Shown: piece after piece, positions 1-64,000 of the stretch
How positions within the stretch are numbered: the stretch's first letter is position 1
Layout of the letters: every line of letters starts with the position of its first letter
Assembly (NCBI GenBank): GCA_051531975.1
Contig: JAOPTT010000009.1
Span: 448,001 to 512,000 of the forward strand
Source of the DNA: Spirochaetaceae bacterium
GTDB lineage: Bacteria; Spirochaetota; Spirochaetia; DSM-2461
Length of the DNA: 64,000 bases
Reading direction: 5' to 3'
Notes under the pieces: model-generated
The model's input: the letters and a program-made list of their open reading frames with translations, nothing else
The model's database searches: none
What the model was told of the DNA's origin: nothing
Translations under genes and position numbers: made by a program

Positions 1-430
1 AACCTGTACGCATATAGGCTTGGGTCATTAGAACTCCACGATCTCTATAATCTTTAAAATCAACTTCAAGCAGTTCAATATTTGCTAATAACTGGCTAAC
101 AACTTCTGTCTGGTCTTTTTTGTTTAAAATAATTTTAACATCAGATAAATTTTTGAGTCCATTTTGGTACCACTCATCAATTTGTGGTATAAAATTATCG
201 TTTACTCCCTTTTTGTTTTCAGAAGCTGATGTTCTTAATAAAATAACACTTATCTGATCAACAGATTTACCAAAATCCATAAAGGCCAATGTAGTTTCTA
301 GGTTATCTTCTTTTATTTCTATTAAAGTCCTGTTTATTATGTTTCCCGACCTAATTGATATAAAGGAGACAGCACTAAGTAACATTAAAATTAATATGAA
401 CGAGCCCAGGATTCTGGTCTTAATCTGCAT
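1..430 (-). CDS. Partial (N-terminal 143 aa) transmembrane sensor, probably a methyl-accepting chemotaxis protein with a 4-helix-bundle periplasmic domain
   Basis: Not in the ORF track. Hand translation from ATG at 430: MQIKTRILGSFILILMLLSAVSFISIRSGNIINRTLIEIKEDNLETT..., open to the window edge; N-terminal TM helix followed by a helical periplasmic region. The output domain lies outside the window. Confidence 0.65.
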   Translation of the reverse strand, partial: MQIKTRILGSFILILMLLSAVSFISIRSGNIINRTLIEIKEDNLETTLAFMDFGKSVDQISVILLRTSASENKKGVNDNFIPQIDEWYQNGLKNLSDVKIILNKKDQTEVVSQLLANIELLEVDFKDYRDRGVLMTQAYMRTG

Positions 431-448
431 TTTTATCATAATTGCTTC

Positions 449-1027
449 CTATAGTTTTGCCATATCCACACCAATTGTAATGGCTCCAATAACTTTATTT
501 GTTGAGGCGTCAACTATTGGTAACGACACCTGAACCAGGTAATCCCCAGTACTCTCATCAAGTTCTATCTCATCAATAAAAACAGCTCCAGCACCACCGT
601 TATAGGAATTCTTAAATTTTCCTTCGTCACCTTGCCAAAAGTCGGAAGTAAGATCCGATAATGCAACATTACAACCCTGGAAATCCATTATAAATATTTC
701 TGAATAAAGATTTTTACTTTGACTTTTTATACCCTTTAAGAACATGGATGCGGCATTATTTGAATATTGACCCTGAAAACTAGTATCCCCTGCTCTCCAT
801 TTATTATCCTGTGCAAGGATCTCAGCTTCAGTTCGACCTGAATTTTTTACATTTGCATCTTTAATGGCATTTACAATAATGGGACTATTAATCCATTTTT
901 GAAATTCATTCTCAACAAGATCTTTTATTGGTTCATAATCCTGGCTTTTACTAGAATAATCATATGGATTACAGAAGATTTGGAATGAAGCCAATAATAA
1001 TACAACTAACATGGTTTTGTTTTTCAT
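449..1027 (-). CDS. Secreted stand-alone PDC/Cache-like sensor-domain protein
   Basis: Signal peptide; SEIFIMDFQGCNVA...SDFWQGDEGKF...VQVSLPIVD...VIGAITIGV resembles PDC sensor domains; RBS AAGGAG upstream. Confidence 0.7.
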   Translation of the reverse strand: MKNKTMLVVLLLASFQIFCNPYDYSSKSQDYEPIKDLVENEFQKWINSPIIVNAIKDANVKNSGRTEAEILAQDNKWRAGDTSFQGQYSNNAASMFLKGIKSQSKNLYSEIFIMDFQGCNVALSDLTSDFWQGDEGKFKNSYNGGAGAVFIDEIELDESTGDYLVQVSLPIVDASTNKVIGAITIGVDMAKL

Positions 1028-1154
1028 TTTTTACTCCTTAACTCTTATATTTAATTATAGAATTTAGTTTAATAGATTACCAATTTTTTACGATATAATG
1101 ATTTTAGACAGTTTCTTTAATTTGATAACAATAATTATATTTGAAGGATCAAAA

Positions 1155-1763
1155 ATGAGAAAATTAATTTATTTAATCTTAGTTTTACTAGCAGTTTCAG
1201 TCACTTTGTCTGCTGGGGACTTAATAGTAAATAATGATAATATCGTTAAGAATTTTGATATTGAGAATGATAATAGCTTAGAAATAACTCTACAGGTTAA
1301 AGATGGTTTTTTAGTTCTTTATTTAACTGGATACATAGATACATATAATTCGACTATTTTCCAAGTTCGTGTCGAAAAGGCTGTGAATGCTGGTTTTAAC
1401 AATTTAATATTTTAATGTAGTGGTTTAGAATACATTTCTAGTACAGGTGTCGGTTCATTTATTAGATCTTTACAATTAGTTACAGGTAAAAGTGGTGATT
1501 TAGTCCTTGTAGATATACAACCAGAAGTTCTGATAGTTTTTCAAGAATTAGGTATAGACAAAAATTTTAATATTCAAAATAACTTGGATAAAGCAGTAGA
1601 TTCTTTTAGTCATGAAATAACAGAAAAAATAGGGTTCCCCAAAATATTTAATTGCCCAATATGTTCTAAAAAGTTAAAAGCATCTAAACCTGGTAGATTC
1701 AGATGTAGTAAATGTAAGACAATTATTGCTATAGATAAAAATGGTCAGGTATTTTTAGATTAA
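1155..1763 (+). pseudogene. Anti-sigma-factor antagonist (STAS domain + C-terminal Zn-ribbon) interrupted by an in-frame TAA at 1413-1415
   Basis: LYLTGYIDTYNS...NLIF*CSGLEYISSTGVGSF...FPKIFNCPICSKKLKASKPGRFRCSKCKTIIAIDKNGQVFLD*. The same frame continues 115 codons past the stop and holds the STAS phospho-Ser motif (YISSTG) and two CxxC pairs. Confidence 0.8.
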
Positions 1764-1887
1764 AGATGATCATGTTATTATCCGAAGTTAAAGTAATTAA
1801 CAGACGTTTAAATACTGTAACCTGAGGGAACTATCTTTTTATTATGTTTGCAAAAGATCTCCTAATAAATAGTTTATTTTTGAACGA

Positions 1888-1927
1888 GAGATTACACTTG
1901 GTGACTTAAATCGCCAAGGATAATCTC
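1888..1927. terminator. Stem-loop between convergent genes (probable bidirectional terminator)
   Basis: GAGATTA-ca-CTTGGTGA-cttaaa-TCGCCAAG-ga-TAATCTC inverted repeat. Confidence 0.55.
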
Positions 1928-2029
1928 CTACATTTGTTTTATCTATATTGCTCTATACTTTTTAATACAGATTCTACTTCATCTGCAGTTTCAAAATTAA
2001 TCATTAAATGCATTCCATCTGGGTCAAAA

Positions 2030-2869
2030 TTACCCTTTAACAGAGCCTGCAGTAGACTCCATGTGTATTTTATTTTGAAAAAACAGATATAAAATAAGTG
2101 GAATCAGTGCTGATAGAAGTATTGCTGCTGAAAGTGTTGGAATTGGAATACCATGCTCACCTTTCATAACTGCAAGGCCTAAAGATAGAGGTCTCATTTT
2201 TGGATCCTGTATTAACAATAAAGAAAATGGTAGTTCAGTCCACATTGCAAGAGAACCAACAATTCCAATTGTACCAATCATAGGCGTTGCAATAGGCATC
2301 ATTATTTTAAAAAGTTGCTGGAAAACATTAGCTCCATCGATCCTAGCTGATTCAATTAATGATCTTGGAATTGTTGAATAATAAGTAGACATTATATAAG
2401 TTCCAAATGGGGCAAAATACGCAACCCAAACCAGAACTAATCCTATATACGAATTCATTAATCCCATCTTTGAACAGATTCGATATACCTGTGCAGCTAT
2501 AACCATTTGTGGAAATATCTGAAAAAATAGTATGAATGAGAAAATTGTTAATTTATAACGGAATCTAAGCATTCCTAAAGCGAAACCTGCAGCATTACAT
2601 ACTACAAAATATAGTGCCATACCAAGGATCACAGAAATTGTAGAATTCAGCATATATCTTTGAATGTTAAGGTTTCTAAATACATAAGAATAATTTGACC
2701 ATATCCATTTAACTGGCATAGCATTTTTACTTAAAGCATACTCCGTTGGTGATTTAAAACTAGATACTAACGTAAATAGTAGAGGATATAGACTAATAAA
2801 TGTCACAAATATAAGAAATAGATAGACTGCGACTTTCGCTGGATTTATTTTCTTTGTAGATTGTATCAT
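2030..2869 (-). CDS. Carbohydrate ABC transporter permease (MalG-like)
   Basis: EAA-loop IPRSLIESARIDGA, multiple TM helices; start moved to ATG 2869, which overlaps the upstream stop (ATGA) and follows a GGGG RBS. Confidence 0.92.
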   Translation of the reverse strand: MIQSTKKINPAKVAVYLFLIFVTFISLYPLLFTLVSSFKSPTEYALSKNAMPVKWIWSNYSYVFRNLNIQRYMLNSTISVILGMALYFVVCNAAGFALGMLRFRYKLTIFSFILFFQIFPQMVIAAQVYRICSKMGLMNSYIGLVLVWVAYFAPFGTYIMSTYYSTIPRSLIESARIDGANVFQQLFKIMMPIATPMIGTIGIVGSLAMWTELPFSLLLIQDPKMRPLSLGLAVMKGEHGIPIPTLSAAILLSALIPLILYLFFQNKIHMESTAGSVKG

Positions 2870-3762
2870 TTTAATTGATCCCCCTTTTTTATAACTTGAA
2901 TTTGAACTGCAGCAATTATTGAGCACATTATAAAAAGTATTACTGCCCAACTTGATGCATAACCCATCTTAAATGCCTGAAAACCAAGTTTGTAAATACC
3001 AAATTCAAGAGTATAAGTAGCAAACCCTGGACCACCATAAGTTAAGGTATAAATAAAACTGTACATTCGGGCAAATACTTCTATAAAAGATAAAACTAGG
3101 AAAAACTGAATCGAGAAACTAATACTTGGAACAGTTATATGAAAAAATTTCTGCCACCAACTTGCACCATCAATTCCCGCTGCATCATATAAACCTGTAT
3201 CTATACTGCTCATTGCTGCAAGAAAATAGATGCAACCAAAACCTAATTTTGAAAATACGACAAATAATATAGCTACAATGTGTATTGCTGTTTTTGAATG
3301 ACCTAAAATATTAATTTGGTTAGCATTTTCCACTCCCAAAACTTTAAGCATTTCAATTAGTGGTCCTGATTGGCTTAAAATTATACTAAATAGAGTTCCA
3401 AGAATTACATAGCCTAATATGGTTGGAATATAGATTACCGATCGAAAGAATGTCCAACCTTTAAATCCTTCCCTTAAAATAGCAGATATTAATAGTGGTA
3501 GAAAAACTCCTAGCGGAATATATAAAACAAGAACGCTTAAGTTTCTAATAGAAGACCAAAACTTTTCATCTTGAAATATAATTGCAAAGTTTTTTAATCC
3601 AACCCATTCCACTGCTCCAAAACCTTTCCATTTAGTAAAACTATAATAAAAGTTGGCCAATACTGGAAATACAATAAAAACAAGCATGAGTATTAGTAAA
3701 GGTAGAAGGAGTACATAGGCATCTCTCTGTTCTTGTTTCTTCATTAATTTTCTTTTATACAT
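2866..3762 (-). CDS. Carbohydrate ABC transporter permease (MalF-like)
   Basis: LYDAAGIDGASWWQKFFHITVP EAA motif; FYYSFTKW...WVGLKNF; RBS AGGAGG. Confidence 0.93.
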   Translation of the reverse strand: MYKRKLMKKQEQRDAYVLLLPLLILMLVFIVFPVLANFYYSFTKWKGFGAVEWVGLKNFAIIFQDEKFWSSIRNLSVLVLYIPLGVFLPLLISAILREGFKGWTFFRSVIYIPTILGYVILGTLFSIILSQSGPLIEMLKVLGVENANQINILGHSKTAIHIVAILFVVFSKLGFGCIYFLAAMSSIDTGLYDAAGIDGASWWQKFFHITVPSISFSIQFFLVLSFIEVFARMYSFIYTLTYGGPGFATYTLEFGIYKLGFQAFKMGYASSWAVILFIMCSIIAAVQIQVIKKGDQLK

Positions 3763-3782
3763 TTTATGTTCCTCCTATAAAA

Positions 3783-3806
3783 TGACAGGAGTGTATACTC
3801 CTGTCA
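3783..3806 (-). terminator. Intercistronic stem-loop between binding-protein and permease genes
   Basis: Perfect 10-bp stem TGACAGGAGT-GTAT-ACTCCTGTCA followed by TTTTAT on the minus strand. Confidence 0.75.
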
Positions 3807-3821
3807 AAAATAAAACTAAAA

Positions 3822-5126
3822 TTAAAGGTTTTGTTTATATGCTTTTTGAATTTTCTCTATAAATTCATTAAGTGTTAATTCATCGATTACAAAGAACATT
3901 TGTAAATAATTATAATACTCTGTAGCAAAACCAGTACTTAATTGGTTATAGAAATCTGGAACTGCATTTGTACTCATAGAAGTTACAATTTGTGCAAGTG
4001 ATTCATTTTCAATTGGTAAGTTTTTATTAGGTACAATTGCACCAGTCCTACTTAAGAATATTTTTGCAGATTCACCATGAACATATTCTTTTAAATATTC
4101 CACAGCAACTTCAGGATTTTTTGAGTTCTTTAAAACTGAAAATCCAATTCCAGCTCCTTGACTACTCTGTCGATCTGAATACTTTGCTTTAGGAGTATTC
4201 AGACTTGCAATATAACCAAGATTATCATACCCAAAAGAGTCTCCAAAATCTTTCCAATGTGCTATATCTGATGTTAGACCAAAGAAGAAACCACCTTCAC
4301 CTGTTTTAAACAGTTCAATTCCATCCATAAAATATGGCATAGTTGCATTTTCTACATTTACATAGCCCATTGTGAAAAGAGTTTTAAGCATTCGAGTAGC
4401 TTCAATAAAAGTTTCATCAGTAAAATTAGCACGACCGTCTTTAAATCCAGCTAGCTCGTCACCATAAAAATTAGACAATAGAACTCTATAAGCAAAATCA
4501 ACACCATAGGGTGCTCCACTATTACCCATTACAATTGGAGGTATCCCAGCTGCTTTAAGTTTTTCACAGGCATCAAGAAAGTCATCCCAGTCTCTTAGAT
4601 CAGTAGAAGGATCAATTCCTGCTTTTGTTAAATTAGCTTTATTTACATATATACCCATACCCTGTGCAGTTAAAGGTACAATCTTAATGTTCTTATCGCT
4701 CTCATTTGTTGAAGAACTAGCAGCCCAAGCAGAATCAGACATATCGTCTTTCCAGTCAGCAATATAAGAATCTAAAGGTAATAGAAACTCGTCCATATTC
4801 CAAATTCTTTGATCTGTGTGCACCATTATTATATCTGGACCAACACCTGATGCCATTGAAGCAGCCAATATCTCATAATAATTATCATGTGGTTGTGCTA
4901 CATGAATTAATTCAACATTAGGGTGTTTAGCCATGTAAAGTGCATCCATATCTTTTAAAGCAGAACCGGCTACTTCCTCGCTGTATTTAAAATCCCATAC
5001 AGTTAATTGTACTTTCTCGTCCTTTACTTCCATCTCTTCTTTCTGACCTTCAGCAAAGATAGAGAGGCAACTGAGCATCATTGTAAATAATAATGTAATA
5101 ATTCTTTTGTTTTTAAACATATTCAT
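3822..5126 (-). CDS. Carbohydrate ABC transporter solute-binding protein
   Basis: Spirochaete-style signal peptide (IFAEGQKE), LTVWDF, GPDII, WDDFLDACEKLKAAGIPP motifs of SBP family 1. Confidence 0.9.
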   Translation of the reverse strand: MNMFKNKRIITLLFTMMLSCLSIFAEGQKEEMEVKDEKVQLTVWDFKYSEEVAGSALKDMDALYMAKHPNVELIHVAQPHDNYYEILAASMASGVGPDIIMVHTDQRIWNMDEFLLPLDSYIADWKDDMSDSAWAASSSTNESDKNIKIVPLTAQGMGIYVNKANLTKAGIDPSTDLRDWDDFLDACEKLKAAGIPPIVMGNSGAPYGVDFAYRVLLSNFYGDELAGFKDGRANFTDETFIEATRMLKTLFTMGYVNVENATMPYFMDGIELFKTGEGGFFFGLTSDIAHWKDFGDSFGYDNLGYIASLNTPKAKYSDRQSSQGAGIGFSVLKNSKNPEVAVEYLKEYVHGESAKIFLSRTGAIVPNKNLPIENESLAQIVTSMSTNAVPDFYNQLSTGFATEYYNYLQMFFVIDELTLNEFIEKIQKAYKQNL

Positions 5127-5257
5127 TCCTCCGTTTAGATTTAATTCATTGTCATGGGGGAATGAAAGATCGGTATACTGTCATAATATTGAAAGAGTAA
5201 TGATTTGTGTTATTAGGTAGTCTCAGATTATGTAATAAGTATCAAATGCTGTGAAAG

Positions 5258-6529
5258 TTAGTATAATAATAACTCTTCATGTATTTTTTTTAGGTAGTCA
5301 TCTAGATTTATTTCACGGGAATTGAATAAAAGATCATCAAGTCGGTATTGTAATTCTGTTATATAATGTGAAGGTACAAATACCTCAGGGTCAGTACCTG
5401 AATAGTTTAGCGTATTATATATTTCCTTTAATACAGGGTATTCATTAAGTGGCAGTATGCTATCATTTAATGGAATAAGCATTCCTAAATCTTGTGTGAG
5501 GATCTTCTGACTTTTTTGAGAAAAAAGGTGTTCCAAATATTTATAAGCAGCTTCTTTATTTTTAGAAGTACGATTAATCCCAACCAAAACACCGGCGGGT
5601 TGAATTAGTTGTATACCTGGCCGTTTCATTAAAGGATGTATTAAATTAGGAAAATACCCTACATTTCCTGAACCAAGAGAATCAGTAAAGGTTTTCCAAT
5701 GTGAAGTATCTGATATAAGACCAAGAATCATTGCACTATTACTATCAGAGAATGAGTTGGAAGCATAATTGAAATATGGTTTATATATTCCATTATTATC
5801 AAAAAAGTTATTCTCACGGATTTCAATAATCATTTCCATTAAAGTACGAAATCGATTTGTGGTAAATCCCTGTCCCTGATGATAAAACCTCTGGATTTCA
5901 TCTTCAGTAAAAAAGGCCGATATAAGACTTCTTCTAAGAAACTCAGTGGTAATTGGACGGTTGTTTCCTGTTGCTATTGGATTAATCCCATTTTTTTTAA
6001 GAGCCTCGCAAGTCTCTAGGAAATCATCCCAATTAGCAGGTGGTTTCTCCGGATCTAAACCTGCTTTTATAAATAACTCTTTGTTGTAATACCATCCAAA
6101 GCCCTGAAATGTGAGGGGTAAAACTTTTAGAGTTCCCATTTCCTTACGAAAGTAGTCCAGTGATGATTTTTTTAAAGATATATCTGTACTATTTATAAAA
6201 TGATCAAGAGGTTCTAGATATTGCTGATTTTCTGTCAGTTCTGGTCCCATATGTAACCACATAATATCCGGACCTGTTCCAGCCAATAAAGCTGATCTTA
6301 ATGCGGGAATATACTCCTGATCAAAAAAGCCTTTATGAATTAATTCTATACCATTATTATCTACTTTAAATAGATTATCTATTCTGTTAATTGCTATTTT
6401 AGTTTTAGAATCTGTATATTTAAAATCCCATATAGTTAGTCCTGTATCTGCAGTCAGGGAGACGCATCCAAAAATTAAATAGGTCATGATATATATAATC
6501 TTAAAGTAGAATCTAATAGGATATTTCAC
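5258..6529 (-). CDS. Second sugar-binding protein (paralog of 3822..5126); start uncertain
   Basis: LTIWDFKY, GTGPDIM, YYNKELF, PPANWDDFLETCEALKKNGINP. Confidence 0.85.
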   Translation of the reverse strand: MKYPIRFYFKIIYIMTYLIFGCVSLTADTGLTIWDFKYTDSKTKIAINRIDNLFKVDNNGIELIHKGFFDQEYIPALRSALLAGTGPDIMWLHMGPELTENQQYLEPLDHFINSTDISLKKSSLDYFRKEMGTLKVLPLTFQGFGWYYNKELFIKAGLDPEKPPANWDDFLETCEALKKNGINPIATGNNRPITTEFLRRSLISAFFTEDEIQRFYHQGQGFTTNRFRTLMEMIIEIRENNFFDNNGIYKPYFNYASNSFSDSNSAMILGLISDTSHWKTFTDSLGSGNVGYFPNLIHPLMKRPGIQLIQPAGVLVGINRTSKNKEAAYKYLEHLFSQKSQKILTQDLGMLIPLNDSILPLNEYPVLKEIYNTLNYSGTDPEVFVPSHYITELQYRLDDLLFNSREINLDDYLKKIHEELLLY

Positions 6530-6551
6530 ATCTCCATGATAAACTGTTTCA

Positions 6552-8465
6552 ATGATTAAGATCTACAGTTTTTCCAGAACATTTTTGGCTGCTATTATAA
6601 TTCTCTGCCTTTTGGTCACAGTAATGGTTTATTACAATATTCAATCAACTAAAGTACAAAAACTAGCACTTAAATCAATGACTTTACTATCAGACTGGAA
6701 TAAATTAGAGAATCGGACAAATCGTATTTTACTAAGCCGCTTCACTGTTACTGATAAATTAACTCATCCACTTATTGAAACATGGAACATAGAATATGAA
6801 GAATTTTCTGAGTCTCTAGAAGAGTTAAGTACAAATAGACAGATTAGTCGCTGGAATCAATTAGAGAAGCAAATAAGTGGAGCTACTCGGGTCTGGAATT
6901 ATACAAGGGTTCAGTTAAATAATGCAAATAATTATCTTAATAAAATAATTCAGAGTGGTCTTGGTGAAAAAGTTATGGTAAATGGATTTTTGCATACCAT
7001 GTACAAGTTACGGATGGATAAACAACTCACTAATAGTGAGATTTTCCTCCTCGATGATACTTTGTTTGCACTTGAGTCTCTTGATAATGCCACAGATGAG
7101 TTCGATATATTATTTAGTGAAATAGTAAATGATTTGAAGGAAACAGGGGAGCTATATCTAAATAGAATACGGTTTATTATTTTTGGTTTTTTCAGCATGG
7201 CAATTATAACTCTAACTCTATCTGTATTAATAAATAGGCAATTAAAAAGAGCTCAAGAAAATAGATCTTTATATTTAAAACGTCAAAAAGAGTCACTTTT
7301 ATTAGGTATCTGTGAAAATAGTAGTTTTGAAAATATGGATCAATTTAATAACAAAAGTAAGGATTTAGGAATAGAATTATCTCTTGAAAAGCCTATTCTA
7401 CCTATACTATTACAAATTGATGATTATTCTAGATTTTCACACAACCTTAATATCGGTGAACAGAATAAGGTAATAGAAAATTTGACCAAAAGTTTGGGTT
7501 TATTCCTGGTTAATGAGAACATGATAAGTGAAACATTTATATATAGAAAAGATCTCATTGTTATACTGTCAAATCCCCCTTTTTTAGAAGAGAATGATAA
7601 ATTTCTAGAAAAAATGAAATCTAATCATGATTTGTTAATTAGAAAAAGTATGTGGTCTTTTACAATGACTGTTGGATCTATTAATAATGAAGTTATAGAT
7701 TTGGATAATGATTTTAAAGATATTCTTGAAATATCTGAATACAGATTTCTCTTAGGTAAGGGAGCTTATATAACTTCAGGTTCATCAAAGTTAATAAGCC
7801 ATAAGAAATTTAACTATCCTAAAGATAAAGAGCGATTATTTAAAGAATCTATCAACTCCCTGGGATTAGATTCTACATTAAAAATCCTAGATGAGATTAT
7901 AGATTATGGTTCAGCATATGGACCAAGGAATATGAGACGGCTATTTCTTAGGTTAACAGCAGCTCTTACCTCAACCGTGGAAGATCTAGAACAAAAATAT
8001 CATATTTCGACTATCAATGAAGTAATACCAATGATACTTCAAGTCCAAAACCCAGAGAATGTTAGTGGGGTAAGGGATATTCTGGTGGAAATTATAAAAC
8101 AGATTATTAATTCCTGTCTTAATCAAAAAGAAGATAAACATGATCAAAATGTAATACAGATCAGAGAAATGATATTTAATGAGATGAAAGACTTAAATCT
8201 TTGTGCTGATAGCATCGCAGATAAATTCAATCTTACAACATCCTATATAAATCGCCTTTTTAAACAACATAATTCATATAGTATTGCTGGTTATATTAAT
8301 AAAGTCCGTCTTGATTGTAGTGAAGAGTTATTAAGATGTACTGATAAAAACGTATCAGAGATTTCAGAACTGTCGGGATTTGCCAGTTCTGGGACATTTT
8401 TCCGTCTATTTAAAAAAAAGTATGGCCGTACTCCAAAAGAATACCAGAGAGAGATTAAGCTTTAA
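6552..8465 (+). CDS. Membrane-anchored AraC-family transcriptional regulator
   Basis: Two TM segments flanking a ~180-aa extracytoplasmic region, degenerate GGDEF-like middle (LQIDDY), C-terminal AraC double HTH (ISELSGFASSGTFFRLFKKKYGRTPKEYQ). Confidence 0.88.
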   Translation: MIKIYSFSRTFLAAIIILCLLVTVMVYYNIQSTKVQKLALKSMTLLSDWNKLENRTNRILLSRFTVTDKLTHPLIETWNIEYEEFSESLEELSTNRQISRWNQLEKQISGATRVWNYTRVQLNNANNYLNKIIQSGLGEKVMVNGFLHTMYKLRMDKQLTNSEIFLLDDTLFALESLDNATDEFDILFSEIVNDLKETGELYLNRIRFIIFGFFSMAIITLTLSVLINRQLKRAQENRSLYLKRQKESLLLGICENSSFENMDQFNNKSKDLGIELSLEKPILPILLQIDDYSRFSHNLNIGEQNKVIENLTKSLGLFLVNENMISETFIYRKDLIVILSNPPFLEENDKFLEKMKSNHDLLIRKSMWSFTMTVGSINNEVIDLDNDFKDILEISEYRFLLGKGAYITSGSSKLISHKKFNYPKDKERLFKESINSLGLDSTLKILDEIIDYGSAYGPRNMRRLFLRLTAALTSTVEDLEQKYHISTINEVIPMILQVQNPENVSGVRDILVEIIKQIINSCLNQKEDKHDQNVIQIREMIFNEMKDLNLCADSIADKFNLTTSYINRLFKQHNSYSIAGYINKVRLDCSEELLRCTDKNVSEISELSGFASSGTFFRLFKKKYGRTPKEYQREIKL

Positions 8466-8466
8466 A

Positions 8467-9327
8467 CTAACTTCTTTTTCTAGTAAATGATGGAGTACAA
8501 GTATATTTTCTCTTGTAAATTCTAGCAAAATAATTACTATTACAAAAACCTGTTAACTCGGGAATTGTTGTAATAGGTAGGTTAGTTTCTTTTAACAAAA
8601 AATTCGCCTTTTCAAGTCGTAGCTCTGTAATGTATTCAATAAGTGTAGTTCCTGTATAAGATTTAAATATTCTGCAAAAATGCTGATTACTCATATTTGA
8701 TAATGTAGCCATATCGTTTATTGTAATTTTTTCGCTATAATGATTAGAAATGTATTTAACTACTGATTTCATTTTAATAACTACCATATTTTCTTTTGGA
8801 GATAATTCTTTTTCTAGATTCTTGAATGTTCGTTTTATATTTGTAAAGAACTTACATATTTCCATTTTAAGCAGCAGTTCAAATCCAATGTTTCTTCTAT
8901 TATTCTCCACAATAATATTTTCAATTAATTGTCTAAATTCTAGATAAGTTTGGCTATTAGAATCGATATATATTGGGGTCTGTATCATCTTGGTTATAAA
9001 TGGAGTGACTATAGTATTAAAATGTTTATCATTTTTCATAGAATCAAAAAGGGATGAACCAACTACCATAGCGTAATATTCCGCAGTTTTATCGGCTATA
9101 TAGCAGTGGAGAGAATCCGGTGGAATAAACAATATATCACCCTTATTACACTGTATTACATCACCATCAATATAAACCGAACAAGACCCCTTTTTTAGAA
9201 AAAATATCTCACTGTGATTATGCCAGTGTGCAGGGGTATCTAAGTTTTTAATTAAAAATAGTTTAAAAGGAAAATCTTCACTTTCCAATCTAGGTTTTTC
9301 ATGGTTTCCAATTCTAACAAAATCCAT
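8467..9327 (-). CDS. AraC-family regulator with N-terminal cupin domain
   Basis: HWHNHSE cupin motif, GDILFIPPDSLH; C-terminal HTH (GFCNSNYFARIYKRKY). Confidence 0.92.
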   Translation of the reverse strand: MDFVRIGNHEKPRLESEDFPFKLFLIKNLDTPAHWHNHSEIFFLKKGSCSVYIDGDVIQCNKGDILFIPPDSLHCYIADKTAEYYAMVVGSSLFDSMKNDKHFNTIVTPFITKMIQTPIYIDSNSQTYLEFRQLIENIIVENNRRNIGFELLLKMEICKFFTNIKRTFKNLEKELSPKENMVVIKMKSVVKYISNHYSEKITINDMATLSNMSNQHFCRIFKSYTGTTLIEYITELRLEKANFLLKETNLPITTIPELTGFCNSNYFARIYKRKYTCTPSFTRKRS

Positions 9328-9459
9328 ATGGTTTCCTTTAACATTTCTAGGTGTATGTTCAGATAAGACATATATAAGTTCATATTATATATATTATACT
9401 AGAATATTATCTTTTACTATCTATGTATTATTCATATTAGATTGTTAAAGGAGTTTTCA

Positions 9460-11883
9460 GTGTTAGTGGTTAACAAAGGTCCCCAGAGTGTAATAACTAA
9501 AATAATTAAAACAGATAGTAGCTTAATTTTGTATTCAGATGCAGGGAATATGAAGCTAGAACCTAAGTCAGATAATATTATACGAATTATATATACATTA
9601 GAAGATTCCTTTAACGATCAACAAAGCCCAGGGACTGTTGAAATACCAGAATTTAAATTTTGGTCTTATAGTGAAACTGAATTAGACATCATTGTATACA
9701 CAGCACTTATACAACTTGTCATAAATAAAAAAACAAGTGCATTCACCTACTATAATAGCAATGGTGAATTGTTAACTAAAGAGTCAAAAGTAGGTGGAAA
9801 GCAACTTATACCTTATAATGCATATAGATCAAACCTCGATAAAAACAGCATAATTGAAAAAATAGAAACACCTGATGGTATTAAGGAAGTGATAATAGAT
9901 TCTGAAAAAGAGTTTTATAAAAAGCTTAATCATACACGTTTAACATTTGAATGGGCTGATGATGAAGCCCTTTATGGTATGGGTCAACACGAAGAAGGTA
10001 TATTAAACTTACGTGGTTATAGGAAATATATACATCAAGCAAATATGAAAATTGCAATTCCATTTTTTGTCTCAACTAATGGGTACGGAATATTGATGGA
10101 TACTTATTCCCCTGTAATCTTTAATGATAATGAATATGGCTCCTATCTCTACAGTGAGGCTGTTGAAGATCTCGATTTCTATTTTATCCTGGGTGATACA
10201 TTTGATAATATTATTAGTGGTTATCGGTATATAACTGGTAGTGCGACAATGTTACCAAAGTGGGCATTTGGTTATTTTCAATCTTTAGAAAGATATGAAA
10301 CTCAGGAAGAGATCATAAAAACTGTTCAGGAATATCAAAAAAGAGAAGTCCCACTGGATTGTATAGTTCTTGACTGGCAATACTGGGATGAAGGAATGTG
10401 GGGACAAAAATCTTTTAATGAAGAACGTTTCCCAGATCCTAAGAAGATGACAAATACACTTCATAGTATTGGTGTGCATCTAATGATTTCAATGTGGCCA
10501 ATTATGTTTAATAAGTCTGAAAATTATAATGAAATGAAGAATGTTGGTGGACTGTTCCAGCATTCAGAAATATACAATGCTTTTAATTCCGATGCTCGAG
10601 ATCTTTACTGGAAACAAGCAAATAGTGGACTCTTTTCCAAAGGTATTGATGCCTGGTGGTGTGATGCTAGTGAACCTTTTTCTCCTGAATGGAATAACCC
10701 TATTAAGCCAGAACCGGATCAAAATTATATGGAATATCATAATACTGCAAAAAATTATATTAACGAAGAATATACAAATGCTTATCCTCTTTTCCATGCT
10801 AAAACAATATTTGATGGCCAAAAAAGTACTACGGTCGAAAAACGTGTAATTAATCTTACTAGAAGTGGATACACCGGGCAACAGAGGTATGGAACAATTT
10901 TATGGTCTGGGGATATTAGTGCAAACTGGAAGACTTTAAAAAATCAAATCCCCGAAGGTTTAAATATCAGTGCCTCGGGGATGCCATATTGGACGTTAGA
11001 CATTGGAGGTTTTTTTGTAAAGCAAGGAGATATGTGGTTTTGGGATGGTGATTATGAGGATGGGTGTGAAGATTTAGGTTATCGTGAATTATATACAAGA
11101 TGGTTACAGTTAGGAACTTTTCTACCAATTTTTCGCTCTCATGGTACAGATACCCGACGAGAAATCTGGAACTTTGGGGAAAAGGGGGAACTCTTTTACG
11201 ATACTATTCATAAGTTCATAAATTTAAGGTATGAACTGTTACCATATATATATTCTATGGCCGGTATGGTTACTTTACGGGATTATACTATTATGCGTCT
11301 ATTAGCTTTTGAGTTTAATAATGATCCCGCTGTATATAATATCAGCGATCAGTATATGTTTGGACATGAACTTATGATCTGTCCTGTTACAGAACCTATG
11401 TACTATGTTTCTAATTCCACACCTCTTACTGGAGTTAATCAAACAAGAGAAGTTTATTTACCACTAGATTGTGACTGGTATAATTTCTGGACACTTGAGA
11501 AACATAAAGGAGGTAAATACATTACAGCAAAAGCACCATTAGACATAATGCCAATATTTGTTAGAAGTGGATCTATTATTCCTATGGTAGAAGTCTCAGT
11601 AAATAGTGCTTCAAGTTGTGATAAAGAGATAAAACTGAATATATATCCAGGAGCTGACGCTTCATACAGCTTCTACCAAGATGACGCTGATAATTATAAT
11701 TACGAAAAAGGGGAATATTCCATAATAGATATGTTTTGGAATGATAAAGACGAAACATTAACAATTGGAAATAGGACAGGGTCTTTCAAGACTATGGAAA
11801 AAGAGATATTAATGACAATAGTAATATTAGGTAAGGTTACTTCGACATTGACATATAGAGGCCGTGAAATTGTCTATAAGTAA
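9460..11883 (+). CDS. Glycoside hydrolase family 31 (alpha-xylosidase/alpha-glucosidase-like)
   Basis: PKWAFG, IVLDWQYW, nucleophile motif WWCDASEP, acid/base WSGD, FRSHG; GTG start at 9460 after RBS AAGGAG. Confidence 0.92.
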   Translation: MLVVNKGPQSVITKIIKTDSSLILYSDAGNMKLEPKSDNIIRIIYTLEDSFNDQQSPGTVEIPEFKFWSYSETELDIIVYTALIQLVINKKTSAFTYYNSNGELLTKESKVGGKQLIPYNAYRSNLDKNSIIEKIETPDGIKEVIIDSEKEFYKKLNHTRLTFEWADDEALYGMGQHEEGILNLRGYRKYIHQANMKIAIPFFVSTNGYGILMDTYSPVIFNDNEYGSYLYSEAVEDLDFYFILGDTFDNIISGYRYITGSATMLPKWAFGYFQSLERYETQEEIIKTVQEYQKREVPLDCIVLDWQYWDEGMWGQKSFNEERFPDPKKMTNTLHSIGVHLMISMWPIMFNKSENYNEMKNVGGLFQHSEIYNAFNSDARDLYWKQANSGLFSKGIDAWWCDASEPFSPEWNNPIKPEPDQNYMEYHNTAKNYINEEYTNAYPLFHAKTIFDGQKSTTVEKRVINLTRSGYTGQQRYGTILWSGDISANWKTLKNQIPEGLNISASGMPYWTLDIGGFFVKQGDMWFWDGDYEDGCEDLGYRELYTRWLQLGTFLPIFRSHGTDTRREIWNFGEKGELFYDTIHKFINLRYELLPYIYSMAGMVTLRDYTIMRLLAFEFNNDPAVYNISDQYMFGHELMICPVTEPMYYVSNSTPLTGVNQTREVYLPLDCDWYNFWTLEKHKGGKYITAKAPLDIMPIFVRSGSIIPMVEVSVNSASSCDKEIKLNIYPGADASYSFYQDDADNYNYEKGEYSIIDMFWNDKDETLTIGNRTGSFKTMEKEILMTIVILGKVTSTLTYRGREIVYK

Positions 11884-12014
11884 TTAAAGGTAATTATTCA
11901 AAATGATGACATACCTAAAGAAAGTTATAAAATTACCTAAATAGGTATATAAACAGACTATTTAGCATTTACAAACCCCACTAATAGTAATTATTATTAG
12001 TAGGGAAGTATTAA

Positions 12015-13025
12015 ATGTCAGAAACTATAAAATTTTACCGCATACAGGTTAAAAATACTATTCTCAAAAAATTGAATGCAAGAAGTAACCTTCGGGGTTT
12101 GATTCAAACTCTATCAATACTTCTTGTTTATCTATTAACAACAATGGTTAGTCTATATTTTTTCATAGTGGAAGAGTGGATATTCATGTTTATTGCATTA
12201 TACATTCATTCTATATTTAGTAATTTCCTAGGTGAGGAGTCATCAGTACACGAGCTTAGTCATAAAACACCATTTAAAACTAAATGGCTTAATGAATCTT
12301 TTTATAATCTGTTTTGTTTCCTTACATGGAATAATCCGATTCATTTTAGAAAGAGTCATAAACGTCATCATCAATTTACACTGTTCCAAGGCAAGGATAA
12401 AGAAGCTGTTCTTAAACCTCCAGCATTTAATATACTAGATTATATTAGCTGGTTTTTGTTTGATTGGAAAAAGTTTAAATGTCTTATGATATGTAACCTT
12501 GCCTTATTATTAGGCAGAGATCAAACTGACTTTTTTTCATGGGATCCACATTTTAATAAAGATAACACCAATAGAAAAAAGATGATAAACTGGGCAAGAT
12601 TTCAATTTATTGGACATCTTATACTTATATGCCTTTTTATATATTTGGATCTTTTTGTATTAATATATACAGTATCTTGTAGTTACTTCTTTGTAACATT
12701 TCTCAGTAATTCATGTGTTGTCTCACAGCACACTGGGCTTGGGTCAAATATTCCCGATTTCAGGTTATCCTGCCATACCATTATCTTTAATCCGTTTATG
12801 GCATTCTTTTATTGGAATATGAATTACCACATTGAACATCATATGCATGCTTCAGTCCCGTTTTACAATCTAAAGAACCTTCACAAAGAACTAGCTCATG
12901 ATATGCCTACACCTGTTCAGGGATACGGGACAGGTATCAAAAACATTTTAGGATATGTTAAAAAGCAAAAAACTGATCCTGATTGTGTCTATACTCCTGA
13001 ATTACCCACAAGAAAAGAGAGTTAA
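12015..13025 (+). CDS. Membrane fatty-acid-desaturase-family di-iron protein (MocD-like oxygenase)
   Basis: Three His boxes HELSH, HKRHH, HIEHH plus TM helices; QHTGL and NMNYHIEHH...VPFYNL motifs. Confidence 0.85.
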   Translation: MSETIKFYRIQVKNTILKKLNARSNLRGLIQTLSILLVYLLTTMVSLYFFIVEEWIFMFIALYIHSIFSNFLGEESSVHELSHKTPFKTKWLNESFYNLFCFLTWNNPIHFRKSHKRHHQFTLFQGKDKEAVLKPPAFNILDYISWFLFDWKKFKCLMICNLALLLGRDQTDFFSWDPHFNKDNTNRKKMINWARFQFIGHLILICLFIYLDLFVLIYTVSCSYFFVTFLSNSCVVSQHTGLGSNIPDFRLSCHTIIFNPFMAFFYWNMNYHIEHHMHASVPFYNLKNLHKELAHDMPTPVQGYGTGIKNILGYVKKQKTDPDCVYTPELPTRKES

Positions 13026-13079
13026 ATGTCAAAATATTCATATTTTATGTTTATAGAATGTATTTACATCGTATTAAGT

Positions 13080-13108
13080 TTGCTTCCATTAATAATAATT
13101 GTTATAAT
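13080..13108 (+). promoter_or_regulatory. sigma70-type promoter of the family-3 binding-protein gene
   Basis: TTGCTT-N17-TATAAT with an extended TG. Confidence 0.55.
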
Positions 13109-13153
13109 CTATAGTGTAGGTTTAAATATTAACCTATACATTTGGAGTTTGTT

Positions 13154-13873
13154 ATGAGAAATAGTTTTTTACGATATATAATCGTTTTATCTATATTTAT
13201 GATCTCTTCAGTAATCTTTGCACAGACAAAGAAGATTGAAGTTACTGCAATTGAGGGGTCAGCTTTTACTAACTACGCCTATGAAGTATTAAAAGAAGCT
13301 TATTCTAGAATTGATATGGAATTAACAATAACAGGATTACCTGCAAAAAGATCCTTAATTGTATCTAATTCAGGTGTCGATGCCGATGGAGAACTTTTTC
13401 GAATTAGTGGTATTGAAAAAACTTATACAAATTTAATGCCGATAGAGATACCGCTAATATTGTCTGAATGGCAGGTTTATTCCATGAATTATGATTTTGA
13501 TGTAAAAGGTTGGCACAGTTTAAAACAATATACCATTGGAGTTCGCCGGGGTATTGCCACAACTGATAATGGCACAGAAGGAATGGACACTCAAAAGGTA
13601 AATAGTAACGAACAACTATTTAGTATGTTAAAATATAACAGGGTTGATGTTGTTGTATTATCAAAAATTAATGCAGTAAAAGTATTACGGAATTTCCTGG
13701 ATCTTGATGTTAAATTGCTAAATAAACCGGTTCAAGTTATACCTGTTTACCATTATCTGCATAAAAAAAACAGAGATATTATTCCAACACTTACTGCAGC
13801 TATGAAACAGATGGAAGATGAAGGTATAATAAAACAAATCCTCGAAAAACATTGGTCATTATTAACACAATAA
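13154..13873 (+). CDS. Orphan periplasmic substrate-binding protein (family 3-like)
   Basis: Signal peptide, LPAKRSL...DGELFR, IGVRRG, RVDVVV motifs; ATG 13154 after GGAG. Confidence 0.8.
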   Translation: MRNSFLRYIIVLSIFMISSVIFAQTKKIEVTAIEGSAFTNYAYEVLKEAYSRIDMELTITGLPAKRSLIVSNSGVDADGELFRISGIEKTYTNLMPIEIPLILSEWQVYSMNYDFDVKGWHSLKQYTIGVRRGIATTDNGTEGMDTQKVNSNEQLFSMLKYNRVDVVVLSKINAVKVLRNFLDLDVKLLNKPVQVIPVYHYLHKKNRDIIPTLTAAMKQMEDEGIIKQILEKHWSLLTQ

Positions 13874-14059
13874 GTATTTGCAAAGCAACTTAATAATTAA
13901 CAAATGAGGATTAAACGAAACTAAGAATAATATTTTTTCCGAAGTTCATGGAACTACAAGAATCCCTATAAAAGTTAGCTAACAGAAGCATTCTAATTAA
14001 GTAGAATCCCATATTCACCAAATATTATATGATATTATTTAATTTTTTTTGTACATCTT

Positions 14060-14094
14060 TTGAATTAGTTAAAGTAATGTATTATAATTTTAAT
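14060..14094 (+). promoter_or_regulatory. sigma70 promoter predicted to give a leaderless transcript
   Basis: TTGAAT-N17-TATAAT-N6-ATG(14095); no SD sequence. Confidence 0.6.
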
Positions 14095-15183
14095 ATGAAG
14101 CTTAATTCCTTAAAAATAACTACAACTATAATAATATTGATTTCAGTAATTTTACCATCAATAATTGTCTCACAATATCTTCTATCATCTATTAGAAAGA
14201 CGATAAAAAAAGAAGCTTATAACGAAGTTTCAAGGGTCAGAGATGAGAAAATAAATCAAATAAAAGATTTTTACTTTCAGGAATTCCATGATATTGAAAA
14301 AATTATCTCATACATATCTATAACTGGAGATGATATTAATAATAAGGATATGAAATACCTGCTTGATTTCCAACCTAATATTAAACAGGTAGTTCTTTAT
14401 GATTATAATTTTAAACCACTTATAAATGTAAGCAGAGAGGGGTTCCTCAAATTAGATTCAATATCTGAGCAAATAAGAATTACATTACAAAAGAATTTTT
14501 ATTTTTCAAAATATTTTCTTAAGAATATCGTACTTCCTGACAATAGTAGTGAATTAGCTTTTTTCTATAAAGATATTATTACAGACCAATATCTATCGAT
14601 GAGCCTAGAATACAGTTATTTAGATAAGTATATTAAAGAAATCGGACCGATAATTATAGACATTTACAATGATAATAGTCAGATCGTTTCATCGTCTAGG
14701 GAAGAGTATGACTCAAGAAAAGTTATTAATAACCCTATAGTTGAGAAAATGAAATTAGGTTTAAGTGAAAATGTACTGTATAAAAGATATTACCAGAGTT
14801 ATAGTCACATTGATATTGGAGGAGAAAGTCTATATGTAAATGTTTCAATCCCAAAATCCTTTGTAGAAAATAAGTCCAAGTACCTAAATACCTATTTAAT
14901 TATAATTTACTTTATATATCTACTGTTTTCGTTACTTATTAGTTCACTTTTGGTTAGATTTTTCTATTCAATAAAAGAGTCCGAAATAAGATCCGAAATA
15001 TTCTCAAATCGTTTCAGTTTTTTTTATAGATTAAAAAACTCATTAAGTTATATTGATAAGAAGTTTGTCGAAGTTCAAAGACTTAATAAGGCTATTAATT
15101 ATTTTAAAAACGATATCTCAATAATACTTCAGGATATACCTAATAAGAGTGAAGATGATGAAGAAACAGAGCTGGATAAATAA
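14095..15183 (+). CDS. Two-TM membrane protein with Cache-like extracytoplasmic domain and short cytoplasmic tail
   Basis: TM helices near both ends; IIIDIYNDNSQIVSS resembles dCache; no kinase, MCP or GGDEF output domain seen. Confidence 0.6.
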   Translation: MKLNSLKITTTIIILISVILPSIIVSQYLLSSIRKTIKKEAYNEVSRVRDEKINQIKDFYFQEFHDIEKIISYISITGDDINNKDMKYLLDFQPNIKQVVLYDYNFKPLINVSREGFLKLDSISEQIRITLQKNFYFSKYFLKNIVLPDNSSELAFFYKDIITDQYLSMSLEYSYLDKYIKEIGPIIIDIYNDNSQIVSSSREEYDSRKVINNPIVEKMKLGLSENVLYKRYYQSYSHIDIGGESLYVNVSIPKSFVENKSKYLNTYLIIIYFIYLLFSLLISSLLVRFFYSIKESEIRSEIFSNRFSFFYRLKNSLSYIDKKFVEVQRLNKAINYFKNDISIILQDIPNKSEDDEETELDK

Positions 15184-18100
15184 AAACTTCTATATTTATA
15201 GATATGATCTATTTTCTCTATTAATAGTTTTCTCATTAATTGCTTGGTTTTTCAGTCCAATGTTACAACAGGGGCATATTGTTTTTAGTGATCTTGATTT
15301 TCCATTAGATTCAAAAAGGTATTTAGAAGAGATACTTGGATTATGGAATAATAAATGGAATACACCAACAATTCTAAATCTTCCAAGGATTTTTTCTATT
15401 GCAATACCATACTTCTTTTCAACCTTAAATGGACACAGCGGTACGGTTCTTATTAAGACGTTTATATTAATGAATATTTATATAAGTAGCTTCACTATAT
15501 ATCTATTTGCTAAATCAATTTTAAGAATATATCTTGGGCCCAAAAATACTCTGTTTAAGCTTATTGCTATATCAACTGGATCTTTATTTTATGCAATTAA
15601 TCCGTGGGTTATATATAGAATCCAACACATATATCTCCTGTGTGGGTATAGTCTACTTCCATTAGCCTTAATGCTATTTTTAAAAATATTTGATCCTAAG
15701 TTTCAAGAAGTTGTAATTCCAAATTATTCAGTATTTAGGATTAAGCTATATAGAAAAAATATCGTTCATATTGGTGTATTAGCTATAACAATATCAGTTA
15801 TGTCTGCGGCTATTCACTACTTTTTTTATACACTAATTTTATTTGCTTTGTTATGGGTTCTACTTTTAGTAAAACAAATTCTACTTAATAGATGGGCAGG
15901 ATCATATTTAAAAAGGGCTATAACATATAATTTTTTCTTAAAAGGTTTTCTATTAGGAATAATAACTTTAATTTTTTGTTATTATTGGTTTTCTGTATAT
16001 CTTGGAAGTATTCTAATTGATGCTCAGTCATCACAGAATAATATAAATGTAGTTGATACGCTTGCACTTTTTAGCAGGTTTAGTTCCATCGATAAGTCAT
16101 TATTAATGATCAGTTACTGGTGGCCAATGTTTGATCTATCAACACTTAATATTCAATTTTATATTGGTGGTATCATACTTCTTCTTGTTATAGGTATTGG
16201 AGTTTTCTTTTACATTAGAAAAAACCATTTACTGCTTTTTCTTTTTATACTAACTGCTCTTTTTTTACTTTTTAGTACAGGTACTACATTGCCTTATTTT
16301 GGAGAATTATTTATTAAACTGGTAATGGATGTTCCTTTTTTTGGTAATCTATTCAGAGATCCTAATAAACTAATAGGAATAGTAGCTATTGGTTACAGTA
16401 TCTTTCTCATTTTTGGTGTAGAAAAAATATTTAGTATTAATATAAAAGGGGTAAATTTAAGTTATTTTATTAAAAGTACACTGTTTCTTGTAATTATAGC
16501 CTCATTTATATTATATATATCACCATTTAGAGAGAGATTTATAAACGGATTTTATTATCCAGTTAACGTTCCAAATGAATATACCGAAGTACAAAAAGAA
16601 TTTATACCAAGTGATAAAAGAGTCTTAAATTTCCCTGTTTCTGGTAATATGTTACAGACCAGTACCGGGTTTACAACATTAGATTGGAACAATAATCCCG
16701 ATGATTTTGGTGAAGATAAAGCTACTGCCGATTTCTCTATTTATCAATCTACAAAAAATACAATCTTCCATCATGAAGGTTCTGATACAAGCATTAGTTA
16801 TTATATAAACTTTCTACAATATATACTTGATCGGGGGTTAACCCAAGACTTTGGATCATATTTAGAACCGCTGGGGGTTGATGAGTTCGCATATGGAACA
16901 GGTTTTTTAGGTCAAAATTATCGACAAAGTTTTAACCTAGATGTTTTAAATTTTCAGAAAGATATCTCTCTACATTATAAAAATAGATACTTCAGTTTAT
17001 ACCAATTAGATAATACACCAGAGGTTGAAGGTGATGTTGATAGCATTTTATATACATCTAAGGGATTTCATTCTATATCATCTATATCCCTTATACCTGG
17101 CTTTACATACGAGAAAATGGGTATTGTTTATAATTCACAGAGAAAGGGGAATCCACTACTTAATATTCGTAATAGTGATTTAATTGAGACTACAACATTT
17201 GATGAACTTTTATTGGCCTCGTTACCTGAAAAATATTACTTATCTCCTGCAAAATATGTACGGAATGGTAACCCATTTTTAGGTTGGTCACAGTCTGCAA
17301 TACATACCTCGGACTGGCTTTGGCATCTTCAATCCCAAAACATAAAACCTTTAAGATTTGATATGAGTTTTCAGTCTGGACTAGCCCTATCTTTTTCCTC
17401 AATTAAGCTGGATATACCAGTTCATAAAAAAAGTAGAGTAAAGGGTAAAGAATATATTGATTTTGAGACATTTCTCTATGAGGGATATAATTTTACAACT
17501 GATAATAACTCAGCAATAGAAATTGAGACTTATCCTCTATCGATAGATCGAGAGTTACCTCTTGTACACGGGATAATTTCAAAAGGGCAAAATTATAACA
17601 TATGGCAGGTTGCTAAAAGTGGCTATATGCCTGCAGAACCTGAAGTTCCTTATCAGTTTTTTTTAACAATATCTGGTAAAGGTACAAACAAGATGCATCT
17701 TAAGGCAAAATTCTATAATAGTCATAATGAAGAAGTTGGGACTGCTTATATTTTGACTCCTGAAAACAGTGTCAATTTTGAATATTTTAATTTTTTCGGT
17801 GAATATATTACACCAAAAGATACGGCATTTGTAAGAATAGATATTCTCAGTTTTAGTAGACCCGAGCAGAATACCCATTGGTGGATACATGATTTCTCAA
17901 TTATAGAACTATCAGAATATAGTGCACCTAATAGGATAACTATAGATTATACACCAGATAATAAGGATGAACTTATACCTTTTGTAAGGATGTTTTTCTC
18001 CCCTGAGGGAGGTGAAGTTTCGATTTCATTAGGAGATAAAGAGACTTTAATAAATACTAAGAAGTATGATTTTAGTGGTTTCTTGTGGCAGAGACTGGAA

Positions 18101-19615
18101 AGTTTTAAACATTTAGGCAATTCATTTCCAGTTATAATCGAAAATAAAGGTGGTTTTAATGGAATAAACGAGATTGTTTTGATACCAAAATCACAGTATC
18201 TGCAGGAGTCATTTATACTTAATGAAGCCATATCAAAATCAAGAAATTTAATATCTTTAGAATCAGAATATGACTTTGACTATATAGGAAGCATACAAAC
18301 ACAACGTAATTATACAAATCTAAGTATGGGTCGGGCTCGGACATCTTTTAATGGAACTTTATCTAATAAAATCGATCTACTTAAAGATGGAAGTTACTAT
18401 TTAACAATGTATCTTGGTGGTGAAGAGAATCTAAGTAATTTTGATATATCTCTAAATGGCATTGATAGCGATGGTAACTTTAAGAAAAAGATCTCAATTT
18501 CAAAAACTGAAACAGAAAACATCGGAGTAATTTTAGAGAATAAAGATTCGGTTAATGGAAGTTATTTCAAAGCTGTTTCGGATTTTCCAGGACTAATACC
18601 AAATCTTCAAAAATATACAATAATTACAGATCCATTACCTAAAGGAAGCTATGAATTAAACATAGATCTTAAATACACTGGTAAATCATTAATCGATATC
18701 AGTAAAATGAAATATTTTAATCCAAAAGAGGTTGTTGTTCCAGATTTTAAAGAACCTGTAGATCTAGATGGGTATAGTGATTGTATTTTTATTACAAGGG
18801 ATATGATAAGGCACAATTTAAGTAAAGATTTCTTGGGGATTGAATATGACCCAACCTGTAGTGCTGATTGGTATATATCATCATCTCCAAAAGTCCTAGT
18901 TAAAAGTGGAGAGGAGTATATTATTAGTTTTAATATGAAGTCGGAAAAACTTAATAGTAGACATACAAAAATACTATATTTAAATGATCTAGATCAGGTT
19001 ATTAAAACTGATTTTATACCTGAAGTAGAAGAAAGGTTTAAAAGAAACTGGAATTCATACCAGTATATTTCAAAAGCCCCTGATAATGCAAAAAGTTTAA
19101 TGTTTCATATCTGGGGTCGAGGAGACAAAAAAGAACAATCATCTTCAAGTATTAAGAACCTATCACTATACCCGTATAAAAATCTCCCATTACTAGACAG
19201 AATGTATATTAGTATGGAACCGTTAGAGACACTTTTTAAGGATATAAAAAGTGATTCTGTATATGCGTCAATAAAGAGTTCTCCAACAATGCGTAAGTTT
19301 GAAAGCAAATATAATAATAATGAAATATCTGCATTTAAATTTGATATTAGCCCACACCCCATATGGGCATTAAATATAAATGGAAATGAAACAATTTCAG
19401 ATACAAATTTAAATGGTTTAAGGGCATTATATTTTACTAAAGATAGTGGAGTAGCTAAAGTTGAGCCAAGATTGAAAACACACTATATCTTGGGGTTTGT
19501 TTTATGGCCTATTGGTTTTTTTATACTTTTTTACTTATATGTTTATGCAAAAAAAAGAGAATCCCTCATTGTATTATTTAGAAGGATTCTCAATAAATTA
19601 TTTAATAAAGAGTAA
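15149..19615 (+). CDS. Large polytopic membrane protein, GT-C-like glycosyltransferase (AftD/DUF3367-like N-terminus) with carbohydrate-binding-like beta domains and a C-terminal TM
   Basis: About 12 N-terminal TM helices, first-loop acidic motif FSDLDFP, FYAINPW and FRDPNK motifs; later CBM-like segments (VKSGEEYIISFNMKSE...WNSYQYISKAPDNAKSL); final TM ILGFVLWPIGFFILFYLYVY. Confidence 0.65.
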   Translation: MKMMKKQSWINKNFYIYRYDLFSLLIVFSLIAWFFSPMLQQGHIVFSDLDFPLDSKRYLEEILGLWNNKWNTPTILNLPRIFSIAIPYFFSTLNGHSGTVLIKTFILMNIYISSFTIYLFAKSILRIYLGPKNTLFKLIAISTGSLFYAINPWVIYRIQHIYLLCGYSLLPLALMLFLKIFDPKFQEVVIPNYSVFRIKLYRKNIVHIGVLAITISVMSAAIHYFFYTLILFALLWVLLLVKQILLNRWAGSYLKRAITYNFFLKGFLLGIITLIFCYYWFSVYLGSILIDAQSSQNNINVVDTLALFSRFSSIDKSLLMISYWWPMFDLSTLNIQFYIGGIILLLVIGIGVFFYIRKNHLLLFLFILTALFLLFSTGTTLPYFGELFIKLVMDVPFFGNLFRDPNKLIGIVAIGYSIFLIFGVEKIFSINIKGVNLSYFIKSTLFLVIIASFILYISPFRERFINGFYYPVNVPNEYTEVQKEFIPSDKRVLNFPVSGNMLQTSTGFTTLDWNNNPDDFGEDKATADFSIYQSTKNTIFHHEGSDTSISYYINFLQYILDRGLTQDFGSYLEPLGVDEFAYGTGFLGQNYRQSFNLDVLNFQKDISLHYKNRYFSLYQLDNTPEVEGDVDSILYTSKGFHSISSISLIPGFTYEKMGIVYNSQRKGNPLLNIRNSDLIETTTFDELLLASLPEKYYLSPAKYVRNGNPFLGWSQSAIHTSDWLWHLQSQNIKPLRFDMSFQSGLALSFSSIKLDIPVHKKSRVKGKEYIDFETFLYEGYNFTTDNNSAIEIETYPLSIDRELPLVHGIISKGQNYNIWQVAKSGYMPAEPEVPYQFFLTISGKGTNKMHLKAKFYNSHNEEVGTAYILTPENSVNFEYFNFFGEYITPKDTAFVRIDILSFSRPEQNTHWWIHDFSIIELSEYSAPNRITIDYTPDNKDELIPFVRMFFSPEGGEVSISLGDKETLINTKKYDFSGFLWQRLESFKHLGNSFPVIIENKGGFNGINEIVLIPKSQYLQESFILNEAISKSRNLISLESEYDFDYIGSIQTQRNYTNLSMGRARTSFNGTLSNKIDLLKDGSYYLTMYLGGEENLSNFDISLNGIDSDGNFKKKISISKTETENIGVILENKDSVNGSYFKAVSDFPGLIPNLQKYTIITDPLPKGSYELNIDLKYTGKSLIDISKMKYFNPKEVVVPDFKEPVDLDGYSDCIFITRDMIRHNLSKDFLGIEYDPTCSADWYISSSPKVLVKSGEEYIISFNMKSEKLNSRHTKILYLNDLDQVIKTDFIPEVEERFKRNWNSYQYISKAPDNAKSLMFHIWGRGDKKEQSSSSIKNLSLYPYKNLPLLDRMYISMEPLETLFKDIKSDSVYASIKSSPTMRKFESKYNNNEISAFKFDISPHPIWALNINGNETISDTNLNGLRALYFTKDSGVAKVEPRLKTHYILGFVLWPIGFFILFYLYVYAKKRESLIVLFRRILNKLFNKE

Positions 19616-21574
19616 TGTATGATTTATATTTCCATTTAAGTCTAGAAACCAATCACTGTCTGATAAACCATCACTATCAACCCAGCTATCATAATTAGTA
19701 TACACCTGGTTTATCTCTACATCATCTTTAGGGTATTTGAAGCTTGAAGGTAAATTAAGCGCCCAAGGACGATTATTTACAGTTTTATAGCTATCACCGT
19801 CAATTACTGTACTATAATCACTAGTTAAAACACTATTGTCATCGACGGAATTAAAATAATCAATATGCACAAGATCTGTTGGAGCTTTCCCAGGTAGGTG
19901 AACTTCCCTTCCTCTCTCTCCATTACTCATAATAAACGGGTTATATGGAGGGTAACCAAGATCGTTTCTAGTTACAGGATCTGTAAACTCAACAGTAATA
20001 ACCATTTCAGTTCCAACATTCTCTACAAAATGTTGTTGTGCTGATTCAAAAATTCCAATTACAGCTTTAGATTGACGTTTTTCAGTTCCATTATTATCTC
20101 TTTTTATATATCCTCTTGAGAATTCTCCTCCTGTTGTATTTGCTATGTTATCAGGACTTAAACCTAGTTCTATAGCAAATCCATTATTCATACTAGCTAG
20201 CATTCCTTGTATTAAGAACCAAGCCTTTATTGATACTACATCACCTGCTGAATTTTTATACTCTTCTATTCTTATATCGATTACTAAATCGTTAAAATCA
20301 TAATCACCCATATGTGGCCAAAGATCCTCATACGCTAGTGTTCCATAATTACCTTCTGAAGGGTAGTAGTCTATTGCTGATAAATTACTATTATTAGGAA
20401 AGCTATCTAATGTATCAATTATTCCATCTCCATCACTATCTATTGTAGGACTATCTTCAGGTACTACTATACCATCCTTATCTATTGCAGTAATTGGGTT
20501 AGACTCTACAGAAAATATTGCGTCATTGAAGTCGTTATCACCATATGGTCTTTCAAGGTCTTCAAAAGATATAATAACTCTTTCATCAAATGCTATCTGA
20601 ACAACATGTTGATTATTAGGACTTTCTTCTTTATTTAATTCATCTATAGAGTAGAATGTATTATTACCATTTCCAACACTTGAGTCCGATTCAAAGCCAT
20701 TTGCAACAAGTGCCCAGGCTATTGTTGTTCCAGCAGAAAAATCACCAATCTTTACAGTATCACCTGAAGTTAAACCACCACCACTTCCACTATATGAAAC
20801 ATTTGGATAAATTATTGTAAGATCACTTTTTTCTATAGTACTTGGAATTCCACTATTAGTTTGATATGTAAAAAATAGTAGTACATTTTTATATCCTGCA
20901 CCTTCATGGACAAAAGTTACAAAGACTTCACCATCTTCGACAATACTTATATTAGTAATAGCACCATCAGAAAGATATTGAGGGTTATTTTCAGGAACAG
21001 GCTGATTTTCTGGAAGAACTGAGTTTAATACAGTTAAAAAATCTGATGTAAACAGTTCATTACTAAGAATATAATCGGGAACACCACTATTATCCCAGCT
21101 TCCTAAAGTTTGATAAGCACTATCTTGTTTTGATTTTGGTTTTCCTCTGGAAAAATATGTAGCATTATTTAAATCTTTGGAAAAATATGTATATTTTATC
21201 TCACCATTTATCAAAGGAACCACGATAGATTGTGGAAGACCAATATAATCTGTTTTTAGAACTATTTCGGTTACATATGCTGGTATCGTTGTTGTTGTAG
21301 TTATCTTACCATTTCTATTAGAAATAACTGAAAGTCTTTTTTGCGTATCAAAATATATATTTATAGGTACGCTGCTAAAAACAGTATCTATATCAAATGA
21401 AACTAGATTTGATGTTTCATAATTAAATTTTTCATTTTCAACAATAATGATATCATTATCATCACCAATATTATCTTCAATAATTTCTTCAAAGTTATCA
21501 TCTATTTGCTCAAAAAACGGGTTTTCACAAGATAAAGAAATTATTATTGTTATTAAAATCGCTATATATTTCAT
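19598..21574 (-). CDS. LruC-domain (DUF4842) lipoprotein with DUF4114-like domain and Ca-binding repeat
   Basis: Start MKYIAILITIIISLSC (lipobox) at 21574 after GGAGG; ISFEDL..DNDFNDAIF; DSDGDGIIDTLDSFP; TLAYEDLWP..GDYDFNDLV; PYNPFI..REVHLP; PWAL. Confidence 0.85.
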   Translation of the reverse strand: MKYIAILITIIISLSCENPFFEQIDDNFEEIIEDNIGDDNDIIIVENEKFNYETSNLVSFDIDTVFSSVPINIYFDTQKRLSVISNRNGKITTTTTIPAYVTEIVLKTDYIGLPQSIVVPLINGEIKYTYFSKDLNNATYFSRGKPKSKQDSAYQTLGSWDNSGVPDYILSNELFTSDFLTVLNSVLPENQPVPENNPQYLSDGAITNISIVEDGEVFVTFVHEGAGYKNVLLFFTYQTNSGIPSTIEKSDLTIIYPNVSYSGSGGGLTSGDTVKIGDFSAGTTIAWALVANGFESDSSVGNGNNTFYSIDELNKEESPNNQHVVQIAFDERVIISFEDLERPYGDNDFNDAIFSVESNPITAIDKDGIVVPEDSPTIDSDGDGIIDTLDSFPNNSNLSAIDYYPSEGNYGTLAYEDLWPHMGDYDFNDLVIDIRIEEYKNSAGDVVSIKAWFLIQGMLASMNNGFAIELGLSPDNIANTTGGEFSRGYIKRDNNGTEKRQSKAVIGIFESAQQHFVENVGTEMVITVEFTDPVTRNDLGYPPYNPFIMSNGERGREVHLPGKAPTDLVHIDYFNSVDDNSVLTSDYSTVIDGDSYKTVNNRPWALNLPSSFKYPKDDVEINQVYTNYDSWVDSDGLSDSDWFLDLNGNINHTLLFIK

Positions 21575-21598
21575 ACTAGCCTCCGCATATAAATAATA

Positions 21599-21614
21599 TG
21601 CACAAACCGTACCA
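21599..21614 (-). promoter_or_regulatory. sigma54 (-24/-12) promoter of the LruC-domain lipoprotein gene
   Basis: Minus strand TGGTACGGTTTGTGCA vs consensus TGGCACG-N4-TTGCW, with exact GG-N10-GC spacing, 24 nt upstream of the ATG. Confidence 0.8.
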
Positions 21615-21617
21615 AGT

Positions 21618-22988
21618 TTACGAAATATTATGCTTATCCATCTTGTAATAGAGTTGTCTTCTAGAAACCCCAAGTTCCTCTGCAACAATTGATTTATTAA
21701 ATCGATTCTTTTTTAAGCATTTTTTTATTAACTGTATCTCTAAGTAATCAATATTTTCTTGGAGATTAAATGAATCTATTTCTTTGTGACTCTTAGCTGT
21801 ATTTGAGTTTAAACTGGATAGTGGAATATCATCTACAGTAATTGTAGTTGATTCACACATTGCAAAGGATCGGGCAATAATATTTTCTAGTTCCCTAATA
21901 TTTCCTGGAAAATCAAAACTTTGCAATTTTTTAACTGCATCTTTATTAATCGTAACTTCTTTCTCATACTCATTATTAAAGTTACGTAAAAAGGTATCGA
22001 TTAGGATGGGAACATCATCTATACGTTCCCTTAATGGTGGAATCTCTATTGGAATAATATTTAATCTATAATATAAATCTTCTCTAAATTCGCCATTAGA
22101 AATAAGTTTAGAAAGGTTTCTATTTGTTGCAGTAATTATTCTTGCATCAGAAAATAGTTTTTCAGTCCCTCCTACTCTTTCAAAAGAACCATCTTGCAAT
22201 ACCCTAAGAAGTTTTACCTGTAGACTAATATCCATATCTCCAATTTCATCAAGAAAAAGTGTTCCTTGATTAGCTAATTCAAAACGACCTTTTTTACTAG
22301 TTATAGCCCCTGTGAAGGCCCCTTTTTCGTAACCAAACATCTCACTTTCTAAAAGGGTAGAAACAATTCCAGCACTATTGGTTTTAATATACGATCTGTT
22401 TTGCCTACTACTTCCGTAGTGTATCTGGTCAGCAATTATCTCTTTACCTGTACCACTCTCGCCTAATATTAGCACAGGGAAATTACTATTCTGAGCTGTT
22501 TTTATCATTTTATGAACACTTAACATTGAATTACTAGAGGCAACAAAATCCTTTGTAATAGTTAAAATCGAGACTCTTTTCTCTAGCAAAGAAATTTTAA
22601 ACTCATTACTTATAATAGTGAACAGTTGATTGAGTTTTAATATCAATTCTTCTAGTATTATAGGTTTAGATATATAGTCATAGACCCCTTTTTTAATAAA
22701 AGAGATTGCATTTGTAACGCTTCCACTACCAGTTATAACTATAATGTATGGAGGATGTTCATATTTAAGTAGAATATCGATTAATACACTACCACCTTTT
22801 TTAGGCATTTTTAAATCAACTAATACAATATCAAATTTTATAAGATTTAGTTCGGTTATTGCACTATCTACAGAAGATACACATTTTAGAAATATTTCGT
22901 CCCATATTTCTGATCTTCTTAAACCACGCTCTAAGGAGTTTAAATACGATGTTTCATCGTCAACAATTAGTATACTTTTTTTTATCAT
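21618..22988 (-). CDS. sigma54-dependent response regulator (NtrC/AtoC family: REC-AAA+-Fis HTH)
   Basis: LIVDDE, DLKMP, GESGTGKE, ESEMFGYEKGAFTGA, LFLDEIGD, FPGNIRELEN, C-terminal HTH. Confidence 0.95.
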   Translation of the reverse strand: MIKKSILIVDDETSYLNSLERGLRRSEIWDEIFLKCVSSVDSAITELNLIKFDIVLVDLKMPKKGGSVLIDILLKYEHPPYIIVITGSGSVTNAISFIKKGVYDYISKPIILEELILKLNQLFTIISNEFKISLLEKRVSILTITKDFVASSNSMLSVHKMIKTAQNSNFPVLILGESGTGKEIIADQIHYGSSRQNRSYIKTNSAGIVSTLLESEMFGYEKGAFTGAITSKKGRFELANQGTLFLDEIGDMDISLQVKLLRVLQDGSFERVGGTEKLFSDARIITATNRNLSKLISNGEFREDLYYRLNIIPIEIPPLRERIDDVPILIDTFLRNFNNEYEKEVTINKDAVKKLQSFDFPGNIRELENIIARSFAMCESTTITVDDIPLSSLNSNTAKSHKEIDSFNLQENIDYLEIQLIKKCLKKNRFNKSIVAEELGVSRRQLYYKMDKHNIS

Positions 22989-23032
22989 AAATTTGTTTTC
23001 CTAATATTAATAGTATATGATTAATTGATAAT

Positions 23033-23047
23033 ATACAAATTTTGCAC
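23033..23047. promoter_or_regulatory. Imperfect palindrome, candidate operator in the divergent regulator/flippase intergenic region
   Basis: ATACAAATTTTGCAC (RYRCAAA-W-TTTGYRY symmetry); overlaps a possible -35 (TTGTAT-N17-TACTAT, minus strand) of the regulator. Confidence 0.35.
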
Positions 23048-23081
23048 ACTTTGAGTTAATCTTTTCTCATAAGGAAATAAA

Positions 23082-24281
23082 ATGAAAATTAAAGAAAAAG
23101 TTATCTATCCATTTCTTGATATTCTTTTAAATGGTTTTAATTATGGTTTTCATGTTTACACTAGTTGGTATTTAATAAAAAGATCCTACGCTGTTCTAAA
23201 CGCCTATTTAGCCCTTGTTTCACTTCTTATGGTTATTGGAATAGCACTTCAGAGTTACAATGCAAAACTCTCAGCAGGGGTTAAGATTTCCGGAACAGAT
23301 TTAAAATTAGTAAATCCTTTTATTATTATGGGAATTCCATCAATTCTTTTAATCATATTTTCACCTATTATTGTCCCATTCCTAAAAGGAGATTTTTTAT
23401 CTTTAATTATAATCTCTATACTTCTTATTTTGCACTCGGTTTTAAGTAGTGGCCGAGGGTTAATGCAGGGGCAGGGAAGCTTCCTAAAACTTAATGTTAG
23501 TTTCTATATTGAAGTTATAGTTAAGATTGCTTTTTTAATAATATTTATGCCTAGGTTTCCTAATATTTATATCCCACTTCTTTCTATATTATTAGGTTAT
23601 ACCATAGCCCTGGTGCACCTTAAGTTTTATGTTGTTACTCTTAAAATTAGAAAACTTCAACTAATGGGTGTTAAAAGCTTTTTGAAAAATAAAAAGATTG
23701 TTGTTTTCATTTTGAGTCAGTTTTTCATCTATAGTTATTTCTCAATGGATATGATTCTAGTTAATGGATTACATCAGGAATTCGCACCTATATACGCGAT
23801 AGTCCAAAAATTGGGTATGATCCAGTTTTTTGTTGGAAGTAGTTTAATGGCAGTTTTTTTACCTGAACTTGCGGATAATAGTATTGATAATTATGAATTT
23901 GAGAGAAGGTGGAAACGATTTCTTATTATACTAGTTATAGTATTAGCTTTCTTTCAGATATTCTATAACACTGTTTTCAAAATGATACTTCCATATATGT
24001 TTGGTGAACAATATCTTTCAGCAGGAGACTGGGTTCCATATGGAGGGGTGATATTTGCACTTTTAGTAATAATTAATTTCTTTATCATTACACTATTGGC
24101 CAAAAATAGCAGGATCTTTAATGTTGTTTTATTTGCTGGACTAGTTTTAGTGTCAGTTGGCATCATAATTGCAAGATCTATTAGTGAGGTACTGCTAATT
24201 GAAGGTATCGTGTATTTTGTTATCGCTCTAAGCTTATATGGAGTTATACTTAAGGAGAAAAAGAGATGGAATATAATTTAA
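23082..24281 (+). CDS. Wzx/MOP-like oligosaccharide flippase
   Basis: About 12 TM helices, GRGLMQG, SMDMILV, VFLPEL motifs; first gene of an operon with two glycosyltransferases. Confidence 0.75.
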   Translation: MKIKEKVIYPFLDILLNGFNYGFHVYTSWYLIKRSYAVLNAYLALVSLLMVIGIALQSYNAKLSAGVKISGTDLKLVNPFIIMGIPSILLIIFSPIIVPFLKGDFLSLIIISILLILHSVLSSGRGLMQGQGSFLKLNVSFYIEVIVKIAFLIIFMPRFPNIYIPLLSILLGYTIALVHLKFYVVTLKIRKLQLMGVKSFLKNKKIVVFILSQFFIYSYFSMDMILVNGLHQEFAPIYAIVQKLGMIQFFVGSSLMAVFLPELADNSIDNYEFERRWKRFLIILVIVLAFFQIFYNTVFKMILPYMFGEQYLSAGDWVPYGGVIFALLVIINFFIITLLAKNSRIFNVVLFAGLVLVSVGIIIARSISEVLLIEGIVYFVIALSLYGVILKEKKRWNII

Positions 24282-25426
24282 AAAAAAGTGATCTAAAAAC
24301 AATATTATTTTTATCATGGAGAGATATTAAAGCACCTAAAATGGGTGGAGCTGAAATTTTTACCCACGAAATGCTTAAAAGAATGGATAAAAAGAACTAT
24401 AGAATATTACACTATTCACCTCTATTCAAGGATTGTACCGAAGAGGAAGAAATCGATGGTATTCTTTATATTAGAAGTGGTTCTATTTTTACAGTTATAT
24501 CTAAAGCAGTAAATTTTTATAAACAAAACAGAGATAAAATTGATTATGTAGTTAATCAGTGTAATACACATCGGTTTTTTACAAAGTTCTGGGTTGAAAA
24601 GAGTAAAAGGATTTTTTTCATTCATCAGTTAACTAGGAAAATATGGTTTTACCATACAAAGTTTCCATTTAGCTTAATTGGTTATTTATTAGAGAAACCT
24701 CTATTAAAGCTAAATAAAAAAGATCTAACAATTACTGTTAGTGATTCTACAAAAAAGGATCTTGAAGCTATAGGTTTTTCTCCAGATAAGATCTCTATAC
24801 TTCCTGAAGGTCTTAGTTTTACTCCTTGGAGTATCGATGATTTTAAAAAGAAAGAAGAAAATCCTACTTTTATCTATGTAGGGCGTTTTGCAAAATATAA
24901 AGGGATAGACGATGCTATTAAAGCATTTTCATTAGTAAAAGCAAATTACCCAGAAGCTAAACTTTGGATTGTTGGTAAAATCAATGTTGACTATATGGAG
25001 AAGCAACTTAATCCTTTATGTCGTGATTGCGGACTATCTGTTTCTACAGATAATTTACAAGGAGATGTTGAGTATAAAGGCTTTGTGACAGAAGAAGAAA
25101 AACTAAACTTAATGAGCCGCGCTCACCTTCTTATATTTCCTTCAATTAGAGAAGGATGGGGATTAACAATTTCAGAAGCAGCAGCAGTAGGGACACCTAG
25201 TCTTGTATATAATGCTTCAGGTACAAGAGATGCTGTTCAACATGGAGAGAGTGGTTACATGGTCGATATCGGTAATATTCAAGGGCTAAGGGATTCGATG
25301 CAGGAGTCAATTACTTTGACCCAAGAATACAATGATATACGATTTAAAGCTTATGAGTTAAGTAAAACTCTTCATTGGGATAATACAGCTATTAAATTTA
25401 AAGAGTTTTGTGATAGAGAGTTGTAG
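24266..25426 (+). CDS. Glycosyltransferase family 4
   Basis: WRDIKAPKMGGAE N-terminus, YVGRFAKYKG, PSIREGWGLTISEAAAVGTP (EX7E). Confidence 0.93.
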   Translation: MEYNLKKSDLKTILFLSWRDIKAPKMGGAEIFTHEMLKRMDKKNYRILHYSPLFKDCTEEEEIDGILYIRSGSIFTVISKAVNFYKQNRDKIDYVVNQCNTHRFFTKFWVEKSKRIFFIHQLTRKIWFYHTKFPFSLIGYLLEKPLLKLNKKDLTITVSDSTKKDLEAIGFSPDKISILPEGLSFTPWSIDDFKKKEENPTFIYVGRFAKYKGIDDAIKAFSLVKANYPEAKLWIVGKINVDYMEKQLNPLCRDCGLSVSTDNLQGDVEYKGFVTEEEKLNLMSRAHLLIFPSIREGWGLTISEAAAVGTPSLVYNASGTRDAVQHGESGYMVDIGNIQGLRDSMQESITLTQEYNDIRFKAYELSKTLHWDNTAIKFKEFCDREL

Positions 25427-25435
25427 GAGATTAAA

Positions 25436-26314
25436 ATGAATAATTTAGTATCTATAGTAATAACTACGTATAACAACAAATTAAAGGTAGACGAAGCCAT
25501 ATTAAGTTCAGTACATCAGAGCCATAAAAACCTTAATATTATTGTTGTTGATGACGGATCAATTGATGGCACCCCTGAACACTTAACATCTCTTGCTGAA
25601 GAACATTCTGGGTTAAAATTAATTCTTAAAGAGCACGGAGAGAGAGGATTAGCTCGGGAAGCAGGTATAAAACTTTCAATGGAATTAGGTAGTGATTATC
25701 TGTTTTTTATGGATGATGATATGATTCTAGACTATCAGTTAGTAGAACTATGCCTTAAGTATTTTACATCTTATGAGAATTTAGGAGCTTTAGTAATACC
25801 TGAGAGACCATATTCAACTTATACAAATTTCTACAGTAAAGTAAAAGTATTTGAAAGGTCTATTATTAATAATGCAGGTAGGACCCTAGGGAAAAACTCA
25901 ATTGAGGCTGCACGGTTTTGGAAGATGAATGCATATAACCAATCAGGTGGGCTAAATCCCACAGAGATATCATTCGAGGAGACTCAACCAACAATAAGAT
26001 ATAGGGATAATGGTGGATATATTTTAAGAGCAGTTGATACATTTCTACGTCATGATGAAAAAGAAGCAACATTTAAAGGGATAATTTCCAAAAAATATTA
26101 CTACTTTAACTTAATGAATAAGACTTTCGAGTCAGAAGATAAAGGTTTTTTAAAGGCTCTAAGTAGATGGTATTTTTTTAGACCCGTACTATATAGAGCA
26201 GGTAATATACTTAGAGCTCTTAGGCATCCCATATTAGCTATGGGCATGTTTTTTATGTATGTTTGCCTAAGTTTTACTGGCGTTGTTGCACTACTTAGAA
26301 AGCCTAGACTTTAA
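25436..26314 (+). CDS. Glycosyltransferase family 2
   Basis: VSIVITTYN, IIVVDDGSIDGT, FFMDDD DXD motif; C-terminal hydrophobic segment. Confidence 0.92.
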   Translation: MNNLVSIVITTYNNKLKVDEAILSSVHQSHKNLNIIVVDDGSIDGTPEHLTSLAEEHSGLKLILKEHGERGLAREAGIKLSMELGSDYLFFMDDDMILDYQLVELCLKYFTSYENLGALVIPERPYSTYTNFYSKVKVFERSIINNAGRTLGKNSIEAARFWKMNAYNQSGGLNPTEISFEETQPTIRYRDNGGYILRAVDTFLRHDEKEATFKGIISKKYYYFNLMNKTFESEDKGFLKALSRWYFFRPVLYRAGNILRALRHPILAMGMFFMYVCLSFTGVVALLRKPRL

Positions 26315-26686
26315 ATAAGCTGCGTAATCAATTGATTCATTTATAATCTTGATTGCATCAGCTTCAAGTTTCCAGGGTTTGGTTATAAATCTATATACTT
26401 CACCACTATTCATTGCGTGTAATATTGTTGTTACATCAGCATAACCTGTAAGCATAACACGTACACTTCCAGGGGAGCACTCTTTTGATTTCTGTAGCAA
26501 CTCAAAACCATTCATTTCTGGCATTAGAATATCAGATATAATAACATCAGGTTTTCTTAAATTTATTTCCTTTAAAGCATCAATAGCACTTGTAAAGTAA
26601 AAACCATTAAAATCTTCATTCCTAAAAGCTCTTTTTATACTATTTAATACACTTTGTTCATCATCTATAAAAAATACTTCATTCAT
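26291..26686 (-). CDS. Single-domain response regulator
   Basis: FIDDE, ISDILMPEMNG, LTGYAD, FITKPW. Confidence 0.92.
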   Translation of the reverse strand: MNEVFFIDDEQSVLNSIKRAFRNEDFNGFYFTSAIDALKEINLRKPDVIISDILMPEMNGFELLQKSKECSPGSVRVMLTGYADVTTILHAMNSGEVYRFITKPWKLEADAIKIINESIDYAAYLKSRLSK

Positions 26687-27789
26687 ATTTTACCTCTATT
26701 TTGTTTTGGAATTGAAAAAATTGCCTTTATAAACATTAGTGAATCTTTAATAATATTTATGTGTGAACCCTCTCTGTCATAACAAGTAACTGGAAGTTGT
26801 AAAACTCTAAACCTATATTTTTTCGCTAAATATAACATTTCTAAGTCTGCTGCTAATCCATTTTGTATATGCATATTATTAAGCAAAGTCTTAGCAACAG
26901 AACTTCGCATTCCCTTTAATCCTGTTTGTGAGTCTTTAACTCCATATGGTAACAACCCCTTAGTTAAAAAACGTTTTACAAAACTCATAAGTCTTCTTAT
27001 TGGTTTTCGATCCTCTGCAGTTTGGTCCTTAGTTCCAACAATAAAATCATAATAACCATCCTGGAGTATATTAATCATCTTTGATACATCTTCCATAATA
27101 AATGAATCATCACCATCGAGAAAAAAGATATATTCCGCATCTACATTTTTAATTCCCTCAATGTAAGTACCAGCTTTACGGGTATTAACAATTAGGTTAT
27201 GAGCAGAAAACAAAGGGCTCTTTTCAACTATATTGATCTCTTCATTTTTAGAGCTTACCATTTTGTTTAGAAGATTCAATGTGTCATCTTTACTTCCATC
27301 ATTTACAAAATATATTGATGAGTTAATAAATGAGTTTTCAATTAATCCTTGTAATTTTTTTGTTTGATTTAAAATATTCTGAAATCTTTGTTCTTCGTCA
27401 AATACTGAAACAATAATAGCTATGTCATGTTTCTTCCAAGGATATTCTGGGTGAATGAGACTTTGACTATTAAGTAAAACTGAAGCTTTAAATCTATCCC
27501 TATATTCTAAAACTCTTGTAGCACCTAACCCATTTACATGTTTCAATATTTTAGTATTTGTAGAGTTAGGATAATTAACCAATAATAAAATAGGTATAGA
27601 ACTATCCTTACTTCTAATTTCATTTGCAATACTAATAGAATCATCTTGATCAAATAAATCAATAATGACTAATAGCAGATTCTCAATAATATATGTTTTA
27701 TCCAAAAAGGTAGCTTTGTAATATCCTAATATTGATTCATACTCAATTGATCTTTTTTGGTCGCTGTAAACTCCAATTGCCTCGGTCAT
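26683..27789 (-). CDS. Receiver-like domain fused to GT2 polyprenol-phosphate glycosyltransferase (DPG/DPM synthase-like)
   Basis: N-term LLVIIDL...EIRSKDSSIPILLL...GATRVL (REC-like); C-term FVNDGSKDDT, RKAG, FLDGD, DSQTGLKG, ADLEMLYLAKK. Confidence 0.8.
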   Translation of the reverse strand: MTEAIGVYSDQKRSIEYESILGYYKATFLDKTYIIENLLLVIIDLFDQDDSISIANEIRSKDSSIPILLLVNYPNSTNTKILKHVNGLGATRVLEYRDRFKASVLLNSQSLIHPEYPWKKHDIAIIVSVFDEEQRFQNILNQTKKLQGLIENSFINSSIYFVNDGSKDDTLNLLNKMVSSKNEEINIVEKSPLFSAHNLIVNTRKAGTYIEGIKNVDAEYIFFLDGDDSFIMEDVSKMINILQDGYYDFIVGTKDQTAEDRKPIRRLMSFVKRFLTKGLLPYGVKDSQTGLKGMRSSVAKTLLNNMHIQNGLAADLEMLYLAKKYRFRVLQLPVTCYDREGSHINIIKDSLMFIKAIFSIPKQNRGKI

Positions 27790-27840
27790 AATCTCTCCTT
27801 TTATAAATTATATTTCTTTTTATATCTTAAATATTAAAAT

Positions 27841-29043
27841 CTAAAAAATTATTTGTTGTAGCTTTAATACTAACTGAAATCCTAAGTCTCTAGTTTGGAT
27901 TTCTTCTATAACAGAAAATCCCTCTGGTTTTAGTACAGATATGTAAATTTCAAAAAGAGTATCTTCTGACCAAAGATTTTTCCACTTTAACCCACCTGAA
28001 AATATAGTTCCAATAAATGAGTCTTCTCTATCTTCAATGTCATATGTTTTAGCAGTAAAATGTGATGATGCACTTAACCAAATGTTAATATTATCTTTAT
28101 CCCATGATTGATTAAGTCCAATACTATTTAATCCGTAAATATTACCAGCCTCTTGATAGAGGTAGTTAAAATGAGAGCCATAATGAAATTCAAGATTCTT
28201 ATTATCAATAGATGTAAAGTTATAGTTATCTGTTATTTCGTCATTACTAGTTAGATGTGCACCAAGAATTTTCGTCTTAAAATTGAAATAATTAATTGAA
28301 ACTTCTTCCCTTATAGCCCATGTAGAGACTTCATCACGGTACGCTAATCCAACAAAAGTATTAGCCTCTACAAAATCTAAATTTATATTATGATTAACTG
28401 ATGGGTATATGGAATTAAAAAAATTAGAGTCCTGATACTCTATAGGGAGCCTAAACAAAACTTTGTTACTTTGTAAGTTTAGATCAATTCCTAATAAGTT
28501 AATTATTAAATTGTCATCATTATATTTTTCACTATTAAAATCGTATGAACCATCATCATTATAAGTATTAAATAAGCTATAAAAAATTCCTGAATAAAAG
28601 ACATCTAAAATATCAGATTTATAACCTAATTCACCCTGACCTGTTGTAACTGTTGTTCCAAATCCAAAGGGCAACGATGCATTATATTTCCCAAACTTTA
28701 TATAAAGTGGGGAGTCTTTATAATATCCTTGATAAAATGTATCTGCTTTTAATTGACCACTAAGTTCTCCATCTTTTCCAAAACTACCATCTAGACTGCC
28801 AAGAGAACCAAAAAGTTCTATATTTAATAAAAGTATATTTCGGTTATCAGTCCATATAAATTGTGCAGTTAAAGATGTTAATAATTTAGAAATAGGAGTA
28901 TTGTCAATTTCATTACCATCGTCATCATATATTAAATTAACTTCATCATAATTCTCATAAATTAATGCTGGTATACCACCAATTTGAACTTCAGAATATA
29001 ATCTTAAAGGAATTAATAATAATAAAATAATGATTTTTTTCAT
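27841..29043 (-). CDS. Exported protein, candidate outer-membrane beta-barrel
   Basis: Signal peptide MKKIIILLLLIPLRLYS, many amphipathic aromatic/Gly-rich strands, terminal Phe. Confidence 0.55.
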   Translation of the reverse strand: MKKIIILLLLIPLRLYSEVQIGGIPALIYENYDEVNLIYDDDGNEIDNTPISKLLTSLTAQFIWTDNRNILLLNIELFGSLGSLDGSFGKDGELSGQLKADTFYQGYYKDSPLYIKFGKYNASLPFGFGTTVTTGQGELGYKSDILDVFYSGIFYSLFNTYNDDGSYDFNSEKYNDDNLIINLLGIDLNLQSNKVLFRLPIEYQDSNFFNSIYPSVNHNINLDFVEANTFVGLAYRDEVSTWAIREEVSINYFNFKTKILGAHLTSNDEITDNYNFTSIDNKNLEFHYGSHFNYLYQEAGNIYGLNSIGLNQSWDKDNINIWLSASSHFTAKTYDIEDREDSFIGTIFSGGLKWKNLWSEDTLFEIYISVLKPEGFSVIEEIQTRDLGFQLVLKLQQIIF

Positions 29044-30194
29044 TATTTATCAATCTCAATTGTTAATATTGTAATATCATCATCTATCTCTTCTGTTAGA
29101 TGACGATCATAAATAGATTTTAGGATCTTGGTATGATTTGAAAGATCATTTATATTTTCCTGGAGAATATTAATTAAATCATCTTCTGTATAAATCTCAG
29201 AACTATTTCCTGAAGGATATATACCGTCAGAACAGATAAAGATTTTTGAAGAAGGTTTAATTTCTATTGTTTCATTTGTGTAACTATTATCCTTTTCAAT
29301 TCCAAGTACGATATTATTATTTTCTATAATTGAAACACTATTATTATTAAGTATTATTGGTCTAGGCTGTCCAGAATTTGTGCAAGTACAGAGTTTATTG
29401 TCCAGATCAATGTATAGACATGTTAATGTTACAAAAAGCCCCGGATAAGGTTTTAAATAATCATAGAGTCTATTATTAAGCCATTGTGTAAACTTAATAG
29501 TTGAAAAGCTGTCGGTTTGAATATTTTTGAAATATTCAAAAGGAATTATTGATTTTAAAGCCATGGAGATAAATGCAGGTTGTATTCCGTGACCTGAGAC
29601 ATCCCCTAAAAGAACCACAATTTTCGTCTCTGATAATTTAAAAATATCATAGTAGTCACCACTGACACCAGTACTTATACAAGGTTGGTAAGTTACATTT
29701 ATTGTAATAGGAAGATCTTTTTTTATAGCATTATCCATAATAGTCTTTTGAAAATCCCTAGCCAAATGAAGCTCTCTTTTTATCTTCTCTTTTAATTCCC
29801 TATTCTCTTTTTTTATTAGAAAGTGATTCATTGCCTTTTTAATCTCTTCTTGCAATTCAATGTTTTGCCATGGTTTTCCAATGAAAGAAAATATCTGAGA
29901 TTTAATCATTTTCTCCATATCTTTCAAGTCCGAATGACCTGAGAGTATAATTGGGACAATATCTGGATATTTGTTTTGAATAATTGATATAAGTTCATTA
30001 CCGTTTAAATCAGGCATTCTTTGGTCAGATACAATGACACCAATTTCTTTTGAATAACTTTTTAGCTCCCTAATAGCATCTTTTGCGGAAGTTACCATAA
30101 TCGCTGTTATCCCTTCATCCCTAAACCAATTCTTTAGGCTTCTATTAATAGAGGTTAGAACATTTTTATCATCATCAATAAATAGTATATACAT
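29043..30194 (-). CDS. Response regulator with PP2C/SpoIIE phosphatase output (RsbU-like)
   Basis: REC (FIDDD, SDQRMP, KPW) + SGDYYD, LGDVSGHG, NSGQP, CSDGI, DDDITIL. Confidence 0.92.
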   Translation of the reverse strand: MYILFIDDDKNVLTSINRSLKNWFRDEGITAIMVTSAKDAIRELKSYSKEIGVIVSDQRMPDLNGNELISIIQNKYPDIVPIILSGHSDLKDMEKMIKSQIFSFIGKPWQNIELQEEIKKAMNHFLIKKENRELKEKIKRELHLARDFQKTIMDNAIKKDLPITINVTYQPCISTGVSGDYYDIFKLSETKIVVLLGDVSGHGIQPAFISMALKSIIPFEYFKNIQTDSFSTIKFTQWLNNRLYDYLKPYPGLFVTLTCLYIDLDNKLCTCTNSGQPRPIILNNNSVSIIENNNIVLGIEKDNSYTNETIEIKPSSKIFICSDGIYPSGNSSEIYTEDDLINILQENINDLSNHTKILKSIYDRHLTEEIDDDITILTIEIDK

Positions 30195-30199
30195 CTGTA

Positions 30200-30961
30200 T
30201 TATCCTTCTATTCTTTCAAAAAGAATTAAAAACTTATATGGGTCTGATGGTCTTAATAATCTAATAAATATAACATAGTTATGTTCGGATATTTTTAACT
30301 CAAAATCTTTTTGATCTGCATTATTATGTGCCCCTGATTCTATATTTTTATACATTTCTTTAGAAATTATAGTTGTAATGTGATCCCCTATTACAAAGTT
30401 TTTTTCTAGCTCTTCTTTTGCATATTTATTAAAATTATCGATTATACCTTTCTCATTAATTGCTATTATTGAAATATTCACTTCATCGATAACTTGTTTA
30501 TCAAGAACAAGACTTGAATCTCTAAAGGATAACTTCATCTTAAGTCGGCGATTTTCTTCTAAAATTTGCTCAATATACTTTTTCTTTTTTACTTCAGATT
30601 CCCATTTCCCAATAGCCTGATTAATACAATCTAGCATCTCATCATAATTCCAAGGTTTGGAAATAAATCTAAATATTTCACCTTGGTTAATCGCATTTAT
30701 AATAGTTTCACTATCAGCGTATCCAGATAAAATAATTCGAATTGTAGCTGGGTAGAGAGTTTTTACTTGTTTCATTAACTCTAAACCATTCATTTCCGGC
30801 ATTCTTTCATCTGACAAAATGACTTTATAATTTCCCGCTTTAAGTAGTTCAAGAGCTTCATTCCCACTGTTACAGGTATCAATAGTAAATTTTTCTTTTC
30901 TAAACTGTCTTTTTATTGAGGATAATATCTCTTTTTCATCATCAACAAACAATATTTCCAT
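30200..30961 (-). CDS. Response regulator with coiled coil and PAS-like C-terminus
   Basis: FVDDE, SDERMPEMNG, LSGYAD, KPW; IIAINEKGIIDNFNKYA is PAS-like. Confidence 0.85.
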   Translation of the reverse strand: MEILFVDDEKEILSSIKRQFRKEKFTIDTCNSGNEALELLKAGNYKVILSDERMPEMNGLELMKQVKTLYPATIRIILSGYADSETIINAINQGEIFRFISKPWNYDEMLDCINQAIGKWESEVKKKKYIEQILEENRRLKMKLSFRDSSLVLDKQVIDEVNISIIAINEKGIIDNFNKYAKEELEKNFVIGDHITTIISKEMYKNIESGAHNNADQKDFELKISEHNYVIFIRLLRPSDPYKFLILFERIEG

Positions 30962-31059
30962 TATTACCCCATAATGTAATTTTTATTTATTTCATCTTAT
31001 ATTTCAAGCAATTTATTTTTGTATTTGTATTTTTCTCACAGTTAAATAATAATTATATT

Positions 31060-32298
31060 ATGAAAAGTTTATTGAAAAAAATTACAATTTTATCTTTTTT
31101 TTTAATTCCACTGTTTGATTTAATATCTGAAACAAATGAATCATATAAAATATACTTAAATGCAGATATGAGTGGTTCTAAATTATCAGGGGAAGCAATC
31201 GAGATGGGAATTAATGTCGCATTATCCGAGGTGAACTATACAATAGGTGATCGCAAAATTGAACTTGTAATTAAAGATCATCATGGGAATAGTAGGCGTA
31301 GTTTAAAATATCTCGAAGAGTTTGCATCAGATGAGAATGCATTAGTTACATATACTGGGCTCCACTCATCTGCAATTATCAACAATTTTGATTATATAAA
31401 TAAAAATGGAATACCAATATTAAATCCATGGGCTGCAGCTGGTCCTATAAGTAGGAGTATTGATAGTCTTGGTAGAAATTGGATATTTAGATTATCAGTC
31501 GATGATACTAAAGCAGGAGAGGTTATTACTTCATATTCCCTCGATGTTGAGAAGTTTAAAAATCCTATTTTGTTACTTGAAAACACACCATGGGGTAAAT
31601 CAAATTATAAAAATATGAGAAAAGCTATAACATCAAGGGGTTTCAGAGATCCTGAAGTAATATGGTTTTCTTGGGGAATTAAAGAGATAGGTAGCAAACA
31701 AATTCTAAGTGATATATATAGTAAAAATAATGATGTTATTTTTTTTGTTGGTAATTCACCAGAGGGGATCGTCTTTTCTAGAGCGATGTCTCAGAGAGAA
31801 GAAAATAAAAGAATTCCGATAAGGAGTCATTGGGGTATTACTGGAGGGAATTTTTTTGAGAGTTTAGGTTCTAATATTATAACTAATAAAATAGATCTTA
31901 AATTTATCCAAACCTCATTCTCGTTTTTGGATAAACCTGGAACAGATTTCTCTATTAATGTTTTTAAAAATATAAAAAAACAATTTTCAAATATCAAAGA
32001 TCCAAATGACTTAAAAGCACCAAATGGATTTATACATTCCTACGATTTAACTAGAATATTTATTGAAGCGTGTAAACATATTAATTTTACTGAAGATATT
32101 AAGCTAAATAGGGAATTATTAAGAGTTGCATTAGAATCAGTTGAAACACCAATAAAAGGACTTGTTAAAACCTATAATAAACCATTTTCAACATTTACCC
32201 CCGAAAATGACTCTGCACACGAAGCCCTTAGTATTGATAACTTTAGGATGGCCAGATATCTACCAAATGGTAGTATCGAGGTTATTAATGATAAGTAA
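31060..32298 (+). CDS. Periplasmic binding protein (LivJ/type-1 PBP family) paired with a histidine kinase
   Basis: AIEMGINVALSEVN...KIELVIKDHHGN, GLHSS, PWAA, FRLSVDD, HSYDLT; start moved to ATG 31060 (signal peptide); overlaps the kinase start. Confidence 0.82.
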   Translation: MKSLLKKITILSFFLIPLFDLISETNESYKIYLNADMSGSKLSGEAIEMGINVALSEVNYTIGDRKIELVIKDHHGNSRRSLKYLEEFASDENALVTYTGLHSSAIINNFDYINKNGIPILNPWAAAGPISRSIDSLGRNWIFRLSVDDTKAGEVITSYSLDVEKFKNPILLLENTPWGKSNYKNMRKAITSRGFRDPEVIWFSWGIKEIGSKQILSDIYSKNNDVIFFVGNSPEGIVFSRAMSQREENKRIPIRSHWGITGGNFFESLGSNIITNKIDLKFIQTSFSFLDKPGTDFSINVFKNIKKQFSNIKDPNDLKAPNGFIHSYDLTRIFIEACKHINFTEDIKLNRELLRVALESVETPIKGLVKTYNKPFSTFTPENDSAHEALSIDNFRMARYLPNGSIEVINDK

Positions 32299-34144
32299 CA
32301 TATTAAAAAAACGTAATAGCATATTATTAAAAACGGCAATATATTCATTTGGTATTTTTGGACTGATTATGTTCTTTTCTATTACACTATTTATATGGAT
32401 AACTGAAAGAAACCTTACTGAACTTGTTATAGATCAAAACGTTGAGCAATTATTTAATATTAAAACTCAATTTGATAAAAATATTGATAACTATAAATTT
32501 ATACTTGAACAGGATTCAAATTCCTCCATATTTACAACCGCAGTTATGAATCCTGTAGATACAGAGTATTATTTAAAAGATTTTATGGATGATCTAAAAA
32601 TAAGTAATCTAGACGGAGAATTACTACTATTAGCATTTGATGGACAGATAATATATAGCACACACAACTCCGTAAATAAGATTAATAATATATTTACAAA
32701 CTTTTCAGAAATTCTAGAAGTATTAGATACCAAAAAAAGTACACAAATATTAGATGCCAATAATAATGTAGTTTTTATAAGTTGTATTAAATATAATGAT
32801 CTAGTTGAGGGGTATCTAATTTTTATAACCGATTTTCAGAATATCTTTGAACATAACCTTCATCTTTTTGAATCTGATACACATAAGCACTCATTTTCAG
32901 TATTAAATGGCAAGAATATTATTGCTAAAGTTGGCGAAACATCTGAAAGATTTATCAGCTCTAATTTTACTCTTGAAAGTTTACCACTATCGTTACAAAT
33001 AGATACGGATGAAAATGTTATTAAGGAATCTACAAGTGAAATACTACATAGTATTAGTTTAATATCAATATTATCTGTTATTTTACTTGCTATAATTTTC
33101 TCAATTATAACATCAAAAACAGTTACAAAACCATTATCAATACTTGAACATGAAATCACTTTAGTTGGGAAAGGTGAACATGATAATCTACCCTTTAGAA
33201 AGAAAGACCCAATAGAAATTAAGTTTTTAAGGTCGTCATTTAATCAAATGCAAAAGGCTATAATAACTAATAAAGTGGAATTAGAAGAGTTTAATAGAAA
33301 ACTTTTAAGTATCAACAGCGATTTAAAGTCAACTCAGAAGCAGTTAGTACAAAGTGAGAAAATGGCTTCATTGGGGCAATTAGCCGCAGGTGTTGCACAT
33401 GAAATTAACAATCCTACAGGTTTTGTAACAACCAATTTACATACAATGAAAGAGTATATTTGTGTTTATAATACTCTTTATAAACATAATGAAGAACTTT
33501 ACAGCTATATAAAAGACAATATTAAAGAAACACAAATATTGAAGTTTATTGAGGATATAGAAATTATAAAAAAAGAAGAAGATTTTAAATTCATATTAGA
33601 AGACACTACGGATCTGCTTGAAGAATCAATTGACGGTGTTGTTAGAATAAAAGATATTGTTACAGGTCTTAGGAATTTCGCAAGACCTAAAAGTAAAATA
33701 ACTTCACCAGGAAATATAAATAACGGCATAAAGGATGCTTTAAGGTTAACAATAAATGAGCTAAAATATACATGTACTATAGAGCAGAACTTAGGAAAAT
33801 TAGTTGATGTTCCTTGTAGATTAGATCAAATAACACAGGTTTTTGTAAATTTACTTGTAAATGCGGCTCATGCAATAAAAGATCAAGGTTTTATAAAACT
33901 TACTACCTGGCAAGAAGATGAATTTATATTTGCATCAGTTGAAGATAATGGAGAAGGAATAAAACCTGAGAATATTGAAAAACTTTTTGATCCTTTTTTT
34001 ACAACAAAAGAAGTTGGTAAGGGAACTGGCTTAGGACTTTCAATCTCTTATGGAATAATAGAAGAGCATGGAGGTTCTATAGATGTCAGAAGCAAAGTTG
34101 GTGAAGGAACTTGTTTTACTCTTAAATTCCCCATAAACACCTAG
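32288..34144 (+). CDS. Sensor histidine kinase (2 TM, HAMP, NtrB-like HisKA/HATPase)
   Basis: QSEKMASLGQLAAGVAHEINNP, QVFVNLLVNA, DNGEGI, FDPFFTTKEVGKGTGLGL. Confidence 0.95.
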   Translation: MISNILKKRNSILLKTAIYSFGIFGLIMFFSITLFIWITERNLTELVIDQNVEQLFNIKTQFDKNIDNYKFILEQDSNSSIFTTAVMNPVDTEYYLKDFMDDLKISNLDGELLLLAFDGQIIYSTHNSVNKINNIFTNFSEILEVLDTKKSTQILDANNNVVFISCIKYNDLVEGYLIFITDFQNIFEHNLHLFESDTHKHSFSVLNGKNIIAKVGETSERFISSNFTLESLPLSLQIDTDENVIKESTSEILHSISLISILSVILLAIIFSIITSKTVTKPLSILEHEITLVGKGEHDNLPFRKKDPIEIKFLRSSFNQMQKAIITNKVELEEFNRKLLSINSDLKSTQKQLVQSEKMASLGQLAAGVAHEINNPTGFVTTNLHTMKEYICVYNTLYKHNEELYSYIKDNIKETQILKFIEDIEIIKKEEDFKFILEDTTDLLEESIDGVVRIKDIVTGLRNFARPKSKITSPGNINNGIKDALRLTINELKYTCTIEQNLGKLVDVPCRLDQITQVFVNLLVNAAHAIKDQGFIKLTTWQEDEFIFASVEDNGEGIKPENIEKLFDPFFTTKEVGKGTGLGLSISYGIIEEHGGSIDVRSKVGEGTCFTLKFPINT

Positions 34145-34271
34145 CCACATAATACTTCACAAAAATTTAACTATATGAATATTCTCTTATTTGACATTGG
34201 TAGCTAAAAGATATCTAATTACTCTCAATTATCAATACTATATTACTTATAAGGTTTAAACATATAAATAT

Positions 34272-35552
34272 ATGACAATAACTACAACAAATGAATTAGT
34301 TAAAAATCTAGATAAATCTAATGTTAAAATTATCGATATTCGACCAGTAGAAGGATATAACGGTTGGATAATTGGTGGTGAAATTAGAGGTGGTCATATA
34401 AAAACAGCTAGAAGTTTACCTTTTAAGTTCTTTGAATATATAGAACTGGCAGAAATAATTAACAAAAAAGGTATAGTCAAAGAAGATCATTTAATTATAT
34501 ATGGTGATAACAGTAAGCAAACTTTATTAGCAGGAAATCTTCTAATAAAAGAGGGATTTAAAAAAGTAATTATCTATAATGATTTTGAAAATGAATGGAG
34601 TTCCGATCTTAAACTTCCAATGGAAAAACTAAGTAGATATAAACACTTAGTATCTGCTAATTGGTTAAATAATCTAATTAAAAACAGTACAAAAAATAGT
34701 TCTAAAATTGTGACTTGTCATTGCCATTTTGATAATCCAAGTGACTATAACAATGGGCATATCCCTGGGGCTATAGAATTAGATAGTAACACCTTAGAAT
34801 CTACTGTTACATGGAATATTAAAAGACCAAAAGAGCTTAAAGAGAGTTTAGAATTATTAGGAATTACATATGATTCTACTGTTATATTATATGGGCGGGG
34901 TTTTTATTCTTATGATAACAAACCTTTTACAGGTAGTAGTGGAGGATATTTAGCTGCTTTTAGATGTGCTCTTATTATGATGTATGCTGGTGTAGAAGAT
35001 GTAAGAATACTAAATGGTGGTTTTGAGTCATGGGAATATGAAGATTTTGAAATTGAAACTATTAAAAATAGTATAGAACCTGTCTTTGATTTTGGTATAA
35101 CAATTCCTGGGAATCCTAACCTCGTGGTTGATAAAAATGAAGTTGAAGATATTGTAAATTCAGATCATAAGAATTTAGTTAGTATACGTAGCTGGAAAGA
35201 GTATATTGGGGAAGTCAGCGGTTATAATTACATTACAAAAAAAGGTCGGATACCTGGATCTATATTTGGAAACTGTGGTACTGATACCTTTCATATGGAG
35301 AATTATAGAAACATAGATAATACAACCAGGGAGTACCATGAAATTAAAGAGTTCTGGGAAAAATTAGGGATCTGTTCTGATAAGTTTAATACCTTTTACT
35401 GTGGAACCGGGTGGCGTGGAAGTGAAGCTTTTTTAAACGCTTGGTTAATGGGGTGGTCAGATATTTCAGTTTATGATGGCGGTTGGTTTGAATGGTCTTC
35501 TGATAATAAAAACAGGTATGAAACAGGTATTCCACAAAAAATTGGAGTATAA
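34272..35552 (+). CDS. Three-domain rhodanese sulfurtransferase (YnjE-like)
   Basis: GGHIKTA, GHIPGA and GRIPGS repeats; active-site loop YCGTGWRGS; YDGGWFEW. Confidence 0.88.
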   Translation: MTITTTNELVKNLDKSNVKIIDIRPVEGYNGWIIGGEIRGGHIKTARSLPFKFFEYIELAEIINKKGIVKEDHLIIYGDNSKQTLLAGNLLIKEGFKKVIIYNDFENEWSSDLKLPMEKLSRYKHLVSANWLNNLIKNSTKNSSKIVTCHCHFDNPSDYNNGHIPGAIELDSNTLESTVTWNIKRPKELKESLELLGITYDSTVILYGRGFYSYDNKPFTGSSGGYLAAFRCALIMMYAGVEDVRILNGGFESWEYEDFEIETIKNSIEPVFDFGITIPGNPNLVVDKNEVEDIVNSDHKNLVSIRSWKEYIGEVSGYNYITKKGRIPGSIFGNCGTDTFHMENYRNIDNTTREYHEIKEFWEKLGICSDKFNTFYCGTGWRGSEAFLNAWLMGWSDISVYDGGWFEWSSDNKNRYETGIPQKIGV

Positions 35553-35553
35553 G

Positions 35554-36291
35554 TTAAAAATGTCTTTTATTCTTAATTTTATCAATTATGGTAAATATAG
35601 TATCAAATCCAAGAGCCAGAAGTGCTGTTAATATAGCTCCAGTAAATATATATGAGATATTATTATCAATTAATCCAGATATAATTAGTGAACCTAAACC
35701 TCCACCAGCAACTACAGCGGCAATAGCAGCGGTACCAACATTTATTACTACAGTTGTTCTAATACCAGCTAATATAATATCGATAGACAGAGGTATTTCA
35801 ACTTTTAATAAAACCTGCATTTTATCCATCCCTATCGCTTTAGAAGCCTCTATAACCGACTTGTCTACTGCATTTATACCAGCGATTGTATTGCTTACAA
35901 TTGGGAAAATACTATAAATGAATAGGGCTGTAAAAGCTGGTGCAAATCCATAACCTAATGCTGGCACTGATAGTGCTAATACTGCTGCAGGAGGGAATGT
36001 TTGCATTATTGATATAAGTGATTCTACTAATTCTAATAGGTTCTTTCCTGTGTCTCTAGTCACAAATATACCTAAAGACAGTCCCACAATTATTGCAGAT
36101 ATTGATGATAATAAAACCAGAACTATATGTTCTATAAACATATCACTTAGGATTAATCGGGGATGCATAACTTTTTTTATTCCAGGAAATATTGATTTAA
36201 GTATAAAACCAGTAAATTCTATATTAAATATAAAAAGGAATGTAAAAGTTAACAGACAAAGAAGTAGTATATATTTAATTGTTTTATTCAT
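35554..36291 (-). CDS. Osmoprotectant ABC transporter permease (YehW-like)
   Basis: QTFPPAAVLAL, IEASKAIGM, AGIRTTVVINVGTA; ATG 36291 overlaps the ATPase stop. Confidence 0.88.
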   Translation of the reverse strand: MNKTIKYILLLCLLTFTFLFIFNIEFTGFILKSIFPGIKKVMHPRLILSDMFIEHIVLVLLSSISAIIVGLSLGIFVTRDTGKNLLELVESLISIMQTFPPAAVLALSVPALGYGFAPAFTALFIYSIFPIVSNTIAGINAVDKSVIEASKAIGMDKMQVLLKVEIPLSIDIILAGIRTTVVINVGTAAIAAVVAGGGLGSLIISGLIDNNISYIFTGAILTALLALGFDTIFTIIDKIKNKRHF

Positions 36292-37291
36292 TTGCTTTTC
36301 CAAATATTTCTTCTATGTCTTTTAAATAAACCTCACCGATAACTTTTTTATTCTCGATTACTGGTAATGTTCTTCTACTAAGTTTTAACATTATAGCTAG
36401 TGCATCTTTTAGACTTGATGATGATTCAACCGTATCTCTTTCTATGTTATATACAGATTTTCCATCATCACCTTTTAAAATTATATCATCACCTTCAATT
36501 ACCCATCTCTCTATATCAAAATCTGTATTTATTATCTTTTCCACATAATAATAAAGTAGTAGTTTTAGTGATCTGTCTTTTCCAGTGAATTCCGATATAA
36601 AATCACACTTAGGAAGAGTAATTATTTTATCTGGGCTATCGTATTGCATTAAAGTTCCATTTTTGAGGATTGCAATTTTATTACCTAAAGTAACCGCTTC
36701 TTCAATATCGTGGGTAACAAAAATAACTGTCTTTTTTAGTTTTTTTTGTATTTTAAGAAACTCGTTTTGCAATACTGTTCTAGTTAGTGGGTCTACTGCA
36801 CCAAATGGTTCATCCATTAATAATATTGGTGGGTCAGCAGCTAAAGCCCGTGCAACTCCAATTCTTTGTGCTTCTCCTCCTGATAGTTGATTAGGATATT
36901 TATTGCTATACATTTCTGGATTTAAACCTACAAGGTCTAATAGTTCTAGAACTCTATTATCTATTTTTTCACTACTCCATTTTAGTAATTTAGGAACAAT
37001 GGATATATTCTCTTTTACTGTATAATGTGGAAGAAGTCCTACATTCTGTATTACATATCCTATGCCTCTTCTTAAAATCTCTGCGGGCAGAGTCGTTATA
37101 TCCTTTCCATTAACTTCTATAATCCCACTGTCCATCTCTATTAGTCTATTTATTAGACGTAAGGATGTAGATTTTCCGCAACCAGAAGGTCCAAGAAGTA
37201 TACATAAATCCCCTTCTTTTACCTCAATATTTAAGTTATTTAAAGCTATAAAATCACCATATTTTTTACTTACAGATTTAAATTTAATCAC
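36284..37291 (-). CDS. Osmoprotectant ABC transporter ATPase (YehX/OpuCA-like)
   Basis: GPSGCGKS, LSGGEAQR, LLMDEPFGAVD, VTHD; degenerate CBS tail. Confidence 0.93.
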   Translation of the reverse strand: MIKFKSVSKKYGDFIALNNLNIEVKEGDLCILLGPSGCGKSTSLRLINRLIEMDSGIIEVNGKDITTLPAEILRRGIGYVIQNVGLLPHYTVKENISIVPKLLKWSSEKIDNRVLELLDLVGLNPEMYSNKYPNQLSGGEAQRIGVARALAADPPILLMDEPFGAVDPLTRTVLQNEFLKIQKKLKKTVIFVTHDIEEAVTLGNKIAILKNGTLMQYDSPDKIITLPKCDFISEFTGKDRSLKLLLYYYVEKIINTDFDIERWVIEGDDIILKGDDGKSVYNIERDTVESSSSLKDALAIMLKLSRRTLPVIENKKVIGEVYLKDIEEIFGKANE

Positions 37292-38483
37292 TATTACTCC
37301 TTAAGGGTTTTGGGGTTAAAATATGTATTAAGATTGATAGAAACTTATCAGATATTAAAACAAGAAGTACTATTGGTATTACTCCTATTAAAATTAGATC
37401 CGGGGCTATCTGTTCTAATCCTCTAAAAACAAAGAACCCTAACCCACCGGCTCCAATCAATGCAGCAATTGTTGTATTTCCTAGGGATTGTATTGCTGCT
37501 ATTTTTATTCCAGTTAGAAGTAGGGGTATCGATAGAGGAAGTTCAATTTTAAAGAAACGTTGTTTTTTTGTCATACCCATTCCTTTTCCAGCATCTACAA
37601 TAGATGAATTTATACTATCTAATCCAATATATGTATTTCTAACAATTGGTAATAGAGCATATAAAGTTAAAGCTATTAAAGCCGGTGTTACACCAATTCC
37701 TTTAATTCCCATAGATTTAAGAACTGGGAATTTGTTAGATAAAGCCGCTAAAGGAGCGATAATCAGACCAAATAGGGCCAATGATGGTATAGTTTGAATA
37801 CTATTAATTATACTAAATATAATATTCTTAAATTTCTTACGCCTCCAAGAAAGTATTCCTGTGGGTATTCCTATTATTGATGCATATAAAACAGACCTGA
37901 ATGATATTGATATGTGTACTAAAACTTCTTTAGAAAATCTTTTTCTCTCTTTTAACAATTCCTTAACAATACCAAGGTAATGCCCCTTATTAATCAAAAA
38001 TAGAATAATTAGAAGTGCTGCCAATACAAAAGCTATATAATATATTTTTAAGTCTCTATTTTTTATTAATAAAACTGTTCCTACTATCTGAAAATATGCC
38101 CCTAGTAAGAGCATATAAAATCCTGATTCAAAACTAATTTGAGATTTTAAATTACCCGTAGCTTCTATTTTAAAATTACTCTCAATAATAATTCTTCCAA
38201 GTAAAAATAGTAATAATAAACCACTACCTTGCCGAAGAAGCTGTGCTAAATTCACAATCTTAAAATAATTATCTAGTACTGATGTAGAAAGTATTATTAA
38301 TAAAATTATAATAACTATACATGTTATAATTACATCAGCTGAATAATCGTTTAATGAGGATAATATACCTAGATCGATCCTATTTTTTTTTATATTTATG
38401 AGTGGTAAAAAAAGAGAGGCAACAGTAAATATTAATCCAAGAACTGTTGCCCCATTATATGTAATTTTATTAAGTAACTTCAC
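37284..38483 (-). CDS. Osmoprotectant ABC transporter permease (YehY-like)
   Basis: QTIPSLALFGLII, IVDAGKGMGM, AALIGAGGLG; extended N-terminal TM region. Confidence 0.88.
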   Translation of the reverse strand: MKLLNKITYNGATVLGLIFTVASLFLPLINIKKNRIDLGILSSLNDYSADVIITCIVIIILLIILSTSVLDNYFKIVNLAQLLRQGSGLLLLFLLGRIIIESNFKIEATGNLKSQISFESGFYMLLLGAYFQIVGTVLLIKNRDLKIYYIAFVLAALLIILFLINKGHYLGIVKELLKERKRFSKEVLVHISISFRSVLYASIIGIPTGILSWRRKKFKNIIFSIINSIQTIPSLALFGLIIAPLAALSNKFPVLKSMGIKGIGVTPALIALTLYALLPIVRNTYIGLDSINSSIVDAGKGMGMTKKQRFFKIELPLSIPLLLTGIKIAAIQSLGNTTIAALIGAGGLGFFVFRGLEQIAPDLILIGVIPIVLLVLISDKFLSILIHILTPKPLRSNSD

Positions 38484-38485
38484 TG

Positions 38486-39433
38486 TTATTTAATGAATTT
38501 ATTTTCTTGTAAGTATTCAACTGCTACATCAGCTGCACTTAATCCATCTACAGCTATCATTCCGTTAAGTTTTTGTAGTGTAACCAGATCTAAGCTATCA
38601 AACACAGGTTTTAACAGTTTTTCAATTTCAGGATACTTTAACAATACCTCTTCTCTAATTATTGGTACTGGTAGATAAACAGGTTGAATTCCTAAGTTAT
38701 CTTCTAATACCACAAGTCCAAGAGCTGCAATCTGACCATCAGTTCCATATGCCATAGCAGCATTAACCCCATCTGTACCTCTAGCAGCAGCCTGTTCTGT
38801 CTGAGCTGTGTTTCCTCCTGCTAATACTAATAGGTTCTTAGATTCAAGTTTAAATCCATATGCTTTTTCAAAAGCTGGTAAAGCAGCATCGCTACTTACA
38901 AACTCTTGAGAACCTACAATTTTAAATACACCACCATTGTTTATGTATTTTGCAAGATCAGAAAGTGTTTTTAATCCCTCTTCCTTTGCTAATTTCCCCT
39001 GCATTGCAATGGCCCATGTATTATTAGCTGGGGACGGGTGTAACCAGATAATTTTGTTTGCATCGTAATCTAGCTGCTTAACAGCTTCATACCCTTTTTT
39101 ACTATTTTTCCAAGTTTCAGGGCTATAATCTGAAGCTAGAAAAAATGCTCCATTTCCTGTGTATTCAGGATAAATATCAGTTTCGCCATTAATTATTGCT
39201 TCTCTATTTATTTTTGTAGCACCAAGAGATGTATTATCTACTACCTCAAAACCGTCTTTTTCTAATACACTTATTATCATTTGTCCTAATAATGAGCCTT
39301 CAGTATCCATTTTTGATGCAACAATTATTGGACCTTTATCCATAACTTGTTCTTTTTCACCACTTGCAAAAAGTAATGGCGAACCTAATAGTGTTAATAA
39401 ACACAGTACTAATATATATGTTTTTCTCATCAT
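38486..39433 (-). CDS. osmF: Glycine-betaine/osmoprotectant-type binding protein (OsmF/YehZ family)
   Basis: VASKMDTEG, DIYPEYTGNGAFF, PANNTWAIA, NAAMAYGTDG. Confidence 0.88.
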   Translation of the reverse strand: MMRKTYILVLCLLTLLGSPLLFASGEKEQVMDKGPIIVASKMDTEGSLLGQMIISVLEKDGFEVVDNTSLGATKINREAIINGETDIYPEYTGNGAFFLASDYSPETWKNSKKGYEAVKQLDYDANKIIWLHPSPANNTWAIAMQGKLAKEEGLKTLSDLAKYINNGGVFKIVGSQEFVSSDAALPAFEKAYGFKLESKNLLVLAGGNTAQTEQAAARGTDGVNAAMAYGTDGQIAALGLVVLEDNLGIQPVYLPVPIIREEVLLKYPEIEKLLKPVFDSLDLVTLQKLNGMIAVDGLSAADVAVEYLQENKFIK

Positions 39434-39493
39434 AATCTCCTACTTATTAAGTATAGTTTAAACTCAAATCAATTTAAAACTCTTTTTTTAAAA

Positions 39494-39695
39494 CTTAAAA
39501 AAACGTTTGATTTGTTAACCCAATGTTAACTACTGTTATTAAGGACTCAAAACTCTCGGTATCTTATATTAAGAATTTAAGAACACTACTGGATCAGAAA
39601 GAACAAGAGATGGACAAATAATATGTTACAGTAACTGTTTCGTGACATGTTCTCACTTAGTATAAAATCTATATCATTAGAAGTAGTCAAAACTA
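39494..39695 (+). pseudogene. Possible decayed BlaI/MecI/CopY repressor C-terminus + BlaR1/M56 N-terminus
   Basis: LKKTFD[frameshift]VNPMLTTVIKDSKLSVSYIKNLRTLLDQKEQEMDK* (stop 39619-21), then ATG 39623 MLQ*LFRDMFSLSIKSISL. Confidence 0.4.
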
Positions 39696-39734
39696 GATTG
39701 TAGCTATATTATATATAGATTATAGGAGGTTTAA

Positions 39735-40139
39735 ATGGAATTAACTGAAGAGTTATTAGGACTACAACATATTGGTATACCTGTTACAGCATTAGATGAA
39801 TCAATTTCCTTTTATAAATCAATCGGATTTAAGGTAGATAAAAAGTACTCAATTGTTGTTGATAACGATCCAATTGAAGTTGCTTTTATTAAACTACACG
39901 ACTTAAATATAGAGTTATACCAGAAGCATGGTTTAACAACAGTAAAAACAAATGGAGCAATAGATCACTTAGCACTGAATTGCAAAGATATCGATAAGAT
40001 GTTTGAGTTTTGTAAAAAGGGTAATTATAGATTTGAGGAAGATAAAATATCAGAACTTCCCTTTTTTAAAAACGGAGTTAAATATTTTATTATACTTGGA
40101 CCAGATAATGAGAAGGTTGAGTTTAACCAATATTTGTAA
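39735..40139 (+). CDS. VOC (glyoxalase/bleomycin-resistance/dioxygenase) family protein
   Basis: LQHIGIPV, IELYQ, IDHLAL, GPDNEKVEFNQ; RBS AGGAGG. Confidence 0.9.
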   Translation: MELTEELLGLQHIGIPVTALDESISFYKSIGFKVDKKYSIVVDNDPIEVAFIKLHDLNIELYQKHGLTTVKTNGAIDHLALNCKDIDKMFEFCKKGNYRFEEDKISELPFFKNGVKYFIILGPDNEKVEFNQYL

Positions 40140-40244
40140 ATAGAAAGAACACTTTTATTTAGTATTTCATTAATTTTATTGAATTTGATATGGGTTAGTT
40201 TATTATTTAATTTATATAAGTTTTTAAAATTAAAGTAATACTAA

Positions 40245-41033
40245 TTGGGATCTATAATTTACTTATCTCATGGTGGAGGTCCATTACCACTTCTTGGTGA
40301 TCCATCCCATAAAACCATGATATCGTTTATGAAAGAATGCAAAACTGCTAAAAAACCAGATGCTGTTTTAGTTATAAGTGCCCACTGGGAAGAAGCTGTC
40401 CCAACAATAACTGGCAGTGCCAAACCATCGTTGTATTACGATTATTTTGGATTCCCTGGGGAGACATATAATCTGAACTATCCACTATCTAGTAGCCCTG
40501 AATTAGTTAAAAAAATAGAAATATTATTTAATACTCACAATATGGATCTTGTTATAGATAAAAAAAGAGGTTTTGACCATGGAGTTTTTGTTCCTATGAT
40601 CTTGATCTATCCAGAAGCCGACGTTCCAGTGGTTGAGATCTCACTAATTCAAGGTTTAGATCCAAAAGTTCATATCGAATTAGGTAAAATATTAACTTCT
40701 CTAAAAGATGAAAATATACTAATTATTGGTTCTGGGGCATCATTCCATAATATGAGTGGGTTTAATTCTGATGTTGAAACCACTGTAGATATTAAAAACG
40801 ATGAGTTTCAAGAGTGGATAATAGAGACCTGTACAACTAATCTTTTATCATCAGAAATTGAAAACAGACTTATACATTGGGAGGTCGCTCCAGGTGCGCG
40901 GTATTGTCACCATAGAGAAGAGCATCTACTACCTCTACATGTTTGTTATGGTATTGCAGAAGATAAAGGTATTAAAGTATTTGATGATTTTATATTAGGA
41001 AAACGAGCAGTAGCCATTAGGTGGGATTTTTAA
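40245..41033 (+). CDS. Class III extradiol dioxygenase (LigB/DODA/YgiD-like)
   Basis: YLSHGGGP, VISAHW, RGFDHG, IGSGASFHN, HHREEHLLPL. Confidence 0.9.
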   Translation: MGSIIYLSHGGGPLPLLGDPSHKTMISFMKECKTAKKPDAVLVISAHWEEAVPTITGSAKPSLYYDYFGFPGETYNLNYPLSSSPELVKKIEILFNTHNMDLVIDKKRGFDHGVFVPMILIYPEADVPVVEISLIQGLDPKVHIELGKILTSLKDENILIIGSGASFHNMSGFNSDVETTVDIKNDEFQEWIIETCTTNLLSSEIENRLIHWEVAPGARYCHHREEHLLPLHVCYGIAEDKGIKVFDDFILGKRAVAIRWDF

Positions 41034-41047
41034 AAGAGGGGATTAAA

Positions 41048-42583
41048 ATGGATAAAACAGTAATTGCAGATAATAAACCGGCAAAGATCTTTTTAAAAAA
41101 AGGGCAGGAGTATCATTTTTGTACATGTGGTCGCTCTAAATCACAACCATCATGTGATGGTTCCCATGTTGGTACAGATTTTTCTCCTAAAGTTATAGTT
41201 CCAAAAGAAGATGGTGATAACTACCTCTGTGTATGTAAACAGAGTAATAATCTACCATTTTGTGATGGCACTCATGTTAATATCCCTGATGATAAAATTG
41301 GATCAGAGGGTGCTGAACTATCCCATGGTAGACCAGACTCTCCACTACCTAGGGCAACAAAAGAAGAACCCCATGTGGAAGAGATTCATAGACTAGCAAA
41401 AGAGGGTCTAGCTGGTATTGGGCATCATGGTTTTATGGCATCTATGGGTGTACCTAGGGAGCAACTTCCTAAATGGGATAATATTCAGATATTAACTGCC
41501 CAATTTGCAAAAAAACCACTATTAGAAGATGTTGATATAAATACAGAACTTGTTATTGGCCCAATGGCTAAAAAACCTTTGATAATGAAGATACCAATAT
41601 TTGTATCTGATATGAGTTTTGGTGCCCTGTCGGAAGAAGCTAAAATAGCACTATCTAAAGGAGCTAATTTGTCTGGAACTGGGATCTGCTCCGGGGAAGG
41701 TGGAATGTTACCTGAGGAGAAAAATGAGAACTCTAGGTATCTATACGAATATGCAAGTGGTAAATTTGGTTATAACGAAAACATAATAAAAGATGTTCAG
41801 GCGTTCCATTTTAAAGGTGGTCAAGGAGCTAAAACAGGTACTGGAGGGCATCTTCCTGGAAATAAAAATAGAGGGAAAATTTCTGAAGTGAGAGGAATAC
41901 CTGAAGGTCTGCCTGCTATATCTCCACCAACATTTAAAGATCTAAGCAGTGTAAAAGATTTTGCAGACTTTTCTGAGAATATTAGAAAAATTACCGGTGG
42001 CATTCCCATTGGTTTTAAAATGAGTGCTAACCATATAGAAGAGGACATGGCATTTGCAATAGATGCAGGGGCTGACTATATCATTTTAGATGGTAGAGGT
42101 GGAGGCACTGGAGCTGCCCCGGAAATATTTAGAGATAATATCTCAGTACCTACAATTCCTGCACTATCAAGAGCAAGAAACTACCTTGATAAAACGGGAA
42201 ACAGTGGTAAGATAACCCTGATTATTACTGGTGGTTTGCGTATTCCAATGGATTTTGTTAAAGCTATGGCTTTAGGAGCAGACGGTATTGCAGTTTCCAA
42301 CAGTGCAATGCAGGCAATAGGCTGTGTTGGGGCAAGAATTTGTAACTCTAATAACTGCCCAGCAGGTATAGCAACTCAGAATCCAGAATTAAGAAAACGG
42401 TTAGATATAAATAGTTCAGCAAATAACCTAAGTCAATTTTTTAACTCAAGTACAGAACTCATGAAGATTATGGCTAGAGCCTGCGGTCACAATAACCTGC
42501 AAGATTTCTCCAACTATGATCTAACTACATGGGATAAACAAATGAGTGTATTAACTGGTATTCCATTTGGGGGTATTCATTAA
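41048..42583 (+). CDS. FMN-binding glutamate-synthase-family protein with two N-terminal CDGSH [2Fe-2S] domains
   Basis: CTCGRSKSQPSCDGSH and CVCKQSNNLPFCDGTH; MSFGALS, GQGAKTGTGGHLP, DGRGGGTGA, CX5CX4C 3Fe-4S motif. Confidence 0.9.
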   Translation: MDKTVIADNKPAKIFLKKGQEYHFCTCGRSKSQPSCDGSHVGTDFSPKVIVPKEDGDNYLCVCKQSNNLPFCDGTHVNIPDDKIGSEGAELSHGRPDSPLPRATKEEPHVEEIHRLAKEGLAGIGHHGFMASMGVPREQLPKWDNIQILTAQFAKKPLLEDVDINTELVIGPMAKKPLIMKIPIFVSDMSFGALSEEAKIALSKGANLSGTGICSGEGGMLPEEKNENSRYLYEYASGKFGYNENIIKDVQAFHFKGGQGAKTGTGGHLPGNKNRGKISEVRGIPEGLPAISPPTFKDLSSVKDFADFSENIRKITGGIPIGFKMSANHIEEDMAFAIDAGADYIILDGRGGGTGAAPEIFRDNISVPTIPALSRARNYLDKTGNSGKITLIITGGLRIPMDFVKAMALGADGIAVSNSAMQAIGCVGARICNSNNCPAGIATQNPELRKRLDINSSANNLSQFFNSSTELMKIMARACGHNNLQDFSNYDLTTWDKQMSVLTGIPFGGIH

Positions 42584-42954
42584 AAAACATAGATAATAAG
42601 TTTATTTGGGATTTAATAGGAATCATAACTATATCTAATCGATAATACCGCTTAATTATTAGTATAATGAGCTTATATTCAGCACAAAACGTAAACACAT
42701 AGTAGTTTCCTTGCTTAATAAATGCAAAAGGAGTAGTGTGAATTCATAATTAGTATTTAAAAATAATTTCAAAACACATTTCTTTTCAAAAAAATTATTA
42801 ATAATGGGATTTTGCCATTACATTTATCATATCAATTCTTTATCAGTACTAGTAATGAGCAGTTAATAACTAACAGCATTTATATTAAGAAATTACATCA
42901 GGAATTCAGATCAGTAATATACATTTATAGAGTATTACTTAGGAGATAAGTATT

Positions 42955-44061
42955 ATGATTAAAGCAATAGCATACTGTGAAAAACAGTTTGGTAAGATGG
43001 ATGGAAAAGTAACAAATGGATTAGTTCGATACTCAGAGAAATATGAAATAGTAGGTGTTATAGATAGTACTAAAATTGGAATGGACGCAGGTGAATATTT
43101 AGATGGAATAAAAAATGGGATACCAGTATTTGAGAGTTTAAATAGTGCTTTAGATCAATTAGATTCGACACCAGAATGTTTTATATATGGGATAGCTCCC
43201 CTGGAAGCATTTTTAGATACAGAGCAGCGTAAAATTATAGTTAGTGCTATAGAAAAAAACTTAGATATTGTGAACGGTCTACATGAATTCTTTACTGAAG
43301 ATGAAGAATTTTCAATAAAAGCAAAAGAGCATAATGTTAAAATGTATGATATTAGAAAACCTCCAGCAAAAAAGGATTTACACCTGTTTACTGGCCGTAT
43401 TCTTAGTGTGAAAACACCAACAGTTGCAGTATTAGGTACTGATGGTGCTGTAGGAAAAAGAACCACATCGGTGCTGCTTGTAGCCGCATTAAAAAAGGCA
43501 GGACTTAACGTTGTATTTATCGCCACAGGACAAACTGGATTAATCCAAGGTGCAAAGTATGGTGTAGCAATAGACGCAATTGTTGAAGAGTATATGACTG
43601 GGGAAATTGAGAATGCAGTTATGTTAGCCCACGATAACGATAATCCAGATATTATTATTGTTGAAGGTCAGGGAGCAATAAGCCATCCTGCATATTTAAG
43701 TTCTTGTGCAATTGTACGTGGTGCAGCTCCAGGAGCTATAATTGTACAACATCCTCCTAAAAGAACACATGTTGGGGACTATCCTTTTATGCCAATGCCA
43801 ACATTAGAAAGCGAAATAAATCTAATAGAGGTCTTTTCAAAATCTAAAGTTGTTGCAATTACAATAAATCATGAAGACATGACAGACTTAGAAGTAGATA
43901 ATATAGTTACAGAATATGAAGAAACATATAAACTTCCAACTACTGATGCCTTAAAACACGGCTGTGACAAACTTGTAAAACAAATATTCAATGTATTTCC
44001 AAATCTATCTAAAGAAACTGACTTAATAGAGGATGAAAGAAAAGTTCTACAATCTGTATGA
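42955..44061 (+). CDS. DUF1611-domain protein (DgcN-like)
   Basis: DIVNGLH, GTDGAVGKRTT, FIATGQTG, IIVEGQG. Confidence 0.85.
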   Translation: MIKAIAYCEKQFGKMDGKVTNGLVRYSEKYEIVGVIDSTKIGMDAGEYLDGIKNGIPVFESLNSALDQLDSTPECFIYGIAPLEAFLDTEQRKIIVSAIEKNLDIVNGLHEFFTEDEEFSIKAKEHNVKMYDIRKPPAKKDLHLFTGRILSVKTPTVAVLGTDGAVGKRTTSVLLVAALKKAGLNVVFIATGQTGLIQGAKYGVAIDAIVEEYMTGEIENAVMLAHDNDNPDIIIVEGQGAISHPAYLSSCAIVRGAAPGAIIVQHPPKRTHVGDYPFMPMPTLESEINLIEVFSKSKVVAITINHEDMTDLEVDNIVTEYEETYKLPTTDALKHGCDKLVKQIFNVFPNLSKETDLIEDERKVLQSV

Positions 44062-45134
44062 CAGATGGTTTGACTACCCCTAGAATCGATATAGATTTAA
44101 AAAAAATTATACACAATGCAAAAGTGCTTAAAAAATTATATAAGTCGAAAGATATTGATATATTAGGGGTCACTAAAATGGTTTGCGGTGATCCCATAAT
44201 AGCGAATGCATTATTAGAAAGTGAGATAAACATCTTAGCTGATTCTAGAATTTCTAATATTCGTAAAATGCGAAATGGTGGAGTTAAGGCTCAATTTTTA
44301 CTACTTAGAACACCATTACCTAGTCAAATTAATGATGTTGTAAAATATAGTGATATTAGCCTTAATTCTGAAATCTCAGTTTTAGAATCACTGTCTCGCT
44401 CTGCTCTATTACATAATGTGATACATAAAGTAATTTTAATGGTTGAATTAGGTGATTTAAGAGAAGGTATAATGCCTGATGACTTAGAATTTGCCGTGGA
44501 ATCAACTTTAGAAATGGCTGGAATTGAACTAATTGGCTTAGGTGCAAATCTAGCTTGTCATGGTGGAATAAGACCTGACGATAATAACATGAATAAACTT
44601 TCTGATATGGTATTAAATATTGAAAATAAGTTTGGACTTTCATTACAGGTTGTATCTGGTGGAAACTCCGCTAATTATAATTGGTTTATTAATACAAATG
44701 AAGTTGGGACAATAAATAACCTAAGACTTGGTGAATCTATATATTTAGGTCTAGAAACATTGGACCGACAAAACATCCCAGGTCTTTTTTACGATGCGTT
44801 TACTTTAGTTGCCGAAGTTATAGAACTAAAAACAAAACCATCCCTTCCATATGGTGAAGTTGGCCAGGATGCATTTGGAAATATTCCTAAGTTTGAAGAC
44901 CATGGTGATATGAAACGAGCTATATTAGGTGTTGGATTGCAGGATATAAAAGTCAGCGGTATAACTCCTAAAACCGATATCGATATAATCGGAATGAGTA
45001 GTGATCATATTATAATAAATACAAAAAACACAGATATACAGATGGGACAAGAAGTTGAATTTGGCTTTGATTATGGCTCTCTATTATCAGCAATGACATC
45101 TCCATATGTAATTAAAAACTATATAAATAAGTAG
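44058..45134 (+). CDS. PLP-dependent alanine/ornithine racemase-family enzyme
   Basis: GVTK (PLP Lys), LADSRISN, ELGDLREG, SGGNS, LRLGE, SSDH; ATGA overlap with the DUF1611 gene. Confidence 0.9.
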   Translation: MTDGLTTPRIDIDLKKIIHNAKVLKKLYKSKDIDILGVTKMVCGDPIIANALLESEINILADSRISNIRKMRNGGVKAQFLLLRTPLPSQINDVVKYSDISLNSEISVLESLSRSALLHNVIHKVILMVELGDLREGIMPDDLEFAVESTLEMAGIELIGLGANLACHGGIRPDDNNMNKLSDMVLNIENKFGLSLQVVSGGNSANYNWFINTNEVGTINNLRLGESIYLGLETLDRQNIPGLFYDAFTLVAEVIELKTKPSLPYGEVGQDAFGNIPKFEDHGDMKRAILGVGLQDIKVSGITPKTDIDIIGMSSDHIIINTKNTDIQMGQEVEFGFDYGSLLSAMTSPYVIKNYINK

Positions 45135-45198
45135 ATCCGTTTATTCTTTAAGTGTTAAATTAAAGTTGAATAAAAATTATTTTGAAACTAGAGGTCCT

Positions 45199-45600
45199 AT
45201 GTTTAAAATCCACCATATTTGTATACAGACTAATAATTATAGAGAATCATTAAACTTCTACACAGAAGTATTAGGTTTTAAAATAATAGAAGAGACGACA
45301 AACTTTCATGGAAGAGAGTATAATACTTGGTTAGAATTAAATAGCTTTAAAATTGAACTTCAAACAGGGAAGGGTAGTTTGATCCTGGATGTTATGAAAA
45401 AGGAATCTGAAGGTATTGTACACTTTTGTCTATTTTCATCTGAGTTTATTAAAGATTATAAAAACTTAAAGAAAAACGAATTAACTATCTTTATTAAAAA
45501 AAATGGTTCTGATATTTACGATGTAAATGGTAAACAGCTATTTAAGATAGCTGCACCGGAGGGAACCATTGTAGAAGTTAGGGATACCTTAGAGTTATAA
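45199..45600 (+). CDS. VOC family protein
   Basis: IHHICIQT, IELQT, GIVHFC, APEGTIVEVRD; ATG 45199 after GAGG. Confidence 0.88.
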   Translation: MFKIHHICIQTNNYRESLNFYTEVLGFKIIEETTNFHGREYNTWLELNSFKIELQTGKGSLILDVMKKESEGIVHFCLFSSEFIKDYKNLKKNELTIFIKKNGSDIYDVNGKQLFKIAAPEGTIVEVRDTLEL

Positions 45601-45732
45601 CTTTAATCCAATATTCTTCACAACCTCTAACTCTCTTCAGGAATATGTTGAAATGTATCTAGGTGGTCGAATGATTTCAAAAAATAAATATTAATACACT
45701 AAAAAGTTTATCTATCCGTCATTATTAGTGAG

Positions 45733-46284
45733 ATGTATAAAATGAACGAAAAAAATAAAACAGAAAACAGAGAACTCCAGGATACCTACAACAGTGAAAA
45801 GAAAAGACTTGAAGGTAAAGTTTTAAGGTTAGGAAGAACCTTAGAGGAAGCTGAAGATTTTGTTCACGACATTTTTACTGAGATAATGGACCGTTTTCCA
45901 ATAGTTTCTGAAATTAAAAATCTACCAGCCCTAGTTAATTGGCTATTTAAAAGACGACTAATTGATAAATGGAGACATGATCAAGTAAAAGAAGCTGCTG
46001 GGGAGGTTAATATCCCAGAAACTATTCTACACGAAATTATAAATGCAGCACAATTAAATCCTTTAGACGAATTTGTACAAGACTGCTTAATGGATACATT
46101 AAACGAAGCCATAGATTGCCTGCCTATAAAACAAAAAGTAGTAATAGAAGGCCAAGTTTACGAAGGTTTAACATTCAAAGAGATATCAGAAATCACTGGG
46201 GAGAGTATAAATACATTAATGGCAAGGAAGAGATATGCAATTAAGAACCTTTCTAATGCCTTAAAAAGCTGGATTAAGGTTTAA
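45733..46284 (+). CDS. ECF-type RNA polymerase sigma factor
   Basis: EAEDFVHDIF (region 2); LPIKQKVVI...GLTFKEISEITGESINTLMARKRYA (region 4). Confidence 0.88.
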   Translation: MYKMNEKNKTENRELQDTYNSEKKRLEGKVLRLGRTLEEAEDFVHDIFTEIMDRFPIVSEIKNLPALVNWLFKRRLIDKWRHDQVKEAAGEVNIPETILHEIINAAQLNPLDEFVQDCLMDTLNEAIDCLPIKQKVVIEGQVYEGLTFKEISEITGESINTLMARKRYAIKNLSNALKSWIKV

Positions 46285-46310
46285 ATAATAAAACAAACAT
46301 TAAGGAGAAT

Positions 46311-46685
46311 ATGATGTTTAAAAAAAGTAGAGATGAAGAAGGATTTGATTTTGAGTACTGGTGGAGTGGAAGAACAATAATATTAAAAGTTATTATAGTT
46401 ATTGGATTTATAATACTTGGGATCTCATTATTAGCAGGTTTTGGTTTAGTAGTTATGTTATTATGGAATTGGTTAGTTCCAGAAATATTTGGTTTAAAAC
46501 AGCTAAGCTTTTTAGAAGCCTGGGGTCTATTTATACTGTGTTCAATTTTATTTAAAGGTGTAAAGTTTGGAGACGAAGGTAGTAGAAAAGAGAGAAAAAG
46601 AAAAAAACAACTAAGAACATATTTAAATAGAGATGAATCTTCTGAAAATCTTGTAGCAGAATCTGAAACATTAGAAAATGAGTAA
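46311..46685 (+). CDS. Small membrane protein coupled to the ECF sigma factor
   Basis: TM helices with MLLWNWLVPEIFGLKQLSFLEAWGLFILCSILF; RBS AAGGAG. Confidence 0.75.
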   Translation: MMFKKSRDEEGFDFEYWWSGRTIILKVIIVIGFIILGISLLAGFGLVVMLLWNWLVPEIFGLKQLSFLEAWGLFILCSILFKGVKFGDEGSRKERKRKKQLRTYLNRDESSENLVAESETLENE

Positions 46686-46731
46686 TAATCTATATCGATG
46701 ATACTAATACATTTATTATAAAGGAGCTAAG

Positions 46732-47298
46732 ATGGAAAAAAAGTTTAACCCAAAAAAATTAGAGAAGTTAAATAACCCTAAGCGTTTAGAAATAATTCCA
46801 CCAGATTATATATGGGAAAAGTTAAACCTCTCTGAATGTAAAACAGTAGTAGATATAGGGGCAGGAACAGGTCTGTTTAGTAAAGAATTTTCACGTTTAA
46901 TGGAGAATGGAACTGTCCATGCTTTAGATATATCAGATGTCATGATTACCTGGATGTTGGAGAATGTAGTTAATGATTATAAAGGTATAATCCCTAAAAT
47001 AATGCCAGAATCCAAAATACCTTTAGATGATCAAAGCTCAGATTTGACAATAATGATTACTTTGCACCATGAGTTAGAGGAACCCGAAACTCTGTTATTA
47101 GAAGCTTTACGGGTTCTAAAGAAGGGTGGCAAAGTCTGTATCATAGACTGGAAAAAAGAGGATATGCCCTTGGGACCACCATTAGAGATTAGGTGTAGTA
47201 CTGAACAAATAATTAGTCAGTTAAAGTCTGTTGGTTTTAATAATATAAAAACTGATTCCTCCTTAGATATGTTTAATATCGTTTGGGCAATTAAATAA
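46732..47298 (+). CDS. Class I SAM-dependent methyltransferase
   Basis: VVDIGAGTG motif I, LHHELE, LKKGGKVCIIDW. Confidence 0.9.
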   Translation: MEKKFNPKKLEKLNNPKRLEIIPPDYIWEKLNLSECKTVVDIGAGTGLFSKEFSRLMENGTVHALDISDVMITWMLENVVNDYKGIIPKIMPESKIPLDDQSSDLTIMITLHHELEEPETLLLEALRVLKKGGKVCIIDWKKEDMPLGPPLEIRCSTEQIISQLKSVGFNNIKTDSSLDMFNIVWAIK

Positions 47299-47354
47299 AC
47301 TATATGTAATTCATACAAATATGCATTTGTATGAATTTATATTTACATAAAAAA

Positions 47355-47390
47355 TTGACATGTTCTGAATGTTTATATAGTATTTTTCAT
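47355..47390 (+). promoter_or_regulatory. sigma70 promoter predicted to give a leaderless MCP transcript
   Basis: TTGACA-N17-TAGTAT-N7-ATG(47391); no SD. Confidence 0.65.
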
Positions 47391-49190
47391 ATGAAGAACT
47401 TAAAGATAACATCTAAGACAAAAATTCTAATATTAGCAGCTTTATTAGGTATGTCAATTATCAATGTAACCTCCTTTGTTTATACAAACAAAATAAAAGT
47501 AAAAGGTGACTTATACAATGAGATATCAGTTAATAACTCCCTTATTTCTAGTATCCAAACCCCTACATCTTATATTGTGGAGTCCTATCTTGCAGCATAT
47601 GAGATTTATACATTTAGTGCTAATGGTGCGATTCAACCCTATCTTATTAAAATAAAAAAGTTAGAAGAGACATACTATAAACAAAATGACTATTGGTTAA
47701 AAGTTCTTCCTGAAGGTGATATTAAACAAAACCTAACTAAATATGCGTTTAAATCTGCTGATAAGTTTTATACTGTTATTAATACAGAGTTTCTTCCTGC
47801 AATAAAAAAAGGGGACCTGGAAGCTGCAAAAATTATACTAAATCAGACATTAACCCCAATATTTAAAGAACATAAAACATATGTGGATCGTATAATAAAA
47901 CTCGCAAATGAAGTTAATGTGGAATTAGAAGACAAAACTACAACATTCCTTAAGTTCTTTCTAATTGTAATGATTGTTATTCCAGCCATATTTTATATTT
48001 TCATTATCTTTTTAGGTACAATAATAAACTCTCACATTGGTAAATCCATGAAAATAGTACTTCTAGGGTTCAAAAAATCTTCTACTGGAGATTTAACTGA
48101 CAGGGTTAGTGGTTTAAACAGAGATGAGATTGGGACAATAGGTAATTATCTCAATATCATGTTAGATAATATGAGTAAAATAGTTAAAGATGTAAAAATA
48201 AGATCAGAAAACCTCCTGAAAGTTGGAGATGAATTACATATTAATACTAATAAAACATCTGATTCTATAAATGATATTAACAGTAACATAAAAGATATTA
48301 ATGAACAGATAAACAGACAAGCATCAGGTGTAATAGAGACTCAGGATGTTGTTAACGATATTGCAAAAAAAATAGAAGAGTTAAATTACGAAATTGAGAA
48401 TCAGTCTGCAAGTGTTGTTCAATCCTCATCCTCTGTGGAGGAAATGGTTGCTAATATTAATTCTGTAAATGTAGCATTAAATACAAATTCTGAGTCGGTT
48501 AAACAACTTCAATTAGCATCTGATGATGGAAGAACTGGAATGAATGAAGTAACTGATCATATAAAAGCTATAAGTGAAGAATCTTCAGTATTAATAGAAG
48601 CTACTACAATTATAAAAAATATTGCTAGCCAAACTAACTTGCTTGCAATGAATGCTGCTATAGAAGCGGCTCATGCAGGTGAAGCTGGAAAAGGTTTTGC
48701 CGTTGTTGCCGATGAAATAAGAAAGTTAGCGGAAGATTCAAATTCTCAGGTTGATGCTATAAATAAAATATTAGAAAATTTCAGAAAATCAATAATTAGT
48801 GTTACTGAATATACAGATACTACTCAAGAACAATTTAATGATATTTATGATCTATCTTCAGTAGTTAACGACCAAGAGAATCTAATTAAGAATGCAATGG
48901 AAGAGCAGAGCGCTGGTGGGGCTGAGATACTATTAGCGATGTCTGAAATAAGTAATATTACTCAAAATGTTAAATCTTTTTCATCGGCTATAATGGAAAG
49001 TAGTTTAGAAGTTATGAAAGAAATGTCTCTTTTTAATAATATAACTAATCAAATTAAGGATAAGGTAATACAAATTTCTAGTAGCTCAAGTTCGATAGTT
49101 GAAAACTCAGATGGAAACAAAACATTGAGTAAAAAAAATCATGAGAATGTTAAAATATTATTAGATGAGATAACAACTTTTAAGATATAA
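47391..49190 (+). CDS. Methyl-accepting chemotaxis protein
   Basis: 2 TM, HAMP (GDLT...DEIG), [35 protein letters not shown]. Confidence 0.95.
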
Positions 49191-49193
49191 TCA

Positions 49194-49225
49194 GTAAACC
49201 CGTGGATCTTGTTCACGGGTTTTAC
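49194..49225. terminator. Bidirectional intrinsic terminator between convergent MCP genes
   Basis: AAACCCGTGGA-TCTTG-TTCACGGGTTT stem with A/T tails on both sides. Confidence 0.75.
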
Positions 49226-49268
49226 ATCTTCTCTTCAACTACCGGTGGTTCTAAATGGCTGGTATATA

Positions 49269-51053
49269 TTAGACTGTAAATACTACAAGTTCTTCATTTA
49301 TTTTAGTTATAGCTGACATATTGTCACTACTCATCTCTTGTACACTTTTTACAATAGATTCAACATTCAATGTATTATCATATACATCACTTATTTTATC
49401 ATTTACCAATTCACTTATGCCAAGTAACCTCTGCATTTCAGATAATACTTGCTGACTTCCAGCACTCATTTCTTGTGATCCTGATTTAACATTCCCAGTT
49501 ATTTCGTTCATTTTATTTAGGGAGTCTAATATAACTTCACTACCACTACTTTGTTCCATCATGGTATATTTCATCTCTTCTTCTAAACGGTTAACTGTTT
49601 CAATTAAACTATTTACTATATCGAAGGATTCCCCAGTCTCTTTAGATTTAATAACAACATCATCAATTAACTTTTTCATAATATTTAGCTTTGATTCTAT
49701 CTGTTTAGACTGTAGTGTAGCTGATTCTGCTAGTTTTCTTATCTCGTCGGCTACAACAGCGAATCCTTTTCCAGATTCTCCAGCATGGGCAGCCTCAATT
49801 GCAGCATTCATTGCTAATAAGTTTGTTTGTGCCGCTATATCAGAAATAATCTGGTTCGTATCCATTAAACCTAAAGACTCATCATATACTTCACTAATTA
49901 ATTGGTTAGATTCAGACATATTATTCCGACCCTTTTCTGATGCACTTTTTAACTCTATAAAATGGCTATTTACTTCTTCAACATTTTTTGTTGCTGATTT
50001 TATATTAGAAACCATCTGTTCAATGGAAGAGGATGAGCTTTCTATATGTTCAGCTTGAACCTCAATCATTGTATTTAATGATCCAATATTAGAAACAACT
50101 TCTTCGATTGCCGAAGATGACTCTGTAACAGATGCTGTTTGCTCTGTAATTTGGTCTCTAACTTCTTGTATATCCCTATTTATATCATCAACTGCAACTG
50201 ATGTTTTACCCATATTCTCTACTAATGTATGTCCAAGCTTAGTTAATTTATCACCTGAACCTTTAATTCCGTTAACATTTGCCGAAAGACCTGTCATGAA
50301 ATCATTTAAATGACCACCTAGAACACCAATTTCATCTGCAGATTTATCGTTAATTCTTACTGTTAAATCTCCTTTAGATGCCTGTATAAACTTTTCAAAA
50401 AATATTTTAATTGGACTTGATATTGAACCTATTATAACAATAGCAACAATTATGGCTGATAATATAGTAACTAAAATAAGAATAATAGAACTCAGTACAC
50501 TACTCTTTTTAGTCTCTCTTGCACCTTCAATAAAAGATTCCGCTTTGTTAAATGCAAAATCTAGAATACTTTGGCTTTTATCAAAAAGTTTTTTTACATG
50601 GGCTGCCCCAGCTTGTTTTGTTATATCAGCAGCCTTTTCTTTTTGTCCACTTTTACTATATACAATTACTTCATCCCTAATTGTTTTCCAATTAATGAAA
50701 TCTTGTTTTAATGCTTCAATGTCTTTTAGATCCCCTAAAAACTGTGCCTCTACAATAACAAATAGTTCTAATACTTCTTTTTCGTAATTATCAATTGATG
50801 TTTCAACTTTCACAATACTTGCACTATTATTTGCCATAGCAATATCTTTCATGTCTCTATGCATTCTTGTTATATCACCCTGAATTTCCAACATTGTAGT
50901 TGTTATCTTAAAAGGGTGCTGGTATAATTTTTCGGTTAAAGTTGCCACCGTATTTATTTTCTGTAACTGTACCAAACTAACTATAACCATAATACTTATA
51001 GTCAAAAAAAACCCTATTGCTGTCCTTGTTCCGATGTTAATACTTCTAATCAC
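49269..51053 (-). CDS. Methyl-accepting chemotaxis protein (4HB sensor)
   Basis: 2 TM, KLYQHPF 4HB region, HAMP, conserved MCP hairpin tip. Confidence 0.95.
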
Positions 51054-51237
51054 TGTTATTCCCCATTATATTTTTCAAAATTCATATTACAATGATGTAA
51101 AGTTTAGTTCATTCTTGGGGAATGTCAATAATACTTATTACTAAATGTGAAAAAGTTTTTTTTAAAAATAATTGGATACATAAATGTTTGCTTTAAATAT
51201 GTCAGCTTGTTCTATATACTAAATATTGGAGTATTTA

Positions 51238-51969
51238 ATGAAGTTCGAAGAAATAGTTGTAAAAAAACCATCTGACCTGATTGTTGATAAAATTTGGAAA
51301 AAAATATTATCAGCGGAACTTAAACCAGGTGATAAACTACCTTCTGAGAGAGAACTTGTTAAAATCTTTAATGTTAGCAGTGTTACAGTTAGAGAAGCTC
51401 TGAATATTCTTGAAACAAATGGACAGATCCAAAAAAAAAGGGGAGCCCATGGTGGTAGTATTATTTTAGAGACAACTCCAGCTAGTGGGATCTCTCAAAT
51501 AATGAATTTCTTCGAAAAAAACCAATATACGATTAAACAATTAGAAGAATTTATACTTTCTGTATATCCTCAGATGGCATCAGAATCAGCAATTAATATT
51601 ACAGATAAACAGATCAATTATATATCTTCTATTCTTAAAAATCATAAATTAAAAATTGAAGAGACTGGTATCTCAGAATTGGCATTAGAATATGGTACAT
51701 ATGTTGGTTATACTACAAAAAACCCTATATATATGGTAATAAATGAACTATTTAATAAAATGTTAAGGGAACTAGAAACTAAATCTGGTTTAAACTCATT
51801 AAACCCTAAAAAACAAGATACAAAATATTACAAAGATTGTTATGTTCAATATAAAAAAATAGCAAATGGACTTTCTACAAAAGACCCATCCATTGCTGGA
51901 GAAAATACTAAAGAGGCACTTATAGAGATCTTTAAACTCTTAAATAATTATATCTCAGATAACTGCTAG
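51238..51969 (+). CDS. GntR/FadR-family regulator
   Basis: LKPGDKLPSERELVKIFNVSSVTVREAL wHTH; divergent FCD-like C-terminus. Confidence 0.9.
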   Translation: MKFEEIVVKKPSDLIVDKIWKKILSAELKPGDKLPSERELVKIFNVSSVTVREALNILETNGQIQKKRGAHGGSIILETTPASGISQIMNFFEKNQYTIKQLEEFILSVYPQMASESAINITDKQINYISSILKNHKLKIEETGISELALEYGTYVGYTTKNPIYMVINELFNKMLRELETKSGLNSLNPKKQDTKYYKDCYVQYKKIANGLSTKDPSIAGENTKEALIEIFKLLNNYISDNC

Positions 51970-52004
51970 TTATACCTAATCAAAAGTTATAAAGCCAAAG
52001 ATAA

Positions 52005-52044
52005 GGCAAAGTGGTTCGAAGAAGAACTTGAACCACAAGTTGCC
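52005..52044. terminator. Stem-loop between convergent GntR and nitroreductase genes
   Basis: GGCAA-a-GTGGTTCGA-agaagaac-TTGAACCAC-aag-TTGCC. Confidence 0.5.
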
Positions 52045-52051
52045 GGAAATC

Positions 52052-52684
52052 TTAGGCTAGAATTGTAACTAACTCTTCTCTACTTTTACGCACCTTTGGT
52101 AAACTAGCAAGCCAGTCTTTTTCTTCATCTCTATATCCTAAAGGAAGTAAAAGACAACTTCTAAGGCCTTTTTCTCGTAAACCTAAAAGTTTATCTAATT
52201 CATTTGGGTCAAAACCCTCAATTGGAGTAGAATCTACTTCTTCGAATGCTGCTGCTGTAATAGCTTGGCTAAAAGCAATATATGCTTGTTTTGACGTATG
52301 ATGAAAATTCTCTTCAGCATCTCTATTTGGATATGATTTTAATAACATCTGCCTATAACTTTCAAATCCTTCAAAAGTTTGTCCTCTTTTCTCATTTGTC
52401 AGATCAAACATTTTGTTTATTCTATCTTCAGTATATGTATCCCACGCTGCAAAAACCAGCAGATGTGAACATTCGGATACTACTTGTTGATTCCAAGCCA
52501 ATGCTTTAACTTTCTCTTTTAATTCTTTATTTGTAATCATTATAATTTCAAAAGGTTGTAATCCACTAGATGTTGGAGCTAATGATGCAGCCTCAATTAT
52601 ATTTTCAATTTTTTCGTTTGGAACAGTTTTACCATTCATCGCTTTAGAGGCATATCGCCAATTTAATTTATCTAATAATTCCAT
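52052..52684 (-). CDS. Nitroreductase family NAD(P)H-flavin oxidoreductase (NfsB-like)
   Basis: WRYASK, LAPTSSGLQP, DSTPIEGFD, LGYRD, KVRK. Confidence 0.92.
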   Translation of the reverse strand: MELLDKLNWRYASKAMNGKTVPNEKIENIIEAASLAPTSSGLQPFEIIMITNKELKEKVKALAWNQQVVSECSHLLVFAAWDTYTEDRINKMFDLTNEKRGQTFEGFESYRQMLLKSYPNRDAEENFHHTSKQAYIAFSQAITAAAFEEVDSTPIEGFDPNELDKLLGLREKGLRSCLLLPLGYRDEEKDWLASLPKVRKSREELVTILA

Positions 52685-52782
52685 TATATATTCCTATGAT
52701 AATAAGTTAATTTAAAGATACTACTTAATGGTAATGATTACTAGTAGTAGTGGTGAGAATTTAATTTAATAGTTAATAATTA

Positions 52783-52810
52783 GCTAACACCACAACTTTG
52801 TGATGTTAGT
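52783..52810 (-). terminator. Stem-loop downstream of 52817..53251
   Basis: GCTAACACCACAA-CT-TTGTGATGTTAGT imperfect inverted repeat. Confidence 0.5.
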
Positions 52811-52816
52811 TTATTA

Positions 52817-53251
52817 TTAATAATGCTTTTTAAAGTTTAATTGTGCATACTTTCTAGAAAAGAAAGATTTTGATTCTCTTGCTATTATTGAATAACAAGC
52901 TTTGTTGTAATATGTCGATTTGTCTTTTTCGCTAAGGTAATAATACTCATCAGAAACCATTTTAAATATATCAAATTTATCTAGGTGGTCTAATGTTTTT
53001 TCTATTTTTGTCCTAACCATTTCAAATGATTGTGGTAAAAATACATTTTCATGCCATGAAAAAAATGCTTGTTCTAATGTAATAGTATATGGAATATTTT
53101 CGTTAACAAACCATTTATGTTTATTAATATATTTACTTATTCTTTCTAAAATAGCGTCACTACTTACCGCTTTCTCTCCGCCCAGAAATTCAATTACATC
53201 CGGGTACAATTTTAGTAATTTCTCAATTACTTCTTTTTCTTTATTACTCAT
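52817..53251 (-). CDS. Hypothetical protein, DUF4032-like
   Basis: INKHKWFVNE...AFFSWHENVFLP resembles DUF4032; RBS GAGG. Confidence 0.55.
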   Translation of the reverse strand: MSNKEKEVIEKLLKLYPDVIEFLGGEKAVSSDAILERISKYINKHKWFVNENIPYTITLEQAFFSWHENVFLPQSFEMVRTKIEKTLDHLDKFDIFKMVSDEYYYLSEKDKSTYYNKACYSIIARESKSFFSRKYAQLNFKKHY

Positions 53252-53340
53252 CTATTTACCTCTTAATGTAATATTTATCTAAATGATAATAATTATTATT
53301 TAGAAAGTCCATAGTCAAAAGGATAAATTATTATAGATTC

Positions 53341-54015
53341 CTAATATTCTACTTCTAAATCGACTTTTTTAGCAAATTCTATACAGGTCTTCATATCTTT
53401 TTCTCCAATATGTCCTTTGTAGTATCTATTATCTTTATTTAATTTTATTAGTTTTTTGTACATTATTTTATAATCTGCGTCTGAAACTTTCTGTGTAGTA
53501 TCAAAGCCTGCTTTATATAATACATAAGCAAATGTATGGTTTACCCATCTAATTCTAGAAAGATCTGAAAGTTTGGTAAGCTTTAAAATTTCTTCATTAT
53601 CGATATCTGTTTTTATCTGTAAACCGGCTCTTTTTTCCTTGGTCCATGAGTTATTATAAAAACTTAGTGTATCTTTTATTCCATGTTCTTTAAGTTTTCT
53701 AACTGTATTTTCATCTATTGAGGGTAAGTCTATTAATCTGTTAGGTTTTTGGGTTATACCATTTATTACTCTTCGTAAAACAGTTAAATAATTTACTGGT
53801 ATTTTGGTCAACGTAGAAAATTCATCAATTTTGTTTTTGTTTTTAATTGCTGATATTAGTTCATAAAGATTCTTAATGTTAATACTTTCTACACTAGTAA
53901 AATTATCATCAATATTCTCTAAAAGTATTCTCCAGCTAGGAATCAGATCCGCGTTTTTTAATTCGTCTTTATATTCTGCTACTGATATTTTTTTTAAGTC
54001 TATATAGTAAGCCAT
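53341..54015 (-). CDS. DUF4332-like (HhH-type) protein
   Basis: LIDLPSI...KLKEHGI, LSDLSRIRWVNHTFAYVLYKAGFDT; RBS AGGAGG. Confidence 0.7.
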   Translation of the reverse strand: MAYYIDLKKISVAEYKDELKNADLIPSWRILLENIDDNFTSVESINIKNLYELISAIKNKNKIDEFSTLTKIPVNYLTVLRRVINGITQKPNRLIDLPSIDENTVRKLKEHGIKDTLSFYNNSWTKEKRAGLQIKTDIDNEEILKLTKLSDLSRIRWVNHTFAYVLYKAGFDTTQKVSDADYKIMYKKLIKLNKDNRYYKGHIGEKDMKTCIEFAKKVDLEVEY

Positions 54016-54084
54016 TTTTATAGCCTCCTAATTAATCTTAACATATCCCTACACCCAATTCAATTTTCAAATATTTTAATAAAT

Positions 54085-54113
54085 ACTCCATAGGCTTTAC
54101 TTACCTATGGAGT
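54085..54113 (-). terminator. Intrinsic terminator of leuS
   Basis: Perfect 10-bp stem ACTCCATAGG/CCTATGGAGT 7 nt after the leuS stop, with an AT-rich tail. Confidence 0.75.
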
Positions 54114-54120
54114 TAAAGAG

Positions 54121-56571
54121 CTATACAACTATAGAAACAAGTTTTTTAGGAACATAGATAAACTTTTTAATATCTTTTCCATCAATGTATTTTTTAACAT
54201 TATCATCAGCCAATGCTAACTTCTCAATTTCATCTTTTGTTATATCTGCACTTACATCAAGTTGTGCTCTAACCTTACCATGAATCTGAACAACAACTGT
54301 TATTTCAGACTTTGCAAGATAAGACTCGATAGCTTTTGGATAAGATTGTGTAAAAATAGACTGTTTCTTTCCAATACTTTCCCACATCTCTTCAGCTAAA
54401 TGTGGAGTAAAAGGTGCCATTAGAAGAATAAGAGTTTCTGTCGCGACTTTAACAATAGCACCGCTCTGATTCTCTTTTGGCAATTTCTTGTATTTATAGA
54501 ACTCGTTAACAAACTCCATAATTCTTGCAATAGAAGTATTAAACTGCATTTTATCAATATCTGTGTTTACATGCTTAATAGCATAGTGCATCTGGTAATA
54601 TAGGTCTTTCTCTTCTTTTGAAGTAGGTTTTGCTTCCCCTTCATTAGAATTAATACTCCAACTATTTTCATCAACTAGTTTATGAACTCTATTTACAAAT
54701 TTATCAACTGATTTTATCTGAGAATCACTCCAGGCTCCACCCTCTGTATAGGAGAAGTTAAACATTAAGTATGCTCTAAAAACATCAGCACCATACTCTT
54801 CTATATACGGATCAGGAGAAATTGTATTTCCTTTAGATTTACTCATCCGAGTGCCATCTTTTGCTAAAATAATACCTTGGTGAGTTAGGTTAGTAAAAGG
54901 TTCAAACTTTTTATCTTCCATTAAAACTTTACCAATAAATCTAGCATATAATAGGTGCATACATGCATGTTCTGGTCCACCAACATATCTATCAACTGGA
55001 AGCCAACTTTTGGTAATATCTTTATCAAAAGCGGCATCATTAATATTTGCAGAAGGATATCTGAAGTAGTACCAAGAAGAACAAACAAAAGTATCCATTG
55101 TATCTGCTTCTCTTTTAGCCTCTCCACCACATTTAGGACAACTTGCACTCATAAACTCTGCATTAGTTGCAAGAGGTGCATCACCTTTAGGTTTTATCTC
55201 TACATCGTAGGGTAATTTTATTGGAAGTTCTGATTCAGGAACTGGTTGTTCTCCACATTTATCACAATAAACTATTGGTATTGGTGCACCCCAGTATCTC
55301 TGTCTAGATATCAACCAGTCCCTAAGTCTAAAGTTTATTTCAGCATTACCAGAGTTTAACTCTTCTAGAACTTCTGTAACCTTTTTCTTCAAGTCTACTG
55401 ACTTCATACCATCATATTCTCCAGAGTTAATCATAACTCCAGGATCAGTATAAGCAGTTGTAATTTCATCTGCAGCTTTATCATTTTTTTTCTTTATAAC
55501 CTGGATAACTTCAAGACCAAAGTTGTTTGCAAACTCTAAATCTCTATCATCGTGGGCGGGAACAGCCATAACTGCACCAGTACCATAAGAGTATAATACA
55601 TAGTCTCCAATCCAAATTGGAATTTGTTTCCCATTTATTGGATTTGTAGCATATGCACCAGTGAAAACTCCGGATTTATCTTTAGTTGTAGATAATCTAT
55701 CAACTTCTGATTTTAATGAAGTTTCTGTAATATAGCTCTCAACAGCCTCTTTTTGTTCTGGTGTAGTAATCTCCCCAACTAATGGGTGCTCAGGAGCTAA
55801 TGTCATATAAGTTACACCAAAAATAGTGTCCGGTCTTGTAGTAAAAACAGGAATATCATGGTTTGGCATTTTAAAAACTATTTCAGCACCAACAGACTTT
55901 CCAACCCAGTTTTTTTGCATTGCAATTGTTTTTTCTGGCCAGTTAACATCGTTATGCCCGTCTAATAAGTCTTGGGCATAATCGGTAATCTTAAAAAACC
56001 ATTGAGTTAAGTTTTTCTTAATAACAAGAGTTTCACATCTCTCACAACCACCATCTTTTACCTGCTCATTTGCTAAAACAGTATTACAACTAGGGCACCA
56101 GTTAACAGGTGCTTTTTTTCTGTATGCTAAACCTTTTTCATATAATTTTAGGAATATCCATTGAGTCCACTTGTAATAATCTGGTTTTGACGTATCGATA
56201 TACTTAGACCAATCATACATTGCTCCAATACCTTTTAACTGTTTAATCATATATTTAATATTTGCATTAGTACTATCTTCTGGGTGTATACCTTTTTTTA
56301 TAGCGTGATTCTCAGCAGGTAAACCAAAGGCATCAAATCCCATAGGTTGGAATACATTGTATCCCATCATTTTTTTATACCGTGCATAAGTGTCTGAGGG
56401 ACCATAGTTGTACCAGTGTCCGCAGTGAAGTTTATCTCCTGACGGATAACTAAACATTTCTAACATGTAGAATTTCTTTTTATCATCATCTAAATCTACT
56501 GTATGACAATTATTATCTTCCCAATAACCTTGCCATTTTTTTTCTATTTCACTAAAATTATAACTACTCAT
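54121..56571 (-). CDS. leuS: Leucine--tRNA ligase
   Basis: MFSYPSG..LHCGH (HIGH), FTTRPDT and GTGAVMAVPAHD editing motifs, LRDWLISRQRYWG, RMSKS. Confidence 0.97.
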   Translation of the reverse strand: MSSYNFSEIEKKWQGYWEDNNCHTVDLDDDKKKFYMLEMFSYPSGDKLHCGHWYNYGPSDTYARYKKMMGYNVFQPMGFDAFGLPAENHAIKKGIHPEDSTNANIKYMIKQLKGIGAMYDWSKYIDTSKPDYYKWTQWIFLKLYEKGLAYRKKAPVNWCPSCNTVLANEQVKDGGCERCETLVIKKNLTQWFFKITDYAQDLLDGHNDVNWPEKTIAMQKNWVGKSVGAEIVFKMPNHDIPVFTTRPDTIFGVTYMTLAPEHPLVGEITTPEQKEAVESYITETSLKSEVDRLSTTKDKSGVFTGAYATNPINGKQIPIWIGDYVLYSYGTGAVMAVPAHDDRDLEFANNFGLEVIQVIKKKNDKAADEITTAYTDPGVMINSGEYDGMKSVDLKKKVTEVLEELNSGNAEINFRLRDWLISRQRYWGAPIPIVYCDKCGEQPVPESELPIKLPYDVEIKPKGDAPLATNAEFMSASCPKCGGEAKREADTMDTFVCSSWYYFRYPSANINDAAFDKDITKSWLPVDRYVGGPEHACMHLLYARFIGKVLMEDKKFEPFTNLTHQGIILAKDGTRMSKSKGNTISPDPYIEEYGADVFRAYLMFNFSYTEGGAWSDSQIKSVDKFVNRVHKLVDENSWSINSNEGEAKPTSKEEKDLYYQMHYAIKHVNTDIDKMQFNTSIARIMEFVNEFYKYKKLPKENQSGAIVKVATETLILLMAPFTPHLAEEMWESIGKKQSIFTQSYPKAIESYLAKSEITVVVQIHGKVRAQLDVSADITKDEIEKLALADDNVKKYIDGKDIKKFIYVPKKLVSIVV

Positions 56572-56607
56572 GGAAACGATAATATCAGAAGTAGAGGGGT
56601 TGGTCTA
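56572..56607 (-). promoter_or_regulatory. sigma70 promoter predicted to give leaderless leuS mRNA
   Basis: Minus strand TAGACC-N17-TATTAT-N7-ATG with extended TG; no SD. Confidence 0.55.
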
Positions 56608-56613
56608 GAAAGA

Positions 56614-57009
56614 TTATCTCTTTCCCCTGCATCTATAACACCCAAGGACATGAACATGGTTTTTCCCTGGCTTTTCAAATAGTCTTGCAATTACATATTC
56701 TTTATCCGATAACCTTTTTTTACAAGCGGGGCAGGTACGTATGGATTCTGGTTGGAATTTCGGTTTTGGGTGTTCTCTATAACAATATGGACAGCCAAAA
56801 ATGTGCATAATATCGTCAGACTTTGAGTTATACCTTATCGAGTGAACTCTCTCGTTTTTCTGCAGGGGCCACTGACAGATAGGACAAGGCTTTCCTACTG
56901 GTAGAGATTCAGTTATCTCTTCTTCTTGATGTTTTTTACTAGAGTTAGAGTAAAAAAGAAGTATAAATATTAAAAAAAGTAGAAAAATTACAAGTATATA
57001 TGGAAGCAT
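56614..57009 (-). CDS. Membrane-anchored protein with four CxxC motifs (Zn-binding)
   Basis: N-terminal TM; CPIC, CPYC, CPAC, CYRC. Confidence 0.75.
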   Translation of the reverse strand: MLPYILVIFLLFLIFILLFYSNSSKKHQEEEITESLPVGKPCPICQWPLQKNERVHSIRYNSKSDDIMHIFGCPYCYREHPKPKFQPESIRTCPACKKRLSDKEYVIARLFEKPGKNHVHVLGCYRCRGKR

Positions 57010-57080
57010 TACTTATAATATTTTTTCTATTTTTAAAAATCAATAGTTTTATTTTATTCAGAGTGTGATATATTTATAGT

Positions 57081-58679
57081 ATGGGCGATTTTGATGACAT
57101 AATAGGGCTACCAACAGGGGGCCAAGGTGAAGATATCTCTGTACTTCCATCTTTTAATGATCTTTTTGACGAAGAAGATGGTGGAGCATATGCTGAAGAA
57201 AAGGAAATCTTTGACGATATAAAGGTTTTTAAAGGACCAATTGTAAAAAATATATTTGGTGAAAAATTTTATAAAATAGTTCTTCAAAATGAAGATGAAC
57301 TAGCTCAAAAACTTCATACTTCTTTAGCATCATTTTTGAAAGCAACAGATCCCCAGGATAAAACTATGTTTCGTGGTCGTCTAGAACCAGTTGTTTGGGA
57401 TATGGTAGGTAAAATAGCTCAGAAAGTAGGAAATGCTCTTCCAATGGAGAAGAAACTGTTTTTACGGTATGCATTACTTCTTCCATCATTAATTAGTAAA
57501 GAACAGAAAAAGAACTTTTCATCAATAATTATCGATAATAAACATGGTGAACCTGTACATTATTTAGATGAATGGTTAGAGATGGTAACATTAGGGGAAG
57601 TCTCTCCTCTTGGCTCAGATGAAGCTCCAGTTAAAGCTACACAAAAAAGAGGAAAATCTGGTCTTAGAATGCAAAAAGATAAATTTTCTGGTGTCTATGA
57701 TGGGAAGCTTGCAACTCTTAAAAGTCTTCAGAAAAAAAGATCTATTATGGAAAAATCAATAGTAAACCATATTAAGTCGCTAACTTCCCATTCTCCACAT
57801 CCAAATCTTGCTCCAATAGAAATGCCATATTCATCAATTCAGAAAAGTTCTTTAGTTGAACTTATAACTACAACAAAGGACCTGCAGAGAATAGACAGAG
57901 AATTTAGTGCAGCAATTCAAGATGCTAAAGCTTCTAAGGTTAAGCTAGATGATGTCTTGCAACGAATGGACAATGAACCTACTGAGTCCGTTGATCCATC
58001 AATTATTAAAAAAGAAGTTAATAATCTTAGACAGATACATAAAATGTGCGTTGGTAGACAGGGGAATCACTTCCCCGTTTTACACGGGAATTATATATCT
58101 ACTAATTTTAACGATATTGCAACTAGGGAACAGATCTTAGTTATTATGAAGGATGTAGAAAGTTTTGACCCTGGTGCATTTCAAAGAATTCACAAACGTG
58201 AAGCTCATAGAATTGTTCCCCATGTTATCATTATTCCTTGCTATGGAGATAAAGGTGTTTGTTGGGAGCCATTTGAAAAATTTAACAGAGCTACAAGTCG
58301 TGGGCGAATTGCCGTACCACTCTATCCAAAAAATATAAAACTAGCGGTTATTACAGCTATTGCCGATCTTAGATGGGAAGTTGCTAAAGCAAAAGCTCAA
58401 TACTATTGGATGGAAGAGGGTATTACTGGAAAATACTTCCAGTGGTTCGATGAAAATAAAATGCGTGGTGATGTAAAAATGAAGTTTATCGAAGACTATA
58501 TTTTATGGATTACAAAAGAAAGTGCTGGAACTCAGAAACTAGATAAAGAGGTTAGGGGTATTTTTTGGAGAAACTTACCGTTTCCAAAAGAGACTAGAGA
58601 ATATCTTAAAAATCGTGGATTTGTATATAACGAATTATATAAAAAGGATAATAATCGAGAGCTTAGTAGTGGTTACTAA
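57081..58679 (+). CDS. Conserved-looking hypothetical cytoplasmic protein
   Basis: 532-aa ORF with coiled-coil middle and motif-rich C-terminus (CVGRQGNHFP, IIPCYG..GVCWEPF, YWMEEGITG); no function recognised. Confidence 0.75.
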   Translation: MGDFDDIIGLPTGGQGEDISVLPSFNDLFDEEDGGAYAEEKEIFDDIKVFKGPIVKNIFGEKFYKIVLQNEDELAQKLHTSLASFLKATDPQDKTMFRGRLEPVVWDMVGKIAQKVGNALPMEKKLFLRYALLLPSLISKEQKKNFSSIIIDNKHGEPVHYLDEWLEMVTLGEVSPLGSDEAPVKATQKRGKSGLRMQKDKFSGVYDGKLATLKSLQKKRSIMEKSIVNHIKSLTSHSPHPNLAPIEMPYSSIQKSSLVELITTTKDLQRIDREFSAAIQDAKASKVKLDDVLQRMDNEPTESVDPSIIKKEVNNLRQIHKMCVGRQGNHFPVLHGNYISTNFNDIATREQILVIMKDVESFDPGAFQRIHKREAHRIVPHVIIIPCYGDKGVCWEPFEKFNRATSRGRIAVPLYPKNIKLAVITAIADLRWEVAKAKAQYYWMEEGITGKYFQWFDENKMRGDVKMKFIEDYILWITKESAGTQKLDKEVRGIFWRNLPFPKETREYLKNRGFVYNELYKKDNNRELSSGY

Positions 58680-58689
58680 AAGACGGAAA

Positions 58690-58974
58690 CTACCGTCTTC
58701 TAGGTTTGATTAGCGGCTCTAAATATTTCTCTAAATCATATTTAGCAATTACAAACTTTGTAATTTTTGAATAAACAACAAATGCTAAAACCATACCACC
58801 TAATATCGCAGCAATTAAAAATGGTATATAAATTGTGTGTCCTGGTTCATAACCTAAAGCTTTTAATGTAAAAGATACTCCAGCTAAAAGACCCATAATA
58901 AAAATTATCATTAATAATATATTTAACACCGTACCAGCTAAAACAAATAATATTGTACTTAATTTTTTATTCAT
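58690..58974 (-). CDS. Small two-TM membrane protein
   Basis: Two hydrophobic helices; overlaps the lspA-like stop. Confidence 0.75.
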   Translation of the reverse strand: MNKKLSTILFVLAGTVLNILLMIIFIMGLLAGVSFTLKALGYEPGHTIYIPFLIAAILGGMVLAFVVYSKITKFVIAKYDLEKYLEPLIKPRRR

Positions 58975-59440
58975 GTTGAATGTTACTCCTGTTTTTTATA
59001 ATTAAGGATATTAACATAATAATGATACAAAAGACTACAGTCAGATCAGCAATATTAAATATTGGTATAAATTGTGGCTGAGTTAAATGTATAAAAACTA
59101 GTTTACCTTCTGGCCTAATTATTCTATCTATAGTATTTCCAAGGACTCCTGAAATTAGCGCCCATAGAGTCCATCGTTGTAACTTAATATAATAATTGCT
59201 TCTGATTAAAGAAATAATTAATATGATTACAACAACAATAGGGATTACTATTTGTATTATTAATTGAGTTCTTCCATCAGTATATATAATGCTATTATCG
59301 TTTTGGTTTGTTAAATATAAACCCCTAATAAGAGGAATCCTATCAAATATTGTTGTATATTTATTTATTAAAATTTTTGAACTTTGATCTAATAATAAAA
59401 GGAAGAGACAAAGAGCTACTGGTAATCTGTTTCCTGCCAA
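58967..59440 (-). CDS. lspA: Signal peptidase II (LspA) homolog, degenerate
   Basis: LDQSSK, GVLGNTIDR, FNIAD present; VVDF motif reads KLVF. Confidence 0.75.
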   Translation of the reverse strand: MAGNRLPVALCLFLLLLDQSSKILINKYTTIFDRIPLIRGLYLTNQNDNSIIYTDGRTQLIIQIVIPIVVVIILIISLIRSNYYIKLQRWTLWALISGVLGNTIDRIIRPEGKLVFIHLTQPQFIPIFNIADLTVVFCIIIMLISLIIKNRSNIQHE

Positions 59441-59441
59441 T

Positions 59442-60200
59442 TTAAGCTCCAGTAGGGATATCTATAAAGAGTGTCTCTATCCCAAATTCTTTTGTTATCC
59501 ACTGTCCAGTCTGCTTTACACCTAGAGTTTCAGTTGCATAATGTCCTGCACATAACATGTTTATATTTTCTTCTAAACATTTATGGTAAACTTCATGACT
59601 TCTATCCCCTGTTATAAACAGGTCGATATTTTGTGTTATAGCTTCTTCTACAGAGTATGGTGATCCACCAGAAACTATGGCAATTGTTGATACTCTATTT
59701 TTGCCTCCAGGAATAATAAACACTGGTTCGTGATCTCCAAGAAGGATTTTTTTTATATCATCAACCGGTTTTGGTTCAACTAATTGGCCTTTCACGCCAA
59801 TATTAAAAGATTTATATTTACCAAATGGTTCTATATTTATCAAATTAAGCTGTTTGGCTAATCCAATATTGTTTCCAAGTTCCATATGTGCATCAAGGGG
59901 AAGGTGTGCTGCAAAAAGTGCTAATTTATTTTCTATTAGATATTTAACTCTGGTGTAATGATTACCTTTAATTGCTAAAGGTTTTCCCCAAAAAAGCCCA
60001 TGGTGGCATAATATCAGGTCGGCACCCTGTTTTTTTGCCTGTTTAAACCCTTCTAAAGACGCATCAACCATTAATGCTACTTTTTTAATATCCATTTCTA
60101 AGTCCCCAACCTGTACCCCATTTAGGGAAGGATCAGTAGAATTATAGGGTTCCATATCAAGTTTTTTTGTCAAAGAGTATTCCAAATCGCATAGTTTCAT
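59442..60200 (-). CDS. Nif3-like dinuclear metal centre protein (YbgI family)
   Basis: NGVQVG, CHHGLFW, AHLPLDAH..GNN, FITGD, AGHYATE. Confidence 0.93.
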   Translation of the reverse strand: MKLCDLEYSLTKKLDMEPYNSTDPSLNGVQVGDLEMDIKKVALMVDASLEGFKQAKKQGADLILCHHGLFWGKPLAIKGNHYTRVKYLIENKLALFAAHLPLDAHMELGNNIGLAKQLNLINIEPFGKYKSFNIGVKGQLVEPKPVDDIKKILLGDHEPVFIIPGGKNRVSTIAIVSGGSPYSVEEAITQNIDLFITGDRSHEVYHKCLEENINMLCAGHYATETLGVKQTGQWITKEFGIETLFIDIPTGA

Positions 60201-60288
60201 AAAATCATATTAAAACTAAATAATTGGTGATGCAAGTAAATATAAATGTTTATTGTTTTTTCTTGTATTATAATGTTATAATATAACT

Positions 60289-61770
60289 ATGATTTCTGAA
60301 AAACAAAAAGTTAAAATATTCTCGGCATTAACCAAATCAATTCCTATAACAATTACCACTCATAAAGTATCTAGAGATACAGAATTAAGGATAGAAGCAA
60401 TTCTAGAACTAATTTTAGGTGAATTTGGATTAAGTGAAGTTTATGATAAAATTTCATACTGCTTAAAAGAGATTATCACAAATGCAAAAAAGGCTAATAC
60501 AAAACGTGTTTATTTTGAAATGAATGGCTTAAAAATGGATTCTGCTGAAGATTATAAAAGAGGTATGAAATCATTTAAAGAGGATACTTTATCAAATATA
60601 GAACACTATCTAAATATGCAAGAAGATGCTGGGTTATATGTTAAGATATCTTTTCAATCCCAGGGTAGCGACTTAGTTCTTACTGTAAAAAATAATTCAG
60701 AGATCTCACAAAAAGAACTTTCAAGAGTTTATGATAGAATGGCTAGAGCAAGAACATATCACTCCATGGAAGAAGCTTTTTCTGAAATTCTAGATGACTC
60801 CGAAGGTGCAGGGCTTGGAATCGTAATTATGGTTCTTATGCTTAAAAAAATTGGATTAACAGAAGAAGCATTTGAAATAACAGTTAATAAGGGTGTTACA
60901 AGTGCTGCATTAACACTACGAATGTCAGATGTTAGAGCAGAAGGAATTGAATTATTAATTGATGAGATTGTTAATGGTATTGATAGTATTCCTCAGTTCC
61001 CTGAAAATATACGTAGAATTCAGAATCTTATAAACGATGCGGATTCTTCAATGACTGATATAGCAAAACAGATAAGTATTGATCCTGCTATGACAGCAGA
61101 TGTACTAAAAATTGTTAATTCATCTCAATTCATGTTACCTAATAAAGTTGAAAATCTTTTAAGTGCAGTATCATTAATTGGAATGAAGGGTTTAAGAGAC
61201 CTTATATTAAGATATGGTGCGCAAAAAACTCTTAAATTTGAAGGTAGTAAAGAGTTGTGGCAACATTCCCATTTTGTTGCTTTCTCAGCATATTCATTAG
61301 CTAGAGGTAGAAGATTATCTAAAGAGGTTGCAGAAGATGCATTTATGGGTGGTATTTTACATGATATTGGTAAAGCAGTATTTGCTAATATCAGCACAGG
61401 TTTAATGACTCGATTTCATGATATTGCAAAAAATAAAGAGCTTCCAACAAAAATAATAGAAGACCTCTTTGCAGGATATAATCATGCAGAGATAGGTGCT
61501 AGAATTGCTGAAAAATGGAATTTCCCAGAATCTTTAGTTGGATGTATTAGATTCCATCACGATCCATTAAAATGTAGAAAGTCTGATAGAGGGTATGTTT
61601 TTGCTCTATATTTAGCCAATATAATTTGTGGGTATGAAATTGATGATATATCTTACGATCAGATTGAACCTCAGATCCTGGGCTATTTTAACATACATAA
61701 CGAAGATGATTTAGAAATGATTATATCTGAACTTCAGACGAAATTTAGTAGAGAGCAATCAACCTTCTAA
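60289..61770 (+). CDS. HATPase-like + HDOD domain protein
   Basis: LKEIITNAKKAN, GAGLG (HATPase-like); DPAMTADVLKIVNS, LWQHS, GILHDIGK, HAEIG, HH (HDOD). Confidence 0.85.
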   Translation: MISEKQKVKIFSALTKSIPITITTHKVSRDTELRIEAILELILGEFGLSEVYDKISYCLKEIITNAKKANTKRVYFEMNGLKMDSAEDYKRGMKSFKEDTLSNIEHYLNMQEDAGLYVKISFQSQGSDLVLTVKNNSEISQKELSRVYDRMARARTYHSMEEAFSEILDDSEGAGLGIVIMVLMLKKIGLTEEAFEITVNKGVTSAALTLRMSDVRAEGIELLIDEIVNGIDSIPQFPENIRRIQNLINDADSSMTDIAKQISIDPAMTADVLKIVNSSQFMLPNKVENLLSAVSLIGMKGLRDLILRYGAQKTLKFEGSKELWQHSHFVAFSAYSLARGRRLSKEVAEDAFMGGILHDIGKAVFANISTGLMTRFHDIAKNKELPTKIIEDLFAGYNHAEIGARIAEKWNFPESLVGCIRFHHDPLKCRKSDRGYVFALYLANIICGYEIDDISYDQIEPQILGYFNIHNEDDLEMIISELQTKFSREQSTF

Positions 61771-62511
61771 GATATACTCTTGCCATCGTTGTAATAATAT
61801 GGATGTAGCATTTGCTACATTTAAAGAACTTTTACTTCCTAATAGTGGTATAGATACCCGTCCTAAACTTTTGTCTGCAAGTTTTAAAGCATCAGGAGAA
61901 ACACCTAACTCTTCGCTACCAATAATAACAGTTCCTGTTTTAGGAAACTTAAACTTGTTAATTGATGTTCCTCCAAGTTCTAAGGCAAATATTGGTCCTT
62001 CAATTTCTGAAACCTGAGTTCTTTGCCAATTTACTAGATCTATACAGCCCATAGAAGTTCTAATTGCTCTATTATGCCCTGGATCAGTAGTATTCTCTGA
62101 TAATAAAACAGTTGAAACACCAAAACATTCCGCAGTTCTGAAAATAGAACCTAGATTAAAGGGAGAACGTATATCGTCAAGGAAGATATTTATTCCAATT
62201 TCTTTTCTAGTTCTATTTTGATTATCAAGGGGAGCAATAAAGTCCCACTCACTTGGTTCAACTTTTAAATGACCCATTATTGAATGTCTTATACTGTTTA
62301 TTATTCTTAACTCTATTTGTAAGGTGATAAGACTTTTAGTTTTATTTGGAATATGTTCTTCTGAAAGTATATTTTTTAGCACTGATAAATAATATGGCTT
62401 GTTATAATTTGTACCCTGGGTTAACTCTTTTTCAAGTCCTTGTAATATAACTATATATTTCCTAAACCTAGTACCTTCTTTTAAAGTATTAAGCTTTTTT
62501 ATTGTTATCAT
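61759..62511 (-). CDS. TrmH/SpoU family RNA methyltransferase
   Basis: LDDIRSPFNLGSIFRTA, IIGSEELGVS, IPLLGSKSSLNVA. Confidence 0.92.
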   Translation of the reverse strand: MITIKKLNTLKEGTRFRKYIVILQGLEKELTQGTNYNKPYYLSVLKNILSEEHIPNKTKSLITLQIELRIINSIRHSIMGHLKVEPSEWDFIAPLDNQNRTRKEIGINIFLDDIRSPFNLGSIFRTAECFGVSTVLLSENTTDPGHNRAIRTSMGCIDLVNWQRTQVSEIEGPIFALELGGTSINKFKFPKTGTVIIGSEELGVSPDALKLADKSLGRVSIPLLGSKSSLNVANATSILLQRWQEYILEG

Positions 62512-63467
62512 TAAAAAGCATCTTCAACTATTTTCATTATATCTGAATTGTCACTTATGATATCTTTAAATTGATCTAGGGTAAAACCTAATTCTGTTAA
62601 TCTTGTTGGGATCGTATATTTGTCTAATATTTCACGGATTTTTAAGCTTAAACCAGATTCACCTTTTTTGGTTAAGTAACTAGGTAGAAGTTTTGCACTA
62701 ATTATATTTGGCTCACAATTAAATCTATTTCCTGTAATCCAAGAGTAAAAAGTAGGTGTTAACTCTATATCAGATGATGCCCCATGATATAGGTTTGCTG
62801 TTAATCCGTACCGGCTAATTTTATCAACATCTAGATTGTCATCTTCTAGGTCTTTTAAAATTCTATTAAATAGGTTTTTGCTCTCTTCTATAGAAATTAT
62901 ATTATTTTGTGGGTTGGTGAATAGTTGGCTTAAATCAAATAAAATTGAAAGTGCCGTTAATACGATCCCAATTGAGTCAGTTTCTCTTATGAATTTATTA
63001 TCAACATGTATTTCAGATATGCTTTCTAGAGATAGATGTGTCTTTATATAGTTATCACTTACTCTGTTTGAATAATTTGATTGTGGAATTAATAAATAAG
63101 GATTATAAAGTAGTGTTGGAATTTCAAAATAATTCAACGATAGGTTGTCGGCAATAGAACGACCACACATCCTTTGAGCTACTCCACCTATAGAAACTAT
63201 AGAAGTAACACTAAATGTTTCTGCTCGTTCTTTTATTTTATCTATATCATCAATATTAACAAAACCTTTACGCATATTACTTTGTATAAAGGTTAGACTA
63301 TATTTTACAAATTGTTCTTTAAGCAGTGTTATTGAATTTCTATCTTTAGGATCTAAGGAACAGATAAGGAGTATTCTATTCCCAAAGTCCTGAAGTTTGC
63401 TTCCTAAATCTAAATGAGCTTCTGAATTATATGCTAATTTAGGATTTATTTTTGAAAGTGTAAACAT
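62511..63467 (-). CDS. Divergent iron-containing alcohol dehydrogenase/DHQS-fold protein
   Basis: GNRILLI, IVSIGG, FEIPT, IPTRLTELGFT; metal-binding His residues not evident. Confidence 0.55.
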   Translation of the reverse strand: MFTLSKINPKLAYNSEAHLDLGSKLQDFGNRILLICSLDPKDRNSITLLKEQFVKYSLTFIQSNMRKGFVNIDDIDKIKERAETFSVTSIVSIGGVAQRMCGRSIADNLSLNYFEIPTLLYNPYLLIPQSNYSNRVSDNYIKTHLSLESISEIHVDNKFIRETDSIGIVLTALSILFDLSQLFTNPQNNIISIEESKNLFNRILKDLEDDNLDVDKISRYGLTANLYHGASSDIELTPTFYSWITGNRFNCEPNIISAKLLPSYLTKKGESGLSLKIREILDKYTIPTRLTELGFTLDQFKDIISDNSDIMKIVEDAF

Positions 63468-63472
63468 TCTTA

Positions 63473-63757
63473 TTAAAGGCCAAAATCTTCCATTATTTTT
63501 TCTGCAACTGAATTTATTACAGTATCATTAATGTAATTTGGATCAGCTAGTTTAGCTTTTACCTCGGCAACTCTGTCTTCTCTGATATCAGGAGCATTGT
63601 TTGCAACATTTGCAGCTTTAATTAATTCAGCTTTACTAATAGCAGATTTTGAAACCTTAATGGAATCTGTCTTATTAATCTGTTGCTTAGGCTGAACCTT
63701 GTTTGCGCTGTTGTACTTGCTGATCGGATCTGTTGGTCCAACTCTGTTTATTGTCAT
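63473..63757 (-). CDS. flgM: Anti-sigma28 factor FlgM
   Basis: DSIKVS...APDIREDRVAEVKAKL...VAEKIM; RBS AAGGAG; sigma28 promoter upstream. Confidence 0.88.
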   Translation of the reverse strand: MTINRVGPTDPISKYNSANKVQPKQQINKTDSIKVSKSAISKAELIKAANVANNAPDIREDRVAEVKAKLADPNYINDTVINSVAEKIMEDFGL

Positions 63758-63777
63758 AATTTCTCCTTAGGTTCTTA

Positions 63778-63805
63778 TGATCGACACAATATAATATAAA
63801 CTTTA
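63778..63805 (-). promoter_or_regulatory. sigma28 (FliA) promoter of flgM
   Basis: Minus strand TAAAGTTT-N12-GTCGATCA (TAAA-N16-GTCGATCA) vs consensus TAAA-N15/16-GCCGATAA. Confidence 0.75.
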
Positions 63806-64000
63806 TTCGTTTCCTGCTATAAGTATTGCGAACTCTCCCTTAATTGTAGTCCTTGTTTTAAAATTTTCCAATACTTCTTGTGTTGTTCCTTGAATGAATT
63901 CTTCAAAAGTTTTAGTTATCTCTCGTCCAAGTAGTATATGTCTCTCAGAGTTAATTTCGGCAAGCTGGGTTAAAAGCTTTACTATCCTATAAGGAGATTC
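63803..64000 (-). CDS. rsmI: 16S rRNA (cytidine1402-2'-O)-methyltransferase, C-terminal part
   Basis: Not in the ORF track. Hand translation ESPYRIVKLL...LLGREITKTFEEFIQG...IKGEFAILIAGNE*. Confidence 0.9.
   Translation of the reverse strand, partial: ESPYRIVKLLTQLAEINSERHILLGREITKTFEEFIQGTTQEVLENFKTRTTIKGEFAILIAGNE

Follow-up and report, generated by a model that had tools for sequence, protein, structure and literature searches.

An AftD-like GT-C glycosyltransferase in a conserved, signalling-associated glycosyltransferase and flippase gene cluster of a Spirochaetaceae bacterium

Genes of the block and their arrangement

The 64,000-nucleotide stretch analysed here (the window) contains at positions 14095-34144 a block of genes that is made up of seven units of alternating strand and is not a single operon. 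All the genes named in an earlier sequence-only reading are intact ORFs by an ORF check of the window, and the gaps between neighbours are -26 to 98 bp throughout, which confirms the tight packing described there. The block begins on the forward strand with a kinase-less, sensor-like membrane protein with two TMs (14095..15183) that overlaps the start of a 1488-aa ORF (15149..19615, probable start 15158) encoding a giant AftD-like GT-C glycosyltransferase, so named from its predicted fold, profile and domains. Then follow on the reverse strand an LruC-domain lipoprotein (19598..21574, corrected start 21574) with a lipobox-like Cys16, DUF4114 and DUF4842, the predicted sigma54 -24/-12 promoter of lruC (21600..21614, a 9/11 consensus match) and an NtrC-type sigma54 activator of REC-AAA-HTH layout with an intact GAFTGA (21618..22988). 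The next forward genes encode a MOP/Wzx-like flippase (23082..24281), a GT4 glycosyltransferase with an N-terminal WRD motif (24266..25426; PF00534, E 3e-32) and a GT2 glycosyltransferase with one C-terminal TM (25436..26314; PF00535), and a possible internal sigma54 promoter (24158..24172, forward strand, 9/11 match) lies 93 nt upstream of the GT4 gene. On the reverse strand are a stand-alone receiver (26291..26686; PF00072), a polyprenol-phosphate-sugar-synthase-type GT2 with an atypical N-terminal receiver-like domain (26683..27789), a predicted outer-membrane beta-barrel of alginate-export-like type (27841..29043), a REC-SpoIIE/PP2C phosphatase (29043..30194) and a REC-PAS protein (30200..30961). 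Finally, a locus-specific periplasmic binding protein (PBP6; 31060..32298, corrected start 31060) and a two-TM sensor histidine kinase (32288..34144, corrected start 32288; Pfam and TM prediction) are read forward.

In the window Pfam and NCBIfam matches were obtained for the GT4, the two GT2s, LruC, the binding protein (Peripla_BP_6), the kinase (HisKA/HATPase) and four canonical receivers, and the giant, the flippase, the barrel and the 14095 protein, which had no passing Pfam match, were assigned by other means. The canonical receivers are those of the sigma54 activator, the stand-alone REC, REC-SpoIIE/PP2C and REC-PAS proteins. Thus four of the five receiver-domain proteins counted earlier stand as such, and the fifth is the atypical domain on the GT2, which has no Pfam match. 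The repeats seen within the block come from codons of paralogous receivers or are due to chance.

The giant protein and its relation to AftD

The giant has a GT-C super-domain at residues 1-620, followed by four sandwiches that resemble CBMs, then another beta domain and one C-terminal TM. When residues 1-640 were modelled with AF2 the pLDDT was 90, and the model, also as compared in VIA, has the multi-TM core, the EL1 after TM1 and the outer alpha/beta domain of GT-C enzymes. AftD made up the top three Foldseek matches to the model (best E 1.5e-7). In VIA, AftD (Z 20.8, rmsd 3.8 over 474 residues) was tied with AglB (Z 20.9, rmsd 4.9 over 446), and the top 12 rows were GT-C enzymes only (Z 12.7-20.9). 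The GT-C fold suggested in the sequence-only reading is thus supported by the model; the specific likeness to AftD had been overlooked. A close-family profile (A1) gave no match in the PDB and only a broad profile of 61 sequences (A7) reached AftD, which was then the sole match among solved structures (E 3.7e-17), over the GT-C part and also over the last beta domain and the TM. The conserved acidic residue of EL1, D48, is kept in 32/32 and 60/60 ungapped rows of two alignments, R403 in 60/61 rows and K/R407 in 58/61. In the broad profile D303, W324 and K407 align with AftD E251, W272 and K361, of which E251 and K361 are essential to that enzyme (10.1101/2019.12.22.885152). Of the other essential AftD residues, K39 and D41 are positioned immediately ahead of the part that aligns and D474 lies inside an insert, and for all three the register relative to the giant's family is ambiguous. 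The four sandwiches gave Z of 10-12.5 in structure comparison, and such CBMs of AftD, EmbC and ORF12 are described in PMC11127046 as binding acceptor polysaccharide.

AftD (PF11847; PDB 6W98, 6WBX) is an arabinofuranosyltransferase of the mycobacterial wall. The giant has in common with it a GT-C super-domain some 600 residues long, CBMs in tandem and a C-terminal return to the membrane in the same order, aligned active-site residues, a last beta domain running into a TM, and a length of ~1400-1490 aa. The two differ in that they share only ~10% identity, CBM-like domains number four in the giant and three in AftD, and one predicted TM follows the outer domain in the giant and not the five C-terminal TMs of AftD, which has 16 in all (10.1101/2019.12.22.885152) and also binds ACP. 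The cut-off of Pfam GT-C_AftD (PF11847) was passed by 0/35 members of the giant's family and by no protein of this genome; 2/44 distant relatives matched below it. The hosts of the family fall outside Actinobacteria, whereas the PSI-BLAST homologues in the AftD paper are confined to Actinobacteria, and the genes next to the giant point to a hexose, unlike the arabinose of AftD; AftD takes decaprenyl-phospho-arabinose as donor and arabinan as acceptor, and genes for this donor were absent among the scanned window proteins and recurrent neighbours. From its predicted structure and its profile we class the protein of 1488 aa as a GT-C of AftD-like type.

Because of the structural tie with AglB, a protein acceptor has to be considered. 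Protein glycosylation like that of the euryarchaeal Dol-P-linked type, in which the giant would be the oligosaccharyltransferase and the glycan would be placed on LruC or S-layer proteins, would also agree with AglJ as the best NCBIfam match of the GT2 that carries the receiver-like domain, and with the lipoprotein gene that adjoins the giant in spirochaetes. The hallmark of oligosaccharyltransferases, however, is the WWDYG motif, which is absent from the alignment of the giant's family, and the sequence profile reaches AftD and no oligosaccharyltransferase, for which reasons membership in the STT3/PglB/AglB group was rejected. The giant also has tandem CBMs, and LruC is absent from 38 of the 41 related loci, many of which are short. 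Protein glycosylation is the weaker of the two outputs proposed earlier, the other being matrix or biofilm, and we consider it improbable.

A core of glycosyltransferases and a flippase around the giant

Homologues of the giant numbered 120, and a search of the genome contigs with the single protein as query found one locus only. Named hosts include Clostridium, Paenibacillus, Exiguobacterium and Propionigenium; in Clostridium acetobutylicum, C. saccharoperbutylacetonicum, C. cellulovorans, Paenibacillus and Exiguobacterium the homologues have no annotation beyond hypothetical, membrane protein or MFS transporter. When the 16 of the 41 non-redundant loci that have wide flanks were examined, the giant was accompanied by a GT4 and a GT2 (15/16 each), a flippase and a polyprenol-P-sugar-synthase-type GT2 (14/16 each), two-component genes (15/16) and the kinase-less two-helix sensor (13/16). 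Core genes thus recur in 13-15 of 16 wide loci, the conserved co-occurrence across phyla on which the sequence-only reading depended, and the glycosyltransferase-flippase core around the giant is conserved across several bacterial groups. It spans hosts with one membrane, with two membranes and, more distantly, archaeal hosts, and gene fusions of flippase with giant, GT2 with giant (P0109) and flippase with GT4 were seen. In the spirochaete genome G519 the 29.6-kb contig holds the sensor and the giant only. A ManC-like gene is present in 9/16 wide loci and PMI in 3/16; in the window cluster neither has a copy, and their homologues are on other contigs. The block flippase has no Pfam match itself and is assigned through orthologues that match Polysacc_synt (PF01943; E 7e-8 in L001, E 4e-11 in L044). 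The best NCBIfam matches of the polyprenol-type GT2, AglJ and PpgS (E 4e-10), are both below cut-off, as are its matches to PgfS and to ArnC (E 0.008). A donor-synthase-type GT2, a flippase and a GT-C that are conserved together are consistent with the lipid-linked flip-and-transfer logic suggested earlier.

Wzy, Wzz, Wza and phosphoglycosyltransferase (PGT) families had no match among 17 window proteins, and among 17 representatives of recurrent neighbours Pfam likewise showed no PGT, Wzy, Wzz/Wzc or Wza, although Wzy is a family that Pfam catches poorly. A standard Wzx/Wzy cluster was rejected on this basis, as had been read from the sequence. Two Bac_transf PGTs and a pair of PF00953 matches are encoded elsewhere in the genome, so a pyrophosphate-linked primer could be borrowed.

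Three-component glycosylation systems use a small GtrA-type flippase, unlike the block, whose flippase is a 399-aa protein with 9+ TMs and with orthologues that match Polysacc_synt. In the mycobacterial Rv0224c-aftD region a GT4 gene adjoins an AftD-like gene. In PMC11127046 a lipid-P-sugar synthase, a flippase and a GT-C are the defining trio of three-component glycosylation, and extracytoplasmic systems of the GtrABC type (Citrobacter ORF12/14/15) likewise have these, the GT-C with a CBM. The block differs from them in that its flippase is of MOP type, a GT4 and a further GT2 are present, and it has candidate export parts and signalling genes of its own. It could nevertheless be an elaborated system of this kind, in which a lipid-P-sugar donor, once synthesised and flipped, supplies a side chain for a wall polymer or glycolipid that originates elsewhere. 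The trio itself and the CBMs, which suit a ready-made glycan acceptor, speak for this, as does a weak match of residues 338-512 of the giant to the trehalose-lipid protein MmpA (Rv0226c; E 1.6e-6). That match, at 27 bits, is far below the cut-off of 210, and mycolic-acid bacteria are not among the named hosts. Moreover, conservation extends to a MOP-type flippase and to two cytoplasmic transferases beyond the trio, the one-membrane, two-membrane and distantly archaeal hosts of the core differ in wall polymers, and some lineages add barrel or TPR genes, all of which make such decoration unlikely.

LruC, export candidates and signalling genes

The LruC of the block matches TIGR04456 (E 2e-61). 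It shares with Leptospira LruC, described as an outer-membrane lipoprotein in PMC9901810, an LruC domain in a lipoprotein, and differs from it in that identity is 28% over 38% of the protein and the block subfamily also has DUF4114. LruC had been made a pillar of the system, which the data do not bear out: only 3/41 loci, all of them spirochaetes, have LruC, the barrel and the sigma54 activator, LruC itself occurs in 2/16 wide loci, and it was rejected as a core member. The predicted barrel has a signal-like N-terminus and a C-terminal Phe, and in an Atlas language-model search it scored 0.96 to Alginate_exp clusters (11/30 matches), with no Pfam (including PF13372) or PDB sequence match. Candidate export parts take three unrelated forms among the loci. 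Three spirochaetes have this AlgE-like barrel, 5/41 loci have another protein that is rich in beta structure and bears a signal (in four of these the giant is closest to Propionigenium), and L055 has a TPR protein whose C-terminus is beta-rich; the spirochaete barrel and the Propionigenium-clade protein have no detectable homology (probability 0.9%).

The genome has sigma54. Its motif was scanned for with a consensus against a background of 21/3957 ORFs with the motif, and the match before lruC was 9/11 in the block, 11/11 in G021 and 10/11 in G500. Since the motif precedes lruC in all three spirochaetes, LruC, the barrel and the activator look wired in. A near-identical 15-mer precedes the GT4 gene in G500, and no match at 9/11 was found there in G021. 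None of the three spirochaetes has the motif ahead of its sensor-giant unit, and near lruC in two Chondrinema loci none was found at 9/11. Judged from these predicted promoters, the activator is linked to lruC and probably to the GT4 gene.

It could also be that the glycan core is real and is accompanied by LruC, the barrel and the regulators as mere passengers with no relation to it. This would agree with the occurrence of LruC in 17/201 genomes of the class, with the absence of core genes within 1.5 kb on each side of the other LruC loci (13/13 inspected), and with a binding protein that is locus-specific. It is, however, very improbable considering that the extended set is kept, though reshuffled, in three genomes of two families with 26-56% identity for most genes, that the sigma54 motifs are conserved, and that 9 of the top 31 LruC homologues are on a contig equal in length to that of a giant homologue, an indirect comparison made by eye. 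In Chondrinema a full-length LruC homologue lies within a glycosyltransferase cluster with a sigma54 regulator.

Linkage to two-component genes persists in 15/16 wide loci, and to this extent the local sensor proposed earlier is upheld. The binding protein, with the query used, was not found in G021, G500 and G519 and was rejected as a core member. The sensor region of the kinase matched, among stored loci, the G500 kinase only, and REC-SpoIIE/PP2C homologues are present in G021 (26%) and G500 (39%). Regulators vary by lineage, and one divergent Bacillota clade has none in its flanks. The 14095 protein, which was overlooked before, is a near-core partner, its family being directly upstream of the giant in 27/41 loci and 13/16 wide loci. 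It consists of a TM, an outer domain of ~240 aa, which may be Cache-like (E 0.5-0.8), a second TM and a short coiled coil, and 5/24 aligned members run on into a HATPase_c domain. The REC-like domain on the GT2 gave an HHalign probability of 89% compared to <=1.2% for 20 column shuffles. Of the canonical triad Asp, Thr/Ser and Lys, its Asp is kept in 22/24 orthologues and the Thr and Lys are not, and therefore it may not be phosphorylated.

SypG, an activator of the Vibrio fischeri syp locus, is sigma54-dependent. In syp polysaccharide genes are packaged (PMC3610818) with kinases, SypG and a REC-PP2C protein, SypE, which makes it a regulatory analogue only; the comparison does not extend to homology of the biosynthetic core, and neither a SypA-like STAS protein nor the SypE kinase domain was seen in the block. 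It is likely that the block is switched on by its adjoining signalling genes.

Proposed route and its meaning

The product of the block is likely a regulated polysaccharide of the surface or matrix that is as yet undescribed; a literature search, mostly outside subscription journals and without supplements, found no description of the cluster. The chemistry that we favour, with somewhat better than even confidence, is that an oligosaccharide is assembled on a lipid phosphate and flipped, and that the GT-C then joins it to a surface polysaccharide under construction, with barrel export in two-membrane hosts. The GT2 with the REC-like domain would load a hexose, perhaps mannose, onto undecaprenyl phosphate, the GT4 and the second GT2 would extend it on the inner face, and the MOP flippase would move the lipid-linked oligosaccharide outward. 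The GT-C would then transfer it to a glycan acceptor held by the CBM-like domains, thereby lengthening or branching the polymer, which the barrel would export in two-membrane hosts and which LruC may bind or anchor in spirochaetes. The kinase and receivers would feed the sigma54 activator, turning on lruC and probably also GT4-GT2. Direct control of the enzymes may come from the REC-like domain of the GT2 that loads the lipid and from the kinase-less sensor next to the GT-C. A bolder form of this, possible though doubtful, is a widespread route free of PGT and Wzy in which the AftD-like GT-C polymerises undecaprenyl-monophosphate oligosaccharides, the receiver and the kinase-less sensor throttle it directly, and LruC is a surface binder.

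Studies of AftD have dealt with mycobacteria, and it is described as an actinobacterial enzyme. The giant family puts an AftD-like enzyme together with an entire supply line in cultured bacteria that are non-pathogenic, and the products of AftD-like proteins outside mycobacteria become testable in Clostridium, Paenibacillus and Exiguobacterium. The cassette may stand for a capsule or biofilm polymer that has gone unrecognised. It also offers a hypothesis for LruC domains, which would gain their first biochemical role if the PGT-free route with LruC as surface binder is true.

The GT-C-like giant and its distribution

The 1488-aa protein (15149..19615, +; residues numbered along this ORF) had been read from sequence as GT-C-like, and its predicted fold agrees, with AftD, AglB and then other GT-C enzymes as the best structural matches. 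Residues 1-640 were modelled at pLDDT 90, and the top Foldseek match of this N-terminal model was AftD (E 1.5e-7, TM 0.58); by VIA, AftD (Z 20.8, rmsd 3.8, 474 residues) tied with AglB (Z 20.9, rmsd 4.9, 446 residues). In the model of residues 620-1488 (pLDDT 88), CBM-like sandwiches come as two nested pairs and are followed by a last beta domain and a single TM. Searching with a profile of the N-terminal region gave 1299 matching representatives at E <=0.001, and a broad profile, made from the window giant and 60 distant relatives picked from the 150 of these matches that were listed, hit AftD alone among solved structures (E 3.7e-17), with alignment to the GT-C part as well as to the last beta domain. 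Here D303, W324 and K407 pair with AftD E251, W272 and K361, using a chain-numbering offset of 3 derived by hand. In the AftD preprint the essential residues are K39, D41, E251, K361 and D474, the enzyme has 16 TMs and three CBMs, and homologues are placed across Actinobacteria (10.1101/2019.12.22.885152). Unlike the giant, AftD has four extra C-terminal TMs, and the giant family falls below the cut-off of the Pfam AftD test. Because of the predicted fold, the broad-profile match and the paired residues, the giant is AftD-like in its predicted mode of action.

Homologues of the giant numbered 120 among 7991 scored candidates, nearly all near full length, and came from Clostridium, Paenibacillus, Brevibacillus, Exiguobacterium, Propionigenium, Margulisbacteria and other sources. 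The distribution is patchy: the system was found in 7/401 genomes of the Paenibacillus phylum sample (six strong) and 6/401 of the window's class (four strong), and was not found in three genomes of the same genus. The spirochaete giants cluster together (FastTree support 0.97). A further AftD-like giant, more distant (broad-profile E 2e-93) and annotated 'DMT family transporter', lies on a Halobellus ramosii plasmid (NZ_CP101826.1, L103:1409-5308), flanked by a matching GT4 on one side and a GT and flippase on the other.

Gene content of the block and of related loci

The genes named for the block (14095..34144) by the sequence-only reading are all intact ORFs, closely packed with strands alternating, and family scans recovered the GT4, two GT2s, LruC, the binding protein and the kinase. 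Four of the five proposed receiver-domain proteins were also recovered, the fifth being an atypical domain on the polyprenol-P-sugar-synthase-type GT2 (26683-27789), hereafter the donor-type GT2. Directly upstream (12015-13873) lie a PF00487 gene of the fatty-acid desaturase family and one for a substrate-binding-like protein, neither seen in related loci; at 6552-11883 an 813-aa protein, GH31 glycosidase-like by eye, is encoded together with two AraC-like regulators, and at 34272-39433 a three-domain rhodanese (PF00581) is followed by genes resembling, by eye, an osmoprotectant ABC transporter. FlaA genes and Atlas neighbours mark the host as a spirochaete; its genome (GC ~30%) carries sigma54.

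The 58 pooled loci (53 metagenome loci, one Paenibacillus locus, three spirochaete genomes and the window) gave 41 on merging at 90% identity, many of them short; 16 are wide, with at least 8 kb upstream and at least 7 kb downstream, a set excluding the window, which has only 7.1 kb upstream. The proposed co-occurrence held for the core, whose genes accompany the giant in 13-15 of the 16 wide loci: GT4 and GT2 in 15 each (23/41 and 25/41 of all loci), flippase and donor-type GT2 in 14 each (21/41 and 23/41), and the kinase-less two-TM sensor-like protein, which in the window adjoins the giant (14095..15183, +), in 13 (27/41). Any receiver or kinase was present in 15 (29/41), a ManC-like gene in 9 (13/41), Hpt in 6 (14/41) and PMI in 3 (6/41). 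LruC, which had been counted with this set, drops out of it (2/16 wide loci, 3/41 overall). The misses are in the spirochaete G519, with sensor and giant alone, and L047, from a divergent Bacillota clade whose GT2 is receiver-less with donor-synthase motifs, whose flippase slot is occupied by an unclassified membrane protein and whose visible flanks hold no regulators. Gene order is reshuffled from lineage to lineage, and flippase-giant, GT2-giant and flippase-GT4 fusions were seen.

Upstream of the giant in L010, L011, L014, L017 and L018 the sensor-like protein runs on into a HATPase_c domain, which may show the origin of the kinase-less form. Core genes split into many ORFs in L036, L038, L053 and L057 are probably assembly frameshifts. 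Downstream of the Paenibacillus cluster (L001:18930-21748) are two adjoining ORFs that by eye are group II intron reverse transcriptase-like.

LruC and sigma54 motifs in the spirochaete loci

The window, G021 (a genome of the window's family) and G500 (of a different family) share LruC, a 400-aa barrel candidate, a sigma54 activator, receivers, REC-PP2C and kinases, and in all three LruC and the giant are tail-to-tail. A -24/-12 motif precedes lruC by ~25-45 nt in 3/3 (9/11 matches in the window, 11/11 in G021, 10/11 in G500), the background at >=9 matches being 21/3957 genome ORFs; 12 stand-alone LruC loci, with approximate gene starts, had none at >=8 matches. A near-identical sigma54 motif precedes GT4 in the window and G500 and was not found there in G021, nor was any found before the sensor-giant pair. 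No binding-protein homologue turned up in G021, G500 or G519. Elsewhere LruC is often found without the core: it occurs in 17/201 genomes of the window's class, and 13/13 other LruC loci inspected lacked core genes within 1.5 kb. That these add-ons are mere passengers would fit the LruC counts, and we consider it very improbable beside the gene set and lruC motif common to the three genomes. The two best LruC matches in the plasmid collection are from Chondrinema, each near a sigma54 regulator, and one is within a glycosyltransferase cluster; in Chondrinema L101 (NZ_CP111049.1) the genes clustered around LruC encode several glycosyltransferases and a sugar transferase, along with a hybrid kinase and a sigma54 regulator. 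A Plesiomonas plasmid match had no sigma54 regulator or glycosyltransferase context. The 1097-aa record P0321 is a single chain of a membrane GT2 and a complete LruC, with a signal-like stretch in its interior; it is a genuine fusion or the product of a lost stop between neighbouring genes. PMC9901810 describes Leptospira LruC as an outer-membrane protein, with no biochemical role given in the text consulted. The regulatory packaging resembles, by analogy only, that of V. fischeri syp (PMC3610818).

Predicted pathway and export

We regard the following scheme, with moderate confidence, as the most likely: the donor-type GT2 would load a hexose onto undecaprenyl phosphate, GT4 and GT2 would extend the lipid-linked sugar, the MOP flippase would export the product, and the GT-C would add the exported sugar to a glycan gripped by its CBM-like domains. 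CBMs of related enzymes bind acceptor polysaccharide, according to PMC11127046. A pyrophosphate primer may be borrowed from elsewhere, because PGTs occur elsewhere in the genome; a separate polysaccharide region (contig C2 of the host genome, ~11-64 kb) holds two PGTs, a ManC homologue and more GT4/GT2 genes.

The likeness of the barrel candidate to alginate-export porins comes solely from language-model features. In loci nearest Propionigenium a different beta-rich protein with a signal lies immediately upstream of the core, and in L055 that place is taken by a TPR protein whose end is beta-rich; neither type was found in loci nearest Paenibacillus and Exiguobacterium. With the envelope types of these hosts as generally known, we take this to mean that an outer-membrane exit was recruited repeatedly, which speaks for a secreted polymer. 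That the system decorates a wall polymer or glycolipid already present is unlikely though worth keeping in mind; protein glycosylation seems more doubtful still. L055 (4989-16618) encodes, besides its TPR/beta-rich protein, an 1800-aa fusion of flippase and giant, a GT2, and a GT4 and SAM methyltransferase that as a pair are reminiscent of Rv0224c-Rv0225.

No description of this cluster was found in the open literature searched, coverage of which was incomplete. The cluster is real and conserved, and represents what appears to be a previously undescribed form of extracytoplasmic glycan assembly by GT-C enzymes, one that is open to testing in cultured hosts.
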